Assembly (NCBI GenBank): GCA_963809895.1
Contig: CAWELD010000010.1
Coordinates: 768,001-832,000, forward strand
Length of the DNA stretch: 64,000 nt
Source: an uncultured Gemmatimonadales bacterium
GTDB lineage: Bacteria; Gemmatimonadota; Gemmatimonadetes; Longimicrobiales; Gaopeijiaceae
Direction of reading: 5' to 3'
Notes under the pieces: model-generated
What the model saw: only the letters and a program-made list of their open reading frames with translations
Databases searched by the model: none
What the model was told of the DNA's origin: nothing
In this document: positions 1 to 64,000 of the stretch, piece after piece
How the letters are laid out: each line of letters starts with the position of its first letter
Position numbering within the stretch: position 1 is the first letter of the stretch
Program-made: the position numbers and the translations under genes

Positions 1-2
1 GT

Positions 3-737
3 CGCGAGGGGGAGCTGGCGCGCCTGAGGGCGGACTTCGTCTCCGGCGTCTCGCACGAGCTGCGCACCCCGCTGGCGCAGATCCGCATGTTCTCGGAGAC
101 GCTGGCCCTGGGGCGCATTCGCGACGAAGGCGAGCGGGACCGCTCGCTGGGGATCCTGGTCAACGAAACGCGCCGCCTCACCCACGTCGTCGACAACGTC
201 CTCCTGTTCTCACGCTCGGAGCGGAGCGGCATGCGCCTCCAGCGTGAGGACACGGACCTGTCGGCGCTGGTGCGAGAGGTCTCCGCCGGCTTCGAGCCAC
301 TGGCCGCCGCGGCCCGGCAGCGTCTGGAGGCCGAGGTCACGGAAGGCGTTGCCGGTCGGCTGGACGGCGGCGCGCTGCGCCAGGCGATCCTGAACCTCCT
401 GGACAACGCCGTGAAGTACGGGCCGCCGGGGCAGACGGTGGTGGTGGGGTTGGGGCGGGCACCGGGGGGTCGGGCGCTGCTGTGGGTGGAGGACGAGGGG
501 CCCGGGATCCGGCCGGATCGGCGCGAACGGGTGTGGGAGCCCTACTTCCGCATGGAGGCCCACCGGGAGTCGGCCACCGCGGGCTCGGGCATCGGGCTGG
601 CCGTCGTGCGTACGGTAGTGGAGGGCCACGGAGGCCGGGCCCGGGTGGAGGAAGGCCGGACGGGGGGCGCGCGCTTCGTGCTCGAGCTCGTGCTCGACCC
701 CGAGACGTCGGCGGAGGTGGAACGGGAGAGGGAGTGA
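3..737 (+). CDS. Sensor histidine kinase, C-terminal part (5'-truncated by window edge)
   Basis: Frame open from base 3; H-box SHELRTPL, N-box NLLDNAVKY, G1 DEGPGI, G2 GSGIGL; stop overlaps next ATG (TGATG). Confidence 0.95.
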   Translation, partial: REGELARLRADFVSGVSHELRTPLAQIRMFSETLALGRIRDEGERDRSLGILVNETRRLTHVVDNVLLFSRSERSGMRLQREDTDLSALVREVSAGFEPLAAAARQRLEAEVTEGVAGRLDGGALRQAILNLLDNAVKYGPPGQTVVVGLGRAPGGRALLWVEDEGPGIRPDRRERVWEPYFRMEAHRESATAGSGIGLAVVRTVVEGHGGRARVEEGRTGGARFVLELVLDPETSAEVERERE

Positions 738-1432
738 TGGCGAGGATTCTGGTGGTGGAGGACAACGCGGACCTGGCCTACGGGCTCCGCAACAACCTGG
801 AGATCGACGGCCACGACGTGATGGTGGCGGAGGACGGGCGCGAGGGATTGGATCGGGCCCGGACCTCGGCGCCGGATCTCGTCATCCTGGATCTGATGCT
901 CCCCGAGCTCGACGGGTACCGCGTGCTCCGGACCCTCCGGGGCGAGCACCGCGACGTGCCGGTTCTCATCCTCACCGCTCGGGGCGAGGAGGCCGACAAG
1001 GTCATGGGCTTCCGCCTGGGCGCCGACGACTACGTCACGAAGCCCTTCGGCCTGCTGGAGCTCCTGGCCCGGGTCGAGGCGCTGCTGCGCAGGGCCGGAT
1101 GGAGCGACGACGACCAGCGCCCGACCGAGCGTTTCGCCGACGTGGTGGTGGACCCGGCCGCCCGCACCGTCGTGCGCGACGGCACGGAGATCGCCCTGAC
1201 CCCCAAGGAGTTCGACCTGCTGGTGGCCCTCATGCGCCGGGGCGGCGCGGTGGCGTCGCGCGCGGCACTTCTGAAGGAGGTCTGGGGACACCGGGCTCCG
1301 GTGAGCTCGCGCACGGTGGACACGCACGTGGCCGAGCTACGGCGCAAGGTCGAGCCCGAGCCCTCGGCGCCCCGCTACATCCTCACCGTTCCAAAGGCGG
1401 GATACCGCTTCCGCGGCGACTGCGACACCTGA
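737..1432 (+). CDS. OmpR/PhoB-family response regulator
   Basis: ATG at 737 coupled to kinase stop; receiver ILVVEDN..ILDLMLPELDG..YVTKPF; winged helix LTPKEFDLL..RTVDTHVAELRRK. Confidence 0.95.
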   Translation: MARILVVEDNADLAYGLRNNLEIDGHDVMVAEDGREGLDRARTSAPDLVILDLMLPELDGYRVLRTLRGEHRDVPVLILTARGEEADKVMGFRLGADDYVTKPFGLLELLARVEALLRRAGWSDDDQRPTERFADVVVDPAARTVVRDGTEIALTPKEFDLLVALMRRGGAVASRAALLKEVWGHRAPVSSRTVDTHVAELRRKVEPEPSAPRYILTVPKAGYRFRGDCDT

Positions 1433-1444
1433 CCTGGATCACTT

Positions 1445-1472
1445 CCTCACCGAACCCTGACACGGCCCGCAC
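1445..1472 (+). promoter_or_regulatory. Candidate OmpR/PhoB-type tandem direct-repeat operator
   Basis: CCTCAC (1445), CCTGAC (1456), CCGCAC (1467) at exact 11-bp period upstream of the next gene. Confidence 0.4.
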
Positions 1473-1547
1473 GGCGGGCGGACCAGCGGTCGTCCGACCT
1501 TGGCGAGCTTTGGGCTGGAACCCATCGCTCCCGCTCCGGAGGACACC

Positions 1548-3800
1548 GTGCTCGCCCGGATCTCGCTCCCCCTCCTCGCCTGTGCCGCGCTTCTCGCCCC
1601 CCCGGAGCTGCACGCGCAGCGAGGAGGGGGGATGCCCATTGCCGCGCCTCGGGGCGCCCTGGCCAGCGACCCCTTCTCCGACGGCCTGCCGCGGTTGGAC
1701 CACGCGGTCCGGCTCGACGGGCGCGTCGACAGCGACGAGTGGGGTGACGTGCCCATCCTTCCCGTCGTGCAGCAGTGGCCCGCCTTCGGGACCGATCGCA
1801 CCGGACGTACGCGGATCCGGGTGGCCCACGACGGGCACAACCTGTGGATCGCGGGAGAGTTTCTGGACGCGCCGGGCGACGTGCGGGCGCAGAGCCTGCA
1901 GCGGGACCGCTGGAACGGAGACGATGCGCTGGACGTGCTGGTGGACGGCAGCAACGACGACGCCACCGGACTCTTCTTCTCGGTGACGCCGCTGGGGGTG
2001 CGGCTCGACACCGAGGTGCGGAACGACGCCGGCACCACCGCGGGCATCCAGGCCCTGAACCCGGAGTGGAACGCACACTGGGATGCTCGCAGCGTGCGCA
2101 CCGATCAGGGGTGGTCCACCGAGATGCGCATCCCGTTGGACGTGCTGGGCGTGCAGCCCCGCGACGGGCGGGTGACGGTGGGACTCCTCGTCTCGCGGTT
2201 GCTGGCCCGTACTCCGGAGCGAGACGTCTACCCGGCGGTACCGCCGGACTGGCCCCGGGCGCACCTCAAGCCCTCGAAGGCCAGAGACGTGGAGCTCGAC
2301 GGGGTGGAGGTAAGACGCCCCTTCTACGTGACGCCCTATGTGCTCACCGGCCTCGACCGCACGAGGGATCCGTCGGTTCAAGCGCCCGTGGCGCCGACCA
2401 CCGAGACGCCGTTCCAGGTCGGCGGCGACGTGCGGATCGGGTTGGGTCCCGGTGTGACGCTGGACCTGACCGCCAACATGGACTTCGCACAGGCCGAGTC
2501 CGACGAGCTGCAGGTGAATCTGGGCCAGTACAACCTGTTCTATCCCGAAAAACGCCAGTTCTTCCAGGAGCGCTCCGCGACCTTCGAGTCCTCCATGGGC
2601 TCCGAGATCCGCCTCTTCCACTCCCGGACCATCGGCCTCGCCGACGACGGCAGCCCGCGGCGTGTCCTGGGCGGCGCCCGCGTGGCCGGCGTCGCCGGAC
2701 CCTGGGACTTCGGCGCCCTGAGCCTGCAGGTGCAGGGAAGTCCCGAGGTGCTGGGCGAGAACGATGCGGTGGCGCGCGTGCGCCGCACCCTGCCCGACGG
2801 CCGCTCCAGCGTCGGGGGGCTGGTGACGGCGAGGCTCCTGGAGAGGGGCGATGCCGACGCCACGGTGGGCGTGGACGGGCTGGTGAGCCTCGGAGGCGAC
2901 GACTGGCTGACCGTCCAGGGCGCCTGGGTGAGCGAGCCTGCGGCAGCCGACACCGCCGTGGACGATCGCACCGCGATCCGCATCGCCTGGGAGCGCCGCC
3001 GCACGGCGGGACTGGGGTGGGCGGTGGAGGCGGTGCGCGCCGGAAACGGGTTTCGACCGGCCATGGGATTCCTGGCCCGGGAAGCCTTCACCAGCCTGGT
3101 TTCGCTGGTCTCGTACGATTGGCTCGGCGAGGGCCGGGTGAGCCGGGTGCGGGGCATGCTCCGGACCCAGGGCTACTGGCGGACCGGCGACGGTAGCCTG
3201 GAGGCCGCGCTCCAGCGCTTCCGCACCCAGGTGACCTTCCGGAACGGGCTGTTCTGGAACCTCGCCGTGAACCTCTTCGTGGAGGACCTCGCCCGTCCGC
3301 TGGAGCTGCCGGGAGCCACGGTGCCCGCCGGGCGGTACCGGGCAGTGGACGTGTACACCAACGTCTTCCTGAACGAGGCTCAGCGTTGGAGTGGAGAGGC
3401 GGTGCTCTTCGGCGGCCGGGTCTTCGACGGATGGCGCACCGAGCTCACCCTGAGCCCGAAGCTGAACCTGCCTCCGCACGTTTCGCTGGGCCCGCAGCTC
3501 TCGCTGAACCGTCTGTTCTTCCCGACTCGTCACCAGACCGTGGTGGCGGACGCGCTGGGGCTGCGGGCGACGCTGGCCCTCGACACCCGCTGGAGTCTCG
3601 ATGGCGTCGTCCAGTACAACCGTGCGGTGGAGCGTGTCGTGGGCAACGCCCGCCTGAGGGCGCACCTCGGGGAGGGGCGTGACGTCTACCTCGTCTACGA
3701 CGGAGTGCGGGACCTGGGCAGCCTGGCCGCGGACGACCTGGGGCTCGGCCGGAACGACGCTCGACTGCTCGTGAAGGCCACCTGGAGCATCGGTCGCTGA
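1548..3800 (+). CDS. CBM9-like sugar-binding domain plus DUF5916 outer-membrane protein
   Basis: GTG start with GGAGGA RBS; signal peptide ending LHA-Q; LDGRVDSDEW and WSTEMRIP (CBM9-like); DLTANMDFAQAESD..LFYPEKRQFFQE (DUF5916-like); barrel-type C-terminus. Confidence 0.8.
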   Translation: MLARISLPLLACAALLAPPELHAQRGGGMPIAAPRGALASDPFSDGLPRLDHAVRLDGRVDSDEWGDVPILPVVQQWPAFGTDRTGRTRIRVAHDGHNLWIAGEFLDAPGDVRAQSLQRDRWNGDDALDVLVDGSNDDATGLFFSVTPLGVRLDTEVRNDAGTTAGIQALNPEWNAHWDARSVRTDQGWSTEMRIPLDVLGVQPRDGRVTVGLLVSRLLARTPERDVYPAVPPDWPRAHLKPSKARDVELDGVEVRRPFYVTPYVLTGLDRTRDPSVQAPVAPTTETPFQVGGDVRIGLGPGVTLDLTANMDFAQAESDELQVNLGQYNLFYPEKRQFFQERSATFESSMGSEIRLFHSRTIGLADDGSPRRVLGGARVAGVAGPWDFGALSLQVQGSPEVLGENDAVARVRRTLPDGRSSVGGLVTARLLERGDADATVGVDGLVSLGGDDWLTVQGAWVSEPAAADTAVDDRTAIRIAWERRRTAGLGWAVEAVRAGNGFRPAMGFLAREAFTSLVSLVSYDWLGEGRVSRVRGMLRTQGYWRTGDGSLEAALQRFRTQVTFRNGLFWNLAVNLFVEDLARPLELPGATVPAGRYRAVDVYTNVFLNEAQRWSGEAVLFGGRVFDGWRTELTLSPKLNLPPHVSLGPQLSLNRLFFPTRHQTVVADALGLRATLALDTRWSLDGVVQYNRAVERVVGNARLRAHLGEGRDVYLVYDGVRDLGSLAADDLGLGRNDARLLVKATWSIGR

Positions 3801-3818
3801 ATCCCCGTACATTTAGGC

Positions 3819-4127
3819 ATGTCCAACCACGATGCGGAGCTCATGGGTGTGCGCGGCCGGGGATATGCCGTGGTGGAGTCCCTCGCCTCGCTGGGCAAGG
3901 GCCGCCGCCTGACGGGCCTCTTCCTGGTGGAGGACTCACGGGCCCACGACTTCGCGCGGGCCCGTGACAGCCGCGATCGGGTCGAGTTCCACGGCGTGGT
4001 GCATCATCGCCACCGCTCGGCCACGGCCCGTCTGCTGGTGGAGGTCACGGGCGTGCATCCGGAAGACGACCAGCGGGCCCGCATCGAATTCAGCTCCTGG
4101 GACGTTCCCTACGACGTGGCCGGCTGA
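3819..4127 (+). CDS. Hypothetical protein (102 aa)
   Basis: Fills the gap between neighbours with GC3-biased codons; no recognised motif. Confidence 0.6.
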   Translation: MSNHDAELMGVRGRGYAVVESLASLGKGRRLTGLFLVEDSRAHDFARARDSRDRVEFHGVVHHRHRSATARLLVEVTGVHPEDDQRARIEFSSWDVPYDVAG

Positions 4128-4148
4128 GCCCGGGCGCCACCTGCCCCG

Positions 4149-5162
4149 TCAGGTCGTGGGCGCGCAGCGGAACGTGTCGAGGATGGTCTCGAGCTGGATC
4201 ATGTACTGGTACTTCTCCTTGCCCGGTGCGTAGAGCCACGCGTCCAGGTAGTACATGCGATCCTGCTCCGGGCATTTGATCACCCGCAGGATGAAGGGGC
4301 CCGCCGCCGGCCACGGTGAGTCGGGCGGGTTCTGCCAGACCGCCTGGATCTGGTACCCCTCGTGTCCCTGGAACTCCATGGGACCCGCCTGCGCGTTGCT
4401 CAGGTCCACGACCTGGGGATAGGCGTAGTAGGCGTCGACGATGTCGTTGCGCCACGCCAGGATGTCTTCGGCCTCGAGGCTCTCCGGGCTCGGGCTCATC
4501 CAGGTGACGGCGACCTCCCGGATGAGCTCCGAGGGATCGGGATTGTCGTTGCGGAAGATGTAGACCGAGTCCTGCTGATCCCAGTAGTAGACGTTGGGCA
4601 GCAGCACCTCGAAGCCGGCATCACGCCCGAGCGTGTCGGCGAGGGCCGAGTCCACGCCCGACACGTACATGCGCGCCAGAGCGAGCTGCCGATACTGCCG
4701 ATCATAGAGCTTTCGCAGCTCGGGGAGCTGGGTGTAGACCGCCTGGGGCTCGTCGAGGTTCTCGGGGGTCAGCAGGATCGTCACCTGCTGATCCCGTGCC
4801 CAGACGTCGTGCACCTGCACGATGGTCGGAGCCTGGATGTCGTCCTCTTTGCTCCGGTCCAGTGCCTCCGCGATGTAGGGCGCCGAGGCCGGTCCGATCA
4901 GGAGCATCTGCCGGAACTGGCGCAGGCTTCCCCAGTTCTCGTCTGCCGGGTCCACGTAGGTCACCGTGAACGTCTTCTCGTTCCGGACCGTCCAGATGGT
5001 GGGCTCCAGGGCCGTGTAGACCGAGTCCTGAACGTCGTCCCAGAGCGTGGGCGCGGCCACCGTGAGGATGCTGGTCGCGTCGCCGTAGGCGCCCTGCTTG
5101 TCGCAGGCTCCCACCGCCAGCGTGAGGAGGAGGAGGGCGAAGGGTAGCAGCCGCGTGCGCAT
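4149..5162 (-). CDS. DUF4837-family lipoprotein
   Basis: Start MRTRLLPFALLLLTLAVGA-C (lipobox); DVWARDQQV, AAGPF and YAPGKEKYQYMIQLETILDTF motifs. Confidence 0.75.
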   Translation of the reverse strand: MRTRLLPFALLLLTLAVGACDKQGAYGDATSILTVAAPTLWDDVQDSVYTALEPTIWTVRNEKTFTVTYVDPADENWGSLRQFRQMLLIGPASAPYIAEALDRSKEDDIQAPTIVQVHDVWARDQQVTILLTPENLDEPQAVYTQLPELRKLYDRQYRQLALARMYVSGVDSALADTLGRDAGFEVLLPNVYYWDQQDSVYIFRNDNPDPSELIREVAVTWMSPSPESLEAEDILAWRNDIVDAYYAYPQVVDLSNAQAGPMEFQGHEGYQIQAVWQNPPDSPWPAAGPFILRVIKCPEQDRMYYLDAWLYAPGKEKYQYMIQLETILDTFRCAPTT

Positions 5163-5205
5163 GGGTCGGTCCTTTCGAGCGGTGAGCCGGTGCAGCCGTA
5201 GGGTC

Positions 5206-7266
5206 TTACGCCGGCTCCGGACCCAGGTTTCTCTCGAGAAGGGCCGCGGGGTCTGGGGCGCGGCCCATGAACTCCTGGAACAACGCCTCGGGATCTGCGC
5301 TGTCGCCTCGCGACAGGATCGCGTCCACCAGCGCCTGCCCCGTCTCTCGATCGAAGATGCCGGCTTCGAGGAAGCGTGTGAAGGCGTCGGCCTCCAGCAC
5401 CTCCGACCACAGGTAGCTGTAGTAGCCTGCCGCGTAGCCGCCACTGAAGAGGTGGCTGAACGACGTCAGGTTGTGGTAGTCCGCGAATTCGGGGGTCGGG
5501 CTGAAGGCCAGGAACCGCTCTCGGGCGAACGCCATGAGGTCGTCCGCGTCAGCCTTCCCGGCCCGGGGTGCGAAGTCCGTGTGCAGGGACAGGTCGACGG
5601 TCCCGAAGCTCAGTTGCCTCATCTGGGCCCAGCCGCCCTGGAAGCGGCGCGCGCGGCGCATGCGCTCGAAGATCTCGTCCGGGAGGAGCTCGCCGGTCTC
5701 GTGGTGGCGGGCGAAGAGGTCGAGGGCCTTGCGTTCCCAGGTCCAGTTCTCCATGAGCTGGCTGGGAACCTCCACCCAGTCCCACGCCACGTTGAGCCCG
5801 CTGCGTGCGCGGATGGGCACCCGGGACAGCGTGTGATGCAGCAGGTGGCCGAACTCGTGGAAGAGGGTCTGCACCTCTCGATGGGTGAGCAGGGCGGGGC
5901 CGTCGCCGTCCGGCGGTGTGAAGTTTCCGCAGATCACGCCCAGGTGCGGATCGAATCCCCCCTCCTCGGTGGGGCCGCCGACGAGGAGGTCGTTCATCCA
6001 CGCGCCCTGGCGCTTCTCCTTGCGCGGAAACCAGTCCGTGTAGAAGGACCCCAGCCAGGTGCCCTCCTGGTCGCGCACCTCGTAGTACTCCACGTCGGGG
6101 TGCCACACTTCGTCGATGTCCCGCCGCGTGACGGTCAGGCCGAAGACGCGGCCGACGAGCCGGAAGAGGCCGTCCTGGACCTGATCCAGCGGGAAGTACG
6201 GACGGAGCGCTTCATCGTCCAGGTCGTACTCGGAGCGGCGCAGGTCCTCGGAGACGAAGGCGATGTCCCACGGGTGCAGCTGGTCCAACCCCAGCTCGGC
6301 GGCGTGGGCGCGGAGCTCGGCGGTGTCGCGTCTCCAGTAGGGTCGCGTGCGCTCGGTCATCTCCGTCTCGAACCCGATGGCTCTGGCCCCGGTCCGCGCC
6401 ATGCGGTCTTCCAGGACGTAATCCGGGAACCCGCCGTACCCCAGGATCTCCGCGAGCTCTTCACGCAGGCTCAGGATCTCCAGGATGAGCGCCCGGTTGT
6501 CGTGGGCGCCGTCACGGCAGCGCGTCGTGTAGGCCGCATGGACCTCGCGCCGGAGCGCGCGGTCCCGGGCGTACTTGAGGACAGGCTCCACGGCGGGGTA
6601 GTCCAGGGTCAGGAGCCACCCCGAGTGGCCGGCCGCCTCGGCGGCGGCGCGGTAGCGGTTCCGCGCGCCGGCAGGCACGCCCTCGAGGCGGGACTCGTCC
6701 TTCACCAGCCGCTCCCAGCCGGCCGTGGCGTCCAGGACGTTCTCGCCGAAGCGCTGCTCGAGTTGGGAAAGCCGTACCCGGACCTCTTCCAGGCGCTTCT
6801 TGCGGTCCGGCGGAAGGTCTGCCCCCGCTCGCCGGAATTCCCGGAGCGTCTTGTCCAGGTGGCGGGCGTAGAGCCCGGTGAGACCCTCGGCCTCGGAGGT
6901 CTCCGCGTAGGCCTTGATGCGCGCCCACAGGCCCTCGTGCAGGCCCAGACGGGTCCAGAACTGGGAGATTTCCGGGAGCACCGCGTTGTAGGCCTGGCGG
7001 AGGGCCGGCGTCTCCGCCACGGCCAGGAGATGGCCCACCGGCTTGAGGCGCTCCTCCACCCAGCGGCTGAGCTCGTCCAGCGGCGTGATCACGGTGTCCC
7101 AGGTTGGCGCGTCCGTGCGGCCGGCGAGGGACTCCAGGCGGGTGCGACCCTCCTGGAGAACCTGGCGCGCGCCCTCTTCCACGTGCTCGCCACGGATGGC
7201 CTCGAAGGGAATACGGTAGGCTTCGGAGAGGATGGGATTCATCGGGTTTCTTGTATGGATGCTCAT
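5206..7266 (-). CDS. prlC: Oligopeptidase A (M3A family metallopeptidase)
   Basis: KRQGAWM, LFHEFGHLLH zinc motif, WDWVEVPSQLMENW, GGYAAGYYSYLWSEVL; alternative start at 7242. Confidence 0.92.
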   Translation of the reverse strand: MSIHTRNPMNPILSEAYRIPFEAIRGEHVEEGARQVLQEGRTRLESLAGRTDAPTWDTVITPLDELSRWVEERLKPVGHLLAVAETPALRQAYNAVLPEISQFWTRLGLHEGLWARIKAYAETSEAEGLTGLYARHLDKTLREFRRAGADLPPDRKKRLEEVRVRLSQLEQRFGENVLDATAGWERLVKDESRLEGVPAGARNRYRAAAEAAGHSGWLLTLDYPAVEPVLKYARDRALRREVHAAYTTRCRDGAHDNRALILEILSLREELAEILGYGGFPDYVLEDRMARTGARAIGFETEMTERTRPYWRRDTAELRAHAAELGLDQLHPWDIAFVSEDLRRSEYDLDDEALRPYFPLDQVQDGLFRLVGRVFGLTVTRRDIDEVWHPDVEYYEVRDQEGTWLGSFYTDWFPRKEKRQGAWMNDLLVGGPTEEGGFDPHLGVICGNFTPPDGDGPALLTHREVQTLFHEFGHLLHHTLSRVPIRARSGLNVAWDWVEVPSQLMENWTWERKALDLFARHHETGELLPDEIFERMRRARRFQGGWAQMRQLSFGTVDLSLHTDFAPRAGKADADDLMAFARERFLAFSPTPEFADYHNLTSFSHLFSGGYAAGYYSYLWSEVLEADAFTRFLEAGIFDRETGQALVDAILSRGDSADPEALFQEFMGRAPDPAALLERNLGPEPA

Positions 7267-8219
7267 GGGCCGGCGGACCCATCCGAGGGGGGTTCCGCAA
7301 GATGGCCGCCAAGCGCCGGTCGGGCCAGGACCGTGCCCGCTCGAAGGTCGCGTCCCGAGGTGGGCGCGGGCGTGAGGTCGAACTCCCGGCCGAGCAGGAG
7401 GACCACGGTGGATCCCAGATGGAACGCCATGAAATCGCTTCCTACCCGCACGGAAATCGCCGGCTGGTAGCGCCGTTCGGTCGGCGGCGGCGACCTGCGG
7501 TTCGTGATGGCCGCGTCGCCGGTGGCGCCGCCCCAGGCCGGATCGAACGCCGCGGAGATGCGACCGACGTTGTAGGCGCCCACGGCCACCAGCGCCACGG
7601 GCCCCGTCGGTGTCTCGAGGCGCGCCACCAGCCGCTCGTTGCGCACGAACAGGTCCGGGATGTGGCTCACCGCCGGGACATTGACCGGCAGGAGGCCCCC
7701 GGGCACGTAACGGGCGGAGACGACGCGGCCGGTCACCGGTGCGTGGATGCGGTGGTAGTGACGGGGGGAGAGGTAGAGGGTGACGAAGCTGCCGTCCCGG
7801 AACGTGGCGGCGTCGGAGGCGTCTCCCAGAAGCGCTCCGGCGGTGTACAGGCGTCCCTTGGCCTGCACCAGGGTGGTGCCGTCGATCGGTCCACGGGCTC
7901 CGACGATGCCGTCCACCGGTGAGGCCACGACGTGGTCGTCTGTCGGCCAGGTCCGTGCTCCGGGCGCCAGGCGGCGCACGAAGAAGGCGTTGACCGAGCG
8001 GTACTCCACCAGGGGCTTCTCCGCCTCCTCGACGTCGATCCCCGTGAGGCGGGCGAAGAGACCCAGCACGGGACGGCGGACGAGGCGGGGAAGGGGAATA
8101 TCGGCCAGCGCCCCGGCGCCCCGGCTCAACAGGCCCTGGGGGAGTCGGGCGAGGACGGCGAGGAGCAGGCGCCAGGTAGCGCCCGGCGTTGCCGGCTCGG
8201 GGTCGGCGGATGAAGCCAT
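7263..8219 (-). CDS. psd: Phosphatidylserine decarboxylase proenzyme
   Basis: NAFFVRRL, SPVDG, QAKG, YLSPRHYHRIHAP, RNER, FHLGSTV self-cleavage motif. Confidence 0.93.
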   Translation of the reverse strand: MASSADPEPATPGATWRLLLAVLARLPQGLLSRGAGALADIPLPRLVRRPVLGLFARLTGIDVEEAEKPLVEYRSVNAFFVRRLAPGARTWPTDDHVVASPVDGIVGARGPIDGTTLVQAKGRLYTAGALLGDASDAATFRDGSFVTLYLSPRHYHRIHAPVTGRVVSARYVPGGLLPVNVPAVSHIPDLFVRNERLVARLETPTGPVALVAVGAYNVGRISAAFDPAWGGATGDAAITNRRSPPPTERRYQPAISVRVGSDFMAFHLGSTVVLLLGREFDLTPAPTSGRDLRAGTVLARPALGGHLAEPPSDGSAGP

Positions 8220-8284
8220 GCCGGAGTCTACCGGCGGCTCACCCGGCCTTCAACACCCTCGTCGGCTCGGCGTGCGACCGGGGG

Positions 8285-10916
8285 CTACTCGGCCTTGAGC
8301 GCTTGTTGAGGATCGACCCGGGTCGCGCGCAGGGCAGGCAGCCATGTGGATGCCAGGGCAATGGCGGCGAGCAGGGCGGCCACGACGGCGTAGGTGGCCA
8401 CGTCGTTGGAGCGCCACGCCGAAGAGGAGCGCATCCAGGGTCCGGGTCGCGGCCAGGGCCACCACGATGCCTACCACGAGGCCCACCGCCAGCAGTCGCA
8501 TGCCCTGGCGGATGACCATCCAGCGGAGTCGGGCCACGGGCGCGCCCACGGCCACCCGGATGGCCAACTCACGGGTGCGGCGCGCCACGGTGAAGGCTAG
8601 CACGCCGTAGAGGCCCAGGGCGCTCAGGAGCAGCGCGAGTCCGCTGAAGACCCCCAGCAGGAGGGTTCCGAAGCGCCCCTGCGCCGTGGCGGCCGTCAGC
8701 CCCCGGTCCAGGGGGCCCGCGTTGAAGACCGCGAGGTCCGGATCTACCTGCGCCACCGCCTCACGCGCCGGTCGCTCCAGGGCTGCCGGATCGCCATTCG
8801 TGCGCGCCACGAAGGTCACGCCCGAGGTGGAGACCTGGTTCCAGGGCAGAAACACGTCGGGATCCGACGCTCCACCGACCAGATCCGTGGTGAGGTCCCG
8901 GTAGCGCACGTCGGCGGCGACCCCGACGATGCGCACGGGCTCGCCGTCGGGCCCGCCCCAGCGGAGGTTCTCACCCACCGGGTTCCGGCCGGCGTAGTGC
9001 CGCTCCGCCATGGCCCTGCTGATGATCGCCACCGGTGTCTCGTCGGCCGGCGACAGGGCCCTGCCAGACAGGATGTCGATGCCCATGGTCTCGAAATACC
9101 CGGGCATGACGTGATGTCGGTAGAAGCGGATGCGGTCCTCGGCGGTGGAGCCTTCGGTCCAGATGTACGAGGCGCTGTATCCGGTGATCAGGGGGGCGTC
9201 GTTGGCCAGCGACACCGAGGTCACGCCGGGCTGAGCGCGCAGGCGGTCGAGGATATCGCGGGCCGCCGCCTCGCGTGCGTCCGCGTCGTACCGTTCGCCG
9301 GGGAACTGCAGGCTGAAGGCGTAGATCCGGTCCGCGTCGAAGCCGGGCCGGACGTCGAGCTGGGCGAGAAAGCTCCGCGTCATCAGTCCGGCGCCCACCA
9401 GCAGGAGGAAGGCCAGCGCCACCTCACCCACCACGAGGCCCTGTTGCAGCGACCAGTTGGAGCGTGCGCCGGGTCGCGCCTCGCGAAGGCCCGAGCCCAC
9501 GTCCTGCCTGCCTGCCGACAGGGCGGGAGCCAACCCGCTCGCGAATCCCACCACGGCCAACAGGACGGCCGTGAACAGGAGGACGCGCGGATCCGGCCGG
9601 ATCTCCACGTAGGCGGGCAGCAGCGATGCGGGCATGGCGGCGGCCAGCGCCGAGGCGCCCCATGTCCCCAGGGCGAATCCAGCCGCCGTGCCCAGGCCTG
9701 CCAGCACCAGACTCTCGGTCACCAGCTGCCCCATGATCCGCTGTCGTCCGGCGCCCAGCGCCGTCCGCACCAACATCTCCGACTGCCGGCCCGAGGCCCT
9801 CACCAGGAGAAGGTTGGTGACGTTGGCCGCGGCGATGATCAGCAGGAGGCCCGTGGCGGACAGGATCACCAGCATGAGCGTGCGCGTGCTGCCCAGGTAC
9901 ACGTCGCGGAGCGGCGTGACCAGGCCGACGCGGTCCTCGTGGGTGTCGGGGAACTCGCTCTGCAGACCGGCGGCGACCTGATCCACGTCGGCCTGGGCTT
10001 CCTGAGCCGTGACACCGGGCCGCAGGCGAGCCACGACACCCAGATATCGGGTGCCGCGGTCGAGGTCCGAGCCCGAGGCCTCCAGGGGAACCCAGAGGTC
10101 CGCGCTCAACGACGCGCCCGGAAAGTCGCCGGGCATGACGCCCACCACCGTGAAGCTGCGGCCGTTCAGGGTCAGGCTCCGGCCCAGGATCGCCGGGTCG
10201 CGTCCGAAGCGCCGGGTCCAGAGGTCCTCACCCAGAATGGTCACGTTCTGGCCGGCGGGAAGCGTGTGTTCCGCGGGAGCGAAGGTGCGCCCCAGCAGCG
10301 GCTCCGCCTCCATGATGTCGAAATAGTCCGCTCCCACACCCTCGGCCGTGAGCCGCTCGGCCTGATCCACCCCCGTGAGCGTCACCGAGGGATTGGAGAA
10401 GGGGGAGGCCGCCGTGAAGCTGTGCGAGCGTTCCGCCCAGTCGTTGGCTTCCGGATACGAGGCTCCCCGGACTTGCGGTCCCTCGGGTGCGTCGTACGCG
10501 CCCTGCAGGAACACCAGCCGATCCGCATCCTTGAACGGAAGCGCCCGGATGAGCGAAGCGTTGACCACAGTGAAGATCGCCGTGGTCGCGCCGATCCCCA
10601 GTCCCAGGGTGAGCACGATGACCGCGGTAAGGCCCGGGTGCCGCAGCGCCCCACGGAGCGCGAATCGAAGGTCCTGCATCCATCCCTCCATCCTCCACCT
10701 CCTCCCCTGTGCCGAGCTCCGGCGACGGGCGTGCTCCACCTGCTCGGTGATGCGCTCCACGTCTCCGAAGGCTTCTTCGGCCGCCGTTCTCGCCTCGCCC
10801 GGGCTCATTCCCTGGGCTTCGAATTCCCTGGTCCGCTCCTCCAGGTAGTGCTCGATCTCGTCGTGTACGCCCCGCCGAGCCTGATCCTCGAGCGGATGGT
10901 CCGGCCTTCGCGTCAT
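8285..10916 (-). CDS. Duplicated MacB/FtsX-type orphan ABC permease (ADOP-like); 1-nt frameshift near 8411
   Basis: QDLRFALR, LGLGIGATTAIF, two periplasmic/FtsX halves; the normal tail SNDVATY..WLPALRATRVDPQQALKAE* reads in a shifted frame with stop at 8285. Confidence 0.88.
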
Positions 10917-11260
10917 CCGCCGGCCTCCTGCCCGCGGGCTTCCGTGAGCACCGAATCCACGGCCCGGGAATAGTCACTCCAGCGGGCCTCTTCGACGCTC
11001 AGGTGCGCGCGTCCCTCGTCGGTGAGCGCGTAGGTCTTCGCCCTGCGCCCGGTGTCCGTCCGCCCCCAGCTGGAGGTGAGCAGGCCCCGGCCCTCCAGGC
11101 GATGCAGCGCCGGATAGAGCGCGCCCTCCTCCACGTCCAACACGCCGGAGCTCGTTTCGCGGATCCAGCGGCCGATGGCGTAGCCGTGCAGAGGCCCGCC
11201 CGCGACGGTGCGCAGGATCAGAAGCTCCAGGGTGCCTGTGAAGAGGTCGCTTCCGGACAT
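10913..11260 (-). CDS. PadR-family transcriptional regulator
   Basis: GTLELLIL..LHGYAI..EEGALYPALHRLE..RRAKTYALT; 4-nt overlap with the permease. Confidence 0.93.
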   Translation of the reverse strand: MSGSDLFTGTLELLILRTVAGGPLHGYAIGRWIRETSSGVLDVEEGALYPALHRLEGRGLLTSSWGRTDTGRRAKTYALTDEGRAHLSVEEARWSDYSRAVDSVLTEARGQEAGG

Positions 11261-11327
11261 GGTGTCGCTCGGCCTGGAGGGGGACTTCGGACGGCGCCGA
11301 GATTCCTCGAGGCCGCAGAACCCCTTG

Positions 11328-11379
11328 TTGAGTCAGGTATGCTGACCCAACCCTAAGTGGACGACCCCTGACTGGTCAA
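11328..11379 (-). promoter_or_regulatory. Sigma70-like promoter with adjacent inverted-repeat operator upstream of padR
   Basis: Minus strand TTGACC (11379-11374), 18 bp, TAGGGT (11355-11350); inverted repeat TTGAGTCAG-N5-CTGACCCAA at 11328-11350. Confidence 0.55.
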
Positions 11380-11738
11380 GGGGTATCTCGTTCCGGTCCT
11401 TCCCATCCGAAGCGGTCCAGATCGATGCGCCCTCCCTCGGAGAAGACGATGCCTTCGCGCTCCAGCAGGGTGCGCTGAAGCACCCGGCGCCCCAGGACCG
11501 CGGGGATCGACAGGCGCCCGCTCCGGTTCACCACCCGCCACCACGGCACATCGTCGTCTTCGGGACCCAGGGCGTTGAGCGCCGCGCCCACGCCGCGGGC
11601 GGCTCTGGGCGATCCGGCGACCGCGGCCACGTCGCCGTACGAAGTGACGCGCCCGGCCGGGACCTGGCGGACCACATGGTAGACCCGTTGCCGAAAGTGG
11701 GGTGGGCGTGCGGAGCGAGGGTCCCGAGAAGGGTTCAT
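11376..11738 (-). CDS. Alkyltransferase-like (ATL, MGMT-family) protein
   Basis: VPAGRVTSYGDVA..AARGVG..PWWRVVN; the catalytic Cys of PCHRV is replaced by Trp. Confidence 0.88.
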   Translation of the reverse strand: MNPSRDPRSARPPHFRQRVYHVVRQVPAGRVTSYGDVAAVAGSPRAARGVGAALNALGPEDDDVPWWRVVNRSGRLSIPAVLGRRVLQRTLLEREGIVFSEGGRIDLDRFGWEGPERDTP

Positions 11739-11856
11739 GACTCGTTTGAGGGGGTCCGTGCCCGGTGGTATCTTGTGAGCCCGCCCGATCGGAGGGCGGA
11801 GGCTGCAGGCATGGTAGCGACCCGCGCACTCCCCATCCACCCGGACGAGATCCAGG

Positions 11857-13191
11857 ATGACCGACGCCCCGCGCGCACCGAGCCGTATGCCTGGCCTCGC
11901 CGTTCGGACCACCAACCTGATCCTGACGCTCCTCCTGGTGTCGGGCATCACGGCCGTGGCCCAGTGGGCGAGCCCACCCGGCTTCGAGGGTGGCCGCCTC
12001 ACCGTGCTCACCGGATTCGTGCTGCTGGCCGCCACCGTGGCCGGCGGGCTGGCGTCGGCCGTCGGGCTGCCGCGCCTCACGGGCTTCCTGGTGGTGGGAA
12101 TCCTGGCAGGACCGTCGGTGTTGGGCCTGCTGCCCTCGGACGCCGTGGCGGACCTGCGCCTCATCGACGAGTTCGCCCTGGCCCTGATCGCCCTCCTGGC
12201 GGGCGGTGAGCTCAAGCTGGGCCAGCTCCGACCCCAGGCCCGGGCCATCGCCCTCACCACGCTGACGGTGACCGTCGTGGTCTGGGTGGCCATGGCCGGC
12301 GCCGTGTTGGGCGTGCGGCCCTTGCTGCCGTTCCTCACCGAGCAACCGTTCCAGGTGGCCGTGGGCGTGGCGCTCCTGCTGGGTGTGTGGGCCGCCAACT
12401 CGTCACCGGACCTGACGGTGGCGGTCATCGAGGAGACGGGTGCCAAGGGTCCCCTCACCGACGTCATCCTCGGCATCACCATCGTGAAGGACGTCCTGGT
12501 CATCATTCTCTTCACGCTGACCCTGGGGCTGGTGGGCCCCCTCATCGATCCATCGCAGAGCTTCAGCGCCCACATCCTGGTGGATCTGGCGCGCGAGGTG
12601 GGTGGAGCCTTCGTGGCAGGGGGGATTCTGGGGTGGGTGTTCTCCCTCTACCTCGGCGGCGAGGAGGCCAAGCCCCGCCCCCCCATCGCCACCTTCCTGT
12701 TCGCGTGGGTCCTGGTGGTGCTGGCCGACCGGTTGCACGTGGAGCTGCTACTGACCGGGGTGGCGGCGGGCTTCGTCATCGAGAACCTGTCACCGGGTGG
12801 CGACCGCATGATCCGGGGCATCGAATCGGTCTCGGTGGTGATCTTCGCCTTCTTCTTCGCCATCGCCGGTGCGAGCCTGAATCTGGGCGCCATCGGCCGC
12901 TTCTGGCACGCCGCGCTGATCCTGTTCATGGTGCGCCTGGCCTTCACCTGGGTGGGAGCGCGCTGGGGAACCCGGCTGGCCGGAGCCGACGCCGCCATCC
13001 AGGCGCGCACCTGGCGAGGCCTCATCTCGCAGGGCGGGGTGACGCTGGGGCTGGTGCTTCTCATCGAGCGGAGCTTCCCGGCCGTGGGGGGCGGGGTGGT
13101 GGCGCTGGGCATGGCGGTGATCATCGGCAACATCCTGGGAGGACCGGTGTTGCTCAAGGCGGCGCTCTCGGGCTCCACGAGCGACGAGTAG
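11857..13191 (+). CDS. Cation:proton antiporter (CPA family)
   Basis: Many hydrophobic segments; LPRLTGFLVVGILAGP, SSPDLTVAVIEE, FFFAIAGASL, LISQGGV. Confidence 0.85.
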   Translation: MTDAPRAPSRMPGLAVRTTNLILTLLLVSGITAVAQWASPPGFEGGRLTVLTGFVLLAATVAGGLASAVGLPRLTGFLVVGILAGPSVLGLLPSDAVADLRLIDEFALALIALLAGGELKLGQLRPQARAIALTTLTVTVVVWVAMAGAVLGVRPLLPFLTEQPFQVAVGVALLLGVWAANSSPDLTVAVIEETGAKGPLTDVILGITIVKDVLVIILFTLTLGLVGPLIDPSQSFSAHILVDLAREVGGAFVAGGILGWVFSLYLGGEEAKPRPPIATFLFAWVLVVLADRLHVELLLTGVAAGFVIENLSPGGDRMIRGIESVSVVIFAFFFAIAGASLNLGAIGRFWHAALILFMVRLAFTWVGARWGTRLAGADAAIQARTWRGLISQGGVTLGLVLLIERSFPAVGGGVVALGMAVIIGNILGGPVLLKAALSGSTSDE

Positions 13192-13197
13192 ATCTTC

Positions 13198-14181
13198 ATG
13201 CCAGCCCACAAGCACACGCACCGGGGCGTGCACGCCCACGGGCACGATACCTCTCCCGCGGTCGACGCCTCCGCGCCGCGGGTATCACGGGGCAACGAGA
13301 GCAGCCGACTCCGTTGGGTGCTGATCATCACGGCCGCGTTCATGTTGGCCGAGGTGGTGGGCGGGATCGTCGCCGACTCGCTGGCACTACTCGCCGACGC
13401 CGGCCACATGTTCACCGACGTGGCCGCCCTGGGGCTGTCGCTGCTGGCCATGCGCTGGGCGCAGCGGCCGCCGAGCCCGGACAAGACCTACGGCTACGTG
13501 CGCGTCGAGATCATCGCGGCCCTGATCAACGGGGCGACGCTGCTGGTCATCGCCGGCATGATCATCCACGAGGCGGTGAATCGTCTGCGAGACCCCGTGA
13601 CCGTGGATGGTCCGATCCTCCTGGCCGTCGCCGGTGGCGGCCTGGTGGTGAACGTGGCCGGCCTCCTGCTTCTGCACGGCCACGCCCACGACAACCTCAA
13701 CGTGCGGGGCGCCTATCTGCACGTGTTGGGAGACCTGCTGGGCTCGGTGGGCGCACTCGCAGCCGGTGCCGTCATCGTGTTCGCCGGTTGGAGCCCGGCC
13801 GACCCCATTGCATCGCTGGTGATCGCAGTGCTGATCCTGGTCAGCGCCGGGAAGCTGGTACGCGACGCCACCGACGTGCTTCTGGAGGCGGCGCCGGCGC
13901 ACGTCGACGTGGAAGGAGTGCTCGCTGATCTGGCCTCGATCCGTGGTCTGGAGAACGTTCACGACCTGCACGTCTGGACCCTGACCAGCGGCTTCGTCGC
14001 CCTGTCCGCCCACGGCGTGCTGGAGGATCCCCGGGAGCACTCGCGCGTCCTGGACGAGGTGCAGGAACGGGCCCGAAACCACGGTATCCAGCACGTCACG
14101 TTCCAGATCGAGCCGCGCCCGCTCTACAGCATCGAGGGCGGCGGCGGGCCGGCCCGTGCCAGCGAGCCGAAATTGTCTTGA
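13198..14181 (+). CDS. Cation diffusion facilitator (CzcD/ZitB-like Zn/Co/Cd efflux)
   Basis: His-rich N-terminus; SLALLADAGHMFTD, NVRGAYLHVLGD, VHDLHVW, HVTFQIE. Confidence 0.93.
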   Translation: MPAHKHTHRGVHAHGHDTSPAVDASAPRVSRGNESSRLRWVLIITAAFMLAEVVGGIVADSLALLADAGHMFTDVAALGLSLLAMRWAQRPPSPDKTYGYVRVEIIAALINGATLLVIAGMIIHEAVNRLRDPVTVDGPILLAVAGGGLVVNVAGLLLLHGHAHDNLNVRGAYLHVLGDLLGSVGALAAGAVIVFAGWSPADPIASLVIAVLILVSAGKLVRDATDVLLEAAPAHVDVEGVLADLASIRGLENVHDLHVWTLTSGFVALSAHGVLEDPREHSRVLDEVQERARNHGIQHVTFQIEPRPLYSIEGGGGPARASEPKLS

Positions 14182-14205
14182 CAGCAAGGGGCCCCTGTGT
14201 ACTTT
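14178..14205 (+). promoter_or_regulatory. Sigma70-type promoter for the acidic small protein
   Basis: TTGACA (14178-14183), 16 bp, TACTTT (14200-14205). Confidence 0.55.
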
Positions 14206-14272
14206 GGCGCAACAACCACCCGGGCGCGCCGCGTGGAGTGCGTCGGGTTCCTTCCCGAGGAGGAGATTCGGA

Positions 14273-14524
14273 ATGATGGACCGGTCGATCTGGGCCGAGG
14301 AGGACGTCGTCGGCGGGCTCGAGATCCTGGACTCCGACGAGGACGAGGACTGGGATGACGACGATTGGGAAGACGACGACGAGGACGATGAGGATTGGGA
14401 CGAGGACGACGAGGATTGGGAGGACGACGACGACGACGAGGATGGCGAAGACTGGGACGAGGACTGGGACGACGACGAGGACTCGATGCACGGCAAGCGC
14501 CACCACCGACCGAACTGGGAATAG
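14273..14524 (+). CDS. Small, extremely acidic Asp/Glu/Trp-rich protein (83 aa)
   Basis: GAGGAGGAG RBS before ATG; 49-residue core of 42 D/E, 6 W and 1 G; C-terminus HGKRHHRPNWE. Confidence 0.75.
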   Translation: MMDRSIWAEEDVVGGLEILDSDEDEDWDDDDWEDDDEDDEDWDEDDEDWEDDDDDEDGEDWDEDWDDDEDSMHGKRHHRPNWE

Positions 14525-14560
14525 CAGCCCGCTCGCTTGATTCCCTCCCGCACCACCTTT

Positions 14561-14600
14561 GCCGCCCCGCTCCCTCGAGGACCGGGGCGGCTCTCGTTTC
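14561..14600 (+). terminator. Probable intrinsic terminator hairpin
   Basis: GCCGCCCCG...CGGGGCGGC stem followed by TCTCGTTTC. Confidence 0.55.
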
Positions 14601-14673
14601 GTGGTCACGGTCTGGCCTCCGGAACGCGAGCAGCCCAGTTTGGCGTGTCCTGAACACGCATCGCGGAGTCTCC

Positions 14674-17439
14674 ATGAACGCCACCACCTCGCGCCTGGCG
14701 CGGCCTGCGCTCCTGGCCGTGCTCTCCCTCCTTCTCCTGCTGTCTCCCGCCGCGGCTCGCGCCCAGGCGGTGCCCACGCCCGAGTCGGTCCTCGGGCACC
14801 GGGTCGGCGAGGACTTCTACCTCGCCACCTACGAGGAGTCCATCTCGTATCTCCAGGCCCTGGACGCGGCTTCGGATCGGGTCGAGCTCCGGCAGGTAGG
14901 GGTCACGTCCATGGGCCGGCCGTGGTACGTGGCGTTCATCTCCTCGGCCGACAACCTCCGCAACCTGGACCACTACCGGGAGATCGCGCAGAGGCTGGCC
15001 CACCCCGAGGGCCTCACCGACGCCGAGGCCCATAGGCTGGCCGCCGAAGGGAAGGCCATCGTCCACATCGACGGGGGACTCCATGCCACCGAGGTGGCGG
15101 GCGCGCAGCACACGATCCAGCTCGCCTACGACCTGGCCACCGGCGACGCCGACCCCGAAAAGGCGGCCATGCTGGAGAACGTGATCCTGCTCCTGTGGCC
15201 CTCCATCAATCCCGACGGGCAGACCATGGTGGCGGACTGGTACCGCTCCAACGTGGGAACCCGCTTCGAGGTCGCACCGCTTCCGGGGCTCTACCAGAAG
15301 TACATCGGCCACGACAACAACCGCGACGGCTACATGATCAACATGATCGAGTCGCGCACGGTGACGCGGGTGGACCGGGAGTGGGAGCCCCAGGTCCTGT
15401 ACAACCACCATCAGACGGCGCCCTTTCCGACGCGCATCTGGATTCCCCCCTTCGCCGAGCCGGTGTCGCCCATCGTGCATCCCCTGATGTGGCGCACGGT
15501 GAATCTCATCGGCATGGCCATGGCCGAGGCGCTGGAGGAGCGGGGCGAGAAGGGTGCCACCCACATGGGCTCGGGCTTCGACAACTGGTACCCGGGCTTC
15601 CTGGACCACGCCAACAACTTCCACAACGTGGCGTCGTTTCTCACCGAGACGGCGCTCTACCGCTACGCCACGCCCCACTTCTACACCGTGGGGGACTTTC
15701 CGCAGAACGCCCAGGACCTGCGCCCGCAGTCCCTCTACTCCTCGCCGTGGGAAGGCGGATGGTGGCGGCTGCGCGATGCGGTGGACTACATGCTCACCGC
15801 CTCGTTCTCGGTGCTGGACTTCGCCGCGAAGTACAAGACCGACCTGCTCTACAACCGCTATCAGGCCGGCCGCGACGTGACGGCGGACTACGCCGGATCG
15901 CCTCCCTACGCGTACTTCATCGCGCAGGATCAGAGGGATCCCGTGGCGCCGGTGGAGCTGCTCCGCCGCCTGGCGTTCAACGGCATCCAGGTGGACCGGC
16001 TCACCCGCGACGTGACCTTCGAGGGCGTGACCCATCCGGCGGGGACCTGGGTCATCCCCATGGACCAGCCCTTCGCCAACTACGTGCGCCAGCTCTTCGA
16101 CGTGCAGCAGTATCCCGACCTGCGCGAATATCCCGAGGGCCCGCCGGACCAGCCGTACGACATCGCGGGGTGGACGCTGCCGTACCAGATGGACGTGAAG
16201 GTCGTGGCGGCCCATTCGCCGCTGGGTGACGTGCGCGACGCGTTGGAGCCGGTTCAGGGCGAGGCGGTGGCCTGGGACGCCGACGACGGCGACGTGTCGC
16301 CCTTCGACACCCCGCCGGGAGTGGGCTTCGACAGCAATCCGGTGGCGGCGGGCATCGTGCCGCTTCCGGGGCGCGTACGGGCGTCGGGCTCGGCGCTCAT
16401 CCTGGACGCGGCGCAGAACAACACCTTCAAGGCCCTCAACCGCGCGTGGGAGCAGGGCGGGCGGGTGAGCTTCGCGGCCGGCGAGACCGGTGAAGGCGAG
16501 GCAGCGGGCTCCACCGGCTACTGGCTCGTCAGCGGCCTGTCGGGCAACGCCCGCGAGGCCCTGGTGCGGGACTTCCACCTGCAGGCCACGGGCGGCTCCA
16601 TGCCGTCCACCGAGGTGGCCCGACCCCGCATCGGGCTGTATCACCCCTACTCCGGCAACATCGACGAGGGTTGGACCCGCTGGGTCATGGAGATGTACGG
16701 ATTCACCCCGGAGGAGCTGCTGGATCCCGACGTACGCGCCGGCGACCTGGAGAGCCGCTACGACGTCATCATCCTGGCCGACATGGGTGGGCGTCAGATC
16801 ATGCAGGGGATGCAGGAGGGCTCCGTGCCGGGACGCTACGCCGGAGGGATCGGGCCCGAGGGGGTGCGGGCACTGGACGATTTCGTGCGCGCGGGCGGCA
16901 CGCTGGTGACCATCAACGGCTCCAGCAACTTCGCCATGGACGAGCTGCACCTTCCGGTGCGTGACGTCACCGACGGGCTCCGCCGCAACGAGTACTTCGT
17001 CAGCGGCTCCATCCTCGAGGTGCTCACCGACCCGTCGCACCCCGTCATGAGCGGGATGCCGGAGCGGGCCGCCGTCATGGTGGGTTCGAGCCCGGTCTTC
17101 GCGACGGAAGACGGATTCCAGGGGCGGGTCCTGGCCAAGTACGATACGGAAGGCAGCCCGCTGCTGTCGGGCTACCTGCTGGGCGAGGACCACATGAAGG
17201 GGTACGCCGCGGCGCTGGACGTGAAGCACGGCCTGGGCCGCGTCGTGCTCTTGGGGCTGCGTCCCCAGTGGCGGGGACAGCCCTTCGGCTCCTTCCGCAT
17301 CCTCTTCGACGCAGCCCTCTACACGCGGGCCGTGGCCGGGGCGGTGGCCGACAGCACCGACTTCTGGTCCGCGCCCGAGCCCGAGGCGGTGGACTCGGCC
17401 ATGGGTGGCCCCGGACGACGCGGAGGAGGAGGGCGATGA
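14674..17439 (+). CDS. Secreted M14-family zinc carboxypeptidase (paralog 1)
   Basis: Signal peptide ending ARA-Q; GGLHATE (HxxE), INPDG, HDNNRD, YNHHQ; C-terminal DEGWTRW domain. Confidence 0.88.
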   Translation: MNATTSRLARPALLAVLSLLLLLSPAAARAQAVPTPESVLGHRVGEDFYLATYEESISYLQALDAASDRVELRQVGVTSMGRPWYVAFISSADNLRNLDHYREIAQRLAHPEGLTDAEAHRLAAEGKAIVHIDGGLHATEVAGAQHTIQLAYDLATGDADPEKAAMLENVILLLWPSINPDGQTMVADWYRSNVGTRFEVAPLPGLYQKYIGHDNNRDGYMINMIESRTVTRVDREWEPQVLYNHHQTAPFPTRIWIPPFAEPVSPIVHPLMWRTVNLIGMAMAEALEERGEKGATHMGSGFDNWYPGFLDHANNFHNVASFLTETALYRYATPHFYTVGDFPQNAQDLRPQSLYSSPWEGGWWRLRDAVDYMLTASFSVLDFAAKYKTDLLYNRYQAGRDVTADYAGSPPYAYFIAQDQRDPVAPVELLRRLAFNGIQVDRLTRDVTFEGVTHPAGTWVIPMDQPFANYVRQLFDVQQYPDLREYPEGPPDQPYDIAGWTLPYQMDVKVVAAHSPLGDVRDALEPVQGEAVAWDADDGDVSPFDTPPGVGFDSNPVAAGIVPLPGRVRASGSALILDAAQNNTFKALNRAWEQGGRVSFAAGETGEGEAAGSTGYWLVSGLSGNAREALVRDFHLQATGGSMPSTEVARPRIGLYHPYSGNIDEGWTRWVMEMYGFTPEELLDPDVRAGDLESRYDVIILADMGGRQIMQGMQEGSVPGRYAGGIGPEGVRALDDFVRAGGTLVTINGSSNFAMDELHLPVRDVTDGLRRNEYFVSGSILEVLTDPSHPVMSGMPERAAVMVGSSPVFATEDGFQGRVLAKYDTEGSPLLSGYLLGEDHMKGYAAALDVKHGLGRVVLLGLRPQWRGQPFGSFRILFDAALYTRAVAGAVADSTDFWSAPEPEAVDSAMGGPGRRGGGGR

Positions 17440-20171
17440 GGGGCCCGGCCAGCCGGCGGCGCCGGCCGTCGTGGCCGGGAGCGGTGCTGTCGGCGGCCGT
17501 GCTCGCAGCCCCGGGGGTCGTCGGCGCCCAGACGCTCCCCACCCCCGAGTCGGTGCTGGGCTTCCGCCCGGGCGCCGACTACCACCTGGCCACCTACGAG
17601 CAGTCGCTGGAGTACTTCCAGGCCCTCGACGCCGCGTCGGACCGCATCACCCTGGTGCGCACCGGCACCACGTCCGAGGGCCGGCCCTGGTACTTCGCCG
17701 TGATCTCGTCGCAGGCGAACCTGCAGGACCTGGATCATCAGCGGGAGATCGCGCACCAGCTCGCGAATCCCCAGTCACTGAGCGAGGACCAGGCCCGGGC
17801 GCTGGCCCGTGAGGGCAAGGCTATCGTCGATATCAACGGCGGCCTGCACGCCACCGAGGTGGCGGGGGCGCAGCACACCATCCAGCTCGCCTACGACCTG
17901 GTGTCCGGCTACGACAGCGATCCCCGCATCCGCGCCATCCTGGACGACGTCATCGTGGTGCTGTGGCCGTCGCTCAACCCCGACGGTCAGACCATCGTGG
18001 CGGACTGGTACATGGGCAACGTGGGCACGCCCTACGAGCTGGCCCCGCTGCCGCGCCTCTACCAGAAGTACATCGGCCACGACAACAACCGTGACGCCTA
18101 CATGCTCAACATGGTGGAGTCCCGGGTGTTGGCGCGGACCTGGCGCGCCTGGGAGCCCCAGATCATCTACGTGCACCACCAGTCCTCGCCCTTCCCGACG
18201 CGCATCTGGCTGCCGCCCTTCGCCGAGCCCATCGCGCCCCGGGTCCCGGCCCTGATGTCGCGTGAGGTGAACACGGTGGGCATGGCCATCGCACAGATGC
18301 TGGAGTCCCGGGGCATGCCCGGCGCCACCCACATGGGCACGGGGTTCGACGCGTGGTATCCCGGCTACGTGGATTACATGCCCATGCTCCAGAACGAGGT
18401 GGCGTTCTGGACGGAGACGGCGCTCTACGCATACGCGACGCCCAACTTCTACACGCTGAGCGATTTTCCGCAGAACCGGCGGGACCTCAGGGCCGAATCC
18501 CTCTATCCGAGCCCCTGGCGCGGCGGATGGTGGCGGCTGCAGGACGCCGTGGACTACATGCGTGTGGCGTCGCTGGCGGTGCTCGACTACGCCGCCAAGT
18601 ACCGGGAAGACCTGCTCTTCAACCGCTGGCAATCGGGCCACGACGTGGTGGAGCGCTACCGTTCCTCGCCGCCCTACGCCTGGTTCGTGCCGCAGCAGCA
18701 GCGGGATCCCGTGGCCGCGGCGGAGCTCCTGCGGCGCCTGGCCTTCAACGGCGTGCGCGTGGATCGCCTCACGAGCGAGATCACCCACGACGGCCTGACC
18801 TGGCCCGAAGGCACCTGGGTGATCCCCATGGATCAGCCCTTCGGGGAGCTGGCGCGTCAGCTCCTGGAGGTCCAGGAGTATCCGGATCTGAGGGAGTATC
18901 CCCAGGGGCCGCCGGAGCAGCCCTACGACGCCGCGGGCTGGACGCTCCCGTACCAGATGGACGTGGAGGTGGAGCCGGCCCAGTCGCCGCTGAGCGACGC
19001 CACCCGCGCGGCGTTGGAGCCCGTCCAGGGCGATGCGGTCGCCTGGGACGCGGACGTGGACGACGCCTCGGCCTTCGACTCGGCGCCCGGTGTGGGCTTC
19101 GACAGCAATCCCGTGGCCGCCGGGATCGTCCCGCTGGCCGGGCGCATCACCGGGTCGGGCTCGGCTCTGTATCTGGACCCGGCCCAGAACAACTCGTTCG
19201 CCGCGCTCAACCGGGCGTGGGACGCCGGCGCCACGGTGCGCTGGGCCGCGGGCCGGGACGGGTCGGCGCCCGCGTGGGTAGTGGAAGGATTGTCGGGCGA
19301 CGCCCAGCGACGCATGGCCGACGAGCTCCATCTGCAGGCCCGCCGCGGCTCGGCGCGGGGGGCCCGCGTCGGTCGGCCGCGCGTCGCGCTCTATCGTCCC
19401 TGGACGGCGAGCATGGACGAGGGCTGGACCCGCTGGCTCCTGGAGCGCTACGACTTCCGCTTCGCGTCGCTCTACGACGCCGACGTGAGAGCCGGCGATC
19501 TGCATTCCCGCTACGACGTGATCATCCTGCCCTCGGAGCGCGCCTCGCGGATGGAAGACGGGTTCGCCGAGGGCACCGTGCCCGGCCGCTACGCCGGGGG
19601 CATGGGCGAGGACGGCGTGCGCGCCCTGGAGGCCTTCGTGCGCGACGGCGGCACGCTGGTGGCGCTCAACTCGGCCACGGATCTGCCCATCGAGGCCTTC
19701 GGCCTGCCCGTTCGCAACGTGGTGGCCGGCGTCGGACGTGGGAGCTTCTTCTCGTCGGGCTCGATCCTTCAGGTGCGGGCCGATACCACGCACCCGGTCA
19801 TGGCCGGGTCGCGCGGCCGGGCCCCGATCTTCTTCGACCGGAGCCCGGTGTTCACGACCACCGAGGGCTTCCAGGGGCGCGTGCTCGCGGCCTATGCCGA
19901 TGAAGGATCTCCGCTCCTTTCCGGGTATCTTCTGGGAGAGGAACACCTGCAGGGCTACGCCGCGGTGGTGGAGGCGAGGCACGGGGCGGGCCGGGTGCTG
20001 CTGCTGGGGCTGCGCCCACAGTGGCGTGGGCAACCGTTCGGCTCGTTCCGGATCCTCTTCAACGCCGCGTTGTACACGGGGGCGGTGGCCGGCGCTGCAC
20101 CGGACCGGCCAGACTTCTGGACCGCACCCGGCGACGACGACGACGAGGGGTCGGCTGGAGGTGGGGATTGA
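17436..20171 (+). CDS. Secreted M14-family zinc carboxypeptidase (paralog 2)
   Basis: ATGA overlap with paralog 1; same motifs; colinear similarity over the full length. Confidence 0.88.
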   Translation: MRGPASRRRRPSWPGAVLSAAVLAAPGVVGAQTLPTPESVLGFRPGADYHLATYEQSLEYFQALDAASDRITLVRTGTTSEGRPWYFAVISSQANLQDLDHQREIAHQLANPQSLSEDQARALAREGKAIVDINGGLHATEVAGAQHTIQLAYDLVSGYDSDPRIRAILDDVIVVLWPSLNPDGQTIVADWYMGNVGTPYELAPLPRLYQKYIGHDNNRDAYMLNMVESRVLARTWRAWEPQIIYVHHQSSPFPTRIWLPPFAEPIAPRVPALMSREVNTVGMAIAQMLESRGMPGATHMGTGFDAWYPGYVDYMPMLQNEVAFWTETALYAYATPNFYTLSDFPQNRRDLRAESLYPSPWRGGWWRLQDAVDYMRVASLAVLDYAAKYREDLLFNRWQSGHDVVERYRSSPPYAWFVPQQQRDPVAAAELLRRLAFNGVRVDRLTSEITHDGLTWPEGTWVIPMDQPFGELARQLLEVQEYPDLREYPQGPPEQPYDAAGWTLPYQMDVEVEPAQSPLSDATRAALEPVQGDAVAWDADVDDASAFDSAPGVGFDSNPVAAGIVPLAGRITGSGSALYLDPAQNNSFAALNRAWDAGATVRWAAGRDGSAPAWVVEGLSGDAQRRMADELHLQARRGSARGARVGRPRVALYRPWTASMDEGWTRWLLERYDFRFASLYDADVRAGDLHSRYDVIILPSERASRMEDGFAEGTVPGRYAGGMGEDGVRALEAFVRDGGTLVALNSATDLPIEAFGLPVRNVVAGVGRGSFFSSGSILQVRADTTHPVMAGSRGRAPIFFDRSPVFTTTEGFQGRVLAAYADEGSPLLSGYLLGEEHLQGYAAVVEARHGAGRVLLLGLRPQWRGQPFGSFRILFNAALYTGAVAGAAPDRPDFWTAPGDDDDEGSAGGGD

Positions 20172-20215
20172 GGCGCTTCGGAGCCTCAGGTCGAGACTCG
20201 AGGACGGATTAGTCC

Positions 20216-21019
20216 ATGTTTCCCATGACGCCGTGGGTTCGGCGCCTTCTCATCGCCAACGTGGTGGCCTTCATCGCCACGCGTCTGGCGCCGCAGCTGT
20301 ACTACGCACTCGCCTTCGTCCCGGCTCTGGCGCTGGTTCGACCCTGGACGGCAGTAACGTACATGTTCCTGCACGCCGGGCTCATGCACATCTTCTTCAA
20401 CATGCTGGCCCTGTTCTTCTTCGGGCCGCGGCTGGAGAACCGGCTCGGCGCGAAGTCGTTCCTGTGGCTGTACTTCCTCGGCGGACTCGGCGGCGCCGCC
20501 TTCAGCGTCTTCTTCGCGCCCCAGTACCCGGTGGTCGGCGCATCGGCTGCCGTATACGCGGTGCTGCTCGGCTTCGCGCTGTACTGGCCCAGAGAGCGCA
20601 TCTACATCTGGGGCGTGCTCCCGGTCGAGGCCTGGCTGCTGGCCACCATCATGGTCGGCTTCAGCCTGTGGGCCGGCCTCTCGGGCGCGCAGTCCGGCGT
20701 GGCCCATTTCGCCCACCTGGGAGGACTGGCCTTCGGCTTCGCCTATCTCAAGGTCCGGGACTGGCGCCAGGGATCCGCCAGGCGGGAATTCAAGCGCAAG
20801 CTGGAGCAGGGCGCGAGTGGAGGCTCGGCGTCGGCCGGCGTGCTTCAGGAGCGCTCGGCGCTGCGGCGCTGGGAGGGCATTCCGGTGGACGCCCTCCACG
20901 AGTTGAACCGCGAAGAGGTGCTGGTGCTTCTGGAGAAGGCGCGCACTCTGGGCGTGCGAGGCCTCAGCCTGGCCGAGCGTCAGTTCCTGGATCGGATGGC
21001 GGCCAGCACGGGGCGATGA
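20216..21019 (+). CDS. Rhomboid-family intramembrane serine protease with C-terminal soluble domain
   Basis: HIFFNMLAL, VGASAA catalytic Ser, AHFAHLGG catalytic His. Confidence 0.92.
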   Translation: MFPMTPWVRRLLIANVVAFIATRLAPQLYYALAFVPALALVRPWTAVTYMFLHAGLMHIFFNMLALFFFGPRLENRLGAKSFLWLYFLGGLGGAAFSVFFAPQYPVVGASAAVYAVLLGFALYWPRERIYIWGVLPVEAWLLATIMVGFSLWAGLSGAQSGVAHFAHLGGLAFGFAYLKVRDWRQGSARREFKRKLEQGASGGSASAGVLQERSALRRWEGIPVDALHELNREEVLVLLEKARTLGVRGLSLAERQFLDRMAASTGR

Positions 21020-21026
21020 CGATGGT

Positions 21027-21060
21027 GGCCCCGCCGCCGGTGACCAACCGGGGCGGGGCC
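21027..21060. terminator. GC-rich hairpin between convergent genes
   Basis: GGCCCCGCC...GGCGGGGCC stem between the rhomboid and DUF2892 stops. Confidence 0.55.
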
Positions 21061-21065
21061 GGCAA

Positions 21066-21278
21066 TCAGACCTTGGCGCGGCAGGTTTCGATGCCCAGGA
21101 CCTTGTATGCGGGACAGAAGCCCACGGCGGCGGTCACCAGCAGGACCAGGCCCACCGCACCGGCCACCCAGCTCCAGGGAGCGGCGAGCATGCCGCTCAT
21201 GAATCCAAGCCAGAGCAGGGCCAGGCCGGCGACGACCCGCACGCCGCGATCCAGGCCACCTTCGTTCACCTTGAACAT
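21066..21278 (-). CDS. DUF2892 (YgaP-like) small membrane protein
   Basis: NEGGLDRGVRVVAG, two TM helices, GFCPAYKVLGIETC; GGAGG RBS. Confidence 0.88.
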   Translation of the reverse strand: MFKVNEGGLDRGVRVVAGLALLWLGFMSGMLAAPWSWVAGAVGLVLLVTAAVGFCPAYKVLGIETCRAKV

Positions 21279-21389
21279 GTCGAGGCCTCCGTGGCGAGAC
21301 TCGGGAACGGGGGTACGCACTCAATCTGACGCGGGGCCCCCGGGCCGTCTGTCGGGTGGGGGCTGCCGGCGCCTGTGGGGAGCCTCCCC

Positions 21390-22010
21390 ATGAGCGGCGG
21401 GGGCGGGTACCCCATTCCCGCGCGCACGCGCCGGGTCGAGGAGACCATCCAGCGGAGTCGCTTCATCACGGCGGTGGCGCACGCGCCCAACGCCGACGCC
21501 GCCCAGGCGTTCCTCCAGTCCATGCGCGACGAGTTTCCCGACGCCACCCATCACTGCTGGGCCTTCGTGGCGGGCCCCCCGGGCAGCACCACCACCATCG
21601 GCATGAGCGACGACGGCGAACCCCACGGCACCGCAGGGCGTCCCATGCTCACGACGCTCCTGCACTCCGGCGTGGGCGAGATCGTGGCCGTGTGCACGCG
21701 CTACTACGGGGGCACCAAGCTGGGCACCGGCGGGCTGAGCCGGGCCTATTCCGGTGGGGTGAAGCTGGCGCTGGACGGGTTGGAGCTGGAAGACCGGATC
21801 GACCGGGCCCTTCTCGAAGTCGAGGTCGGGTACGCCCACGTGGACGGCTTGCAGCGGCTCCTGGACGAGGTGGACGGCCTGCTCGCCCAGGAGGGCTACG
21901 GCGCCAGCGTGCGCTACGAGGTGGCGGTGCCGGAGACGGCGCTGCCCCGCTTCGAGCGGGCCCTCGCCGATCTCACCTCGGGCGAGGGCAAGGTCCGCCG
22001 CCTGCGCTGA
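21390..22010 (+). CDS. yigZ: YigZ/IMPACT-family protein
   Basis: IQRSRFI, ATHHCWAF, SDDGEPHGTAGRP, RYYGGTKLGTGGL. Confidence 0.92.
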   Translation: MSGGGGYPIPARTRRVEETIQRSRFITAVAHAPNADAAQAFLQSMRDEFPDATHHCWAFVAGPPGSTTTIGMSDDGEPHGTAGRPMLTTLLHSGVGEIVAVCTRYYGGTKLGTGGLSRAYSGGVKLALDGLELEDRIDRALLEVEVGYAHVDGLQRLLDEVDGLLAQEGYGASVRYEVAVPETALPRFERALADLTSGEGKVRRLR

Positions 22011-22040
22011 GCCTGGATTCCCCGGGGCTCGGGGCGGAGG

Positions 22041-22697
22041 TCAGGGGTAGAGGCGCACGGTGCTCCAGCCGCCGCCCTCGCCCCGGGTCCAGAGCCAGCG
22101 GTCGTGGAGGCGGTCGGCGCGGCCCTGCCAGAACTCGATCCGCTGCGGTACCACCCGGTAGCCTCCCCAGAACGGGGGCAGCGGCACTTCGTCTCCGTCG
22201 AAGCGGGCCTCCAGGTCTCTCACGCGGGCCTCGAGCTCCCTGCGCTCGGCCAGGGTCCTGCTCTGCTTCGAGGCCCACGCACCGATACGGCTGCCGCGTC
22301 CACGCGTGCGGAAGTACGCGGCCGATTCCTCCTGGCTGACACGCTCCACGGGGCCCTCCACCCGGACCTGTCGCTCCAGGATCGCCCAGTGGAAGACCAG
22401 CGCCGCCCGGGGATTCGCTTCCAGCTCGTGGGCCTTCCGGCTCTCGTAGTTGGTGTAGAAGGAGAATCCCCGATCGTCGACCCCCTTGAGGAGCACCATG
22501 CGGGCCGATGGACGGCCCTCGGCGGTGGCGGTCGCCAGCGTCATGGCCTCGGGAAGGAAGAGCCCCGCTTCCTGCGCCTCACGGAACCAGTTCCGGAAGA
22601 GATCGACGGGGTTCTCGTCGCCTTTCGGGTCCGGCAGACCCACCGCGACACCGCGGCCGAACGTCCACAGAGCACGGAGTCGAGAGACGAGGGACAT
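22041..22697 (-). CDS. pdxH: Pyridoxamine 5'-phosphate oxidase
   Basis: PSARMVLLK, FYTNYESRK, RQVRVEG, WGGYRV, EFWQGRADRLHDR, RLYP. Confidence 0.96.
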   Translation of the reverse strand: MSLVSRLRALWTFGRGVAVGLPDPKGDENPVDLFRNWFREAQEAGLFLPEAMTLATATAEGRPSARMVLLKGVDDRGFSFYTNYESRKAHELEANPRAALVFHWAILERQVRVEGPVERVSQEESAAYFRTRGRGSRIGAWASKQSRTLAERRELEARVRDLEARFDGDEVPLPPFWGGYRVVPQRIEFWQGRADRLHDRWLWTRGEGGGWSTVRLYP

Positions 22698-22775
22698 GAG
22701 ACGATCCTGTTTCGCGCCGGGGATGGCGCCTTAGATTCTCTGGTGTACGGTGGTCATTCCACGAACCTCCGCCCG

Positions 22776-23186
22776 GTGAGCACGATCGTGACAGCCAACG
22801 AAGACGACGACAAGGGCCGGGTAGTCCGCGTCCTGCTGGTTGATGACGACCCGAACATCCTGAACGTGTTCCGGTCCGGGCTGGAGTTGCACGGCTTCGA
22901 GGTCGTCACCGCGTCATCCAGTCAGGAAGCCATGGAAACGGCGAGCTCGGTTTCCGAGCCCCTGGATGTGCTGGTGGTCGACATCAACCTGCCCGACGGC
23001 TTCGGCTCGAGCCTGGCGCTGGGTCTGCGGCAGGTCCATCCCGACACGAAGATCGTCTACATGTCGGGCTACGCGCGGCACGATCCCATTCTGCAACAGG
23101 GCATCGAGGAGCACATGGTCTTCCTCAACAAGCCCTTCTCCATTGCCGAGCTGGCCTCTACCATCCGGCGGGTGGTCGAGGATTGA
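22776..23186 (+). CDS. Single-domain response regulator (start approximate)
   Basis: VLLVDDD, LVVDINLPDG, YMSGY, FLNKPF. Confidence 0.85.
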   Translation: MSTIVTANEDDDKGRVVRVLLVDDDPNILNVFRSGLELHGFEVVTASSSQEAMETASSVSEPLDVLVVDINLPDGFGSSLALGLRQVHPDTKIVYMSGYARHDPILQQGIEEHMVFLNKPFSIAELASTIRRVVED

Positions 23187-23205
23187 CGCCGCTGCCCGCC
23201 GCGTC

Positions 23206-23982
23206 TCAGAAGATGCGGATGCCCAGGAGCAGGCTCGACGTGATGATGGCCCCGTAGCGGAAGACCTGACTCCAGATCCTCCGGTTGGGCTTCTCGGGCA
23301 CCTCGATGAGGTCGCCGGCTCTGAGCCCGAGCTGATCCAGGGAGCGGCCGTCCTGCAACGCCTTGGCCACCTGTTCGCCCTCCATGAGGGTTTCCGGGCC
23401 GCGTTCCAGCTTGATCTTGTCCATGTCGGCTTCGCGGCTCGGGGCGCCGGCCTCCATGAGGGCGTCGCTCAGGAGCATGTCCGACGGAAGGACGTAGAAG
23501 CCCGGGGTGCCGATCTGTCCCTGGAGCTGGAGTCGCACCATGGACTGCGTGCGCACCTTGGGCTCCTGGATGTAGCGGGCCAGCTCCTTGGTGAGGTGCT
23601 CCTGGAGCTCCGCACGGAGCACGCCCTTGAGCGGGATGTTGCCGATATCGGGCAGCGTGATGCTCGGACCGGGCTCCACCACCAGGGTGTCGGGCAGCTC
23701 GGTCTCACCCTCGACCTGCAGCCAGATCCGGTCTCCCACCCGGAAGTCTCCCTGCTCGAGCCGCTCGCGGATACGGGTCGCCTCGTCGCGGGCGTCGCTC
23801 CGCACCCCGCCGGAGTACGCCGACGAGTTGGCGACGGCCTCGTAGCGGGCCAGGAGGTCCTGTAGCTCCGTACGGGTCACGTGCAGTCGAGCCGGATCCC
23901 AGTCCTCCGGGGATTGCTGACCCCGGACAGAGACCGGGAGGGTGAGCGTCAGGGCCAGCAGGGGCCAGAGGATACGTCGCAT
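23206..23982 (-). CDS. Polysaccharide export protein (Wza-like, Poly_export plus SLBB)
   Basis: Signal peptide MRRILWPLLALTLTLPVSVRG; FRVGDRI, ITLPDIGNI, GQIGTPG, LRAGDLIEVP; C-terminal hydrophobic helix. Confidence 0.82.
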   Translation of the reverse strand: MRRILWPLLALTLTLPVSVRGQQSPEDWDPARLHVTRTELQDLLARYEAVANSSAYSGGVRSDARDEATRIRERLEQGDFRVGDRIWLQVEGETELPDTLVVEPGPSITLPDIGNIPLKGVLRAELQEHLTKELARYIQEPKVRTQSMVRLQLQGQIGTPGFYVLPSDMLLSDALMEAGAPSREADMDKIKLERGPETLMEGEQVAKALQDGRSLDQLGLRAGDLIEVPEKPNRRIWSQVFRYGAIITSSLLLGIRIF

Positions 23983-24027
23983 CAGGATTCGGGGTCTGGA
24001 GTGGTCGATGTGTTCGAGACGAGCGAG

Positions 24028-24043
24028 TGCACGTCGCTTGCCG
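24028..24043 (-). promoter_or_regulatory. Sigma-54 promoter for the wza-like gene
   Basis: Minus strand CGGCAAGCGACGTGCA (GG-N10-GC). Confidence 0.55.
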
Positions 24044-24179
24044 CGATCCCGATCGTGCTGGTCCGTCATGGTCATTTGTACTCCTCAGGCGGCGCGAAGA
24101 GCCGGTGGAGTGAGGGGCCCGGCTTCTCGGGTGTCCGGCTTCGGCATCCGCGGCCGGCAGGGGTCAAGGCTCCGTGAAT

Positions 24180-24218
24180 CGTTGCACGATCGCAACAATA
24201 TCTTGCGCTCACGCATCA
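24180..24218. promoter_or_regulatory. Candidate tandem enhancer (UAS) sites
   Basis: CGTTGC-N6-GCAACA at 24180 and TCTTGC-N6-GCATCA at 24201. Confidence 0.55.
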
Positions 24219-24292
24219 GAAATCGCACTCTCGTCTCCTCGAAGCTGCAACGATTTCGCGTCGCCTTTGCCACCGCACGACGGGGCCGGGGC

Positions 24293-24308
24293 AAGCACGG
24301 ATCTTGCT
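24293..24308 (+). promoter_or_regulatory. Near-canonical sigma-54 promoter for the REC-GGDEF gene
   Basis: AAGCACGGATCTTGCT; AG instead of GG at -25/-24, otherwise consensus. Confidence 0.4.
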
Positions 24309-24362
24309 TCTGAGGTCGACAACACCTTCCTCCATCTCCTGCGCGGCAGGCTTCGGGCGTCC

Positions 24363-25277
24363 ATGACCCAGGAACCATCGTTTACTCCCCTGGTGCTCCT
24401 CATCGAGGACCAGGAGTGGACCGCGCGGTCCCTCGAGAGCATCCTGAATCCCAACGGGTACGCCGTGTTCAAGGCGTACACCGGGCGCCAGGGATTGGAC
24501 ATCCTGCGCAAGATGATTCCGGACGTGATCCTGGTGAACCTGCGCCTGCCCGACATGACCGCGCTGGATGTGCTCAGGCGCCTGCGCACGATTCCGACGG
24601 TGTTCCCGTCCACGCCCCGCGTGGTGCTCACCACGGGCGCCATCTCCCACGCCGAGCGCATGCAGGTGCTCGAGGAGGGAGCCTGGGACGTGTTGAACCC
24701 CCCGTTCGATTCCCAGGACCTGACGGCCCGCATGGCGAACTGGGCCCGCGCCAAGCGCGACGCGGACCAGGCCCGGGACAACGGCCTCGTGGATCCCCTC
24801 ACCGGTCTGTACAACTTCAACGGACTCCTCCGTCGCATCGAGGAAATCGTGTCCGATGCCTCGCGCAACGAGCGCTACATCTCGTTCGTCATGGTGGGCC
24901 CGGCGTCGGCCGAAGAGCCCATCGTGCTCGAGACGCCCGACGAGAAGGGCGACGTGGCCAAACACCTCGGTCGCGCCCTGGCCTCCACGCTGCGCCTGTC
25001 CGACGCTGTCGGCCGCGTGGGCGAGACCGAGTTCGTGGTCATCGCCCCGGGAACCGACGAGCAGGGAGGGTCCATCCTGGCGCGACGGATCCTGGATGCC
25101 ATCCGGCACGAAGAGGATCTCGTGTCGCTCCGGGCCGGGGTCTACTCGGTGCGCAGGTCTCAGCTCGAGCCGATCTCCTCGCTCGACCTGCTCAGCCGAG
25201 CCACCGCGGCCCTGCGGCAGGCCCAGTCCCAGGGCGGGGACGAGGGGAACGGAGTCCGGTCGTTCCAGTTGAACTGA
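24363..25277 (+). CDS. Pseudo-receiver plus degenerate GGDEF protein
   Basis: REC with VILVNLRLPD (Asp to Asn) and no KPF lysine; DPLTGLYN; RLSD-x5-GETEF. Confidence 0.85.
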   Translation: MTQEPSFTPLVLLIEDQEWTARSLESILNPNGYAVFKAYTGRQGLDILRKMIPDVILVNLRLPDMTALDVLRRLRTIPTVFPSTPRVVLTTGAISHAERMQVLEEGAWDVLNPPFDSQDLTARMANWARAKRDADQARDNGLVDPLTGLYNFNGLLRRIEEIVSDASRNERYISFVMVGPASAEEPIVLETPDEKGDVAKHLGRALASTLRLSDAVGRVGETEFVVIAPGTDEQGGSILARRILDAIRHEEDLVSLRAGVYSVRRSQLEPISSLDLLSRATAALRQAQSQGGDEGNGVRSFQLN

Positions 25278-25359
25278 CGGGCGCCGTCGCCGGCGCTGCG
25301 GCCGCCACCTGACCGTTCCTCCCCTCGCCCCACGCACCTGGGGACCAGGCCTGTAAGTC

Positions 25360-27765
25360 CTACATGGTCACCACCCGAGTCTCTTCCGGCTCCTCTCCTG
25401 GACGATATCCCGGCAGGTAGTAGGAGTAGTACCGGTAGGCTCCGTATGCGGACCCCGGTTCGATGTCGTTGAGCACGGCGCCCAGCAGCCGCACGGGCAG
25501 CCGGTAGAACGCCTCCATCTTCGCGCGGGCCAACTCCTTGTGGGTGCTGCCCGAACGCAGGACGATGAGCACGTTACCAGTGAGGGCGCCGATGATGAAC
25601 GCGTCGCTTCCCGCCGTCATGGGCGGTGAGTCGATGAGGATGACTTCGTAGCGGCGCTTGGCGGCGGCCAGAAGCTCCTGCATGTCCCGTGAGCTCAGGA
25701 GCTCGGGGGACTCCGTGAAGCGGGATCCGCACGGGAGGAAGTGCAGATTGTCGTGCTTGGTCTTCTGGATGGCCGAGCCGTCGACCTTGCGCTGGAAGAG
25801 GTCCGTGAGCCCCGGCTTGCGGTTCGCCTCGAACAGGTCGTGCATGTCACCGCGCCGCGTGTCGGCGTCGATGATCAGCGTCTTGCGGCCGAGCTGGGCG
25901 AAGGTGATGCCCAGGTTGGCGGAGACGAAGGTCTTGCCCTCGCCGCTCTCGGGGCTGGTGACCGACAGGATCAGCGGGCGGGTGTTGCCGTAGGCGTACT
26001 GCACACGCATGCGGATCTCGCGGAAGGCCTCCAGCACGACCTCGGCGTTGCCACGCTTGGCGGCCTTGACCTTCGGCACCGCGCCCAGGATCTCGAGCCC
26101 CATGGCCCGACTGACCTCGGTGGGATAGCGGAGGCGCGGATCGAAGGTGTCCAGCCCGACGGCCGCCAGCGCACCCAGCGCCACGCAGCCCAGGAAGGCC
26201 AGCGCGAACCAACGCACCCGGTCGTCGCGCGACGGCACCGTGGGCACGCTCGGGAAGTCGATGACCTGGAGGTCGTTGGCCGTGTTGGCCTTTGCGAGCT
26301 GAGAGGTGTTCAGCCGGCTCAGGACCTCCTGGTAGAGCGCGTTGGCCGAGGCCACCTCCTGCTGGAGCGTGGCCTCGCGGATGGACCGCGGCGGAATGCG
26401 CCTCAGTTCATCGGCCCTGGAGTCGAGGGTGGCCCGGAGGTCGGCCTCCTGCGACTGGAGGCGCCCGATGAGCTGGCGGGTGAGCGACGGGATGTCGCGC
26501 TGCTCGATCTGCTCGATGCGCGAGTCCAGGTCCTGCACGGCCGGATACTCGGGGGTGTAGCGTTGCAGGAGTTCGCGGCGCTCGCTCCGCTTGCTCACCA
26601 GGTCGCTCAGCGCCTGCTTCATCTCCGTGGAGTTGGCGACGGCCGGGATGATCTCGAAGCGCTCGACCCGCACCCCCTCGCTGGGGATGGACTCCAGGAG
26701 CCCCTGGAGCTGCTCGCGGTCCCGGCGCAGATCGTCGAGCTCCTGACGCTTGCTGAAGAAGTCGTTGAAGACGGTGTTCGTGGTCTGAGCCAGTCCCGCG
26801 GCCACCGGCGCGGATTCCTCGGTGGGCAGCGTGACGGTGTTGACCTTGAAGCTTTCGAAGGTGTTGCGAGCCGAGTCGAGCTTCGCTTCCGCGCTGGTCA
26901 ACTGGTTTCGTGTGTTCACGATCTGGGTGTCGAGCTGCGCGCGCTTGAGGCTCAGCGCCACCTCCAGGAGCCGGTCCATGACCGACTGCAGGACGCCGGT
27001 GATCCGCTCCGGGTCCTCCCCTTCCAGCGACAGCGTCATGAAGTTGCCGTCGCGGGTGATGCTGGCATTGATGCGTTCCCGGAGCTGGCGCGCCGCGTCC
27101 TGGGGCGTGACCACACGGAACTCGATCACGCGCCCGGGCGTCAGCTCGGAGGCCGGGGGCTGCCAGCGGAATCCCAGCTCGACGCCCACGGAGTCGCCCA
27201 CGGCGCCCCGCTCGAGCTCCACACCGTCGTCGGTGAACAACGTCCAGCTACCGCCGCCTTCGGCGACCTCGAGCTTGTAGCTTCCGACCCGGTACACGAA
27301 CTGGTCGGGGCGCTCGCCCCTGTTCACCTCGAAGTCCGCCAGGGCGTCGGCGTTCTCCGGTGCGGTCTGCACGTAGAGCCGCTCCTTGATCACCACCGGG
27401 TTCAGGACCGCGTTGGTACGCATCAAGTCCTGGTAGGCGGCGCCGTTCAGCAGCTCACTCTGCTGAATCGGGCCCGGGATGCCGGTGTTGGAGGACTGCA
27501 CGATCCAGAACTGCCCCTCGGTCTGATAGCGGGGCACGCCCAGGCGGTACGCCAACATGCCCGCACCCGCACCCACCACCACGGACAGGAGGAGGAGCCA
27601 GCGGTAGCGCTGCAGCGAGGCCAGGATGCGCTTGAGGGCCTGGCTGTTGTCGCCCTCCTCTTCGGGCTCGGGTCCCATCCACGGTTCGGCGGCACCCGCG
27701 TACTGGGGCGGACCAACCTGGCCCGATTCCTCTACGGGAACCGGCGGGCGTGCATCTTCGCTCAT
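25360..27765 (-). CDS. wzc: Polysaccharide co-polymerase / tyrosine autokinase (Wzc family)
   Basis: Two TM segments flanking a long coiled periplasmic region; Walker A PESGEGKT, IIDADTRR, ILIDSPP; Tyr cluster AYGAYRYYSYY. Confidence 0.92.
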   Translation of the reverse strand: MSEDARPPVPVEESGQVGPPQYAGAAEPWMGPEPEEEGDNSQALKRILASLQRYRWLLLLSVVVGAGAGMLAYRLGVPRYQTEGQFWIVQSSNTGIPGPIQQSELLNGAAYQDLMRTNAVLNPVVIKERLYVQTAPENADALADFEVNRGERPDQFVYRVGSYKLEVAEGGGSWTLFTDDGVELERGAVGDSVGVELGFRWQPPASELTPGRVIEFRVVTPQDAARQLRERINASITRDGNFMTLSLEGEDPERITGVLQSVMDRLLEVALSLKRAQLDTQIVNTRNQLTSAEAKLDSARNTFESFKVNTVTLPTEESAPVAAGLAQTTNTVFNDFFSKRQELDDLRRDREQLQGLLESIPSEGVRVERFEIIPAVANSTEMKQALSDLVSKRSERRELLQRYTPEYPAVQDLDSRIEQIEQRDIPSLTRQLIGRLQSQEADLRATLDSRADELRRIPPRSIREATLQQEVASANALYQEVLSRLNTSQLAKANTANDLQVIDFPSVPTVPSRDDRVRWFALAFLGCVALGALAAVGLDTFDPRLRYPTEVSRAMGLEILGAVPKVKAAKRGNAEVVLEAFREIRMRVQYAYGNTRPLILSVTSPESGEGKTFVSANLGITFAQLGRKTLIIDADTRRGDMHDLFEANRKPGLTDLFQRKVDGSAIQKTKHDNLHFLPCGSRFTESPELLSSRDMQELLAAAKRRYEVILIDSPPMTAGSDAFIIGALTGNVLIVLRSGSTHKELARAKMEAFYRLPVRLLGAVLNDIEPGSAYGAYRYYSYYLPGYRPGEEPEETRVVTM

Positions 27766-27851
27766 CGGGATCCGGCGTGTTCTGGTCGAATTCTGGGGGC
27801 GAGTCGGGCGCCTTCACGGCGCGCCGAACGCGGAGTGGTCCCCATTTCCCT

Positions 27852-27867
27852 AGCAGGAAGGATACCA
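27852..27867 (-). promoter_or_regulatory. Sigma-54 promoter for wzc
   Basis: Minus strand TGGTATCCTTCCTGCT (GG-N10-GC). Confidence 0.55.
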
Positions 27868-27968
27868 GCGGGGCCGCAGCAGGGAAACATTCGGGGTCAA
27901 CGGGCGCTTGTCGGGCGCCTGCGCGGAACGGCAGGTGGCGAAGAGTGATGGGCCAACGCCTCGCCGAG

Positions 27969-28034
27969 TGTTGCAGGATGCCAGAACTGTGGCATGAATG
28001 CGGCGCCTGTCGCTTCACCTCCGCACCCTGTTGC
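27969..28034. promoter_or_regulatory. Candidate enhancer array
   Basis: TGTnGC half-sites at 27969, 27988, 28008 and 28029 (19-21 bp period). Confidence 0.5.
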
Positions 28035-28084
28035 CCCTCAGATGCTTGCGTTTCCACGCCACGGAAGAAAGCTTTAGCCTACAA

Positions 28085-28100
28085 CGGCCCGATCGTTGCA
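28085..28100 (+). promoter_or_regulatory. Sigma-54 promoter for the activator/kinase operon
   Basis: CGGCCCGATCGTTGCA (GG-N10-GC with TTGCA). Confidence 0.65.
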
Positions 28101-28171
28101 AGCATCCCGCAGGTGTCGCGCGGAATTCGCTGCGCCGGGCCGTTCTCATCCACACCGAGGTGATTCTTGGC

Positions 28172-29707
28172 ATGACGACACCGTCGAACCAGGTCGGTTG
28201 GGCGGGAGCATATTCCCGGGGGCGCGGTAATGCGTCCGGGAGCGAGGATCCCGTTGCGGTACCGGCCGAGGTCAAGAAGACCATCTCGGTGCTGGTGGTG
28301 GACGACGAGCACACCTTGAGAGAGAGCTGTGCGTCGTTGCTCCGGTCCGAGGGATTCCAGACCGTCGATGCGTCGCGGGGCGAGGACGCCATCGAGCTCC
28401 TCAAGCGTCGCAAGTTCGACATCGTTCTCTCCGACATGTTCATGCCCAACGTCGGTGGGATGAAGATTCTGGAGTTCGTCCGCAAGGAGTCCCCCAACAC
28501 CCTGGTCATCCTGATGACCGGCAATCCCTCGGTGGAATCGAGCATCGAGGGACTGCGCGCGGGCGCGTGGGACTACCTGCCCAAGCCCTTCTCGGCCAGC
28601 CATCTCCACATCGTGGTGGGACGGGCCGCTCACACGGTCATGGTGAGCCGCGAGAGCAAGGAGTCGGGGGTCGACGTCGCCGGTGAGCTCGGACAGGGTG
28701 AGACCCGCATCCTCGGAATCTCGCCTCAGATCCACCAGGTCGTGTCGCTGGCGCGCAAGGTCGCCGCCACCGACGCCTCCGTGTTCATCACGGGTGAGAG
28801 TGGAACGGGAAAGGAGCTCATCGCCCACTTCATCCACGAGAACAGCAACCGCAAGACCAGGCAGCTGGTGCCGGTCAACTGCGCCGCCATGCCCGAGGCA
28901 CTGCTCGAGTCGGAGATGTTCGGGCACGTCCAGGGAGCGTTTACGGGTGCCGTCCGTGAAAAGAAGGGGCTCCTCGAAGTCGCTCACGGCGGCACCCTCT
29001 TCCTGGACGAGCTCACCGAGATGCCGGTGACCATCCAGGCCAAGCTGCTGCGGGTCATCCAGGACGGAGTCGTGCGCCGGGTGGGCAGCACGCGCACCGA
29101 CGCGGTCGTGAACGTGCGCTTCATCGCCGCCACGAACATCGATCCCGTCGAGGCGGTCCGGTCCGGCAATCTGCGCAAGGATCTCCACTACCGCCTGCGC
29201 GTGGTTCCGATCCAGATTCCTCCGCTGCGTGACCGGGTCGAAGACATCGCCATGCTGGCCGAGCACTTCCTGAAGGAGTTCTGGGTCATGCACCGGGGGG
29301 CGACCGAGGCTGCGCCGAGCCTGTCGGACTCGGCCCTGGACGCGTTGAGCTCCTGGCCATGGCGGGGGAACGTCCGGGAGCTCCGGAACGTGATCGAGCA
29401 CCTGGTGGTCCTGGCGGGACCCGGCGAGGAGGTGGGAGCGGACGCCGTTCCCTTCATCGCCGACGAGTTGGAGGAAGGCGGCGGCTTCGGGAGAATGTCG
29501 TTCCGGGATTCGTTTCGTGACGCCGACTACCACACGGCCCGGGACCGGGTTCTGGCGGAATTCGAGAAGGAGTACCTCGAATACGTCGTGCGCGAGGCGG
29601 GGGGCAACATCTCCGACGCGGCCCGCATGGCAGGGGTGGATCGGACCACGCTCTACCGCCTGATGGAGAAGCACGGGACGTCGAAGCGCGAGTTGCTGAG
29701 CAACTGA
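28172..29707 (+). CDS. Sigma-54-dependent response regulator (NtrC family; REC-AAA+-Fis HTH)
   Basis: VLSDMFMP receiver; GESGTGKE, ESEMFGH, GAFTGA, LFLDE, WRGNVREL; GVDRTTLYRL HTH; GAGGTGA RBS. Confidence 0.95.
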   Translation: MTTPSNQVGWAGAYSRGRGNASGSEDPVAVPAEVKKTISVLVVDDEHTLRESCASLLRSEGFQTVDASRGEDAIELLKRRKFDIVLSDMFMPNVGGMKILEFVRKESPNTLVILMTGNPSVESSIEGLRAGAWDYLPKPFSASHLHIVVGRAAHTVMVSRESKESGVDVAGELGQGETRILGISPQIHQVVSLARKVAATDASVFITGESGTGKELIAHFIHENSNRKTRQLVPVNCAAMPEALLESEMFGHVQGAFTGAVREKKGLLEVAHGGTLFLDELTEMPVTIQAKLLRVIQDGVVRRVGSTRTDAVVNVRFIAATNIDPVEAVRSGNLRKDLHYRLRVVPIQIPPLRDRVEDIAMLAEHFLKEFWVMHRGATEAAPSLSDSALDALSSWPWRGNVRELRNVIEHLVVLAGPGEEVGADAVPFIADELEEGGGFGRMSFRDSFRDADYHTARDRVLAEFEKEYLEYVVREAGGNISDAARMAGVDRTTLYRLMEKHGTSKRELLSN

Positions 29708-29797
29708 CCGCGTCCACGAGAGCGCCCATGTCCCCGCGTCGCGCGCCCGAAGCGGAGCCCGGCAGGGGTCTGCTGACTGATCTGGCCCGGGCCGTCG

Positions 29798-30811
29798 ATG
29801 GAGGACTGGCCCGCAGGCGCGCACGCGAATCCCGAGGCGCTGCGCGCGGAGTTGGACCGGATCGTCGCGTGGGTCGCTGCCCGGAAAGGGAGCACGACCG
29901 GCGAGGGTCCGCCGCCGCCCGAGCCCGATGACCGGTTCCTGCAGCGCCGCCTGCTGGAGTCGCTCCGCCTGCGGTGTCTGAGGCGTTGGGCCGAACCTGG
30001 CGAGCATCGAGACACCGATGCCGTGGCCTGCCTGGACCTGCTGGTGCTCCTGGACCAGCTCGGCCGGGCATCGCTCCCGGAAGACGCCCGGGACCTGGCG
30101 AGTCGACTCGCCGATCCGGACGGTTTCGAGCTTCTGGTCGAGCTCGCCCACGACCTTCGATCGCCGCTGACGTCCATCTCCTTCCTCGCCGAGACCCTGC
30201 GGGGGGGCTTCAGCGGCGATCTCAACGAGCAGCAACGGCATCAGCTCGGACTCATCTATTCGGCGGCCCTGGCGATGCAGTCGGTGGTCACGGACGTCAT
30301 GGACCTGGCACGTCACGGTGCCGACGTCCTGGACGAGGACGTGACGGCGTTCGCCCTGTCCGACGTCTTCGACGGCGTGCGCCGTCTCGTGGAGCCCATC
30401 GCGCAGGTGAAGGGACTGGAGTTGCGAGCCTCGGTACCGGACCACGAGCGGGTGCAGGGGCGTCCCACCGCCCTGAGCCGGGTGATCCTGAACCTGGTCA
30501 CCAACGGCCTCAAGTTCACCGAATCCGGCTACGTGGAGATGGCCGCCACCTGGGTCGGCCACGACGAGGTCGAGATCTCGGTGCGGGACACCGGACGCGG
30601 CATCGACCCCGAGAGCCAGGACGCCATGTTCCAGCCGTTCCGCAAGGCGCGGGATCGGCCGGGGTCCTTCTTTTCGGGGAGTGGGCTGGGACTGTCGGTG
30701 GTGCGGCGCCTCGTGGAGGCCCTGGGCTCGGAGCTGGAGTTCGAGACGCGGCCGGATTGGGGCACGCGGTTCTACTTCCGGATGGCGCTCCGGAGCGTGA
30801 GCCATTACTGA
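29798..30811 (+). CDS. Cytoplasmic sensor histidine kinase
   Basis: LAHDLRSPL, NLVTNGLKFT, DTGRGI, FQPF, GSGLGL; no TM segment visible. Confidence 0.9.
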   Translation: MEDWPAGAHANPEALRAELDRIVAWVAARKGSTTGEGPPPPEPDDRFLQRRLLESLRLRCLRRWAEPGEHRDTDAVACLDLLVLLDQLGRASLPEDARDLASRLADPDGFELLVELAHDLRSPLTSISFLAETLRGGFSGDLNEQQRHQLGLIYSAALAMQSVVTDVMDLARHGADVLDEDVTAFALSDVFDGVRRLVEPIAQVKGLELRASVPDHERVQGRPTALSRVILNLVTNGLKFTESGYVEMAATWVGHDEVEISVRDTGRGIDPESQDAMFQPFRKARDRPGSFFSGSGLGLSVVRRLVEALGSELEFETRPDWGTRFYFRMALRSVSHY

Positions 30812-30862
30812 GGCTCGCATGGGCTTTGCATCGTGACCAGACCGTGTCTGCGGACCGCTTGA

Positions 30863-31027
30863 CGTGCCGCTGGCGCCACAAGTCCTGTAGCGTACGTCCA
30901 ACAAACGTGGGTCCCAGGCGTCAGTTCTCCTTCGTGGCCGGGTTGCTGTGAATCACCTAAGTCCTTGTGATCCATTGCACTTAGGAATATCTTCGAAAAA
31001 TTGCGCCGGATGTGAACGACCCTTGCT
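30863..31027 (+). promoter_or_regulatory. Enhancer pair, IHF-like site and near-canonical sigma-54 promoter of the priming transferase/exosortase operon
   Basis: CGTGCC-N6-GCCACA (30863), TGTAGC-N6-CCAACA (30886), CCTAAGT...ACTTAGG (30956-30985), GTGAACGACCCTTGCT (31012-31027). Confidence 0.6.
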
Positions 31028-31081
31028 GAAAGACGAGGGAGAAGGCATCGTTTACGTCCGATCTCGCCAGCGAGGTTGTTC

Positions 31082-31867
31082 GTGCAGTCAACCGAACCTG
31101 CATCCATCGTCGTGAACCGCACCCGGACGGAGCCGCGCCCGTGGCTTCCGCCCCAGCGGTTCGGTGGCGTAACGTGGGAAGGTCCTGCGGAACCCGTGAA
31201 GAGACCCCTCCGGACCACCCGCGAGATACGCAACGCCTGGTGCCGTGCCCTGAACATCGGCGCGGCCTCGGCTCTGCTGATCCTTTTTTCGCCCGTCATG
31301 TTGCTCGTCGCGCTGGCCGTGAAGCTCACGAGCCGGGGGCCGATCATCTACACGCAGGAGCGCGTGGGCCTCGATCGCAGGCGTGGGCGCGGGGGACGGA
31401 TCCCCCGCAACCGCCGCCGCGACGACATGGGTGGGAAGATCTTCCGTGTCTACAAGTTCCGCACGATGCGGCACGCCGAGGCCGATACCGGCCAGACGTG
31501 GGCCTCGAAGGACGACCCGCGCATCACGCCGGTTGGGCGCCTGCTGCGCGCCTATCGCCTGGACGAGCTGCCCCAGCTCTTCAACGTGCTGAAGGGCGAC
31601 ATGAACGTTGTGGGGCCGCGCCCCGAGCAGCCGGAGATCTTCCAGCAGCTGCGGGCCGAGGTGGAAGGCTACGCCGACCGCCAGCGCGTGCTGCCGGGCA
31701 TCACCGGGTGGGCGCAGGTCAACCATCACTACGATCAGTGCGTCGAGGACGTGAAGAAGAAGCTGGCGCTCGATCTGGACTACATCTCGCGGCGCTCGCC
31801 CCTGGAGGATCTGAAGATCATGACGCGGACTCCTGTGGTCATGGTCCTCAAACAAGGGTCACAGTAG
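31082..31867 (+). CDS. Priming sugar transferase (polyprenyl glycosylphosphotransferase, WcaJ C-terminal type); start 31076 or 31082
   Basis: Single TM; YKFRTM, DDPRITPVG, LDELPQLFNVLKGDM, VGPRPE, PGITGWAQV. Confidence 0.93.
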   Translation: MQSTEPASIVVNRTRTEPRPWLPPQRFGGVTWEGPAEPVKRPLRTTREIRNAWCRALNIGAASALLILFSPVMLLVALAVKLTSRGPIIYTQERVGLDRRRGRGGRIPRNRRRDDMGGKIFRVYKFRTMRHAEADTGQTWASKDDPRITPVGRLLRAYRLDELPQLFNVLKGDMNVVGPRPEQPEIFQQLRAEVEGYADRQRVLPGITGWAQVNHHYDQCVEDVKKKLALDLDYISRRSPLEDLKIMTRTPVVMVLKQGSQ

Positions 31868-31880
31868 GGAAGGGGCTGCC

Positions 31881-32813
31881 GTGCTTGCTTCTCTGCGCGA
31901 TGCGCTGCGAGACCCCCGGAGGTCGGCTCCCCTCGTTGTCGGCGGGCTGGCCTTCGTCGTTCTGTTCTGGGCGCCCATCACGACCCTCGTGCGCGACTGG
32001 CTCCACGATCCCGAGGCGTCACACGGACTCCTTCTGGCACCCATCGCCGTCTGGCTGGCCTGGAAGCGGGGGCTGAGGCCCGACGCCAAGCCGTGGCCTC
32101 TGGCGGGACTGGCGCTGCTGGTGCTGGCGATCCTGCTCCGATTCGCGTCGGGGCTGGCCGCCGAGCTCTTCACCATGCGCATGTCGCTGCTGGGAGCCGT
32201 GGGGGCCGTCATCGTCTTTCTGTGGGGCTTTCGCCAGCTCGGCCGGTGGTGGCTGCCCGCGGCCCTGTTGATCCTCTCGGTGCCGATTCCGGACGTCATC
32301 CTGTCCACCGTGGCGTTCCCGCTTCAACTCCAGGCATCGAAGCTGGGCGCGGCCATGTTGGAGTGGCGTGACGTGCCGGTGCTGCTGTCGGGCAACGTGA
32401 TTCACCTGCCCGGACGGTCCCTGTTCGTCACCGAGGCGTGCAGCGGTCTGCGCTCACTGACGGCTCTGATCGCGCTCGGCCTTCTCATGGGAGGGCTCTG
32501 GCTGCGGCATCCCGTGTCCCGGGTGGCGCTCCTGGCCGTGGCCATTCCGGTGGCCATGGCGCTCAACGGCGTACGCATCTTCCTGACCGGCTTCCTGGTC
32601 TACTTCGTGGATCCGGCGCTGGGGGAGGGTTTCATGCACTACACCGAGGGCTGGGCGCTCTTCCTGGTGGCCTTCCTCATCCTGGGGGGCATGACCTGGG
32701 CGCTGGTCGCCCTGGAGAGCTGGCTGCGGCAACGGAAGCGGCCCGCCCCTCCGGCAGGCGTCGAGACCCCGGATACCTCCACGGAGCCAGCCATGGCGGG
32801 AGGCGCCCTGTGA
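31881..32813 (+). CDS. Exosortase (EpsH family)
   Basis: Multi-TM protein; SHGLL, FPLQL, VTEACSGLRSL (Cys), NGVRIF (Arg), FMHYTEG (His). Confidence 0.93.
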   Translation: MLASLRDALRDPRRSAPLVVGGLAFVVLFWAPITTLVRDWLHDPEASHGLLLAPIAVWLAWKRGLRPDAKPWPLAGLALLVLAILLRFASGLAAELFTMRMSLLGAVGAVIVFLWGFRQLGRWWLPAALLILSVPIPDVILSTVAFPLQLQASKLGAAMLEWRDVPVLLSGNVIHLPGRSLFVTEACSGLRSLTALIALGLLMGGLWLRHPVSRVALLAVAIPVAMALNGVRIFLTGFLVYFVDPALGEGFMHYTEGWALFLVAFLILGGMTWALVALESWLRQRKRPAPPAGVETPDTSTEPAMAGGAL

Positions 32814-33451
32814 TCGCCGCCGTTCGGTGGGCTCCGGCCGCTCTTCTCTCGGTCGGTGCGTTCCTCGTACACGGCCTCGGACCCCAGCAGGAACTGGAGC
32901 TCCGCGAGCCGCTTGATGTAGCCGTGCCACAGCGGTTGGCCGGCATGAGCGGTGAAAATCTCGAGGTCAGCGATGCCGAGGCTCAGGTTGCCGGATTCAC
33001 GGATTACCTGTTCCGCGTCTACGGAGCTCCCGAGAGCGAGGCGGACTGGGCCACGCTCTACGTGGGCTACTACGCTTCGCAGACGCAGGGCCGCACCATC
33101 CACTCGCCCAAGAACTGTTTGCCCGGTGCGGGCTGGGAGCCGCTCACCTCGACGGTTGCGGCGATCCCGGTGGCGGGGCTTGGCACGGTGGAGGTGAACC
33201 GCTACATCCTTCAGCGCAAGGACGAGCGCGCCCTGGTGCTCTACTGGTACCAGGGAAGGGGGCGGGTCGCACACGACGAGTACAAGGTCAAGTGGGACCT
33301 GCTCAGGGATGCAGCGTTGCATCAACGCAGCGATGAGTCGCTTGTACGCATCGTTGTGCCGGTATCGACGAGCGTCGAAGCTGCGTTCGCCCGGGCCCGA
33401 GCCCTGGCTTCTGGAGTTATCCCGGAGCTGGGAAAGGCGCTTCCTCTCTAG
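32810..33451 (+). CDS. epsI: Exosortase-associated EpsI-family protein
   Basis: GTGA overlap with exosortase; LYVGYYASQ, IHSPKNCLPGAGWE, LVLYWYQ, RSDESLVRI. Confidence 0.9.
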   Translation: MIAAVRWAPAALLSVGAFLVHGLGPQQELELREPLDVAVPQRLAGMSGENLEVSDAEAQVAGFTDYLFRVYGAPESEADWATLYVGYYASQTQGRTIHSPKNCLPGAGWEPLTSTVAAIPVAGLGTVEVNRYILQRKDERALVLYWYQGRGRVAHDEYKVKWDLLRDAALHQRSDESLVRIVVPVSTSVEAAFARARALASGVIPELGKALPL

Positions 33452-33462
33452 GAGAACGGACT

Positions 33463-33972
33463 GTGGCCAAGGTCGTCGTCGAGGGACGGACATCGAAAAC
33501 GGATCGGATCTTGCACGATCATGATCTCACCAGACCCGCAGGCCGGTTTGTGGCCTGGGCAGGCGTGGTTTACGCCGTTGCCATCGTGGTGGATGTCGCG
33601 ATCCTGTGGTTTGGGCAGAATCAGGATTCGGTCCAGTTCGAGTTCGTGGCACTGAGCCGGACGGCCGAAGCGTTTCCGCGGTTCATTCTCGCGACGGCGC
33701 TGATCTACGCGGGCCTGGGGATCCTGAAGTCGGCATCGCTGGCGGTCTACCGCCTGCTGTCGGCATGGGTCCTGGCTCTCGGGGTGGCGGCATTGGCCGT
33801 CGTCGGCCTGACCGTCCTGAACTATTTGACAATGGCAAGCACCGTCACGCCGGAAGCGAAGCAGCTGTTCCGGTCGGCGGTGGTGAAGACTGGGGGCCTC
33901 GGGGCCCTCTACGTGTTGTTTCTCATTCCCCTGGGCATCCTCGGCTTCCGGACGCGGAGGCGATTGGGGTGA
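33463..33972 (+). CDS. Four-helix membrane protein, possibly HpsJ-like
   Basis: AGGAG RBS; four hydrophobic segments; lies between epsI and the PEP-CTERM gene. Confidence 0.75.
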   Translation: MAKVVVEGRTSKTDRILHDHDLTRPAGRFVAWAGVVYAVAIVVDVAILWFGQNQDSVQFEFVALSRTAEAFPRFILATALIYAGLGILKSASLAVYRLLSAWVLALGVAALAVVGLTVLNYLTMASTVTPEAKQLFRSAVVKTGGLGALYVLFLIPLGILGFRTRRRLG

Positions 33973-34071
33973 GCGTATCGGCGGTTCGCGCTCCCAGGGA
34001 ATCGTGGCGGTAGGTGCGGGACATGCATCGCTCCGCCGTTCCTCTTCATTCTCGCAAAGGAGGGTAGCACA

Positions 34072-34680
34072 GTGCTACGAAGAACCTTGTTTACCGGCCT
34101 CGCGCTGACCGGATTGGCCATGGGCCTCTCCGTGCAGCCCGCGCAGGCCTCGGAGGAGCTGACATCGAGTATGTTGGCTACCTGCGTTGGCGCAGGTGGC
34201 TCATGCGACATGGTCGACTTCGTCCTGAACGTGGCCGGCCCGACCGATCTCTACGTGGAGAAGGTCAGCATCTTCGGGCTGGACCCGATCTGGAAGTTTG
34301 GCAACGTGGACAGCGTCTGGTCGAACGGATCTCTCGCTTCGTGGGTTCAGAGCTCGAACTACGATGCATTGACCCTGACGATCTCGAACGGTGCGCCGTT
34401 CGATCTGACTCCCATCCGGATTCGGGTGGGCATGACCCAGTATGGCAATGCGAGCCAATTCGCGGCCATGGCCTACACGGCCAACGGGTATGAGAAGGCG
34501 AACCCGACCCCGACGGAGATCCAGAATGGCTCCGCGGGCTTCTTCAGCACCTCGGGCACGGTTACGCCCGAGCCGGTGACCACCCTGCTACTGGGGACCG
34601 GTCTCGCCGGACTTGCGGGCGTCGCCCGTAGAAAGAAGAAGCAGGGTATCGTCGAGGACGAAGAGGATGCTGTTGCCTGA
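34072..34680 (+). CDS. PEP-CTERM sorting domain-containing protein
   Basis: AAGGAGG RBS; signal peptide ending AQA; C-terminal VTPEP, TM helix, RRKKK. Confidence 0.93.
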   Translation: MLRRTLFTGLALTGLAMGLSVQPAQASEELTSSMLATCVGAGGSCDMVDFVLNVAGPTDLYVEKVSIFGLDPIWKFGNVDSVWSNGSLASWVQSSNYDALTLTISNGAPFDLTPIRIRVGMTQYGNASQFAAMAYTANGYEKANPTPTEIQNGSAGFFSTSGTVTPEPVTTLLLGTGLAGLAGVARRKKKQGIVEDEEDAVA

Positions 34681-34732
34681 CGAGTAGGCTGCAGGAACGG
34701 CGGGCGCGCAGCACCCCAGCTTCGTCCCGCGC

Positions 34733-34772
34733 CAAAGGGGGGTCCACTCACCGCCGGAGTGGGCCCCCTTTC
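34733..34772 (+). terminator. Intrinsic terminator after the PEP-CTERM gene
   Basis: AAAGGGGGGTCCACTC...GAGTGGGCCCCCTTTC stem-loop. Confidence 0.65.
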
Positions 34773-34861
34773 GGTATGTGATCGAGTATCTTTCCTGAAC
34801 GGGCGCGGCGCCCCATTGTGCCGCGCAGGAACTACCGCCCCCCTTCGTGCTCCGGAGCCGT

Positions 34862-36040
34862 ATGTCGTCCTCGACCACACCGGGCAATCTGCTCTGCGTG
34901 GCCAACTTCCCCGCTGGGACCGGCTTCGCGTGGGACTTCATCGAGAGCCTCTACGCGGGATTGGCGGAGAGGCTGGAACCGCGGGGCGTTCGCACGTGGG
35001 TGGCCTATCCCAGGGTCGATCAGGCGCCCCACACCCTGGAAGGGAGCGCGGCGGAGCCTGTTGAGCACGCCTGGTCGCTCACGACGGCGGTAGATCGCTC
35101 CGCCGCCCGCGACCTGGTGCGGAGGCTCGGGGTGAGCGCCCTCTACCTGTCCGATCGTGCCGTGTGGAGCCCAGGATACTCCGTGCTCCGGCGAGAGGGC
35201 GTGCGTACCGTCGTGGTGCACGACCACACCTCGGGACTGCGCACCCGCCCCCAGGGCGTGAAGCGTCTGATCAAGGATACGCGCCATCGGCTCGTGCCCG
35301 GCGGCATGGCGGACCGCGTCCTGGCGGTCAGCGACTTCGTGGCGCTGCGCAAGGTGGAGGTGGATCTGGTCCCCGCCCGGCGGGTCACGCGGATCTGGAA
35401 CTCGGTCGATGTCCCGGAGCGTGTGCCCGACGATGGGGAACGCGGGCGGATACGCGGTCGCTTCGGCTTGTCTACGACGCGTCCGCTGGTCATCTGTGTG
35501 GGTCGCGCCGCCCGTGAGAAAGGGATCCACCACCTTTTTCGGGCCTTCGACGCCCTGCTGGACGAGGCCGAGTTCGCGGCCGAGGAAGCCCGACCGGTGC
35601 TGTTGTATCTCGGCGATGGCCCTGCCATGCGAGAGATCCGCGCCCTGCGCCATGAGCTCGCCCACGTCGAAGACATCCGCCTCGGGGGGTACGTCGAGGG
35701 TGCGGCCGAGATCGTAGGGGCTGCGGATCTGGCGGTGGTGCCCTCTACCTGGGCCGAGGCATTCGGCCTGGCAGCGCTGGAGCCTCTGAGCCGCGGCGTG
35801 CCGGTGGTGGCCTCGAACGTCGGTGGACTGCCGGAGGTCGTGCGCCACGGCGTCGACGGTCTCCTGGTACCGCCCGGCGACGAAGTCGCCCTGGCACGAG
35901 CCTTGTACAAGCTGCTCCTGGACCCGGAGCTTCGGCAGGAGATGGGCGCTCGTGGACGTGAGCGTGCCCAGTCCGAGTTTTCTCGCCGGGTCCAGCTCGA
36001 TCATCTGGAGGAGGTCTTCGTCAGCGAGATGTTCGGATGA
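34862..36040 (+). CDS. Glycosyltransferase family 4
   Basis: VGRAAREKG, EAFGLAALE (EX7E), VASNVGGLPEVV. Confidence 0.9.
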   Translation: MSSSTTPGNLLCVANFPAGTGFAWDFIESLYAGLAERLEPRGVRTWVAYPRVDQAPHTLEGSAAEPVEHAWSLTTAVDRSAARDLVRRLGVSALYLSDRAVWSPGYSVLRREGVRTVVVHDHTSGLRTRPQGVKRLIKDTRHRLVPGGMADRVLAVSDFVALRKVEVDLVPARRVTRIWNSVDVPERVPDDGERGRIRGRFGLSTTRPLVICVGRAAREKGIHHLFRAFDALLDEAEFAAEEARPVLLYLGDGPAMREIRALRHELAHVEDIRLGGYVEGAAEIVGAADLAVVPSTWAEAFGLAALEPLSRGVPVVASNVGGLPEVVRHGVDGLLVPPGDEVALARALYKLLLDPELRQEMGARGRERAQSEFSRRVQLDHLEEVFVSEMFG

Positions 36041-37020
36041 CCGTGGTGCCTGTGAGAAAGCCCGATCCCTCGCTGGAGCGTCCCTATCGCACACTCTTCG
36101 TCGTGGGCTCGCCACGGAGCGGAACGACCTGGCTGCAGCTCCTGCTGGACCAGAGTCCCAGGGTGGCCACCGCGCCGGAGACGCAGATCTTCGCGTACTA
36201 CCTCGATCACTTCCGCAAGCAGTGGATCGAAGAGCACGAGGGCGTCGGTGCCAGACTCCAGGGCCGTGCGGGCCTGAGCCGTCTGCTGTCGGACGAGGAG
36301 TTCCTGGGGCTGTGCGGTCGCACTGCCCGCGAGGTGCTCGACCGTATCGCCGCAGACAACCCGGCCGCGTCCGTGGTGGTGGAAAAGAGCCCTCGTCACG
36401 CGGTCTTGGTGGAATGGATCCTCAGCATCTTTCCCGACGCTTGGATCTTGCACGTGGTTCGCGATCCTCGGGACGCGGCCGCCTCGATGGTCAAGGCGGG
36501 ATGGAGCTGGGGAGCGGCGTGGGCGCCCCGGAATCCCATCGATGCCGGGCGCCTCTGGCTCAAGCACGTCAATGCGGCGCGGGCCGCTCGTGACTTGACC
36601 CCCAACTACCGCGAGATCAGGTACGAGGACCTCCGGGCCGACACGGCGCCGGAGCTGCAGAGCCTGCTTCGCTGGCTCGGGCTGCCCGCAGACGACGAGT
36701 TCGTGGCGGAAGCGATCCGGAACTGTGATCTGAAGCGCCTGCGCAAGGATGCCGATGGTGCAGACCTGCCCGTGCCCGGGAAGAGATCTCCCAAGGGATT
36801 CTTCGGGAAGGGCTCGGTGGGTGGATGGCGCGAGACCCTCGGGGCCCGCGGCGGACGTCTCGTGGAGTCCGTGTGTTACGACACCATGATCTCCTGTGGC
36901 TACCAGCCCGAGCAGGTGCGCAACGGACGACCCACCACCCGGATCGTCCTCCACGATGCGGTCCGTCGAATTCGGGAGTCCATAGATTGGCAGCTTCAGC
37001 GGTTGCTCTTCCGCCTGTGA
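36037..37020 (+). CDS. Sulfotransferase (PAPS-dependent, Sulfotransfer_3-like)
   Basis: GSPRSGTTWL 5'-PSB, VEKSP, VRDPRDAAAS 3'-PB, IRYEDL. Confidence 0.9.
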   Translation: MTVVPVRKPDPSLERPYRTLFVVGSPRSGTTWLQLLLDQSPRVATAPETQIFAYYLDHFRKQWIEEHEGVGARLQGRAGLSRLLSDEEFLGLCGRTAREVLDRIAADNPAASVVVEKSPRHAVLVEWILSIFPDAWILHVVRDPRDAAASMVKAGWSWGAAWAPRNPIDAGRLWLKHVNAARAARDLTPNYREIRYEDLRADTAPELQSLLRWLGLPADDEFVAEAIRNCDLKRLRKDADGADLPVPGKRSPKGFFGKGSVGGWRETLGARGGRLVESVCYDTMISCGYQPEQVRNGRPTTRIVLHDAVRRIRESIDWQLQRLLFRL

Positions 37021-37640
37021 TCCCCGATTACCTTTATTACAGGCTCCAACCACGCTGGGCCCGGTTCTGGACCCGTTACCTGGCGCGTGCCGTGCTGGTC
37101 CACATCAACAAGACCGGCGGCACCAGCGTCGAGAAGGCCCTGGGGATGCCGTTCCAGCACCGCACGGCGCTCGAGTTCATCGAGCTCATGGGCCCGCGGC
37201 GATGGGAAGACACCTTCACCTTCACCTTCGTCCGAAATCCCTGGGACAAGGTCGCCTCGCACTATCGCTATCGTATCAAGACGAACCAGACGGGACTCGG
37301 GGTGGATCCGATTTCCTTCACCGACTGGGTGCGCAGGGCCTATGGTGACCGTGACCCGCGCTACTTCGACCAGCCCAGGATGTTCATGCCGCAGAGCCGC
37401 TGGGTGTGCGACGAGGATGGGGCGCTGCTGGTGGACTTCGTGGGACGCTTCGAGCAGTTGGAGGACGACTTCGCGGAGGTCTGCCGAAGGCTGGGGCGGC
37501 GGGCCGAGTTGCCGCACCTGAAATCGTCCTCGGCGGGTAGGGACTACCGCGACTTGTACGACGCTGAGAGTGTCGAGATCGTCCGGGACCGGTTCGCCGA
37601 GGACCTGGAGCGCTTCGGATACAGCTTCGAGCAAGCATGA
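37017..37640 (+). CDS. Sulfotransferase family 2
   Basis: GTGA overlap; VHINKTGGTS, FVRNPWDKVAS, VGRFEQLEDDF, DLERFGYSF. Confidence 0.9.
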   Translation: MIPDYLYYRLQPRWARFWTRYLARAVLVHINKTGGTSVEKALGMPFQHRTALEFIELMGPRRWEDTFTFTFVRNPWDKVASHYRYRIKTNQTGLGVDPISFTDWVRRAYGDRDPRYFDQPRMFMPQSRWVCDEDGALLVDFVGRFEQLEDDFAEVCRRLGRRAELPHLKSSSAGRDYRDLYDAESVEIVRDRFAEDLERFGYSFEQA

Positions 37641-38884
37641 AGATCTTCGTGTTCGTCGAGATCTACCCGATCCCGTTCAAGCCCTACTACGACGCGCAGT
37701 TCGCCAAGCTGCTCGAGGCGGGCCACGACCTCACGATCTTCGCGTATTCGTCACGACGGAGGGCGTTGAGCGAGAAGGTGCGGGAATGGAGGTTGGACGA
37801 GAGGACGCGGCGGTACCCTTCGACCTTTAGAGACATCGGTGGGAGCCTGACGCCGATCCTTACCAACCTGCTGAGCCGTCCGGTCCTCGCCGGTCGAGCC
37901 GCACTCGCGGCATTCACCACGCCCGGGTCGCTGAAGCATCGGATCGTTCGCGCCGCGCGCGCGGCGGCCGTCTCGGAGGGCCGCCCCGATCTCTGCCTGG
38001 TTCACAGCGCCACGGCGGCGATCAACTTCTGGTGGCTGAAGCGCGCGTTCCCCGACGTCCCCGTGGCCATGTACTACCACGGGGGCGAGGTGCCGAACGT
38101 GGCTCCGTTGGATGACGAGGTGGTGGCGAGGGCCTTCCGCGGTGCGGACGCCGTGTTCACGAACACGCGTTTTTCGCGCGACCACGCGATCTCGCGGGGT
38201 GTGCCCTCGGAACTCATCCAGATCCTCAAGGTCGGCTTCGACCTGGACGACTTCCGGCCGCCCGAGGTGCGGAGCTATCGGCGCGACGGTATTCTGCGGC
38301 TCCTGTCGGCCGGCCGCATGAGCGAAGAAAAGGGATTCATCTACGCCCTGCAGGCCGTCGAACGCCTTGTCGAGCGCGGCATGGACCGGGTCCACTATTC
38401 GCTCACGGGCGAGGGCTATTCCCGTCCGCAGCTCGAACGCTACGTGGAGGAGCACGGTCTGGAGCCCTACGTGACCTTTCTGGGCACCATCTCGACCGGC
38501 GATCTCCACCGAGCGATGGCCGACACCGATGTGCTGCTCCTGCCGAGCATCCAGGTGGGCAACTGGGTCGAGAACCAGGCGTGTGCCGTCCAGGAGGCCA
38601 TGCTCTGGAAGGGGCTCGTGGTCGTGAGCCGCACGGGAGGCGTGCCCGAGTGCGTGGCTCCCGAGCTGCAGCGTTTCGTGGTCGGCGAGAAGGACGTCGA
38701 GGGGCTCACGGACGCCCTGGCGGCCATCTACGAGATGGATGACGAAGATCTCGCCCGTCTCGGTGAACGGGGGCGGGCCTTCGTGCTGGAGAACTTCGAC
38801 CTGGACCGGCTCAATCCGGAATTGCTGTCGGCCACTGTGGAGGCCGCCGGTCACGCCACGACGCGGTCTCGCAGCCAGGTGTAG
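37637..38884 (+). CDS. Glycosyltransferase family 4 (WcaL-like)
   Basis: AGRMSEEKG, ENQACAVQEAM, GGVPE. Confidence 0.88.
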   Translation: MKIFVFVEIYPIPFKPYYDAQFAKLLEAGHDLTIFAYSSRRRALSEKVREWRLDERTRRYPSTFRDIGGSLTPILTNLLSRPVLAGRAALAAFTTPGSLKHRIVRAARAAAVSEGRPDLCLVHSATAAINFWWLKRAFPDVPVAMYYHGGEVPNVAPLDDEVVARAFRGADAVFTNTRFSRDHAISRGVPSELIQILKVGFDLDDFRPPEVRSYRRDGILRLLSAGRMSEEKGFIYALQAVERLVERGMDRVHYSLTGEGYSRPQLERYVEEHGLEPYVTFLGTISTGDLHRAMADTDVLLLPSIQVGNWVENQACAVQEAMLWKGLVVVSRTGGVPECVAPELQRFVVGEKDVEGLTDALAAIYEMDDEDLARLGERGRAFVLENFDLDRLNPELLSATVEAAGHATTRSRSQV

Positions 38885-39606
38885 CCGGGGACCTGGCGAT
38901 GGAGTGTTCGGGCCAGCGGATTCTCCAGGACCGGAGCGTCGCGCTCGAGCTGCGATACTCTCTCACCGAAGCCGTGTCCTGGGCCCGCGTAGTGAATGAA
39001 CCAGCTTCGAAACCGATTGCGGCTGCCGAAGATCGATGTGTGATTGAAGCGCGGCCCGAGGTCCACGAAGGGAATGGCCAGCCGCTGGAGGTCGTAGTTC
39101 AGGAGCGTCTGGTCGCTGAAGCGGGCATCGGGATCCTGAGCCCACCTGCCTAGGCGCTGGGTATCCGGTGTCATCAGCTCCCGGTGCTCGACTGACACGA
39201 CGTAGATCCCCGCGTTGAGGTAGCCGTCCATCCAACGCCAGCCGATCTCGCCCATGACCTCCTGCGCATGCCGCACGTCCGCGGCGAAATCGGTGCGCAC
39301 CCGGGACACGTCGGTACCGCCCACGTGATCTCTGGGCACGCGGGCGAAGATGTCGGGGGCGTCGGGAGCGATGAGGACATCGCCATCGACGTACAGGATG
39401 CGCTCGAAATCGTCGAAGAAATCCGCGAGTTGGTACTTCTCGAAGCAGACGTACTGACTTGGGTCACGGGCTTGCGTGATGCGCACGAACTCGGCGGACC
39501 AGCGCTCCGCATAGCGCCGCATGAGCGGATGGGTGACCTGAGTCATGGCGCGGAGCCCGTCACCGATGTCCAGGGTGACCAGGGCACGCCGTTCCCTCTC
39601 TGTCAC
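38851..39606 (-). CDS. Glycosyltransferase family 8-like
   Basis: GTG coupled to upstream stop; ILYVDGDVL (DxD), YLNAGI, SDQTLLN, FIHYAG. Confidence 0.8.
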   Translation of the reverse strand: MTERERRALVTLDIGDGLRAMTQVTHPLMRRYAERWSAEFVRITQARDPSQYVCFEKYQLADFFDDFERILYVDGDVLIAPDAPDIFARVPRDHVGGTDVSRVRTDFAADVRHAQEVMGEIGWRWMDGYLNAGIYVVSVEHRELMTPDTQRLGRWAQDPDARFSDQTLLNYDLQRLAIPFVDLGPRFNHTSIFGSRNRFRSWFIHYAGPGHGFGERVSQLERDAPVLENPLARTLHRQVPGYTWLRDRVVA

Positions 39607-40784
39607 GTGACGGATGCCTCGCGACGCGTGGGCTCCCAGATGGGGTTGCGATCGCCCCTCAGGGCCAGAATCGAGGCTCGGATCGCCGCGACGTTGCCCA
39701 TGAAGGCGAAGCCGGGCACTGACAGGAACCACGGGAGGTTGCGGTCACCGGCGAATGCCCAAACAGCCGCGCCCAGCGCGCTCCCGCCGACCAGGGCCGC
39801 GAGGAGGATCCCGGCCCAGGAGTGCTGAGGTGCGAGACTCGCCATCCCCACCATAGCCACCAGCCCTGCCCAGGGCAGCGCCCAGCGACACACCTTGTGA
39901 CTGAACAGCATCCAGGCGAAGAGGCCATGGCGGAAAGGGTTCAGCAGAGCGCGCTTGTGCAGGAGCGTCTCCATGCCCCGCGCCATGGTGCGCACCTTGC
40001 GCGGGAACTCCCGGCGGAGTGACGCGGTGCGGGGCACCACGCAGGTGGCGTCGGCGACCGACACCGCCCGGAAACCCCTCTCGCGCGTGTTGAGGGCAGC
40101 CGCGAAATCCCGGCTCAGCTCCGGAGGCAAGGGAATCCTGTGCAGCTCGCGACGGATAGCGTAGAAACAGCCCGAGGCTCCGACGATTCCCGACACCTTC
40201 GTCTCGAGGTCGCGCACCCACATCTCGTAGCCCACGTACCCGGCCTCGCCCTGATTCGCCTCCGCCCCTTCCCGACCCACGCTGACGTCTCGGCCCGAAG
40301 CCAATCCCACGGAGGGATCCCGAAAGGGGGCGATCAAGCGCTCGAGGGATCGAGGGTGAATGCGAATGGATGCATCGGTGTTGACGACGATGTCACCGGT
40401 CAGATGCTCGGCCGCCAGGTTCTCGGCGGCAGTCTTGCCGGCACGCTCCGGCTGACGGAGTAGCGTGATTCCCCGGTCCGCGTACCGCCGCACGATCTCG
40501 TCGGTGGCATCCGTCGACGCGTCCGACACGATGAGGATCTGCTTGCGATCCGCGGGATATTCCAGTGCCAGCAGGCTCTCCACCGTGTCCGCGATCTGGT
40601 GCTCTTCGTTGTACGCCGGGACGGTGATGCTGATGGCGGGCCAGTCTCGGTCGTCCGCCTCGTACCTGGGCGCGCGCTGTGTGGACCGCATGGCCGCGAG
40701 GGCCTTCAGCAGGAGGGGATACCCCACGTAGGTATAGACGCCCAGCGCCAGGGGGGCGACCACGGCTATCCATGCCAGGATCAC
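39603..40784 (-). CDS. Glycosyltransferase family 2, membrane-associated
   Basis: YTYVGYPLLL, VPAYNEE, VSDASTD, GASGCFYAIRR, SHKVCRW. Confidence 0.9.
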   Translation of the reverse strand: MILAWIAVVAPLALGVYTYVGYPLLLKALAAMRSTQRAPRYEADDRDWPAISITVPAYNEEHQIADTVESLLALEYPADRKQILIVSDASTDATDEIVRRYADRGITLLRQPERAGKTAAENLAAEHLTGDIVVNTDASIRIHPRSLERLIAPFRDPSVGLASGRDVSVGREGAEANQGEAGYVGYEMWVRDLETKVSGIVGASGCFYAIRRELHRIPLPPELSRDFAAALNTRERGFRAVSVADATCVVPRTASLRREFPRKVRTMARGMETLLHKRALLNPFRHGLFAWMLFSHKVCRWALPWAGLVAMVGMASLAPQHSWAGILLAALVGGSALGAAVWAFAGDRNLPWFLSVPGFAFMGNVAAIRASILALRGDRNPIWEPTRREASVT

Positions 40785-41929
40785 GGGCGCCCCCCACGGT
40801 GTCCGGCGGGCCCGGGAACCCGCGTAGGGGCCACGGATCGATACAGCTCGAGGTGCTGCCCGACCCACGCCTCGGGCTGATAGTCACGCTCGATGCGGCG
40901 GCGGGCGGCTGATACAGCCTCCGCCGGCGAGGCGAGAGTCGTGGCCAACGCTTCGGCAAGCGCGGCCGGGTCCTCCGGTGGCACGACGTTGGGTCCGTCT
41001 CCGAGAAGGTCCGGCACGCCCCCGACCGCAGACGCGACCACCGGCACTCCCGCCTCCGTGGCTTCGAGCACCACGATGGGTGTGCCCTCGGTCCGCGATG
41101 GAAGCGCGAGCACGTCGAACGCGGTCATGAGCCTCGCGGCGTCCTCGACACGACCGAGCCACCGGATGCGCGCGTCGACACCCAGGTCGTGGGCCAATGC
41201 CTCCAGATCCTGCCGGGACCGGCCCTCTCCCACCATGCAGAGGTGGGCGTCGGCGAGAGCCGGTGTCGCCAGGGCCCGGACGAGGACATCGCCCCCCTTC
41301 TCCGGGCTGAGGCGCCCGACCCAACCGATGATCGGACCGGGCGCTTCGGTCAGACCGAGCAAGGCCCGCGCATCCGCGCGTGTCGAGGTTGGCGCCGTGG
41401 GACGCCAGGCATTGCGGATGACGTGCACCCGCTCCGCGGGCACGCCGGCTCGCACCAATCCCTCCACCTGCAGCCGGGACACGGCGATCACCGCATCGAA
41501 CGCCCGAAAGGCCCGACGCTGGAGCCACTCGTAGAAGCGGTTGCGAAGCCCGTTGCCCGTGAAACCGTGCACGGTGCTCACGGTGGCGATCCCCCGATTC
41601 CGCGCTACGGGTGCATCGATTACGTCGGGGCGGTAGCCGTGGGTATGGAGGATGTTCGCCCGCAACTCATCGAGGAGGCTGGCGACGCCGTCACGTTCCT
41701 GGCGGTAGCCTCGGCCCGCGATGCGAAGCACCCGCACGTCGGTGCCATCGGTGCGCAGGGCCTTCACGAACGGATGGTCCTGCGTAGCGGCATCGAGCAC
41801 GGCTGCGACGTGGACGCGGGCGCCCGCATCCGATTGCCCCTCGGCCAGGGCGCGCACGACGGTTTCGAGTCCACCCGTGGCCGCCGGCGCCAGCAGGTGG
41901 ACGACGGTGAGCTCGGACGGATCGGTCAT
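40781..41929 (-). CDS. Glycosyltransferase family 4
   Basis: GGLETVV, LHTHGYR, VGRLSPEKG, EGTPIVVLEA. Confidence 0.9.
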   Translation of the reverse strand: MTDPSELTVVHLLAPAATGGLETVVRALAEGQSDAGARVHVAAVLDAATQDHPFVKALRTDGTDVRVLRIAGRGYRQERDGVASLLDELRANILHTHGYRPDVIDAPVARNRGIATVSTVHGFTGNGLRNRFYEWLQRRAFRAFDAVIAVSRLQVEGLVRAGVPAERVHVIRNAWRPTAPTSTRADARALLGLTEAPGPIIGWVGRLSPEKGGDVLVRALATPALADAHLCMVGEGRSRQDLEALAHDLGVDARIRWLGRVEDAARLMTAFDVLALPSRTEGTPIVVLEATEAGVPVVASAVGGVPDLLGDGPNVVPPEDPAALAEALATTLASPAEAVSAARRRIERDYQPEAWVGQHLELYRSVAPTRVPGPAGHRGGRP

Positions 41930-43656
41930 CCAGCCAGCGCGGGACTCTCGACCTGGCGCAGCTTGCCGTCCCGCATGAGGTACACGATGTCGGCGACTTC
42001 TCGGAGGGCCGGCTGGTGCGAAATGGACAGCACGGTGACGTCGCCACTCAACTCCTTGAGTGTCTTGCAGATCGCCTGCTCCGTTGCAGGATCCAGGGCG
42101 GTGGTGACCTCGTCCAGTATCAAGAGGGAGGGCCGAGTCACCAGGGCGCGGGCGATGGCGATCCGCTGTCGTTGACCCCCGGAGAGCATGCCGCCGCGCT
42201 CCCCGATGTGGTGGTCCATCCCCCCTTCCTTTTCCTTCACGAAATCCCAGGCGCCGGCCATCCGAAGAGCCCTTTCGGCGTCCTCGCGGCTGAGATTCTC
42301 GTCACCGAGCGTGACGTTGCGCAGAATGGTGTCGTTGAACAGGAGCATCTCCTGCGGTACGTAGCCGATCGTGTGTCGCCATCCCCTGAGCTCGAGCTCG
42401 TCCATGGGGGTGCCATCGATGAGAATGCGACCTCCGTCCGGCACATAGAGGCCGGCTACGAGATCCGCCAGCGTGGTCTTGCCCGACCCCGACTCCCCTG
42501 CGATGGCGACGAACGAACCGGCGGGAATCTCGAGATCGACGCCGTCCAGCACCGGATGCTCGTCGTAGGCGAAGCGCACGCCCTGGAAGACGATTCCCTG
42601 TCGCAGTGCTCCGGGATCCCGCCCGCCGGTGTCGACCTCCTTCTCGCGTGCGGCTTCGTCCAACTCGTCACGGAGAGACCAGAAGGCGCTCTCTCCGTGC
42701 CGCACCGTCTGATAGCGGAGTTGGAGCGTGTTCACGTTGGTCATGAGGCGATAGAAGACGAAAGCCAGCACCAGAACCGCAGAGAGGGGCTGCTCCTGCA
42801 CGCCGATGAGGAGGTAGAGGCCCCCGGCCAGCATGGCGGTGAGGGCGGGTTCCTGGAACGAGCGCATCGTCTCGGAGGCCCGCACCATCTGCCGCTGCGC
42901 CTGATTGAGGCCCTCCGTCTCACGTTCGAGGAGGGGCCATACGAGGTCCTGGCGAGCCATGGCCTTGAGCGGCTTGATCCCCTGGAGCACGTCCACGAGG
43001 CGTGACGCCAGGCTCTTGGTCAGGTTCGTTTGTGTCGTGCCGGCCGCGTGGGTGTCCCGGAAGAAGCGCCGGAAAAGGAACGTCAGCACGATACCGGCGG
43101 CGACTGCGGCAAGCGTGATCTGCCAGGAGATCATGGCGGAGATGGCCAGGTACGCCGACACCTGGAGCAAGGCCGCGAGCACCTGACACGCCTCGCGGTA
43201 GGCGGCGGAGGCGCGAATGGCCTCGGAGGTGATCGCGTTGGCGAACTGGCCCGTCGATCTCGATCCGAAATACCTCCACCGCACGTCGAGAAGGCTGCGC
43301 ATGAGCTCCAGCCGGAGGTCACGGGTCACCTGGGCGATCGTGTATCCGACCTGGCGCAGAGCGATCCAGAGAGTCCCCGCCTTGAGGCTCATGGCGACGA
43401 CGATGGCCAGCAGAAGCACACCCAGCGTCGGTTCCAGTCCGATCGCGCGAATGCCGTCGACCACCAGACGACCCACCCTCGAGTCGGCGGTGCCCGTGCC
43501 CTCCGCGACCTGCAGTACGGGAATGAGGGCGAGCACGCCGATTCCCTCTGCCAGCCCGGCCACCACCATCAGCCCGATCATCAGGATCGAGCGGGAGGGA
43601 TATGCCGCCAGGAAATAGCGGAAGAAGTCTCGTGTCCGGTGTTCGGTCTCGGGCAC
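41926..43656 (-). CDS. ABC transporter fused permease/ATPase (MsbA/PglK-like glycan flippase)
   Basis: N-terminal TM domain; GESGSGKT, LSGGQRQRIAIARAL, ILDEVTTALD. Confidence 0.9.
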   Translation of the reverse strand: MPETEHRTRDFFRYFLAAYPSRSILMIGLMVVAGLAEGIGVLALIPVLQVAEGTGTADSRVGRLVVDGIRAIGLEPTLGVLLLAIVVAMSLKAGTLWIALRQVGYTIAQVTRDLRLELMRSLLDVRWRYFGSRSTGQFANAITSEAIRASAAYREACQVLAALLQVSAYLAISAMISWQITLAAVAAGIVLTFLFRRFFRDTHAAGTTQTNLTKSLASRLVDVLQGIKPLKAMARQDLVWPLLERETEGLNQAQRQMVRASETMRSFQEPALTAMLAGGLYLLIGVQEQPLSAVLVLAFVFYRLMTNVNTLQLRYQTVRHGESAFWSLRDELDEAAREKEVDTGGRDPGALRQGIVFQGVRFAYDEHPVLDGVDLEIPAGSFVAIAGESGSGKTTLADLVAGLYVPDGGRILIDGTPMDELELRGWRHTIGYVPQEMLLFNDTILRNVTLGDENLSREDAERALRMAGAWDFVKEKEGGMDHHIGERGGMLSGGQRQRIAIARALVTRPSLLILDEVTTALDPATEQAICKTLKELSGDVTVLSISHQPALREVADIVYLMRDGKLRQVESPALAG

Positions 43657-43700
43657 GTGGAATCCGGGTTCGAGTCACGGGGTCATCCGCACTCCTCGGG

Positions 43701-43715
43701 GCAAATGTCGTTCCA
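43701..43715 (-). promoter_or_regulatory. Sigma-54 promoter for the ABC flippase/glycosyltransferase operon
   Basis: Minus strand TGGAACGACATTTGC. Confidence 0.7.
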
Positions 43716-43823
43716 CAACCCAGTGCGGACAACAATTGCGACCCGTGGCGGCGTAGCGCCCCCTCGGTCCGCGACGTTAGCGTAGGGGCGCGGACGGCCT
43801 GACGGCTGGGGCGATTGACGGAG

Positions 43824-43841
43824 TGTGGCGCTTGCGCCACA
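43824..43841. promoter_or_regulatory. Perfect palindromic enhancer candidate
   Basis: TGTGGCGC-TT-GCGCCACA between two divergent sigma-54 promoters. Confidence 0.65.
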
Positions 43842-43916
43842 GTGTCCAACGGGCCGTGCGTCCAGAGGACCTCCACGGAGGGTGTGAATTCCGCGGAATC
43901 GGCGGTGGGCACACTA

Positions 43917-43932
43917 CGGTACGAAGCGTGCA
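43917..43932 (+). promoter_or_regulatory. Sigma-54 promoter for the ligase/glycosyltransferase operon
   Basis: CGGTACGAAGCGTGCA (GG-N10-GC). Confidence 0.6.
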
Positions 43933-43979
43933 AGAGCAGAGATGGATCGACACCATTGTTCCCCCGCGAATCGGCCGAG

Positions 43980-45452
43980 ATGAGCGACACGGCGACCCCC
44001 TCTTCACTTCCCGCCCCCGTCCGGCGCCCATCGCCGGCCAGGAGGCGTGGACGTAAGCCCAGGTCGAGTAGAGGACCTCGGTCGTTCAACGAACGCATGA
44101 TGGGGCTGGAGCCGAAGGCCATCTGGCGCGGCTTCTGGGGTGAGCCCCTCTCCTTCTGGTTCCTGAACGCCTACTTCATGGTGGAGTACGTGCGCCCGCA
44201 GCAGGTCTGGCGGGCCATCGACATCTTCCCGTGGGGTGAGAGCACGCTGCTGCTCACGACCATCGCCTACCTTCTGGAAGGCGTCCGGACCCGCAAGCTG
44301 AATCTCGTCGACGGACTCCTCATCACGTTCACCGGCGTGCTGCTCCTTTCATCTCTGGGCGCGTACCAGCCGTCGGCGTCGTTCAAGTACTTCAGCCTGT
44401 TCTTCAACTGGCTTCTCCTGTTCTTCCTCGTCACGCACATCGTGACGACGCCGCGGCGACTCCTGTTGTTCTGGGGCACCTTCATGCTGTGGAGCCTGAA
44501 GATGTCACAGTTCGGGACCCGCACCTTCATCGCTCGTGGAGGAGCGTTCGCCAGTTGGGGAGCGACTGGGGCTCCCGGATGGTTTCAGAATTCCGGAGAG
44601 TTCGCCATCCAGATGTGCATCTTCCTTCCCATGTCGCTCCACCTGGCATTCGGACTCAAGGACAAGCTGCCCAGGTGGAGGTTCTACGGTCTGTTGGCCC
44701 TCCTTCCCGGTACGGCCTTCATCAGTCTGATCGCCTCATCGTCTCGTGGGGGGCAGCTCGGCGCGGTGGCCGTCATCCTCTTCATCATCGCGCAGAGCAA
44801 GCACCGGGTGCGTGGGCTGGCCTCGGCCGCACTCGTGATGGGCTTGCTGTGGGTGATCATGCCTCCGCAGCAGAAGGAGCGATTCCAGGAGATGGGCGAG
44901 GACAAGAACTCCGTGGCACGCCTCACCTACTGGAAGGACGGCATCAAGATCATGAACGAGTACCCGACCCTCGGAATCGGGTACAAGAACTGGCTGCCGT
45001 ACTATCATCGATTCTACAATCCCACCGGTGAGTTGCCCCACAACATCTTCGTCGAGGCGGGATCGGAATTGGGGTACACGGGATTGCTGGCGTTCATCGC
45101 GCTGATACTCGCCACTTTCGTGGTCAACCGAAGAACGCGGAAACTGGCGCGAGGCGTGCCTGAATGGGGCACGTTCCTGCGAAGCGCGGCGTTCGGCCTC
45201 GATGCCGCGCTCGTTGGGTTCATGGCGACGGGGTTCTTCGTCACCGTCCTCTACTACCCCTTCTTCTGGGTGAACCTGGCATTTACGGCGGCCACGTTCG
45301 AGACGACTCGTCGACTGGCGAGTCGAGCCCGCGTGCAGCGGCAGAAAGAGCGCCGGAGGGCGGTGATCAGGACCCAGCGGCCGAGAGTGGAGGTTCCGGC
45401 GGCCGAGGTTGCTCGCCTGGGCGATGGAGGCATTGGTTGGGCCGCCCCCTGA
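43980..45452 (+). CDS. O-antigen ligase / Wzy_C-family membrane protein
   Basis: Many TM segments; EYVRPQ, SSSRGG, RLTYWKDG, PTLGIGY, PHNIFVEAGSELGYTG. Confidence 0.88.
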   Translation: MSDTATPSSLPAPVRRPSPARRRGRKPRSSRGPRSFNERMMGLEPKAIWRGFWGEPLSFWFLNAYFMVEYVRPQQVWRAIDIFPWGESTLLLTTIAYLLEGVRTRKLNLVDGLLITFTGVLLLSSLGAYQPSASFKYFSLFFNWLLLFFLVTHIVTTPRRLLLFWGTFMLWSLKMSQFGTRTFIARGGAFASWGATGAPGWFQNSGEFAIQMCIFLPMSLHLAFGLKDKLPRWRFYGLLALLPGTAFISLIASSSRGGQLGAVAVILFIIAQSKHRVRGLASAALVMGLLWVIMPPQQKERFQEMGEDKNSVARLTYWKDGIKIMNEYPTLGIGYKNWLPYYHRFYNPTGELPHNIFVEAGSELGYTGLLAFIALILATFVVNRRTRKLARGVPEWGTFLRSAAFGLDAALVGFMATGFFVTVLYYPFFWVNLAFTAATFETTRRLASRARVQRQKERRRAVIRTQRPRVEVPAAEVARLGDGGIGWAAP

Positions 45453-46573
45453 CCGTTCTCCATCTCATCGACACCGGCGGGCCTGGCGGCGCCGAGACGA
45501 TCTTCCTGAGCCTGGTGTCTGGCCTCGATCGAGAGCGCTGGCGGTCCGTTCCGGTGGTGCCGGTTCGGGATTGGCTCCACGACGCCCTGGCGGCGCGAGA
45601 CGAGGCGCCGCTGGTGCTGGAGAGTGCCGGACGGGGAAACCTCGCGTATCTCGCGCGACTGCATCGGCTTCTGTCGGCGTACCGGGTCGATCTCATCCAC
45701 GCACACCTGCTCGGGTCTGCGGTCTACGCTTCGATCGCTGCCAGCCTGCGGGGGATCCCTGTGGTATGCACGTTCCACGGGACACCGGATATCCCGTCGC
45801 GAGGTCGTCTTCTCTCGGTGAAGCTCCGGGTGGTCTGGCGGGCGTCGAACAGGGTGGTGTTCGTCTCGCGCGGCCTGCGCGACTCCATCCTCGAGCAACA
45901 CGGCCTCCCTGTCGGCAACACCCGGGTCATCCACAACGGCATCGATCCCTCGCCGCCCCAGGTGGTCGGAACGGAGCGTGGCGAGTTGGGCGTGGGTGAG
46001 CACGAGCTGCTGGTGGGAGCCGTCGGCAATATTCGTCCCGCAAAGGACTACGCGACGCTTCTTCGTGCGTCTGCGCTCCTGCGTGATGCGGGACTTCCCC
46101 TGCGAGTCGTGGTACTGGGCCAGGGGGCCAGAGGTCTGGAAGACGAGCTACTGAGGCTTCGAAGCGCGTTGAATCTCGACGAGGTGGTTTCCTTCATGGG
46201 CTTCCGTGACGATGCGCGGCGGCTGATGGCGGCGTTCGACGTCTTCGTCACGAGCTCGAGCAGTGAGGGATTCTCGCTGTCCACGGTGGAGGCGCTCTGG
46301 ATGGGCCTTCCGGTGGTGGCGACCCGGAGCGGCGGTCCGGAAGAGATCGTCCGCGACGAGTCCACGGGGTTGCTCGTGCCCATCGCCGATCCCGTGGCTT
46401 TGGCGAACGCTCTGGGACGGGTGCTCCGCAACCGCGAGTGGGCCCGGTCACTTGGCGCTCGGGGTCGCGATGACGTTCGGGAGCGCTTCGCCAGGGATCA
46501 CATGGTTGCGCAGTACCAAGCGGTGTACGAGGAAGTCCTCGCTACCGTTGGCCGCCCTGCGAGGGGCGAATGA
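45437..46573 (+). CDS. Glycosyltransferase family 4
   Basis: TTG start after GGAGG; GGPGGAE, VGNIRPAKDY, EGFSLSTVEA. Confidence 0.9.
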   Translation: MGRPLTVLHLIDTGGPGGAETIFLSLVSGLDRERWRSVPVVPVRDWLHDALAARDEAPLVLESAGRGNLAYLARLHRLLSAYRVDLIHAHLLGSAVYASIAASLRGIPVVCTFHGTPDIPSRGRLLSVKLRVVWRASNRVVFVSRGLRDSILEQHGLPVGNTRVIHNGIDPSPPQVVGTERGELGVGEHELLVGAVGNIRPAKDYATLLRASALLRDAGLPLRVVVLGQGARGLEDELLRLRSALNLDEVVSFMGFRDDARRLMAAFDVFVTSSSSEGFSLSTVEALWMGLPVVATRSGGPEEIVRDESTGLLVPIADPVALANALGRVLRNREWARSLGARGRDDVRERFARDHMVAQYQAVYEEVLATVGRPARGE

Positions 46574-47496
46574 TGGGTGATCCCCCGCCCCTCGTGAGCG
46601 CGGTGATTGCAACGCACAACCGACGCCACTACGTCGTGGACGCCGTGGAGAGTGCGCTGAATCAAGAGTATCCGACGCTCGAGGTTCTGGTGGTCGACGA
46701 CGGGAGCACCGATGGCACGGCCCAGATGCTTCGAGAGCGCTTCGGCGACCGGATTCGCGTGATCGAGCAAGAAAACGGCGGCGTCGGCACGGCGCGCAAT
46801 CGAGGGGCCGCGGAGGCGCGAGGCGACTTCGTGGCCTTCCTCGACGACGACGACGTGTGGCTTGCGGACAAGACGCGTCTCCAGGTGGACTGCTTCCTCG
46901 ACCACGGCGAGCACACGGTGCTCGTTGGAGGGGGCGCTACCCTCACCGACGACGGATTGGAGCCCCAGGGCCCGCCCACGCTCGGTGACGAGGTGGTGAG
47001 CTACGAGCAGCTTTGCGTCTGGACCGCGCTGCCGGGCAGCGGATCGAACTGCATGGTTCGAAAGAGCGCGTTCGATCGGGCCGGGGGGTTCGACCCCTCC
47101 CTCGTACGCGCTCAGGACCGAGAACTCTGGATCCGTCTGGCGCGCATCGGCACCGTTCGCACGGTGCGCGTGGAAACCGCACGCATCCGGCTGCACGAGA
47201 CTCCACGGAAGGGTGTAGACTTCAAGCGCATCCTGGAGGCACGCCGAAAGGTCAACGCCCGGATCCCAGAGCGTCATCTGAGGCGAAAGGCCGACGCGAT
47301 GATGTTCAACTCCCTGGCGCATCGGAGCCGCGCGCGCGGTCACCGGATGCGCGGTTGGTGGTATCTCTTTCGGTCCTTCGCCACCCATCCCGGGTCACTC
47401 GACCGGCGGGTGCTGAGGGCGCGCCGGGTGGTCGAGTGGCTGCTTCCCCGGCCCGTGCTGGGTATTCTGGGCGCCATCAAGCGACGGATCGGATGA
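46570..47496 (+). CDS. Glycosyltransferase family 2 (paralog 1)
   Basis: VVDDGSTDGT, ARNRG, VAFLDDDDVW, QDRELWIR. Confidence 0.9.
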   Translation: MMGDPPPLVSAVIATHNRRHYVVDAVESALNQEYPTLEVLVVDDGSTDGTAQMLRERFGDRIRVIEQENGGVGTARNRGAAEARGDFVAFLDDDDVWLADKTRLQVDCFLDHGEHTVLVGGGATLTDDGLEPQGPPTLGDEVVSYEQLCVWTALPGSGSNCMVRKSAFDRAGGFDPSLVRAQDRELWIRLARIGTVRTVRVETARIRLHETPRKGVDFKRILEARRKVNARIPERHLRRKADAMMFNSLAHRSRARGHRMRGWWYLFRSFATHPGSLDRRVLRARRVVEWLLPRPVLGILGAIKRRIG

Positions 47497-48449
47497 TGGT
47501 GGGTCGGGATCTGCGCGAGCGGCAGAGGCCCTTGGTAAGCGCCATCATCACTTCGTTCCAGCGCCGTGAGTACGTGTGTGACGCAGTGGACAGCGCGCTC
47601 GAGCAGGACTATCGACCGCTCGAGGTCCTGGTCGTCGACGACGGGAGCACCGATGGCACGGTCGAGTTGCTCCGGGATCGCTATGGGGATGGCATACGGC
47701 TGCTGACACAGCCGAACCGGGGAGTCTCGGCGGCCCGCAATGCGGGTGTGGAAGCCGCGAAGGGAGAATTCGTCGCGTTCCTGGACGACGACGACGTGTG
47801 GCTCCCCCACAAGACCCGCCTCCAGATGGCAGTCTTCCAGGCTCACCCGGATACGGTGGTCGTGGGCGGTGGGGTCCAGTATATCGATGCTCGTGGGGAG
47901 CCCGTGCTTCGACCGGCGATGGGTTCCCCGGTGGTCGGCTATGAGACGCTGTGTGTGCGCACGGCTCTTCCCGGAACCTGTTCCAACGAGCTCGTCCGGC
48001 GGAGCGCGTTTCTCGAGATCGGTGGGTTCGACGAGTCTCTTCCCAGAGCCGAAGATCGGGATCTCTGGATCCGCATGGCTCGGGTCGGCATGATACGGAC
48101 CGTTCAGGAGCCGACCGTCAGCAAGAGGGTGCACGGAGGCCCCCGTGTCTCGATTCCGCTCCTTGCCGACGCCAGGAAACGTGTGAGCGACAAGATTCCC
48201 GAGCCTGAGCTGCGGCGAAGAGCCGAGGCTATGACCGACTTCTTCCTGTGGGGCGAGGCGCGGCGAGTGCGCCGGCTCGGGCTTGCCACCGTCTACCTGC
48301 TCCGGTCCCTGATCCGCCACCCGCGGGAGATCGACCCGAGTGTACGCCGAGTGCGAAAGGTCGTGGAGACGATACTCCCGTCCCGGCTCGTCGAGGTGCT
48401 CGGTGCCGTCAAGCGCCGGTCACGAACTCACAGGTCGAATGGGATATGA
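47493..48449 (+). CDS. Glycosyltransferase family 2 (paralog 2)
   Basis: ATGA overlap; same motifs as paralog 1, EDRDLWIR. Confidence 0.9.
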   Translation: MMVGRDLRERQRPLVSAIITSFQRREYVCDAVDSALEQDYRPLEVLVVDDGSTDGTVELLRDRYGDGIRLLTQPNRGVSAARNAGVEAAKGEFVAFLDDDDVWLPHKTRLQMAVFQAHPDTVVVGGGVQYIDARGEPVLRPAMGSPVVGYETLCVRTALPGTCSNELVRRSAFLEIGGFDESLPRAEDRDLWIRMARVGMIRTVQEPTVSKRVHGGPRVSIPLLADARKRVSDKIPEPELRRRAEAMTDFFLWGEARRVRRLGLATVYLLRSLIRHPREIDPSVRRVRKVVETILPSRLVEVLGAVKRRSRTHRSNGI

Positions 48450-48463
48450 GCCGCGAGCGATAG

Positions 48464-49643
48464 CTAACGCCGCAGGCTTTGGAACCAGTTCGCCACCTCC
48501 CGGGCGAAGGGCGCCGGGTCGGAGAGCCGCAGGATCTCGGACCTGTTCGGTGGGAGGAAAGCGGTCATGAATCCGGCAACCGTGCGGATGCGCCCCGGTG
48601 CGCCCGGCGGCAGGTCCAGTGCGTCGGCGCTCCGTCGAACGCGCATCAGGAGGTGGTCGACGTCGCCCATGAGCCATCGACTGCGGACTCCCGGGCGATA
48701 CGAGGGCGACTTCCGTGGAGGGCTGCCCAGGGCCGCATCCACCAGCAGGCGTGGGAAGTCGACGCCCGCATCGATGGCCAGTTGCAGCGATCCCCAGAAG
48801 CGGCCGTTGATCTCCATGATGTAGGGGCGCTTCGACTCGGCATCGATCTTGAACTCGACCATGGCCACCCCGCGCCAGTCGAGGCGGTCGAGTATCGCTT
48901 CGGCGCCCGCCTGCAGCTCCGGGGACAGCGCGATGCTCTCGCGCAGAACGCTCACTCCGCCCGACGGAGGTTTCTCGCGGATCCTCCGATGGGCGAACGC
49001 GGCGCAGGTCCGTCCGTCCCAGCGCAGGAGGAACACGCCGGCACCAGGCCCGACGACCCGCTGTTGGACGAGCACGGGGAAGGCGGCGTCGGCGAGTGCC
49101 GCGACCGCCTCCCGGAGAGGTGCTCCGGCTGCGACGTAGGACACCGACAGCTTCTGGCCACCCTGCACGGACCGGGCCGGCTTGAGGACGGTCGCGTGCG
49201 GGAGCCGTTTCCGGAAGCAGCTGGACCTCGGCTCGGGTTGAGACGAGCGTCTGCGCCGGAACGGCGATGCCGGAGGCGCGAGCTGCCTCCGCGACCCATG
49301 CCTTGTCGCTGGCCCGACGAAAGGTCTCGAGGTCGGGGAACGGCACTCGTGTCGGACCCGACTCCTCGACCTCCGGGAGCAGCGCCAACAATGAGGCTTC
49401 CGTGATCGGAAGGAGTACGTCCGCTTCGGAGTTGCGTGTGAGATCCAGGACCTGTCGCGCATACGCCCTGGGATCCGCGAGAGCGTCGCCGACGACGTAC
49501 TCGTTGGTGGCATGCCGAGACGCTCCGGCAAGGGAGTGCGCCGACGGAGCGACCACGCTCACCCGGTGACCCGCGCGACCGAGCGAGCGCACGACGGCCA
49601 GGGCCGCTCGCTGATCTGCATCCGTGACGATGACGTGTGCCAT
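48464..49643 (-). pseudogene. ATP-grasp domain protein split by a 1-nt frameshift near 49208 (pseudogene or sequencing indel)
   Basis: N-terminal ALAVVRSLGRAG..DK in one frame; VLKP, HRRIREKPPSGGVS, MVEFK, MEINGRFWGSL in another. Confidence 0.85.
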
Positions 49644-49745
49644 GTGCCACCTTGAAAGGAGCCCCTTGCACCGCGCGGTTCGGGGCTCTCAGTTGGCGTA
49701 GTCGAAAACGAAGATTCGGCTCACAGGAGGCGGAAGGGAAGGGCG

Positions 49746-50706
49746 ATGCTCGTCGCGATCACCATCGATACCGAAGAGGATGACTGGGGCACGTACGCCG
49801 CAGAGGGAGCCACTGTGCGCAACATCTCCCACCTGCCCGAGCTTCAGGACCTCTTCGACCGCTACGGGGCCAGGCCGACCTACTTCGTGAACCGACCTCC
49901 CTTGCTCGACGACCGGGCGCTGGCGGTTCTGCGCACCCTGGTGGAGCGGGAGACCTGCGAGATCGGCACCCACTGCCACCCCTGGAACACGCCACCCTTT
50001 CTGGGACCAGCCCGGCGAAGACGGGTCCATGATGTACCGCCTCACGGCCGACCTGAACCGGCTCAAGCTCGCGGAGATCACGGGCCTGATCGAGGAGCGG
50101 CTGGGCGTCCGCCCGATGTCGTTTCGCGCCGGCCGTTGGGGCTTTGGGCCCACGGTGGCCGGTCCTCTTCTGGAACTGGGCTACGAGGTCGATTCGTCGG
50201 TGACACCCTACTTCGACTGGTGGGAGGACGGAGGCCCCGACTACAAGGCGGCACCCAATCGGCCCTACCGATTCGATCCAGGGCGTCCGCTCGAGGCCTC
50301 GGAGGGCGGAGCCCTGGCCGAAGTCCCCGTGAGCGTCGGCTACCTGCAGCGGAACAACACCCGCATGGGCGGGCTGCATCGGTTCATCCAGGAGACCCCT
50401 CTCCGTGCCATCAAGGTCGGCGCCATGCTCGAGTTGACGCGACTCATGAGCCGTCGGTGGCTGTGTCCGGAGATCAACGACGGCGAAGGGATGCTGCGCC
50501 TGGCCCGCCGCCTGGTTTCAGAAGGACTTCCGCACATGAACATGACCTTCCATTCCACGACGCTCCTTCCGGGTGCGACGCCGTTCGTCGGAAGCGTGGC
50601 CCAACTGAGGGAGTTCCACAAGCGGATCGAGGCGTTCCTCGCCTACTGCCGGGACGAGGGCTTCCGCTTCGCTACCGTGCGGGAGGTGGCCCGGGCGGTG
50701 GCGTAG
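49746..50706 (+). pseudogene. Polysaccharide deacetylase-family (WalW-like) protein split by a frameshift near 50012
   Basis: ITIDTEED..EIGTHCHPWNTPPF, then in a shifted frame SFRAGRWG, VDSSVTP, FHSTTLLPGATPFV. Confidence 0.82.
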
Positions 50707-51955
50707 AGGGCAGGGATCCGGCGCGGATCCGGTTTCGCACCGAGATGGCCAGGCGCAGCATGATGAACAATCCGGGAAGCGGATCCCGGGGGTTCAGCAG
50801 GGCGAAGGATCGGACGGACAGGTAGGAGTCCATCCATTCGCGCATGGACAGCTCCCCGCGCCGCCAGGCCTGAGCGGCGGCGATGAGATCCCGGTATTCG
50901 TCGACCCAGGCCACGTGGTCAGGGGGCGTGAGCGGCGGCGTGTCAGGGAGCCGCTCGCCGATCAGGTCCTGATACCAGAGGTGCGGAAGGTTGAATCCCA
51001 CGCTTGCACCCAGAAAATGCGGGTACCACGTGCGCGCGGGAGTGACTTCGAGGATGCGGAAGGTCGCGTCTCGTGGGTCGCGCTTGAACTCGATGCTCAC
51101 ATAGCCGCGAAGTCCGAGAGCCCGCACCACACGTTCCGTGACCTGAGCCACCTCCGGCACATCGAGGGTCTCTGCCAGGGTGGAGGTGCCGTATCCCGGC
51201 GGATACTGGCGGAGCTTGCGCCCGGTCCAGAGCGCTGCAGTGCGCCCGCCGGGCCCGAAGTATCCGTGCGAGAAATAGAGCTCCGTGTCGGGTCCCGGGA
51301 TCACCTCCTGTACCAGCACGGGCTCCTCGGTGACGCTGACCTTGTCCAGCACATCGGCCAACTCGTCGATACTCCCCGCGGCGAAGGCCTTGTTGGGCTC
51401 GAAATGGGCGTCCCAGGCGTCGCCCCGGTGCGTCGGCTTCACCACCACCGGGAAGCGGAGGTCACGCGCTCCCGCGAGGAGTTCCTCCGGTGAGCCGGCC
51501 ACCGTCGCCGGACTGTCGATGCCTTCGCGGCGGCAGAAGTCCTGGAAGCGCCCCTTCTGCATCAGGAGGTCCAGAACATCGGGGTCGGGGACGTGGAACC
51601 GGCATGCGTGGCCGAGTCGCTCCCGGTTCTCCGACAGCGTGTAGACGAAATCGTCTCCGCTCGGGAGCACGGGACATGGCCGTCCGGCGGCTTCCCCGAT
51701 GTCCACCAGGACCCGCACCAGCGCATCGTCTCCCGCGCCGTCGGGCAGGAACACTCGCTCACACAGCCGGGTGCGGGCGCTCATCCAGGTGTGGGTATCC
51801 ACCCAGCTCGTCGGCTCGTGATCCACGGCCACCACGTGCACACCGGCCGAGACGAGGGACCGGACGATCCCGAGTCCGTTCGGGTTCAGCCCCAGCACGA
51901 TGGCCGGTGGGCGGCCCCGTCGCCTGAGCTTGGCGCTGGCCCCGGCCATGGCCAT
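50672..51955 (-). CDS. ATP-grasp carboxylate-amine ligase (D-aspartate-ligase-like)
   Basis: GLGIVRSL, FPVVVKP, VQEVIPGPD, RKLRQYPPGYG, IEFKRDPRD. Confidence 0.85.
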   Translation of the reverse strand: MAMAGASAKLRRRGRPPAIVLGLNPNGLGIVRSLVSAGVHVVAVDHEPTSWVDTHTWMSARTRLCERVFLPDGAGDDALVRVLVDIGEAAGRPCPVLPSGDDFVYTLSENRERLGHACRFHVPDPDVLDLLMQKGRFQDFCRREGIDSPATVAGSPEELLAGARDLRFPVVVKPTHRGDAWDAHFEPNKAFAAGSIDELADVLDKVSVTEEPVLVQEVIPGPDTELYFSHGYFGPGGRTAALWTGRKLRQYPPGYGTSTLAETLDVPEVAQVTERVVRALGLRGYVSIEFKRDPRDATFRILEVTPARTWYPHFLGASVGFNLPHLWYQDLIGERLPDTPPLTPPDHVAWVDEYRDLIAAAQAWRRGELSMREWMDSYLSVRSFALLNPRDPLPGLFIMLRLAISVRNRIRAGSLPSTPPPGPPPAR

Positions 51956-52869
51956 CAGCCCACGACCCCCGCGGCCCGGAGCTCGAAGCCCCGCACGCTC
52001 ACGCCGGCCGGAATGTTGATGCGCGGGATGACCGATGGCCCGTCTCCGGGGTCGTCGAGGTCGGCGAGCCCGCCGTCCACGCGATAGAGGAACCGATACC
52101 CCGCCGCGGAAGCCGCGGCGACCACGGGCTCATTCCACAAGCCGTAGGGGAACGTGAGATGGTCGGCCAACGCCTGGGCCGGGAACTGTGCCTGGATCCA
52201 GGCACGCGAGTTGCTCAACTCGTCTTCCAACTCAGCCAGCGACAATCGTGTGAGATTGGGATGATTCCAGGTGTGGGAGGCGAGGGAGACCTTGGGATGC
52301 GAGGACAGCGCCTGGAGGTCGTCCAACGTGGCGGGTCGATGATCCGTCGACGGAGCGGCGTGCATGGCGAGGCGCGCCGCGACCTCGCCGAGGTAGCCTC
52401 GTGCCTCGGTGAGCGCCAGTTCCCGGGCCTCGGGTGCCAACCCTCTCCCAGGTTCGGCCGCGAGATCCCACCAGAATCCCTCACCGCCCACGAGGCCCGG
52501 GCACACGAAGATGGTGGCCGGTAGACCTCGGGCGCTCAGTACGGGTATCGCATGTCGGATCGCGCCCAGGTACGCGTCATCGAAGGTGATGGCCGCCAGA
52601 GGGCGATCGCCCACGGAGTCGCTCCACACAACCAGTTCGGCCAACGACACGATGCGGTGTGTTTCCATCAGCCGGTCCATCTGCCGCCTGAAGGAATCCA
52701 GGGGCAGGTGCAGGCTGGTGTCGCCGCCTGGCCGGTACGGGCCGGAAGGCACCACATTGTGGTAGGCGAGAATGGCGGCACGTCCGACGGTCCGGCGGCG
52801 CCGGCGAGACGCGACACCGACACCGACGAGGGCCACTTCGACTCCGCTACGCAGGATTCGTCGGATCAC
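51955..52869 (-). CDS. Polysaccharide deacetylase (CE4/NodB)
   Basis: ILAYHNV, ITFDDAY, ASHTWNHPNL, FPYG. Confidence 0.9.
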   Translation of the reverse strand: MIRRILRSGVEVALVGVGVASRRRRRTVGRAAILAYHNVVPSGPYRPGGDTSLHLPLDSFRRQMDRLMETHRIVSLAELVVWSDSVGDRPLAAITFDDAYLGAIRHAIPVLSARGLPATIFVCPGLVGGEGFWWDLAAEPGRGLAPEARELALTEARGYLGEVAARLAMHAAPSTDHRPATLDDLQALSSHPKVSLASHTWNHPNLTRLSLAELEDELSNSRAWIQAQFPAQALADHLTFPYGLWNEPVVAAASAAGYRFLYRVDGGLADLDDPGDGPSVIPRINIPAGVSVRGFELRAAGVVG

Positions 52870-52911
52870 GGGCCATGGGTGTGAGGGATCACCGGGGATT
52901 CTCGAACACGG

Positions 52912-54342
52912 ATGAAGCGCTTGTCACTCGAGACAGTCTATCGTAATGCGCCCACCTGGGCTCAAGAAATCTTCCTCAACGCCTATGCCCTCGGCATCGG
53001 CTGGCACCGATACGGCCGGGCCTACCGCCGCGCGGTACGGGACTGCCTCGAGCGCGACGGCTGGTCAGCGGACCGCATGCGTGCCTATCAAGACGAGCGT
53101 CTGCGACAGGTTCTGCAGGTGGCGTACCAGAACACGGCTCACTACCGGGACGTGATGGATGCGCATGGACTTCGCCCCGAGGACATCACGGGTGTCGAGG
53201 ACCTGCCGGCTCTTCCCCTCCTGGAGAAGGACACGGTTCGAGCCGATGGGGCGCGCCTGATGACCAGGGCGCGGCCGGCGCGAGGGTGGGTACACGGGCA
53301 TACCTCGGGCACGACCGGGACGCCGTTGGGCCTCTGGTACGATCGATGGACCTGCGTCATCACCAACGCCGTCGACCGCCGTCAGAAGATCTGGGGGGGG
53401 ATGAACCACAGCGACTGGATCGGGTTGTTCCTCGGACGGGTCGTGGTGCCCACCGATCGCGGCGCTCCATACTGGCGCGCCAACCACGTGCAGAAGCAGC
53501 TCTGGTTCTCCAGCTTCCACATGAGCGACGACACGCTTCCGCGCTACGTCGCCGAGATCCGCCGCCGCGGCCTGATGTACCTCGAGGGATATCCCTCCAC
53601 GCTCTTCATTCTCGCCAAGCACCTGGTGGATCGTGGCGAACGGCTTCCCATGAAGGCCGTGTTCAGCTCGTCCGAGACGCTGCACGAGATTCAGAAGGAG
53701 ACCATCGAAGCGGCCTTCGACTGTGAACTGTTCGACTTCTACGGACACGCCGAGCGGACGATCTTCGCGGCGGAGTGCGAGGTGCACCGCGGGCGGCATG
53801 TGGCGGAGGACTACGGGTTCGTGGAGGTCGTGGACGCGCGTGGCAACCCCGTCGAGCCCGGCGAGACGGGATATCTCGTCGGTACCAGCCTGCACAACCG
53901 AGCCATGCCCATGATCCGGTATCGCACCGGGGATATCTCCAGTATCGAGGCGACGGCGTGCCCGTGCGGGCGCCCGGCACGGAAGATCTCCGATGTGACC
54001 ACGAAGGCGGAGGACATCGTGGTGACGCCGGATGGACGTCTCGTGTCTCCCTCGATCCTGACCCATCCCTTCAAACCCTTCGACGGGGTCCGGAAGTCCC
54101 AGATCATCCAGGAAGAGCCGGACCTCTTGCGCGTGCTTCTCGTGCTGGCGGAGTCCTTCTCGGACGACGAGCGCGCCCGGCTCATCGCAGGGCTCCAGGA
54201 ACGGCTCGGCACCGGCATGAGGATCGTGGCCGAGGAGGTGGAGGAGATTCCATCCGAGGCCTCGGGCAAGTTCCGCTGGGTCATCTCTCGTGTGGACCAC
54301 TCCAGGTCGTTCGACTGGGCGTCGGCGGAGGACGGCGCATGA
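52912..54342 (+). CDS. Phenylacetate-CoA-ligase-family adenylating enzyme (CapK-like)
   Basis: TSGTTGTP, GYPS, FYGHAE, MPMIRYRTGD, SGKFRWVIS. Confidence 0.88.
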   Translation: MKRLSLETVYRNAPTWAQEIFLNAYALGIGWHRYGRAYRRAVRDCLERDGWSADRMRAYQDERLRQVLQVAYQNTAHYRDVMDAHGLRPEDITGVEDLPALPLLEKDTVRADGARLMTRARPARGWVHGHTSGTTGTPLGLWYDRWTCVITNAVDRRQKIWGGMNHSDWIGLFLGRVVVPTDRGAPYWRANHVQKQLWFSSFHMSDDTLPRYVAEIRRRGLMYLEGYPSTLFILAKHLVDRGERLPMKAVFSSSETLHEIQKETIEAAFDCELFDFYGHAERTIFAAECEVHRGRHVAEDYGFVEVVDARGNPVEPGETGYLVGTSLHNRAMPMIRYRTGDISSIEATACPCGRPARKISDVTTKAEDIVVTPDGRLVSPSILTHPFKPFDGVRKSQIIQEEPDLLRVLLVLAESFSDDERARLIAGLQERLGTGMRIVAEEVEEIPSEASGKFRWVISRVDHSRSFDWASAEDGA

Positions 54343-55574
54343 CGGCCGGCAGCCGTCCGCGACTTCTCTTCCTGTGTCAGAATCTGCCGTACCCACCGGA
54401 CGGCGGAGCGCTCATTCGCAGCTACCACACCCTGCGCCTACTGGCGCGAGATTTCGACGTCACCGCGCTCTGTTTCGTGCGTCGGAGCACCCGGCCCTCG
54501 TCGGAGGCGATCGAGGCGGCTCGGGTGGCGCTCGAGGACACCGCGGAGCGTGTCGAGGTCTTCGAGCTTCCTCAGGAGAGATCGCGGCTTCGCTTCGTCG
54601 CGGATCACCTGTCGAGTGTGTTGTCGGGCCGGGCCTACACACGATGGGCCTACGAGTCGGGGGCATTTCGCACACGCCTCCGGGAGCTCCTGAAGGCGGA
54701 GCCGTTCGATCTGGTTCACGTGGACAGCCTCGACCTGGTGGGATATCTCCCCCTGCTTACGGGCCAGCCCCTCGTGGTAGCGCACCACAACGTCGAGTCT
54801 CAACTGTTGCGCCGCCGCGCCGACTCGGAATCCGGGCTTCGCGGCATGTACCTTCGTAGGCAGGCGCGCCTTCTGGAGAGGGAGGAGCGTCGCTGGTGCC
54901 CCCGCGTGGATCTCAACGTCGTGGTATCTCCCGAAGATGCCGATACCCTTGCAGCGCTGGCGCCGGCCGCGGAGGTGATGGTCGTACCCAACGGCGTGGA
55001 CTCTCGAGCATTCTCCCCTTCGGACGAGGAGCCACGTCGTGAGATCGTCTTTGTCGGGGGGTACACCTGGTTTCCAAATCGAGAGGGGATGGAATACTTC
55101 GCTGTCGAGATCCTGCCATTGATCCGAGATCGAGATCCCGACGTCCCCGTGACCTGGGTTGGGCGCGCGCCAGAGGAGATACGACAAGCCTTCGCGGGGA
55201 GGGGAGTCACCCTGACCGGATACGTAGAGGATATCCGGCCGTACGTCACTCGCGCCGCCTGCTTCGTGGTTCCACTCAGGGTCGGAGGCGGAACCCGCCT
55301 CAAGATCCTGGACGCGTGGTCCATGGGGAAGGCGGTGGTGTCGACGTCGGCCGGCAGCGAGGGACTCGCGGTGCGACCGGGTGAGAACATGCTGGTGGCG
55401 GATGAGCCGGAGTCGTTCGCCGCGGCTGTGCTCCGGGTGCTGGATGACACTGATCTCAGGCAGGCGCTCGGGTCGGAGGCCAGGGCCACGGCGGAGTCCC
55501 TCTACGATTGGGACGTCATCGGAGGACCGATGTTGGAGCGGTACGCGGTGCTCGTATCGAGGGAGAGGGTCTGA
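54339..55574 (+). CDS. Glycosyltransferase family 4 (type common in PEP-CTERM loci)
   Basis: LPYPPDGGALIR, HHNVES, VPNGVD, VPLRVGGGTRLKILDAW. Confidence 0.9.
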   Translation: MTAGSRPRLLFLCQNLPYPPDGGALIRSYHTLRLLARDFDVTALCFVRRSTRPSSEAIEAARVALEDTAERVEVFELPQERSRLRFVADHLSSVLSGRAYTRWAYESGAFRTRLRELLKAEPFDLVHVDSLDLVGYLPLLTGQPLVVAHHNVESQLLRRRADSESGLRGMYLRRQARLLEREERRWCPRVDLNVVVSPEDADTLAALAPAAEVMVVPNGVDSRAFSPSDEEPRREIVFVGGYTWFPNREGMEYFAVEILPLIRDRDPDVPVTWVGRAPEEIRQAFAGRGVTLTGYVEDIRPYVTRAACFVVPLRVGGGTRLKILDAWSMGKAVVSTSAGSEGLAVRPGENMLVADEPESFAAAVLRVLDDTDLRQALGSEARATAESLYDWDVIGGPMLERYAVLVSRERV

Positions 55575-55575
55575 C

Positions 55576-57355
55576 GTGCCTGGGTTCTTCGGTGGAGTCG
55601 GCCACGTGCGGGACGAGGTCGAGCGTCTGCGTCGCGACTTCGCCGCGATCTGGGGCAGCGTGGAGTTCATTGCGGCGGACGGGGCGGCACTCGGCGGTCA
55701 TGCGTTCGTCGACACCCCGGTCGCACGCCTGGAATCAGGTGCGATCGTGGCACGGGACGGCGAGGCGGGCTTCATGCGGACCACGATCGGGGACGCCAGG
55801 CCCGGGCTGCACGGCGTGGGTGTCATGGCCGAGGCGTCGCAGGGAACCATCGAGGTCACCACCGACCCAACGGCGGTCTTCCCGCTGTTCTATGCCGAGC
55901 TACCCGCTGGCGTATTGGTCAGCACGCTCCTTCGGCCTCTCGCTCGCGTGCTCGGCGCCGCACCCGACCCTGTCGCCATCGCAGAGTACCTTCGCTTCGC
56001 CAACACCTTCGACCACCGCAGTCTGTTCGCCGGCATCCGGAGATTGGGACCGGGCCAGCGGCTGACATGGTCGCCAGAGCGAGGTGTGAAGATCTCGGAG
56101 CATAGCCGACTCTGGGCGAGCCGCCTGGACGAGATCGAGTCTCCCGAGGAAGCTGCCGAGGCGCTGCAGCCGATGCTGAAGACGGCGTTGGCCCTCGGCC
56201 TTCCGGAACACGGCGAGCACGTCCTCATGATGTCTGCCGGCTGGGATTCCAGGAGCCTCCTCGCCGGACTCGCCGAGTGGTTCCCCACCGCCGATGTGGC
56301 CACCTTTTCACACGGCGATCTGCGGAGTCGCGAACTCGCCCTGGCCCGGAAGCTCTCCGAGATCGCCGGCGTGCCGTGGCGAGGCCGCACGGTCGGGCCC
56401 GACGTTTGGGACCCGGACCATCTGTCCCGGTCATTCGCCAGGACCGAAACGCTGGTGTTTCCCCACTGGAGCTGGGCCGGAGTCGAGAATCAGGAGTGCT
56501 GCGACGGTATCGTCGGGGATCCTGGGTGAGGTTCTCGGGGGCCACTACGGGACCACCCACGTCGCGCGTGGAGGGGCGAAAGTGGCCGCCCTCCTGCGAG
56601 GACTGGACCGAGGCGCCACGGCAGTCGACGACGCCGAGCCGATGGCCGCCGCCTTCGCTTCGCTCGCCCTCGGGGCACTGGATCGCCCCTGGTACCTGAA
56701 CCCCGAGGTAGAGGGGGGGCGCCGCGTCGAGCTCCTGGACGAGATCAATCAGGACATCACTCGTGATCTGGAGAGGCTCGAGGCGCGAGGCGTACGCGCT
56801 GCCAGCCAGATGATCGAAGCTTTCGTGACGGAGCACCGTGGCGTTCGGTACATCGCAGGACAGGCGAGGGCGCTCCGCGTTGCGGTGGATACGAGCCTCC
56901 CCTATGGACACGAGCCTCTGTTGACCTTCGCGGCGGCGCTTCCTCAGCCCATCAAGATCCACAACCGGGTCAATCGGGCACTCGGTCTGCGCCTTTCGCC
57001 TCAGCTCGGGCGCCCGGCGATGGCCGCGACGCTGGTGCCCGGGACCTGGCCATTGCTCGCGCAGGAGGCGTCGCGAGTCGTGCGAAAGGCCTACGAGACC
57101 CTGTCCTGGGGTCTCTATCGGAGTTCGCGCGGTCGCACGCCGCGAGCCCATCTGGGATGGGTCGACTTCGAGTTTCTTCGTGACGGATCTGAAGTTCTGC
57201 GCGTCGCCGAACATCTCCGGTCCGACCTGTGGAACCGGCCGGCCTTCGACCGACTGGCCATGGAGATGCGTACTTTCCAGCACGCCAGCCAATTGCACCC
57301 CGTGTTCGATCAGATCGGAAAGATCCTCACGGTGGACCGGATGATCGGAGGCTAG
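55576..57355 (+). pseudogene. Asparagine-synthetase-related protein split by a frameshift near 56490
   Basis: MPGFFG start without catalytic Cys; FPLFYA, SLFAGIRRL, MSAGWDSRSL; continues SGILGEVLGGHY in a shifted frame. Confidence 0.78.
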
Positions 57356-58899
57356 GCGTCGCCCGAGACGTTCCGGACGAGGTCCCGTATCTCCGCTGGG
57401 AACGGCCCGCTTTCTCCGCTCAGGCGCTCAACGGCCCATCGGAAGAGCAGCGAGGTCGGATCGCCACCCCGAAGCAGGGCCCATCGATCGGGCTCCTGGA
57501 TGGTGAGGCCCAAAAGACCTCCGAGCTTCTCGACGGCGCGGAGCGCGGCCCAGCGCGTGAGTGAAACACCGGCTGCCAATCGGTGCCGGATCAGGTGTTG
57601 GCCCTCGGAGTCTCGGAGCCAGGACGCGAAATCCGCTCGGAGCGTTCGCCCGTGGGGCGCAACCAGGGTCTGAACCACCGCCCGCTTCCGCTCACCAAAC
57701 GCCTCGCGGGGAATACCCGCCTCCTCCGCGATCCTCCGGGGGATCGGCCTGTCGTAGGATCCGCCCACGCTCCATGGCCTCATCTCTTCGCTTTGCGAAA
57801 TGCGAACGAGGCTATCGATGGATCTCGCCCCGATGAACGGCACAGCGAAGTTGACCCATCCTGCCACCAGGCGAGCCTCTGTGAGCGCCAACCCCGAAGT
57901 ATCACCTCGCTTCAACTCGTCGCCCAGGTAGGCTGCGCCCGGATCGAGGGCCCAGACCTTGTCACCGTGATATCCGGAAATCAGGAGTGAGGGATTGGTG
58001 CTCGCGGCGACATCTCCCGCGAGAGAGCCGAAGACGAGTTCCGGATCACCTGTGCCACCCGCGAAAAAGAAACGCGGGTCGAAGGGTACCGTGTCGGGGC
58101 CCAAGTACCGAACAGGCAGCCCGAGGGCGATCGCGATCTCGGTGGCGTCATCGTGCGAGGCGGCTCGATTCAGCCAACCGGGAAGTGCGGAGTTGGACCG
58201 TCGGGCGGTGTACGCGACAGGGGTAGCGAACCGCGCCGCAAGGGCGCCTGCGGCAGGGGAATCATACCCCCGGGACAGGGTCACTCGTGGAGTGAGAGGG
58301 AATCGCCGTGCGGGGTCCGTCGAATTCGCCAGGATCGCCTCGACCGTCCGCTGGAGAGTTCCGTAATAGTCGCCGAAATCGATGAAGCTGCGTGGCGGGG
58401 TGGCATCGATGATCTCGAGGTCGTCCCCCATGATGCGGAACGGGAAGAAGAAGCGCTGCTGGAGCGTCTCCACCCCTTCGATGGTAGCCGCGATCTCTGG
58501 TCGATAGCGGCGGATGCCCTTCAGGATCGTGAAGGTCTCGTCGGCGTAGGAATGGCCGGGAACGAGGCTCCCTTTCAGAGCGAAGAGAGCGAGTGCGAGG
58601 CTGTTGGAAGCCACGCAGACATCGCGGCCGCGGGCAAGCAGAATCCGATCGATCAGAGCCCGCGAGGGAACGAGAGTCACCCCGTGGTCATCGACCCGCA
58701 GACCGCTTCCGAAGAAACTCTCCGATTCGACGAAGCCACTTTCGGAGAAGGGGGCGTCCCAGACTCCCTCCACGAGTCCGTCTTCGCGGGTTTCCACGTC
58801 GACGCCATGGAGAGTTGTGACCTGCTTCCTCACCTGATTGACGACTGCAAGCCATGCCAGCCGGGGAAGCTCGGCGATCTCTCTGTGGATGAGACGCAA
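57352..58899 (-). CDS. Hypothetical protein with asparagine-synthetase-like PP-loop
   Basis: TLSRGYDSPA, ISGYHGDKVW, YDRPIPRRIAEE, FGERK. Confidence 0.75.
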   Translation of the reverse strand: MRLIHREIAELPRLAWLAVVNQVRKQVTTLHGVDVETREDGLVEGVWDAPFSESGFVESESFFGSGLRVDDHGVTLVPSRALIDRILLARGRDVCVASNSLALALFALKGSLVPGHSYADETFTILKGIRRYRPEIAATIEGVETLQQRFFFPFRIMGDDLEIIDATPPRSFIDFGDYYGTLQRTVEAILANSTDPARRFPLTPRVTLSRGYDSPAAGALAARFATPVAYTARRSNSALPGWLNRAASHDDATEIAIALGLPVRYLGPDTVPFDPRFFFAGGTGDPELVFGSLAGDVAASTNPSLLISGYHGDKVWALDPGAAYLGDELKRGDTSGLALTEARLVAGWVNFAVPFIGARSIDSLVRISQSEEMRPWSVGGSYDRPIPRRIAEEAGIPREAFGERKRAVVQTLVAPHGRTLRADFASWLRDSEGQHLIRHRLAAGVSLTRWAALRAVEKLGGLLGLTIQEPDRWALLRGGDPTSLLFRWAVERLSGESGPFPAEIRDLVRNVSGDA

Positions 58900-58913
58900 G
58901 ATGAACCGGGGTT

Positions 58914-58956
58914 AGAAACGAATAGGGTGCCTCCCGGTTCTGCCGGAGGCGCCCTA
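58914..58956 (-). terminator. Intrinsic terminator downstream of the Big-domain gene
   Basis: TAGGGTGCCTCC..GGAGGCGCCCTA stem; minus-strand tail TTCGTTTCT. Confidence 0.65.
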
Positions 58957-58977
58957 CAGTCTGGCAAAGGAACTTGC

Positions 58978-59707
58978 TTACTGCCAGTTGGGGTTCTGGG
59001 TCCACACCTTGAAGTCGTCGATGAAGAAGTCAGTCTGCTGGTCGAAGCCCGAGTCAGACCAACCCAGAAGATAGCCTCCGTTCACGTGGCCTGAGAACGT
59101 CCTGTCCCAGAACCCCCAGTCCAGCGCGTGCACCAACTGGCCGTTCACGAAGACCTCAGCCCGTCCCGTCACGGATGTCCGGGCCCGAACTCGCCTTGTA
59201 GTGAATTCTGATTTGGGACCACTCGGCCCGGGCTTGATGCGTGCGTTGGGGCCGATAAAGTCCGAGGTGTTCCTGTCCCCGACCGGCCAATTGCTGGAGC
59301 CGTCGGCATGTTCAGACGTCGAGAGGAACCGCCGCATGTAGGAGGAATTGGAGGATTGCCTCTCGTACTCCACGGTCAGGATCTGGCTCCGGCTGCCGTT
59401 GTAGTTCAACTGCATGAACTTGTTGTTCATCGGAGCGTCGGACCGGTGGGCGAAGTTGCTCGGTACGTAGAGCCAATACTCCAGCCAGATCTCGCCGGAG
59501 TCAGGCAGGCCGAAGTTCTGCTCCGCGAAGGAGTCGGTACCACTGGCCGTGCCTTGGTACCGGAAGCGGAGAGCGTAGGAGCTTCCGTCGTGTCCAAAGC
59601 CCGCCCGCACGACTCACGCCACCGTTTGAGCTGTTCGTGGCCGTCCAGCACGCTCCATTCGTATCTGGTGCTCTGGATCCGGTCTCGAAGCCATCGGAGA
59701 AGTCGGG
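58978..59707 (-). pseudogene. Frameshifted C-terminal jelly-roll (polysaccharide-lyase/LamG-like) domain, probably part of the Big-domain gene
   Basis: PDFSDGFETG, YALRFRY, EIWLEYWLYVP, NNKF, EWSQIRIHYK, AEVFVNG, FFIDDFKV spread over alternating frames. Confidence 0.7.
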
Positions 59708-59710
59708 TCA

Positions 59711-62185
59711 TCACCGTGACGCCCCACCCCCACCCGTCGTCGTCTGCTCCGAGATCGTCGCTTGCGATGCACCCATCAGGGCATCCGAGCGGGCCTCGAA
59801 GGCCACCGAGCCGGTGGCCAGGGCCTGTGCGAGGCCGGAAGGCGATATGGCAGCGACACCCGGATTTGTGGAGCTCCAGGTCACCGAGGCGCCCGGAACC
59901 GGGTAGCCGTTGGCGTCCTTCACCACGGCGCTGAGCTGCCTGGTGCTGCCGACCTGCAGCGAGAGGCTGGCCGGGGTGACTTCGATGCTGTTGGGCATCT
60001 GGGTCACGGTGATGCCGACCGTGTCGGCCGCGGTGCAGCACACGGCGCTGACGATGATGGCGGCGGTCCCTACGCTCTTCGATACCACGTTTCCGTTCCC
60101 GTCGACGGTGGCTACGCCAGTGTTCGTGCTCGACCAGGAGAACGAAATGCCGTCCAGGGGATTGCCCGTCAAGTCCAGCCCGATCGCGCTGAGCGACTTG
60201 GTGGCGCCGAGCGCCGTGAAACTGAGGGCATCTTTGCTCGCCTGTACCGATCCTACCGTTGAACCGCTGCCATCGGTTCCACCGCCGCCCGTGGTCGTCG
60301 AGTCGACCTGCACGAGCACGGTCGCGACTCCGGTCACGCCGTCGGCCGTGGCGCGGATCTCCGCCTCACCGATGGCGAGCGGCATGACCGCGCCAGTGCT
60401 GTTGACGCTGGCGACGCTGGGGTTGCTCGACGTCCAGGTGAAGCTCGCGGCCATGGTGTTGCCGGATGCGTCCTTCGCGGTCGCCGTCATGGTGCCGTGA
60501 CCGGCGCCGATGATGAGGGTGAGCGGATCGGGCGACACGGTGACGGAGGCGATGCTCGGGGCCACTGGCGCCTCTTCGGCGGTGGCCTCGTAGGTCGCGG
60601 GCGAGACGCCCTGCACCGTGGCGGTGACGCTCTGTGCGCCCGCCGTCGACCCGAGCGTCCACTCGACGCTGGCGACGCCGTCGGCGTTGGTCTTGCTGGT
60701 CAGCGAGGACAAGGAGCCGCCGCCACTGGCGACGTTCCAGGTCACGTTCACGTCGGCGAGGGCCACGCCGTACTGGTCGAAAACGCGGGCTGTGAGCGGA
60801 TCGCTCAGCTTCTGGCCGGCGGTGGCGGTCTGGCCGCTTCCCGTCTGCTCGATCGTGGCCGGCGCGCCCGTGAGCACGGTGACCGAAGCGGTGCCGCTGA
60901 CCTGGCCGTCGGCCACCGCGTTCACATCCACGTCGCCGGGCAGGACGCCTGACACCACGCCGTTCGCGTCGACGGTGGCGATGTCGGTGTCGGAGACGCT
61001 CCAGCTCACGCTGGCCTCGATCACGTTGCCCCATTTGTCGGTGGGCATGGCCTCGAGCGTGGTCTGGTCGTCCACGGCCAACTCGGCCTGGTCCGGCGAG
61101 ACGGTCACGCCGGCGAGCGAGCCGGGCTTGCCGTGGGCGCTGAAGTCCTTCTTGCCCGAGCCGCCGCCCTTGCCGCCATGGCCGTTCCCACCGGGCGCAG
61201 CGGCGGCCGCCACGACGCTGGCCGAGCCGACCTGATCACCGGCCAACGTGCCGAGACGCCAGTACATCTGGCTCACGCCACCGACGTCGGTGATGGCCCG
61301 GGTGACCGACGCCACCGCGGGAACGCCGGTGAACATACCGGACTCGGATCCCTCACCCCCGACGAAGGCCCATTCCAGGGTGACGCCGCGGATGGGATTG
61401 CCGTTGGCGTCGGAGACACGCACGACCACGGGCTCGGCGAGAACCTCGCCCACCCGTCCTTCCTGGCCGCCACCTCCGAGGAGCTCGACGGTGGCCGACG
61501 CGAGATCCGCGTACCCCTGTGCCTCGAGCCGCACCTCGCCCACGGTGGGAATGGAGGCCCGCAGCGTGTTGCGGCCGGCCCCGGATCCGAGCGTCCACTT
61601 CACGCGCGCCACACCGTAGTCGTCGGTGCGGGCCTGCGAGGTGGAGAGCGTGCCGCCTCCCAGGTCCACCTGGAAGAGCACGTCCACGTCGGGCACGGCG
61701 ACGCCGTCCCGGCCCGTCACCTTGATGCTCACGCTGTCGGGCAACGCCTTTCCGGCGGTACCGGCGACGAAATCGGCGCCCAGGGTCTGGATGGCCCGAG
61801 GCGCCGGAAGAACGTGGGCGCCGGCCGTGGCCGTGGCGCCCGAGTACACGGCCGTCAGGGTGACGTCGCCGTAGTATTCGGCAACGAAGTAGCCGCCCCT
61901 TACGACGCCCGCGCGAGCCGGCTGCACGGTCCAGCTCACCTTGGAGGGATCGAACGACGATCCCCCGACCAGCGAGGTCCTGACCGCGACCGAGTCGCCC
62001 TCGCGAACGGCGAGTTGGTTGGGAGTAATGCTGAGCTCGCCGTGACGCTTGAAGCCGTCATCGACGAACGACGGAGAGGAACCCCCATCGGAACACGCCG
62101 CGGTGAGACCGAGGAGGATGAAGGGGACGCTCCGGAGAACCGAAGCCGGCGTCCACTTGATGACACCTTTGCGTGCCGCGCTCAT
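59711..62185 (-). CDS. Surface lipoprotein with multiple Big_1/Big_2 Ig-like domains
   Basis: Lipobox LTAA-C; repeated WxSSNxxVAxV and TDxxGVAxxxWxLG units; Gly/Thr linkers. Confidence 0.88.
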   Translation of the reverse strand: MSAARKGVIKWTPASVLRSVPFILLGLTAACSDGGSSPSFVDDGFKRHGELSITPNQLAVREGDSVAVRTSLVGGSSFDPSKVSWTVQPARAGVVRGGYFVAEYYGDVTLTAVYSGATATAGAHVLPAPRAIQTLGADFVAGTAGKALPDSVSIKVTGRDGVAVPDVDVLFQVDLGGGTLSTSQARTDDYGVARVKWTLGSGAGRNTLRASIPTVGEVRLEAQGYADLASATVELLGGGGQEGRVGEVLAEPVVVRVSDANGNPIRGVTLEWAFVGGEGSESGMFTGVPAVASVTRAITDVGGVSQMYWRLGTLAGDQVGSASVVAAAAAPGGNGHGGKGGGSGKKDFSAHGKPGSLAGVTVSPDQAELAVDDQTTLEAMPTDKWGNVIEASVSWSVSDTDIATVDANGVVSGVLPGDVDVNAVADGQVSGTASVTVLTGAPATIEQTGSGQTATAGQKLSDPLTARVFDQYGVALADVNVTWNVASGGGSLSSLTSKTNADGVASVEWTLGSTAGAQSVTATVQGVSPATYEATAEEAPVAPSIASVTVSPDPLTLIIGAGHGTMTATAKDASGNTMAASFTWTSSNPSVASVNSTGAVMPLAIGEAEIRATADGVTGVATVLVQVDSTTTGGGGTDGSGSTVGSVQASKDALSFTALGATKSLSAIGLDLTGNPLDGISFSWSSTNTGVATVDGNGNVVSKSVGTAAIIVSAVCCTAADTVGITVTQMPNSIEVTPASLSLQVGSTRQLSAVVKDANGYPVPGASVTWSSTNPGVAAISPSGLAQALATGSVAFEARSDALMGASQATISEQTTTGGGGASR

Positions 62186-62426
62186 TGCTGCCTTCCCGTC
62201 TGGCCCGGATCACTCCAGGCTCGGTTGGAGTTCGTGGAGAAGGCAGAAGGGCCGCCAACATGATCCCGAGAATGCTCTTCGGGGGATCCGCTGGCGGCCC
62301 GGCTGGCATGGCGATCGGATCGCGGTAGCCCCGTGACTCTGCGTCACCGCCTTTCGACGGTTTTGCTCTGAGCAGCGAGATAGGAGAGGGTCTGGCAACG
62401 CCTTCTGCGTTCGTGCCTCGCAATGG

Positions 62427-62495
62427 GCAAGGGGGGTGCCACCCCCACCAGGGGTATTAAGAGAACTTAAGGTTGTTATTTTACAACGACTTACG
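62427..62495 (-). promoter_or_regulatory. Consensus sigma-54 promoter with upstream IHF-like site
   Basis: Minus strand TGGCACCCCCCTTGC (62441-62427); CGTAAGTCGTTGTAAAATAACAACCTTA (62495-62468). Confidence 0.75.
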
Positions 62496-62601
62496 CGATT
62501 ACGTGACGGGTCATCCAGTGACCCGTTTCGAGGCAGGACCGGAAAAGTGTGCCGGGTCGAGGCACTCCGTTCCCGTCGCCGATCTGGAGATGAAAGAGTT
62601 C

Positions 62602-63771
62602 TTAAAAATCCAGAATTTCGTCGAGCACGCTCACCAGTCGGCGATCGAGCCCGGACGGGGGTGTCCGGCTGTGGACCGGGAGGGTGAGGAGCTCGGCGAT
62701 GAGCCTGCGCGCTCCGGGCACCGAAGGCGCGGTGTCGCCGGCGAGGCGAAGGAGCTGGGGGAGCTCGGGCAGGACGCGCGGATATCCCCTGTAGCCGCCG
62801 AGCCGTCGCACCCGGGCGGGGAGCGCCGCCGGCAGCTTCGGGGATCGCAGCGCGAAGCGGAGATAGGAGGCCTCGCCGTGTGCCACGGGCTCCGGGAGCG
62901 CGACGCCCGCACGGTCCGAGAGAAGGTCGCGGAGCACGGTCGCCCGGGCGCGTCGGAACGAGATCTCCGCGGTTGCCGCGGCCTCGGAGCGGGCCACCAG
63001 GCGCGCCTGGTAGGGGTGCATGGCCGCCGGCGCGGTCGGCTCGCGGAAGTGGGTCTCGCCCAGCCCCAGGCCGGGCATGCGTGCGGGGATCCCGTACAGG
63101 GCCGGCCGGGCCAGGGTCCACTGGGCCAGCGCCCGCGTGGCCATGGAGGCTGCCGACGACGGCGGTGGCAGCAACGCCGGGGGATCGGCCGACGCGAAAG
63201 AGCCGCGCAGGAGGAGCGCACCGCCACCGCTGCCGGTCCATCCCTTGCCGCGACCGAAGGAGAGCACCGACAGCTCGGCCTGGGATCCCCCCATGCGCTC
63301 TCCCCACATGGTGCCGATGCCCTGCGCCGCGTCCTCCACCACCACCGAGCCCGCCTCGTCCGCGAGCGTCCGGATGAGGCCCCAGTCCAGGGGATACCCG
63401 AACAGGTTGGCGGCCACCAGCACCCCGGCGCTCTCGAGAGCTCGCGCCAGCGAATCGGGGTCCGGACCGAGGTGGCTGGGGTCGATGTCGTAGAAGGTGA
63501 CCGGCGCCTCCAACGCCAGCACCGCCGTGGCCAGGTCGTAGCAGGCGTAGGCGGGTAGAGCCACCCGCCGCCGCCCCGCCTCCACCCGCTCCAGTGCCGC
63601 CTCCAGGGCGAGTTGGAGCGCGTGGGTGCCCGAGGCCGTGAGGATCACACCCTCGGCATGGAAGCGGCTCGCGAGAATCTCCTCGAGCCGGGCGAGGTCG
63701 GCCTCACCGGCCGTCAGCGCCGCCAGGGCGTCCGATGCCGCGAACGGCGAATGCACCGGGGGGATCCACAT
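62602..63771 (-). CDS. DegT/DnrJ/EryC1/StrS-family PLP-dependent aminotransferase-like protein
   Basis: ASGTHAL, LPAYAC, NLFG, VEDAAQG, SFGRGK, LLTLPVH. Confidence 0.85.
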   Translation of the reverse strand: MWIPPVHSPFAASDALAALTAGEADLARLEEILASRFHAEGVILTASGTHALQLALEAALERVEAGRRRVALPAYACYDLATAVLALEAPVTFYDIDPSHLGPDPDSLARALESAGVLVAANLFGYPLDWGLIRTLADEAGSVVVEDAAQGIGTMWGERMGGSQAELSVLSFGRGKGWTGSGGGALLLRGSFASADPPALLPPPSSAASMATRALAQWTLARPALYGIPARMPGLGLGETHFREPTAPAAMHPYQARLVARSEAAATAEISFRRARATVLRDLLSDRAGVALPEPVAHGEASYLRFALRSPKLPAALPARVRRLGGYRGYPRVLPELPQLLRLAGDTAPSVPGARRLIAELLTLPVHSRTPPSGLDRRLVSVLDEILDF

Positions 63772-63775
63772 GCGG

Positions 63776-64000
63776 TCAGCCCTCCGGGGTCGGGGGCGGA
63801 GGCTCGGCGTCCAGGACCCGCAGCAGCTCCTCCACGGCCGCCAGCGTCCACAGCACCTCGTGGTCCGTCTCGAGCCGAAGCCGATCCAGCGTGGAGCCCA
63901 CGGCGTGTCGCGGCCACGTGCCCGCGCCCAGTCGCTCGGCGAGCCACGGCGCGAGGGGCCCGGCCATCCAACGGCGGGTCGGCGTGGGGAAGCCGAGCTT
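63776..64000 (-). CDS. Asparagine synthetase B-family amidotransferase, C-terminal end (truncated by window edge)
   Basis: KLGFPTPTRRWM...LWTLAAVE resembles the AsnB C-terminal signature. Confidence 0.7.
   Translation of the reverse strand, partial: KLGFPTPTRRWMAGPLAPWLAERLGAGTWPRHAVGSTLDRLRLETDHEVLWTLAAVEELLRVLDAEPPPPTPEG

Follow-up and report, generated by a model that had tools for sequence, protein, structure and literature searches.

What switches on the operons of an exopolysaccharide/exosortase locus in Gemmatimonadota, and does a single enhancer in each of its divergent spacers serve the genes on both sides, as a first-pass annotation proposed? We examined these questions in a 64-kb stretch of genomic DNA (the window) and in orthologous loci of related genomes. 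Conserved sequence patterns make it probable (roughly 0.8) that an activator encoded within the locus binds an 18-bp palindrome and activates operons of polysaccharide, exosortase and PEP-CTERM genes at sigma-54 promoters lying 85–130 bp away.

Conservation supports an 18-bp palindrome as an upstream activating sequence

De novo motif discovery trained on relatives alone, with the window excluded, returned TGTnGC-N6-GCnACA as the top motif in three spacer classes, with log-likelihoods of 74–123 compared to 25–43 in shuffles. The claim that this motif is enriched and conserved was also borne out by its presence in 174 of 183 orthologous spacers compared to 5–11% of shuffles, with sites of at least 9 bits, class by class, in 41/42, 17/17, 67/72, 26/28 (the priming-glycosyltransferase class) and 23/24 spacers, although these counts are in-sample and the related genomes they are drawn from are not independent samples. 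Out of sample, the matrix ranked 24180 (18.1 bits), 30886 (17.2 bits) and 43824 (16.7 bits) first to third in the 64 kb, and 27988 (9.9 bits) ninth. Four of the five best intergenic sites in the 5.3-Mb genome, likewise out of sample, lie inside this locus, and sites of at least 16 bits occur in only 2 of the genome's 407 divergent spacers, both of which belong to it.

The letters quoted in the first-pass annotation were all found in place, with one correction (the element given as 43701 spans 43700–43715). Its tandem copies about 20 bp apart were recovered as partners at 20–23 bp (24201, 28008 and 30863/30906), and secondary sites in relatives peak at distances of 19–24 and 41–46 bp. The 15/18 identity that it noted between 30863 and 43824 is correct, but at 5.7 bits 30863 is secondary and weak; the strong site is 30886. 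The palindrome is thus conserved, often tandem and placed roughly 80–200 bp upstream of a -24/-12 site, as expected of a sigma-54 upstream activating sequence (UAS). Among 20 further loci, 11 of 20 scorable priming-glycosyltransferase hits carried a UAS of at least 13 bits with a -24/-12 element at 107–130 bp, three of the 11 being one repeated sequence. UAS-promoter distances showed no significant helical phasing at 10–10.75 bp, including 10.5 bp, and a whole-genome pattern count in 61 genomes was dominated by background and did not separate genomes with the activator from those without it. This conservation supports the palindrome as a UAS of the exopolysaccharide/exosortase locus across Gemmatimonadota.

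Sigma-54-type elements accompany the palindrome, some in a non-GG form

Sigma-54-like elements scored 15.0 bits at 43917, 13.7 at 24293, 13.2 at 31012, 12.9 at 28085, 11.6 at 43700, 8.4 at 27852 and 7.3 at 24028. One-sided scores of at least 11.6 bits are reached in 4.2% of the 407 divergent control spacers of the genome and scores of at least 7.3 bits in 18%, so the scores at 24028 and 27852 are not by themselves above chance; we accept 27852 despite its score because it is conserved in relatives, and 24028 has no such rescue. GG at -25/-24 and GC at -13/-12, at fixed spacing, are found at 27852, 28085, 43700 and 43917 and in the letters of 24028, whereas 24293 has AG and 31012 has TG in place of GG.

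The predicted promoter at 31012..31027 (+ strand; GTG at -26..-24) lies 119 bp from its UAS and precedes genes for a priming glycosyltransferase, an exosortase (TIGR02602 above cut-off), EpsI, a small membrane protein and a PEP-CTERM protein (31076..34680, +). Its UAS array (30863..30923) consists of 30863, 30886 and 30906 (4.4 bits). AT-rich, IHF-like DNA separates 30886 from 31012, and the IHF consensus was weakly enriched between UAS and promoter (in 15 of 27 priming-glycosyltransferase spacers with two mismatches, compared to 28% of shuffles). Promoters of this class read G-N-G in 17 of 24 cases.

The AG recorded at 24293 in the first-pass annotation is present, and is a conserved feature of its class and not a defect: elements of this type occur in 50 of 59 orthologous REC spacers, reading CG in 37, TG in 11, AG in 2 and GG in none. 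An initial count (13 GG sense hits versus 2 non-GG, both at this locus) pointed to non-GG promoters being specific to this regulon. We rejected that specificity, as not one of the 38 non-GG elements examined in five other genomes was preceded by a UAS (a further 2, among 40 hits, had served in training and were omitted). None of the 40 GG hits fetched, out of 46 in the same five genomes, had one either, and the window's own genome holds four further non-coding non-GG hits without a UAS. Raw non-GG counts were no higher than those of a reversed control (40 versus 41). The occurrence of similar non-GG elements in non-coding DNA elsewhere, away from this enhancer, hints at a relaxed -25 base in the lineage. 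We suggest tentatively, and with somewhat less than even confidence, that the Gemmatimonadota sigma-54 polymerase, although its RpoN box is standard, may routinely use promoters in which the first G of GG is missing. If these elements are true promoters, the textbook sigma-54 recognition rule is relaxed in this lineage, and a large part of the phylum's regulon would escape standard sigma-54 scans, given that non-GG is fixed in entire promoter classes. One-base departures from the sigma-54 consensus are known in Myxococcus (PMC7910581).

The absence of GG from all 50 REC elements, in which the spacer, normally free, keeps the pattern GA-N-TY, could instead mean that a second, dimeric regulator, recognising a GCAC-N5-GTGC dyad, binds the non-GG elements of the REC gene (and, in Gemmatimonadaceae, of wza) as operators, with the genes themselves using sigma-70. 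The wza-arm form can indeed be read in either orientation (19 versus 18 of 41), and TTGACC lies downstream in four genus-mates. The REC form, however, is oriented (15/17 versus 0/17, and 23/40 compared to 5/40, for the opposite strand), the window copy terminates in a canonical TTGCT, and REC arms show no enrichment of sigma-70-like scores (3/40). Together with the glycosyltransferase class, in which GG and non-GG forms interchange at identical spacings among relatives, these observations make a second regulator rather unlikely, and we retain the reading of these elements as candidate sigma-54 promoters.

The divergent spacers differ in whether one enhancer serves both sides

The proposal of a bidirectional pair around a shared palindrome fits best in the ABC/ligase spacer. 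A single near-perfect palindrome (16/18; 43824..43841), with no secondary UAS of at least 3 bits in its spacer, lies 119 and 86 bp from two predicted canonical promoters. One (43700..43715, -) precedes an MsbA/HepA-like ABC exporter and candidate flippase (41926..43656, -; family-profile matches), and the other (43917..43932, +), the best in the window, precedes a Wzy_C/O-glycosylation-ligase operon that begins with a Wzy_C family polymerase/ligase (43980..45452, +; PF04932, with TIGR03097 below cut-off). Ligase orthologues were found in just 3 of 250 class genomes (E 1e-40), and no orthologous divergent ABC/ligase spacer was recovered; a UAS also lies upstream of the ligase orthologues in L127, L129 and L135.

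The wzc/activator spacer fits in part. The gene on its minus-strand side, previously labelled a polymerase, encodes a Wzc-type chain-length protein and tyrosine autokinase (25360..27765, -; TIGR01007 above cut-off). In the closest relative (G005), the GG/GC core of the predicted wzc promoter (27852..27867, -) is kept and changes are confined to free positions. Across 67 wzc arms, G occupies -25 in 49 of the 51 that could be scored, and YGG-N9-TGCW occurs in 40 of 67 compared to 5% of shuffles. The tandem UAS array (27969..28046) comprises a half-site at 27969, full sites at 27988 and 28008 (8.5 bits) and a half-site at 28029, and its left halves are largely retained in G005. Overlapping the last half-site is a sigma-70-like -35/-10 pair for the activator gene (TTGCGT-17-AAGCTT; 28046..28074, +), with both hexamers identical in G005 and a similar layout in several genus-mates (for example L019, L022, L023, L024, L027 and L033). 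The activator's predicted canonical sigma-54 promoter follows at 28085..28100 (+; 15/16 identical in G005). This activator-side pattern is present in 13 of 66 relatives, and canonical sites on both sides in 12 of 66, with both kept in G005.

At the wza/REC spacer the proposed pair fails on the wza side. The primary UAS (24180..24197) aligns with an 18.3-bit site in G005, and its tandem partner (24201..24218, 7.5 bits) lies 85 bp from the non-GG element at 24293..24308 (+), which is retained in G005; 84–87 bp is the modal spacing to this element in relatives. The gene downstream encodes a receiver plus degenerate GGDEF protein (24363..25277, +; Pfam), with no GGDEF motif in an alignment of 75 and with Asn at the phospho-site that is Asp in 67 of 75. 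On the other strand, a wza-like polysaccharide export protein (23206..23982, -; Pfam Poly_export) has a signal peptide beginning at 23982. The element claimed as its promoter (24028..24043, -) scores at chance level and has no counterpart in G005, where the UAS and the wza start codon are about 40 bp apart. This element would moreover fall inside the reading frame if wza began at an alternative ATG at 24075, which has a GAGGAG ribosome site. Canonical-looking sites at 173–187 bp in the wza arm of some Gemmatimonadales were discounted, as they appear inside signal-peptide coding sequence. Separate UAS clusters more than 50 bp apart are present in 17 of 41 wza/REC spacers, suggesting that many promoters have an enhancer to themselves.

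It is therefore unlikely that every one of the three spacers holds a true bidirectional sigma-54 pair around one shared central enhancer, given the chance-level wza element, the lack of room for it in G005, the alternative wza start and the scarcity of both-sided wzc/activator sites among relatives. Such an arrangement would account for six elements sharing -24/-12 geometry at 86–147 bp from a UAS, and spacers of this kind are rare genome-wide. It also has a precedent in ZraR, a single activator that serves the divergent sigma-54 promoters of zraP and zraSR, its own operon included (PMC4987338), although ZraR belongs to an envelope-stress system with just one such pair and with another motif and other targets. 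We favour a spacer-by-spacer reading, in which an enhancer serving both directions is likely at 43824 and also, in the present lineage, at 27988, and is probably not shared at 24180.

The neighbouring activator is the likely reader of the palindrome

The locus encodes an NtrC-type enhancer-binding protein (28172..29707, +) with receiver, AAA+ and Fis-type HTH domains (PF00072, PF00158, PF02954) and conserved GAFTGA and Walker A motifs. Its recognition helix, DRTTLYR, and its Asp88 are invariant in 110 of 110 orthologues, and a PDB search with its HTH matched Fis alone. A histidine kinase of 337 aa (29798..30811, +; Pfam HisKA and HATPase), its probable partner, adjoins the activator in most orthologous loci, and the host encodes sigma-54 (rpoN with an intact RpoN box, ARRTVAKYR). 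Because the genome holds 19 full sigma-54 activator domains, assignment of the palindrome to this protein rests on linkage and co-conservation. Its adjacency, its invariant helix and the co-conserved motif make it the likely reader, in agreement with the original suggestion of a locus-encoded regulator. Although there are 18 other activators in the genome, and strong sites where no orthologue was found (20.4 bits in G053 and 14.9 bits in G018, both fragmented genomes), it is highly improbable that a different regulator encoded elsewhere reads the palindrome and that the neighbouring activator is one of its targets, as motif and recognition helix are co-conserved phylum-wide and four orthologue-less genomes have no site before the priming glycosyltransferase (1.2–4.3 bits).

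With the neighbouring activator as reader, we propose that the adjacent kinase would phosphorylate Asp88 and that activator dimers would then load on tandem UAS copies, from which they could loop to the sigma-54 polymerase, helped by IHF at some promoters. We predict as targets wzc, through the element at 27852; the REC gene (24293); the exosortase operon with its priming glycosyltransferase (31012); the ABC exporter gene (43700); the ligase operon (43917); and, just outside the window, a second PEP-CTERM operon. A pattern search of the genome found two PEP-CTERM-like C-termini, each downstream of a UAS. The activator gene would itself combine a basal sigma-70 promoter (28046–28074), overlapped by the last UAS half-site, with an induced sigma-54 promoter (28085), forming a switch from basal expression to positive autoregulation. 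NtrC offers a parallel at glnAp1/glnAp2, where its enhancer sites overlap with a basal sigma-70 promoter and stimulate the downstream sigma-54 promoter of its own operon; the layout here suggests an equivalent switch.

Comparison with known regulators

The PrsK/PrsR/PrsT PEP-CTERM box system (Haft et al., 2006, PMC1569441) likewise links an NtrC-like sigma-54 activator to exosortase, PEP-CTERM and EPS genes, and has an upstream motif, sometimes repeated, with a -24/-12 site. In the text available from that report, PrsR motif 1 is 17 nt long, ends in TTTACA, is separated from the promoter by about 63 nt, occurs mainly upstream of single PEP-CTERM genes and is reported in Proteobacteria only, whereas the 18-bp motif found here ends in GC[A/C/T]ACA and precedes biosynthesis operons. 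An exosortase and PEP-CTERM substrates are present here as in a PrsR-type system. Identity as PrsR was nevertheless ruled out, as the activator scores below the TIGR02915 cut-off (358.7 versus 502.6 bits) and the motif lacks the TTTACA end; no PrsK was among the best 25 of 59 NCBIfam hits to the 337-aa kinase.

Escherichia coli GlrR (QseF), with TGTC-N10-GACA (PMC3045617), resembles the present system in its 18-bp TGT-N12-ACA palindrome in several copies, its IHF sites and its overlapping sigma-70 and sigma-54 promoters. Here, position 4 is T, G or A with a fixed GC at 5–6, the GlrR targets are small RNAs, and the activator falls below the cut-off of the GlrR model (341 versus 763). Vibrio fischeri SypG, also a receiver-domain sigma-54 activator, acts through a dedicated UAS on a polysaccharide locus of 18 genes (PMC10162802), but belongs to another phylum and has a different UAS (TTCTCANNNTGMDWN), and the available part of that account mentions no exosortase link.

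By sequence comparison, then, the Gemmatimonadota switch logic appears to be of a familiar kind with its own palindrome, and the predicted promoters often lack the normally fixed base. The proposed regulator-motif pair gives a concrete candidate for how the production of surface polysaccharide and of PEP-CTERM proteins is controlled in a phylum that is widespread but has few cultured members. It would also fill a gap left by Haft et al. (2006, PMC1569441), who stated that further PEP-CTERM motifs await discovery outside Proteobacteria.

In one metatranscriptome run, represented by a small share of words and by contigs that indicate neither starts nor levels, one contig runs across 24118, and there is also coverage of the PEP-CTERM gene. 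An RNA-seq study of G. phototrophica, the available text of which contains no start-site data, reports expression of both an annotated sigma-54 regulator and the tyrosine autokinase gene divergent from it (PMC11406998).

Conservation of the palindromic enhancer motif

A palindromic EM search from which the window was excluded returned TGTnGC-N6-GCnACA as the top motif in the wza/REC, wzc/activator and glycosyltransferase spacers, with log-likelihoods of 74-123 versus 25-43 in shuffles. We drew on 111 loci whose activator is at least 50% identical to that of the window, after removing two duplicates and more distant paralogue loci; these loci are kin and not independent samples. The resulting matrix for this 18-bp palindrome (UAS), built from 159 spacers, found a UAS of at least 9 bits in 41/42, 17/17, 67/72 and 26/28 of the training spacers (in-sample counts) and in 23/24 REC-to-activator spacers, a class outside matrix training, far above the 5-11% of shuffles. 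The palindrome proposed in the first-pass annotation is enriched over background and conserved in orthologous loci. The three best window sites are, in order, 24180, 30886 and 43824, with 27988 scoring 9.9 bits and 30863 scoring 5.7 bits. Six intergenic UASs of at least 16 bits occur genome-wide versus 1.8 expected from shuffles, and four of the genome's best five intergenic UASs lie within the locus.

Activator matches occur in 45/61 genomes (E 1e-100), nearly all of 80 named records with a match are labelled Gemmatimonadota, and the gene order wza/REC/wzc/activator/kinase/glycosyltransferase is widespread among related loci. A set of 20 further loci gave a UAS of at least 13 bits at 11/20 scorable priming-glycosyltransferase matches (three of the 11 being one repeated sequence; upstream DNA was too short to score two other matches), and a UAS also precedes ligase or ABC orthologues in loci L127, L129, L135 and L005. 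The four scorable genomes in which no activator orthologue was found carry 1.2-4.3 bits before the priming glycosyltransferase, though G053 and G018 have strong UASs elsewhere in these loci. Across 110 activator orthologues neither the helix DRTTLYR nor Asp88 varies, as expected if a single protein reads a single conserved motif. Judged from sequence, the palindrome is a real enhancer motif conserved across the phylum. In genome G058 (L145-L147), several priming glycosyltransferase/wza/wzc blocks occur, with a UAS at every copy.

Predicted divergent promoters of the locus

Pfam and NCBIfam assignments place three divergent pairs in the locus, wza (-) with a receiver/degenerate-GGDEF gene (REC, +), wzc (-) with the REC-AAA+-HTH activator (+), and an ABC exporter (-) with a Wzy_C ligase/polymerase (+), along with a histidine kinase, priming glycosyltransferase, exosortase, EpsI, and glycosyl- and sulfotransferases. 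The annotation had given all three pairs sigma-54 promoters around a shared enhancer, which overstates the case by one. The ABC (43700, 11.6 bits) and ligase (43917, 15.0 bits) elements are canonical and lie either side of one UAS; of 407 divergent spacers, this is the only one in which every threshold is passed.

The wzc element (27852) scores weakly; its class is canonical in 40/67 arms versus 5% of shuffles, and its differences from the closest relative, G005, are confined to free positions. The activator element (28085) is 15/16 identical in G005, and only 13/66 relatives have a sigma-54 pattern on this arm (12/66 on both arms together). Commoner there is a sigma-70-like pair (19/66, and 18/23 tandem REC-activator arms, above the shuffled 95th percentile), which in the window (28046-28074) is identical in G005 and overlaps the last UAS half-site. 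At 43824 and 27988 one enhancer could plausibly serve both directions. Such sharing is not a general rule: separate UAS clusters occupy 17/41 wza/REC and 19/67 wzc/activator spacers.

In the third pair the wza side is not supported. The element at 24028 scores 7.3 bits, equalled or exceeded in 18% of control spacers, and has no counterpart in the wza spacer of G005, where the gene begins some 40 bp away from the UAS; in the window, wza has an alternative start at 24075. Among the 407 spacers, that of 24180 fails the thresholds only at this 7.3 edge. On the other arm, the REC element (24293) belongs to a class present in 50/59 spacers, with GG in none, and commonly 84-87 bp from the UAS in relatives (85 bp here, from 24201). 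A TTGA(C/T) hexamer facing wza (24164-24169, -), about 10 bp from the UAS and kept in G005, is a candidate -35 or IHF half-site; a good -10 is absent downstream. By eye, an apparent small cysteine-rich ORF lies between UAS and wza in L005, L007, L010 and L011. The receiver/degenerate-GGDEF protein (24363-25277) is co-conserved with the regulon across the phylum, its phospho-acceptor being Asn in the window and G005 and Asp in 67/75.

Elements without the hallmark GG

Called upstream regions of the genome hold 13 sense matches with the -24 GG versus 0.3 expected, and two non-GG matches, both within the regulon. Genome-wide, 6/7 non-GG matches are non-coding (27% for permuted patterns). In five other genomes, 30/38 non-GG and 38/40 GG matches are non-coding, none with a regulon UAS upstream, against a baseline of 103/191 non-coding among TTGCW positions from the loci retrieved for these genomes (p about 0.002), the fairest one computable; with the coding model taken from another genome, the non-coding excess of non-GG matches is suggestive only. 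Non-GG elements could instead be sites of a second, dyad-binding regulator. The best argument that they are true sigma-54 sites comes from the glycosyltransferase class (31012; of 24 scored, GCG 9, GTG 7, GAG 1, AAG 1, GG-type 6), where non-GG and GG forms stand at equal spacings. One-base departures from GG are already described for Myxococcus (PMC7910581). Gemmatimonadales loci (e.g. L058, L062) have GG-N8-TTGAW on the glycosyltransferase side in 17/17, GA replacing GC at -12, by its pattern another non-canonical sigma-54-like class. High-scoring sigma-54-like sites at 33498-33515 and 35890-35907 are intracoding and without a UAS.

A probable regulon and its relatives

The palindrome and its targets probably form a regulon. 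The genome's rpoN retains its RpoN box intact, and the genome further encodes 19 full sigma-54 activator domains and three IHF/HU genes. We infer each protein-DNA and transcription step: most likely, phosphorylated activator would bind the tandem UASs and then act on sigma-54 polymerase at six window promoters and a few beyond. The system would work in the manner of PrsR and the PEP-CTERM box (PMC1569441), their Desulfovibrio counterpart (PMC3333781) and SypG/syp (PMC10162802), although our activator falls below the PrsR cut-off and the motif differs; GlrR sites (PMC3045617) share the UAS outline and ZraR (PMC4987338) the divergent arrangement. Full-text literature searches, whose scope excluded most subscription papers, returned no description of the motif or regulon in Gemmatimonadota; a term search of the main text of a cross-phylum sigma-54 survey (PMC12316311) found no mention of the phylum, and the accessible part of PMC4591121 held nothing further bearing on the system.

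The genome's strongest UAS (20.0 bits, C10:841366, within L122:11366-12787 = C10:841366-842787) lies 9 kb past the window. A canonical sigma-54 site follows 131 bp on, and the UAS heads a small membrane protein and PEP-CTERM operon, the same pairing as at 33463-34680, where the PEP-CTERM protein occupies 34072-34680. A near-relative RNA contig over that gene (33939-34748) has word depth far above neighbouring contigs; contigs cannot rank expression. A 15.5-bit UAS (L122:6068, C10:836068) separates a low-molecular-weight tyrosine phosphatase operon from a VanZ-like gene, and neither flank carries a sigma-54-like site. At L123:6029 (C10:391029), a 17.3-bit UAS and canonical sigma-54 site precede a kinase/activator pair that is followed by genes for Flp pilin and prepilin peptidase, a possible cascade to Tad pili. 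At L124:4560 (C10:945560), a 15.4-bit UAS, followed after 118 bp by a non-GG element, precedes genes for an aminotransferase, a C-methyltransferase and a dTDP-sugar epimerase, which are likely a further regulon target.
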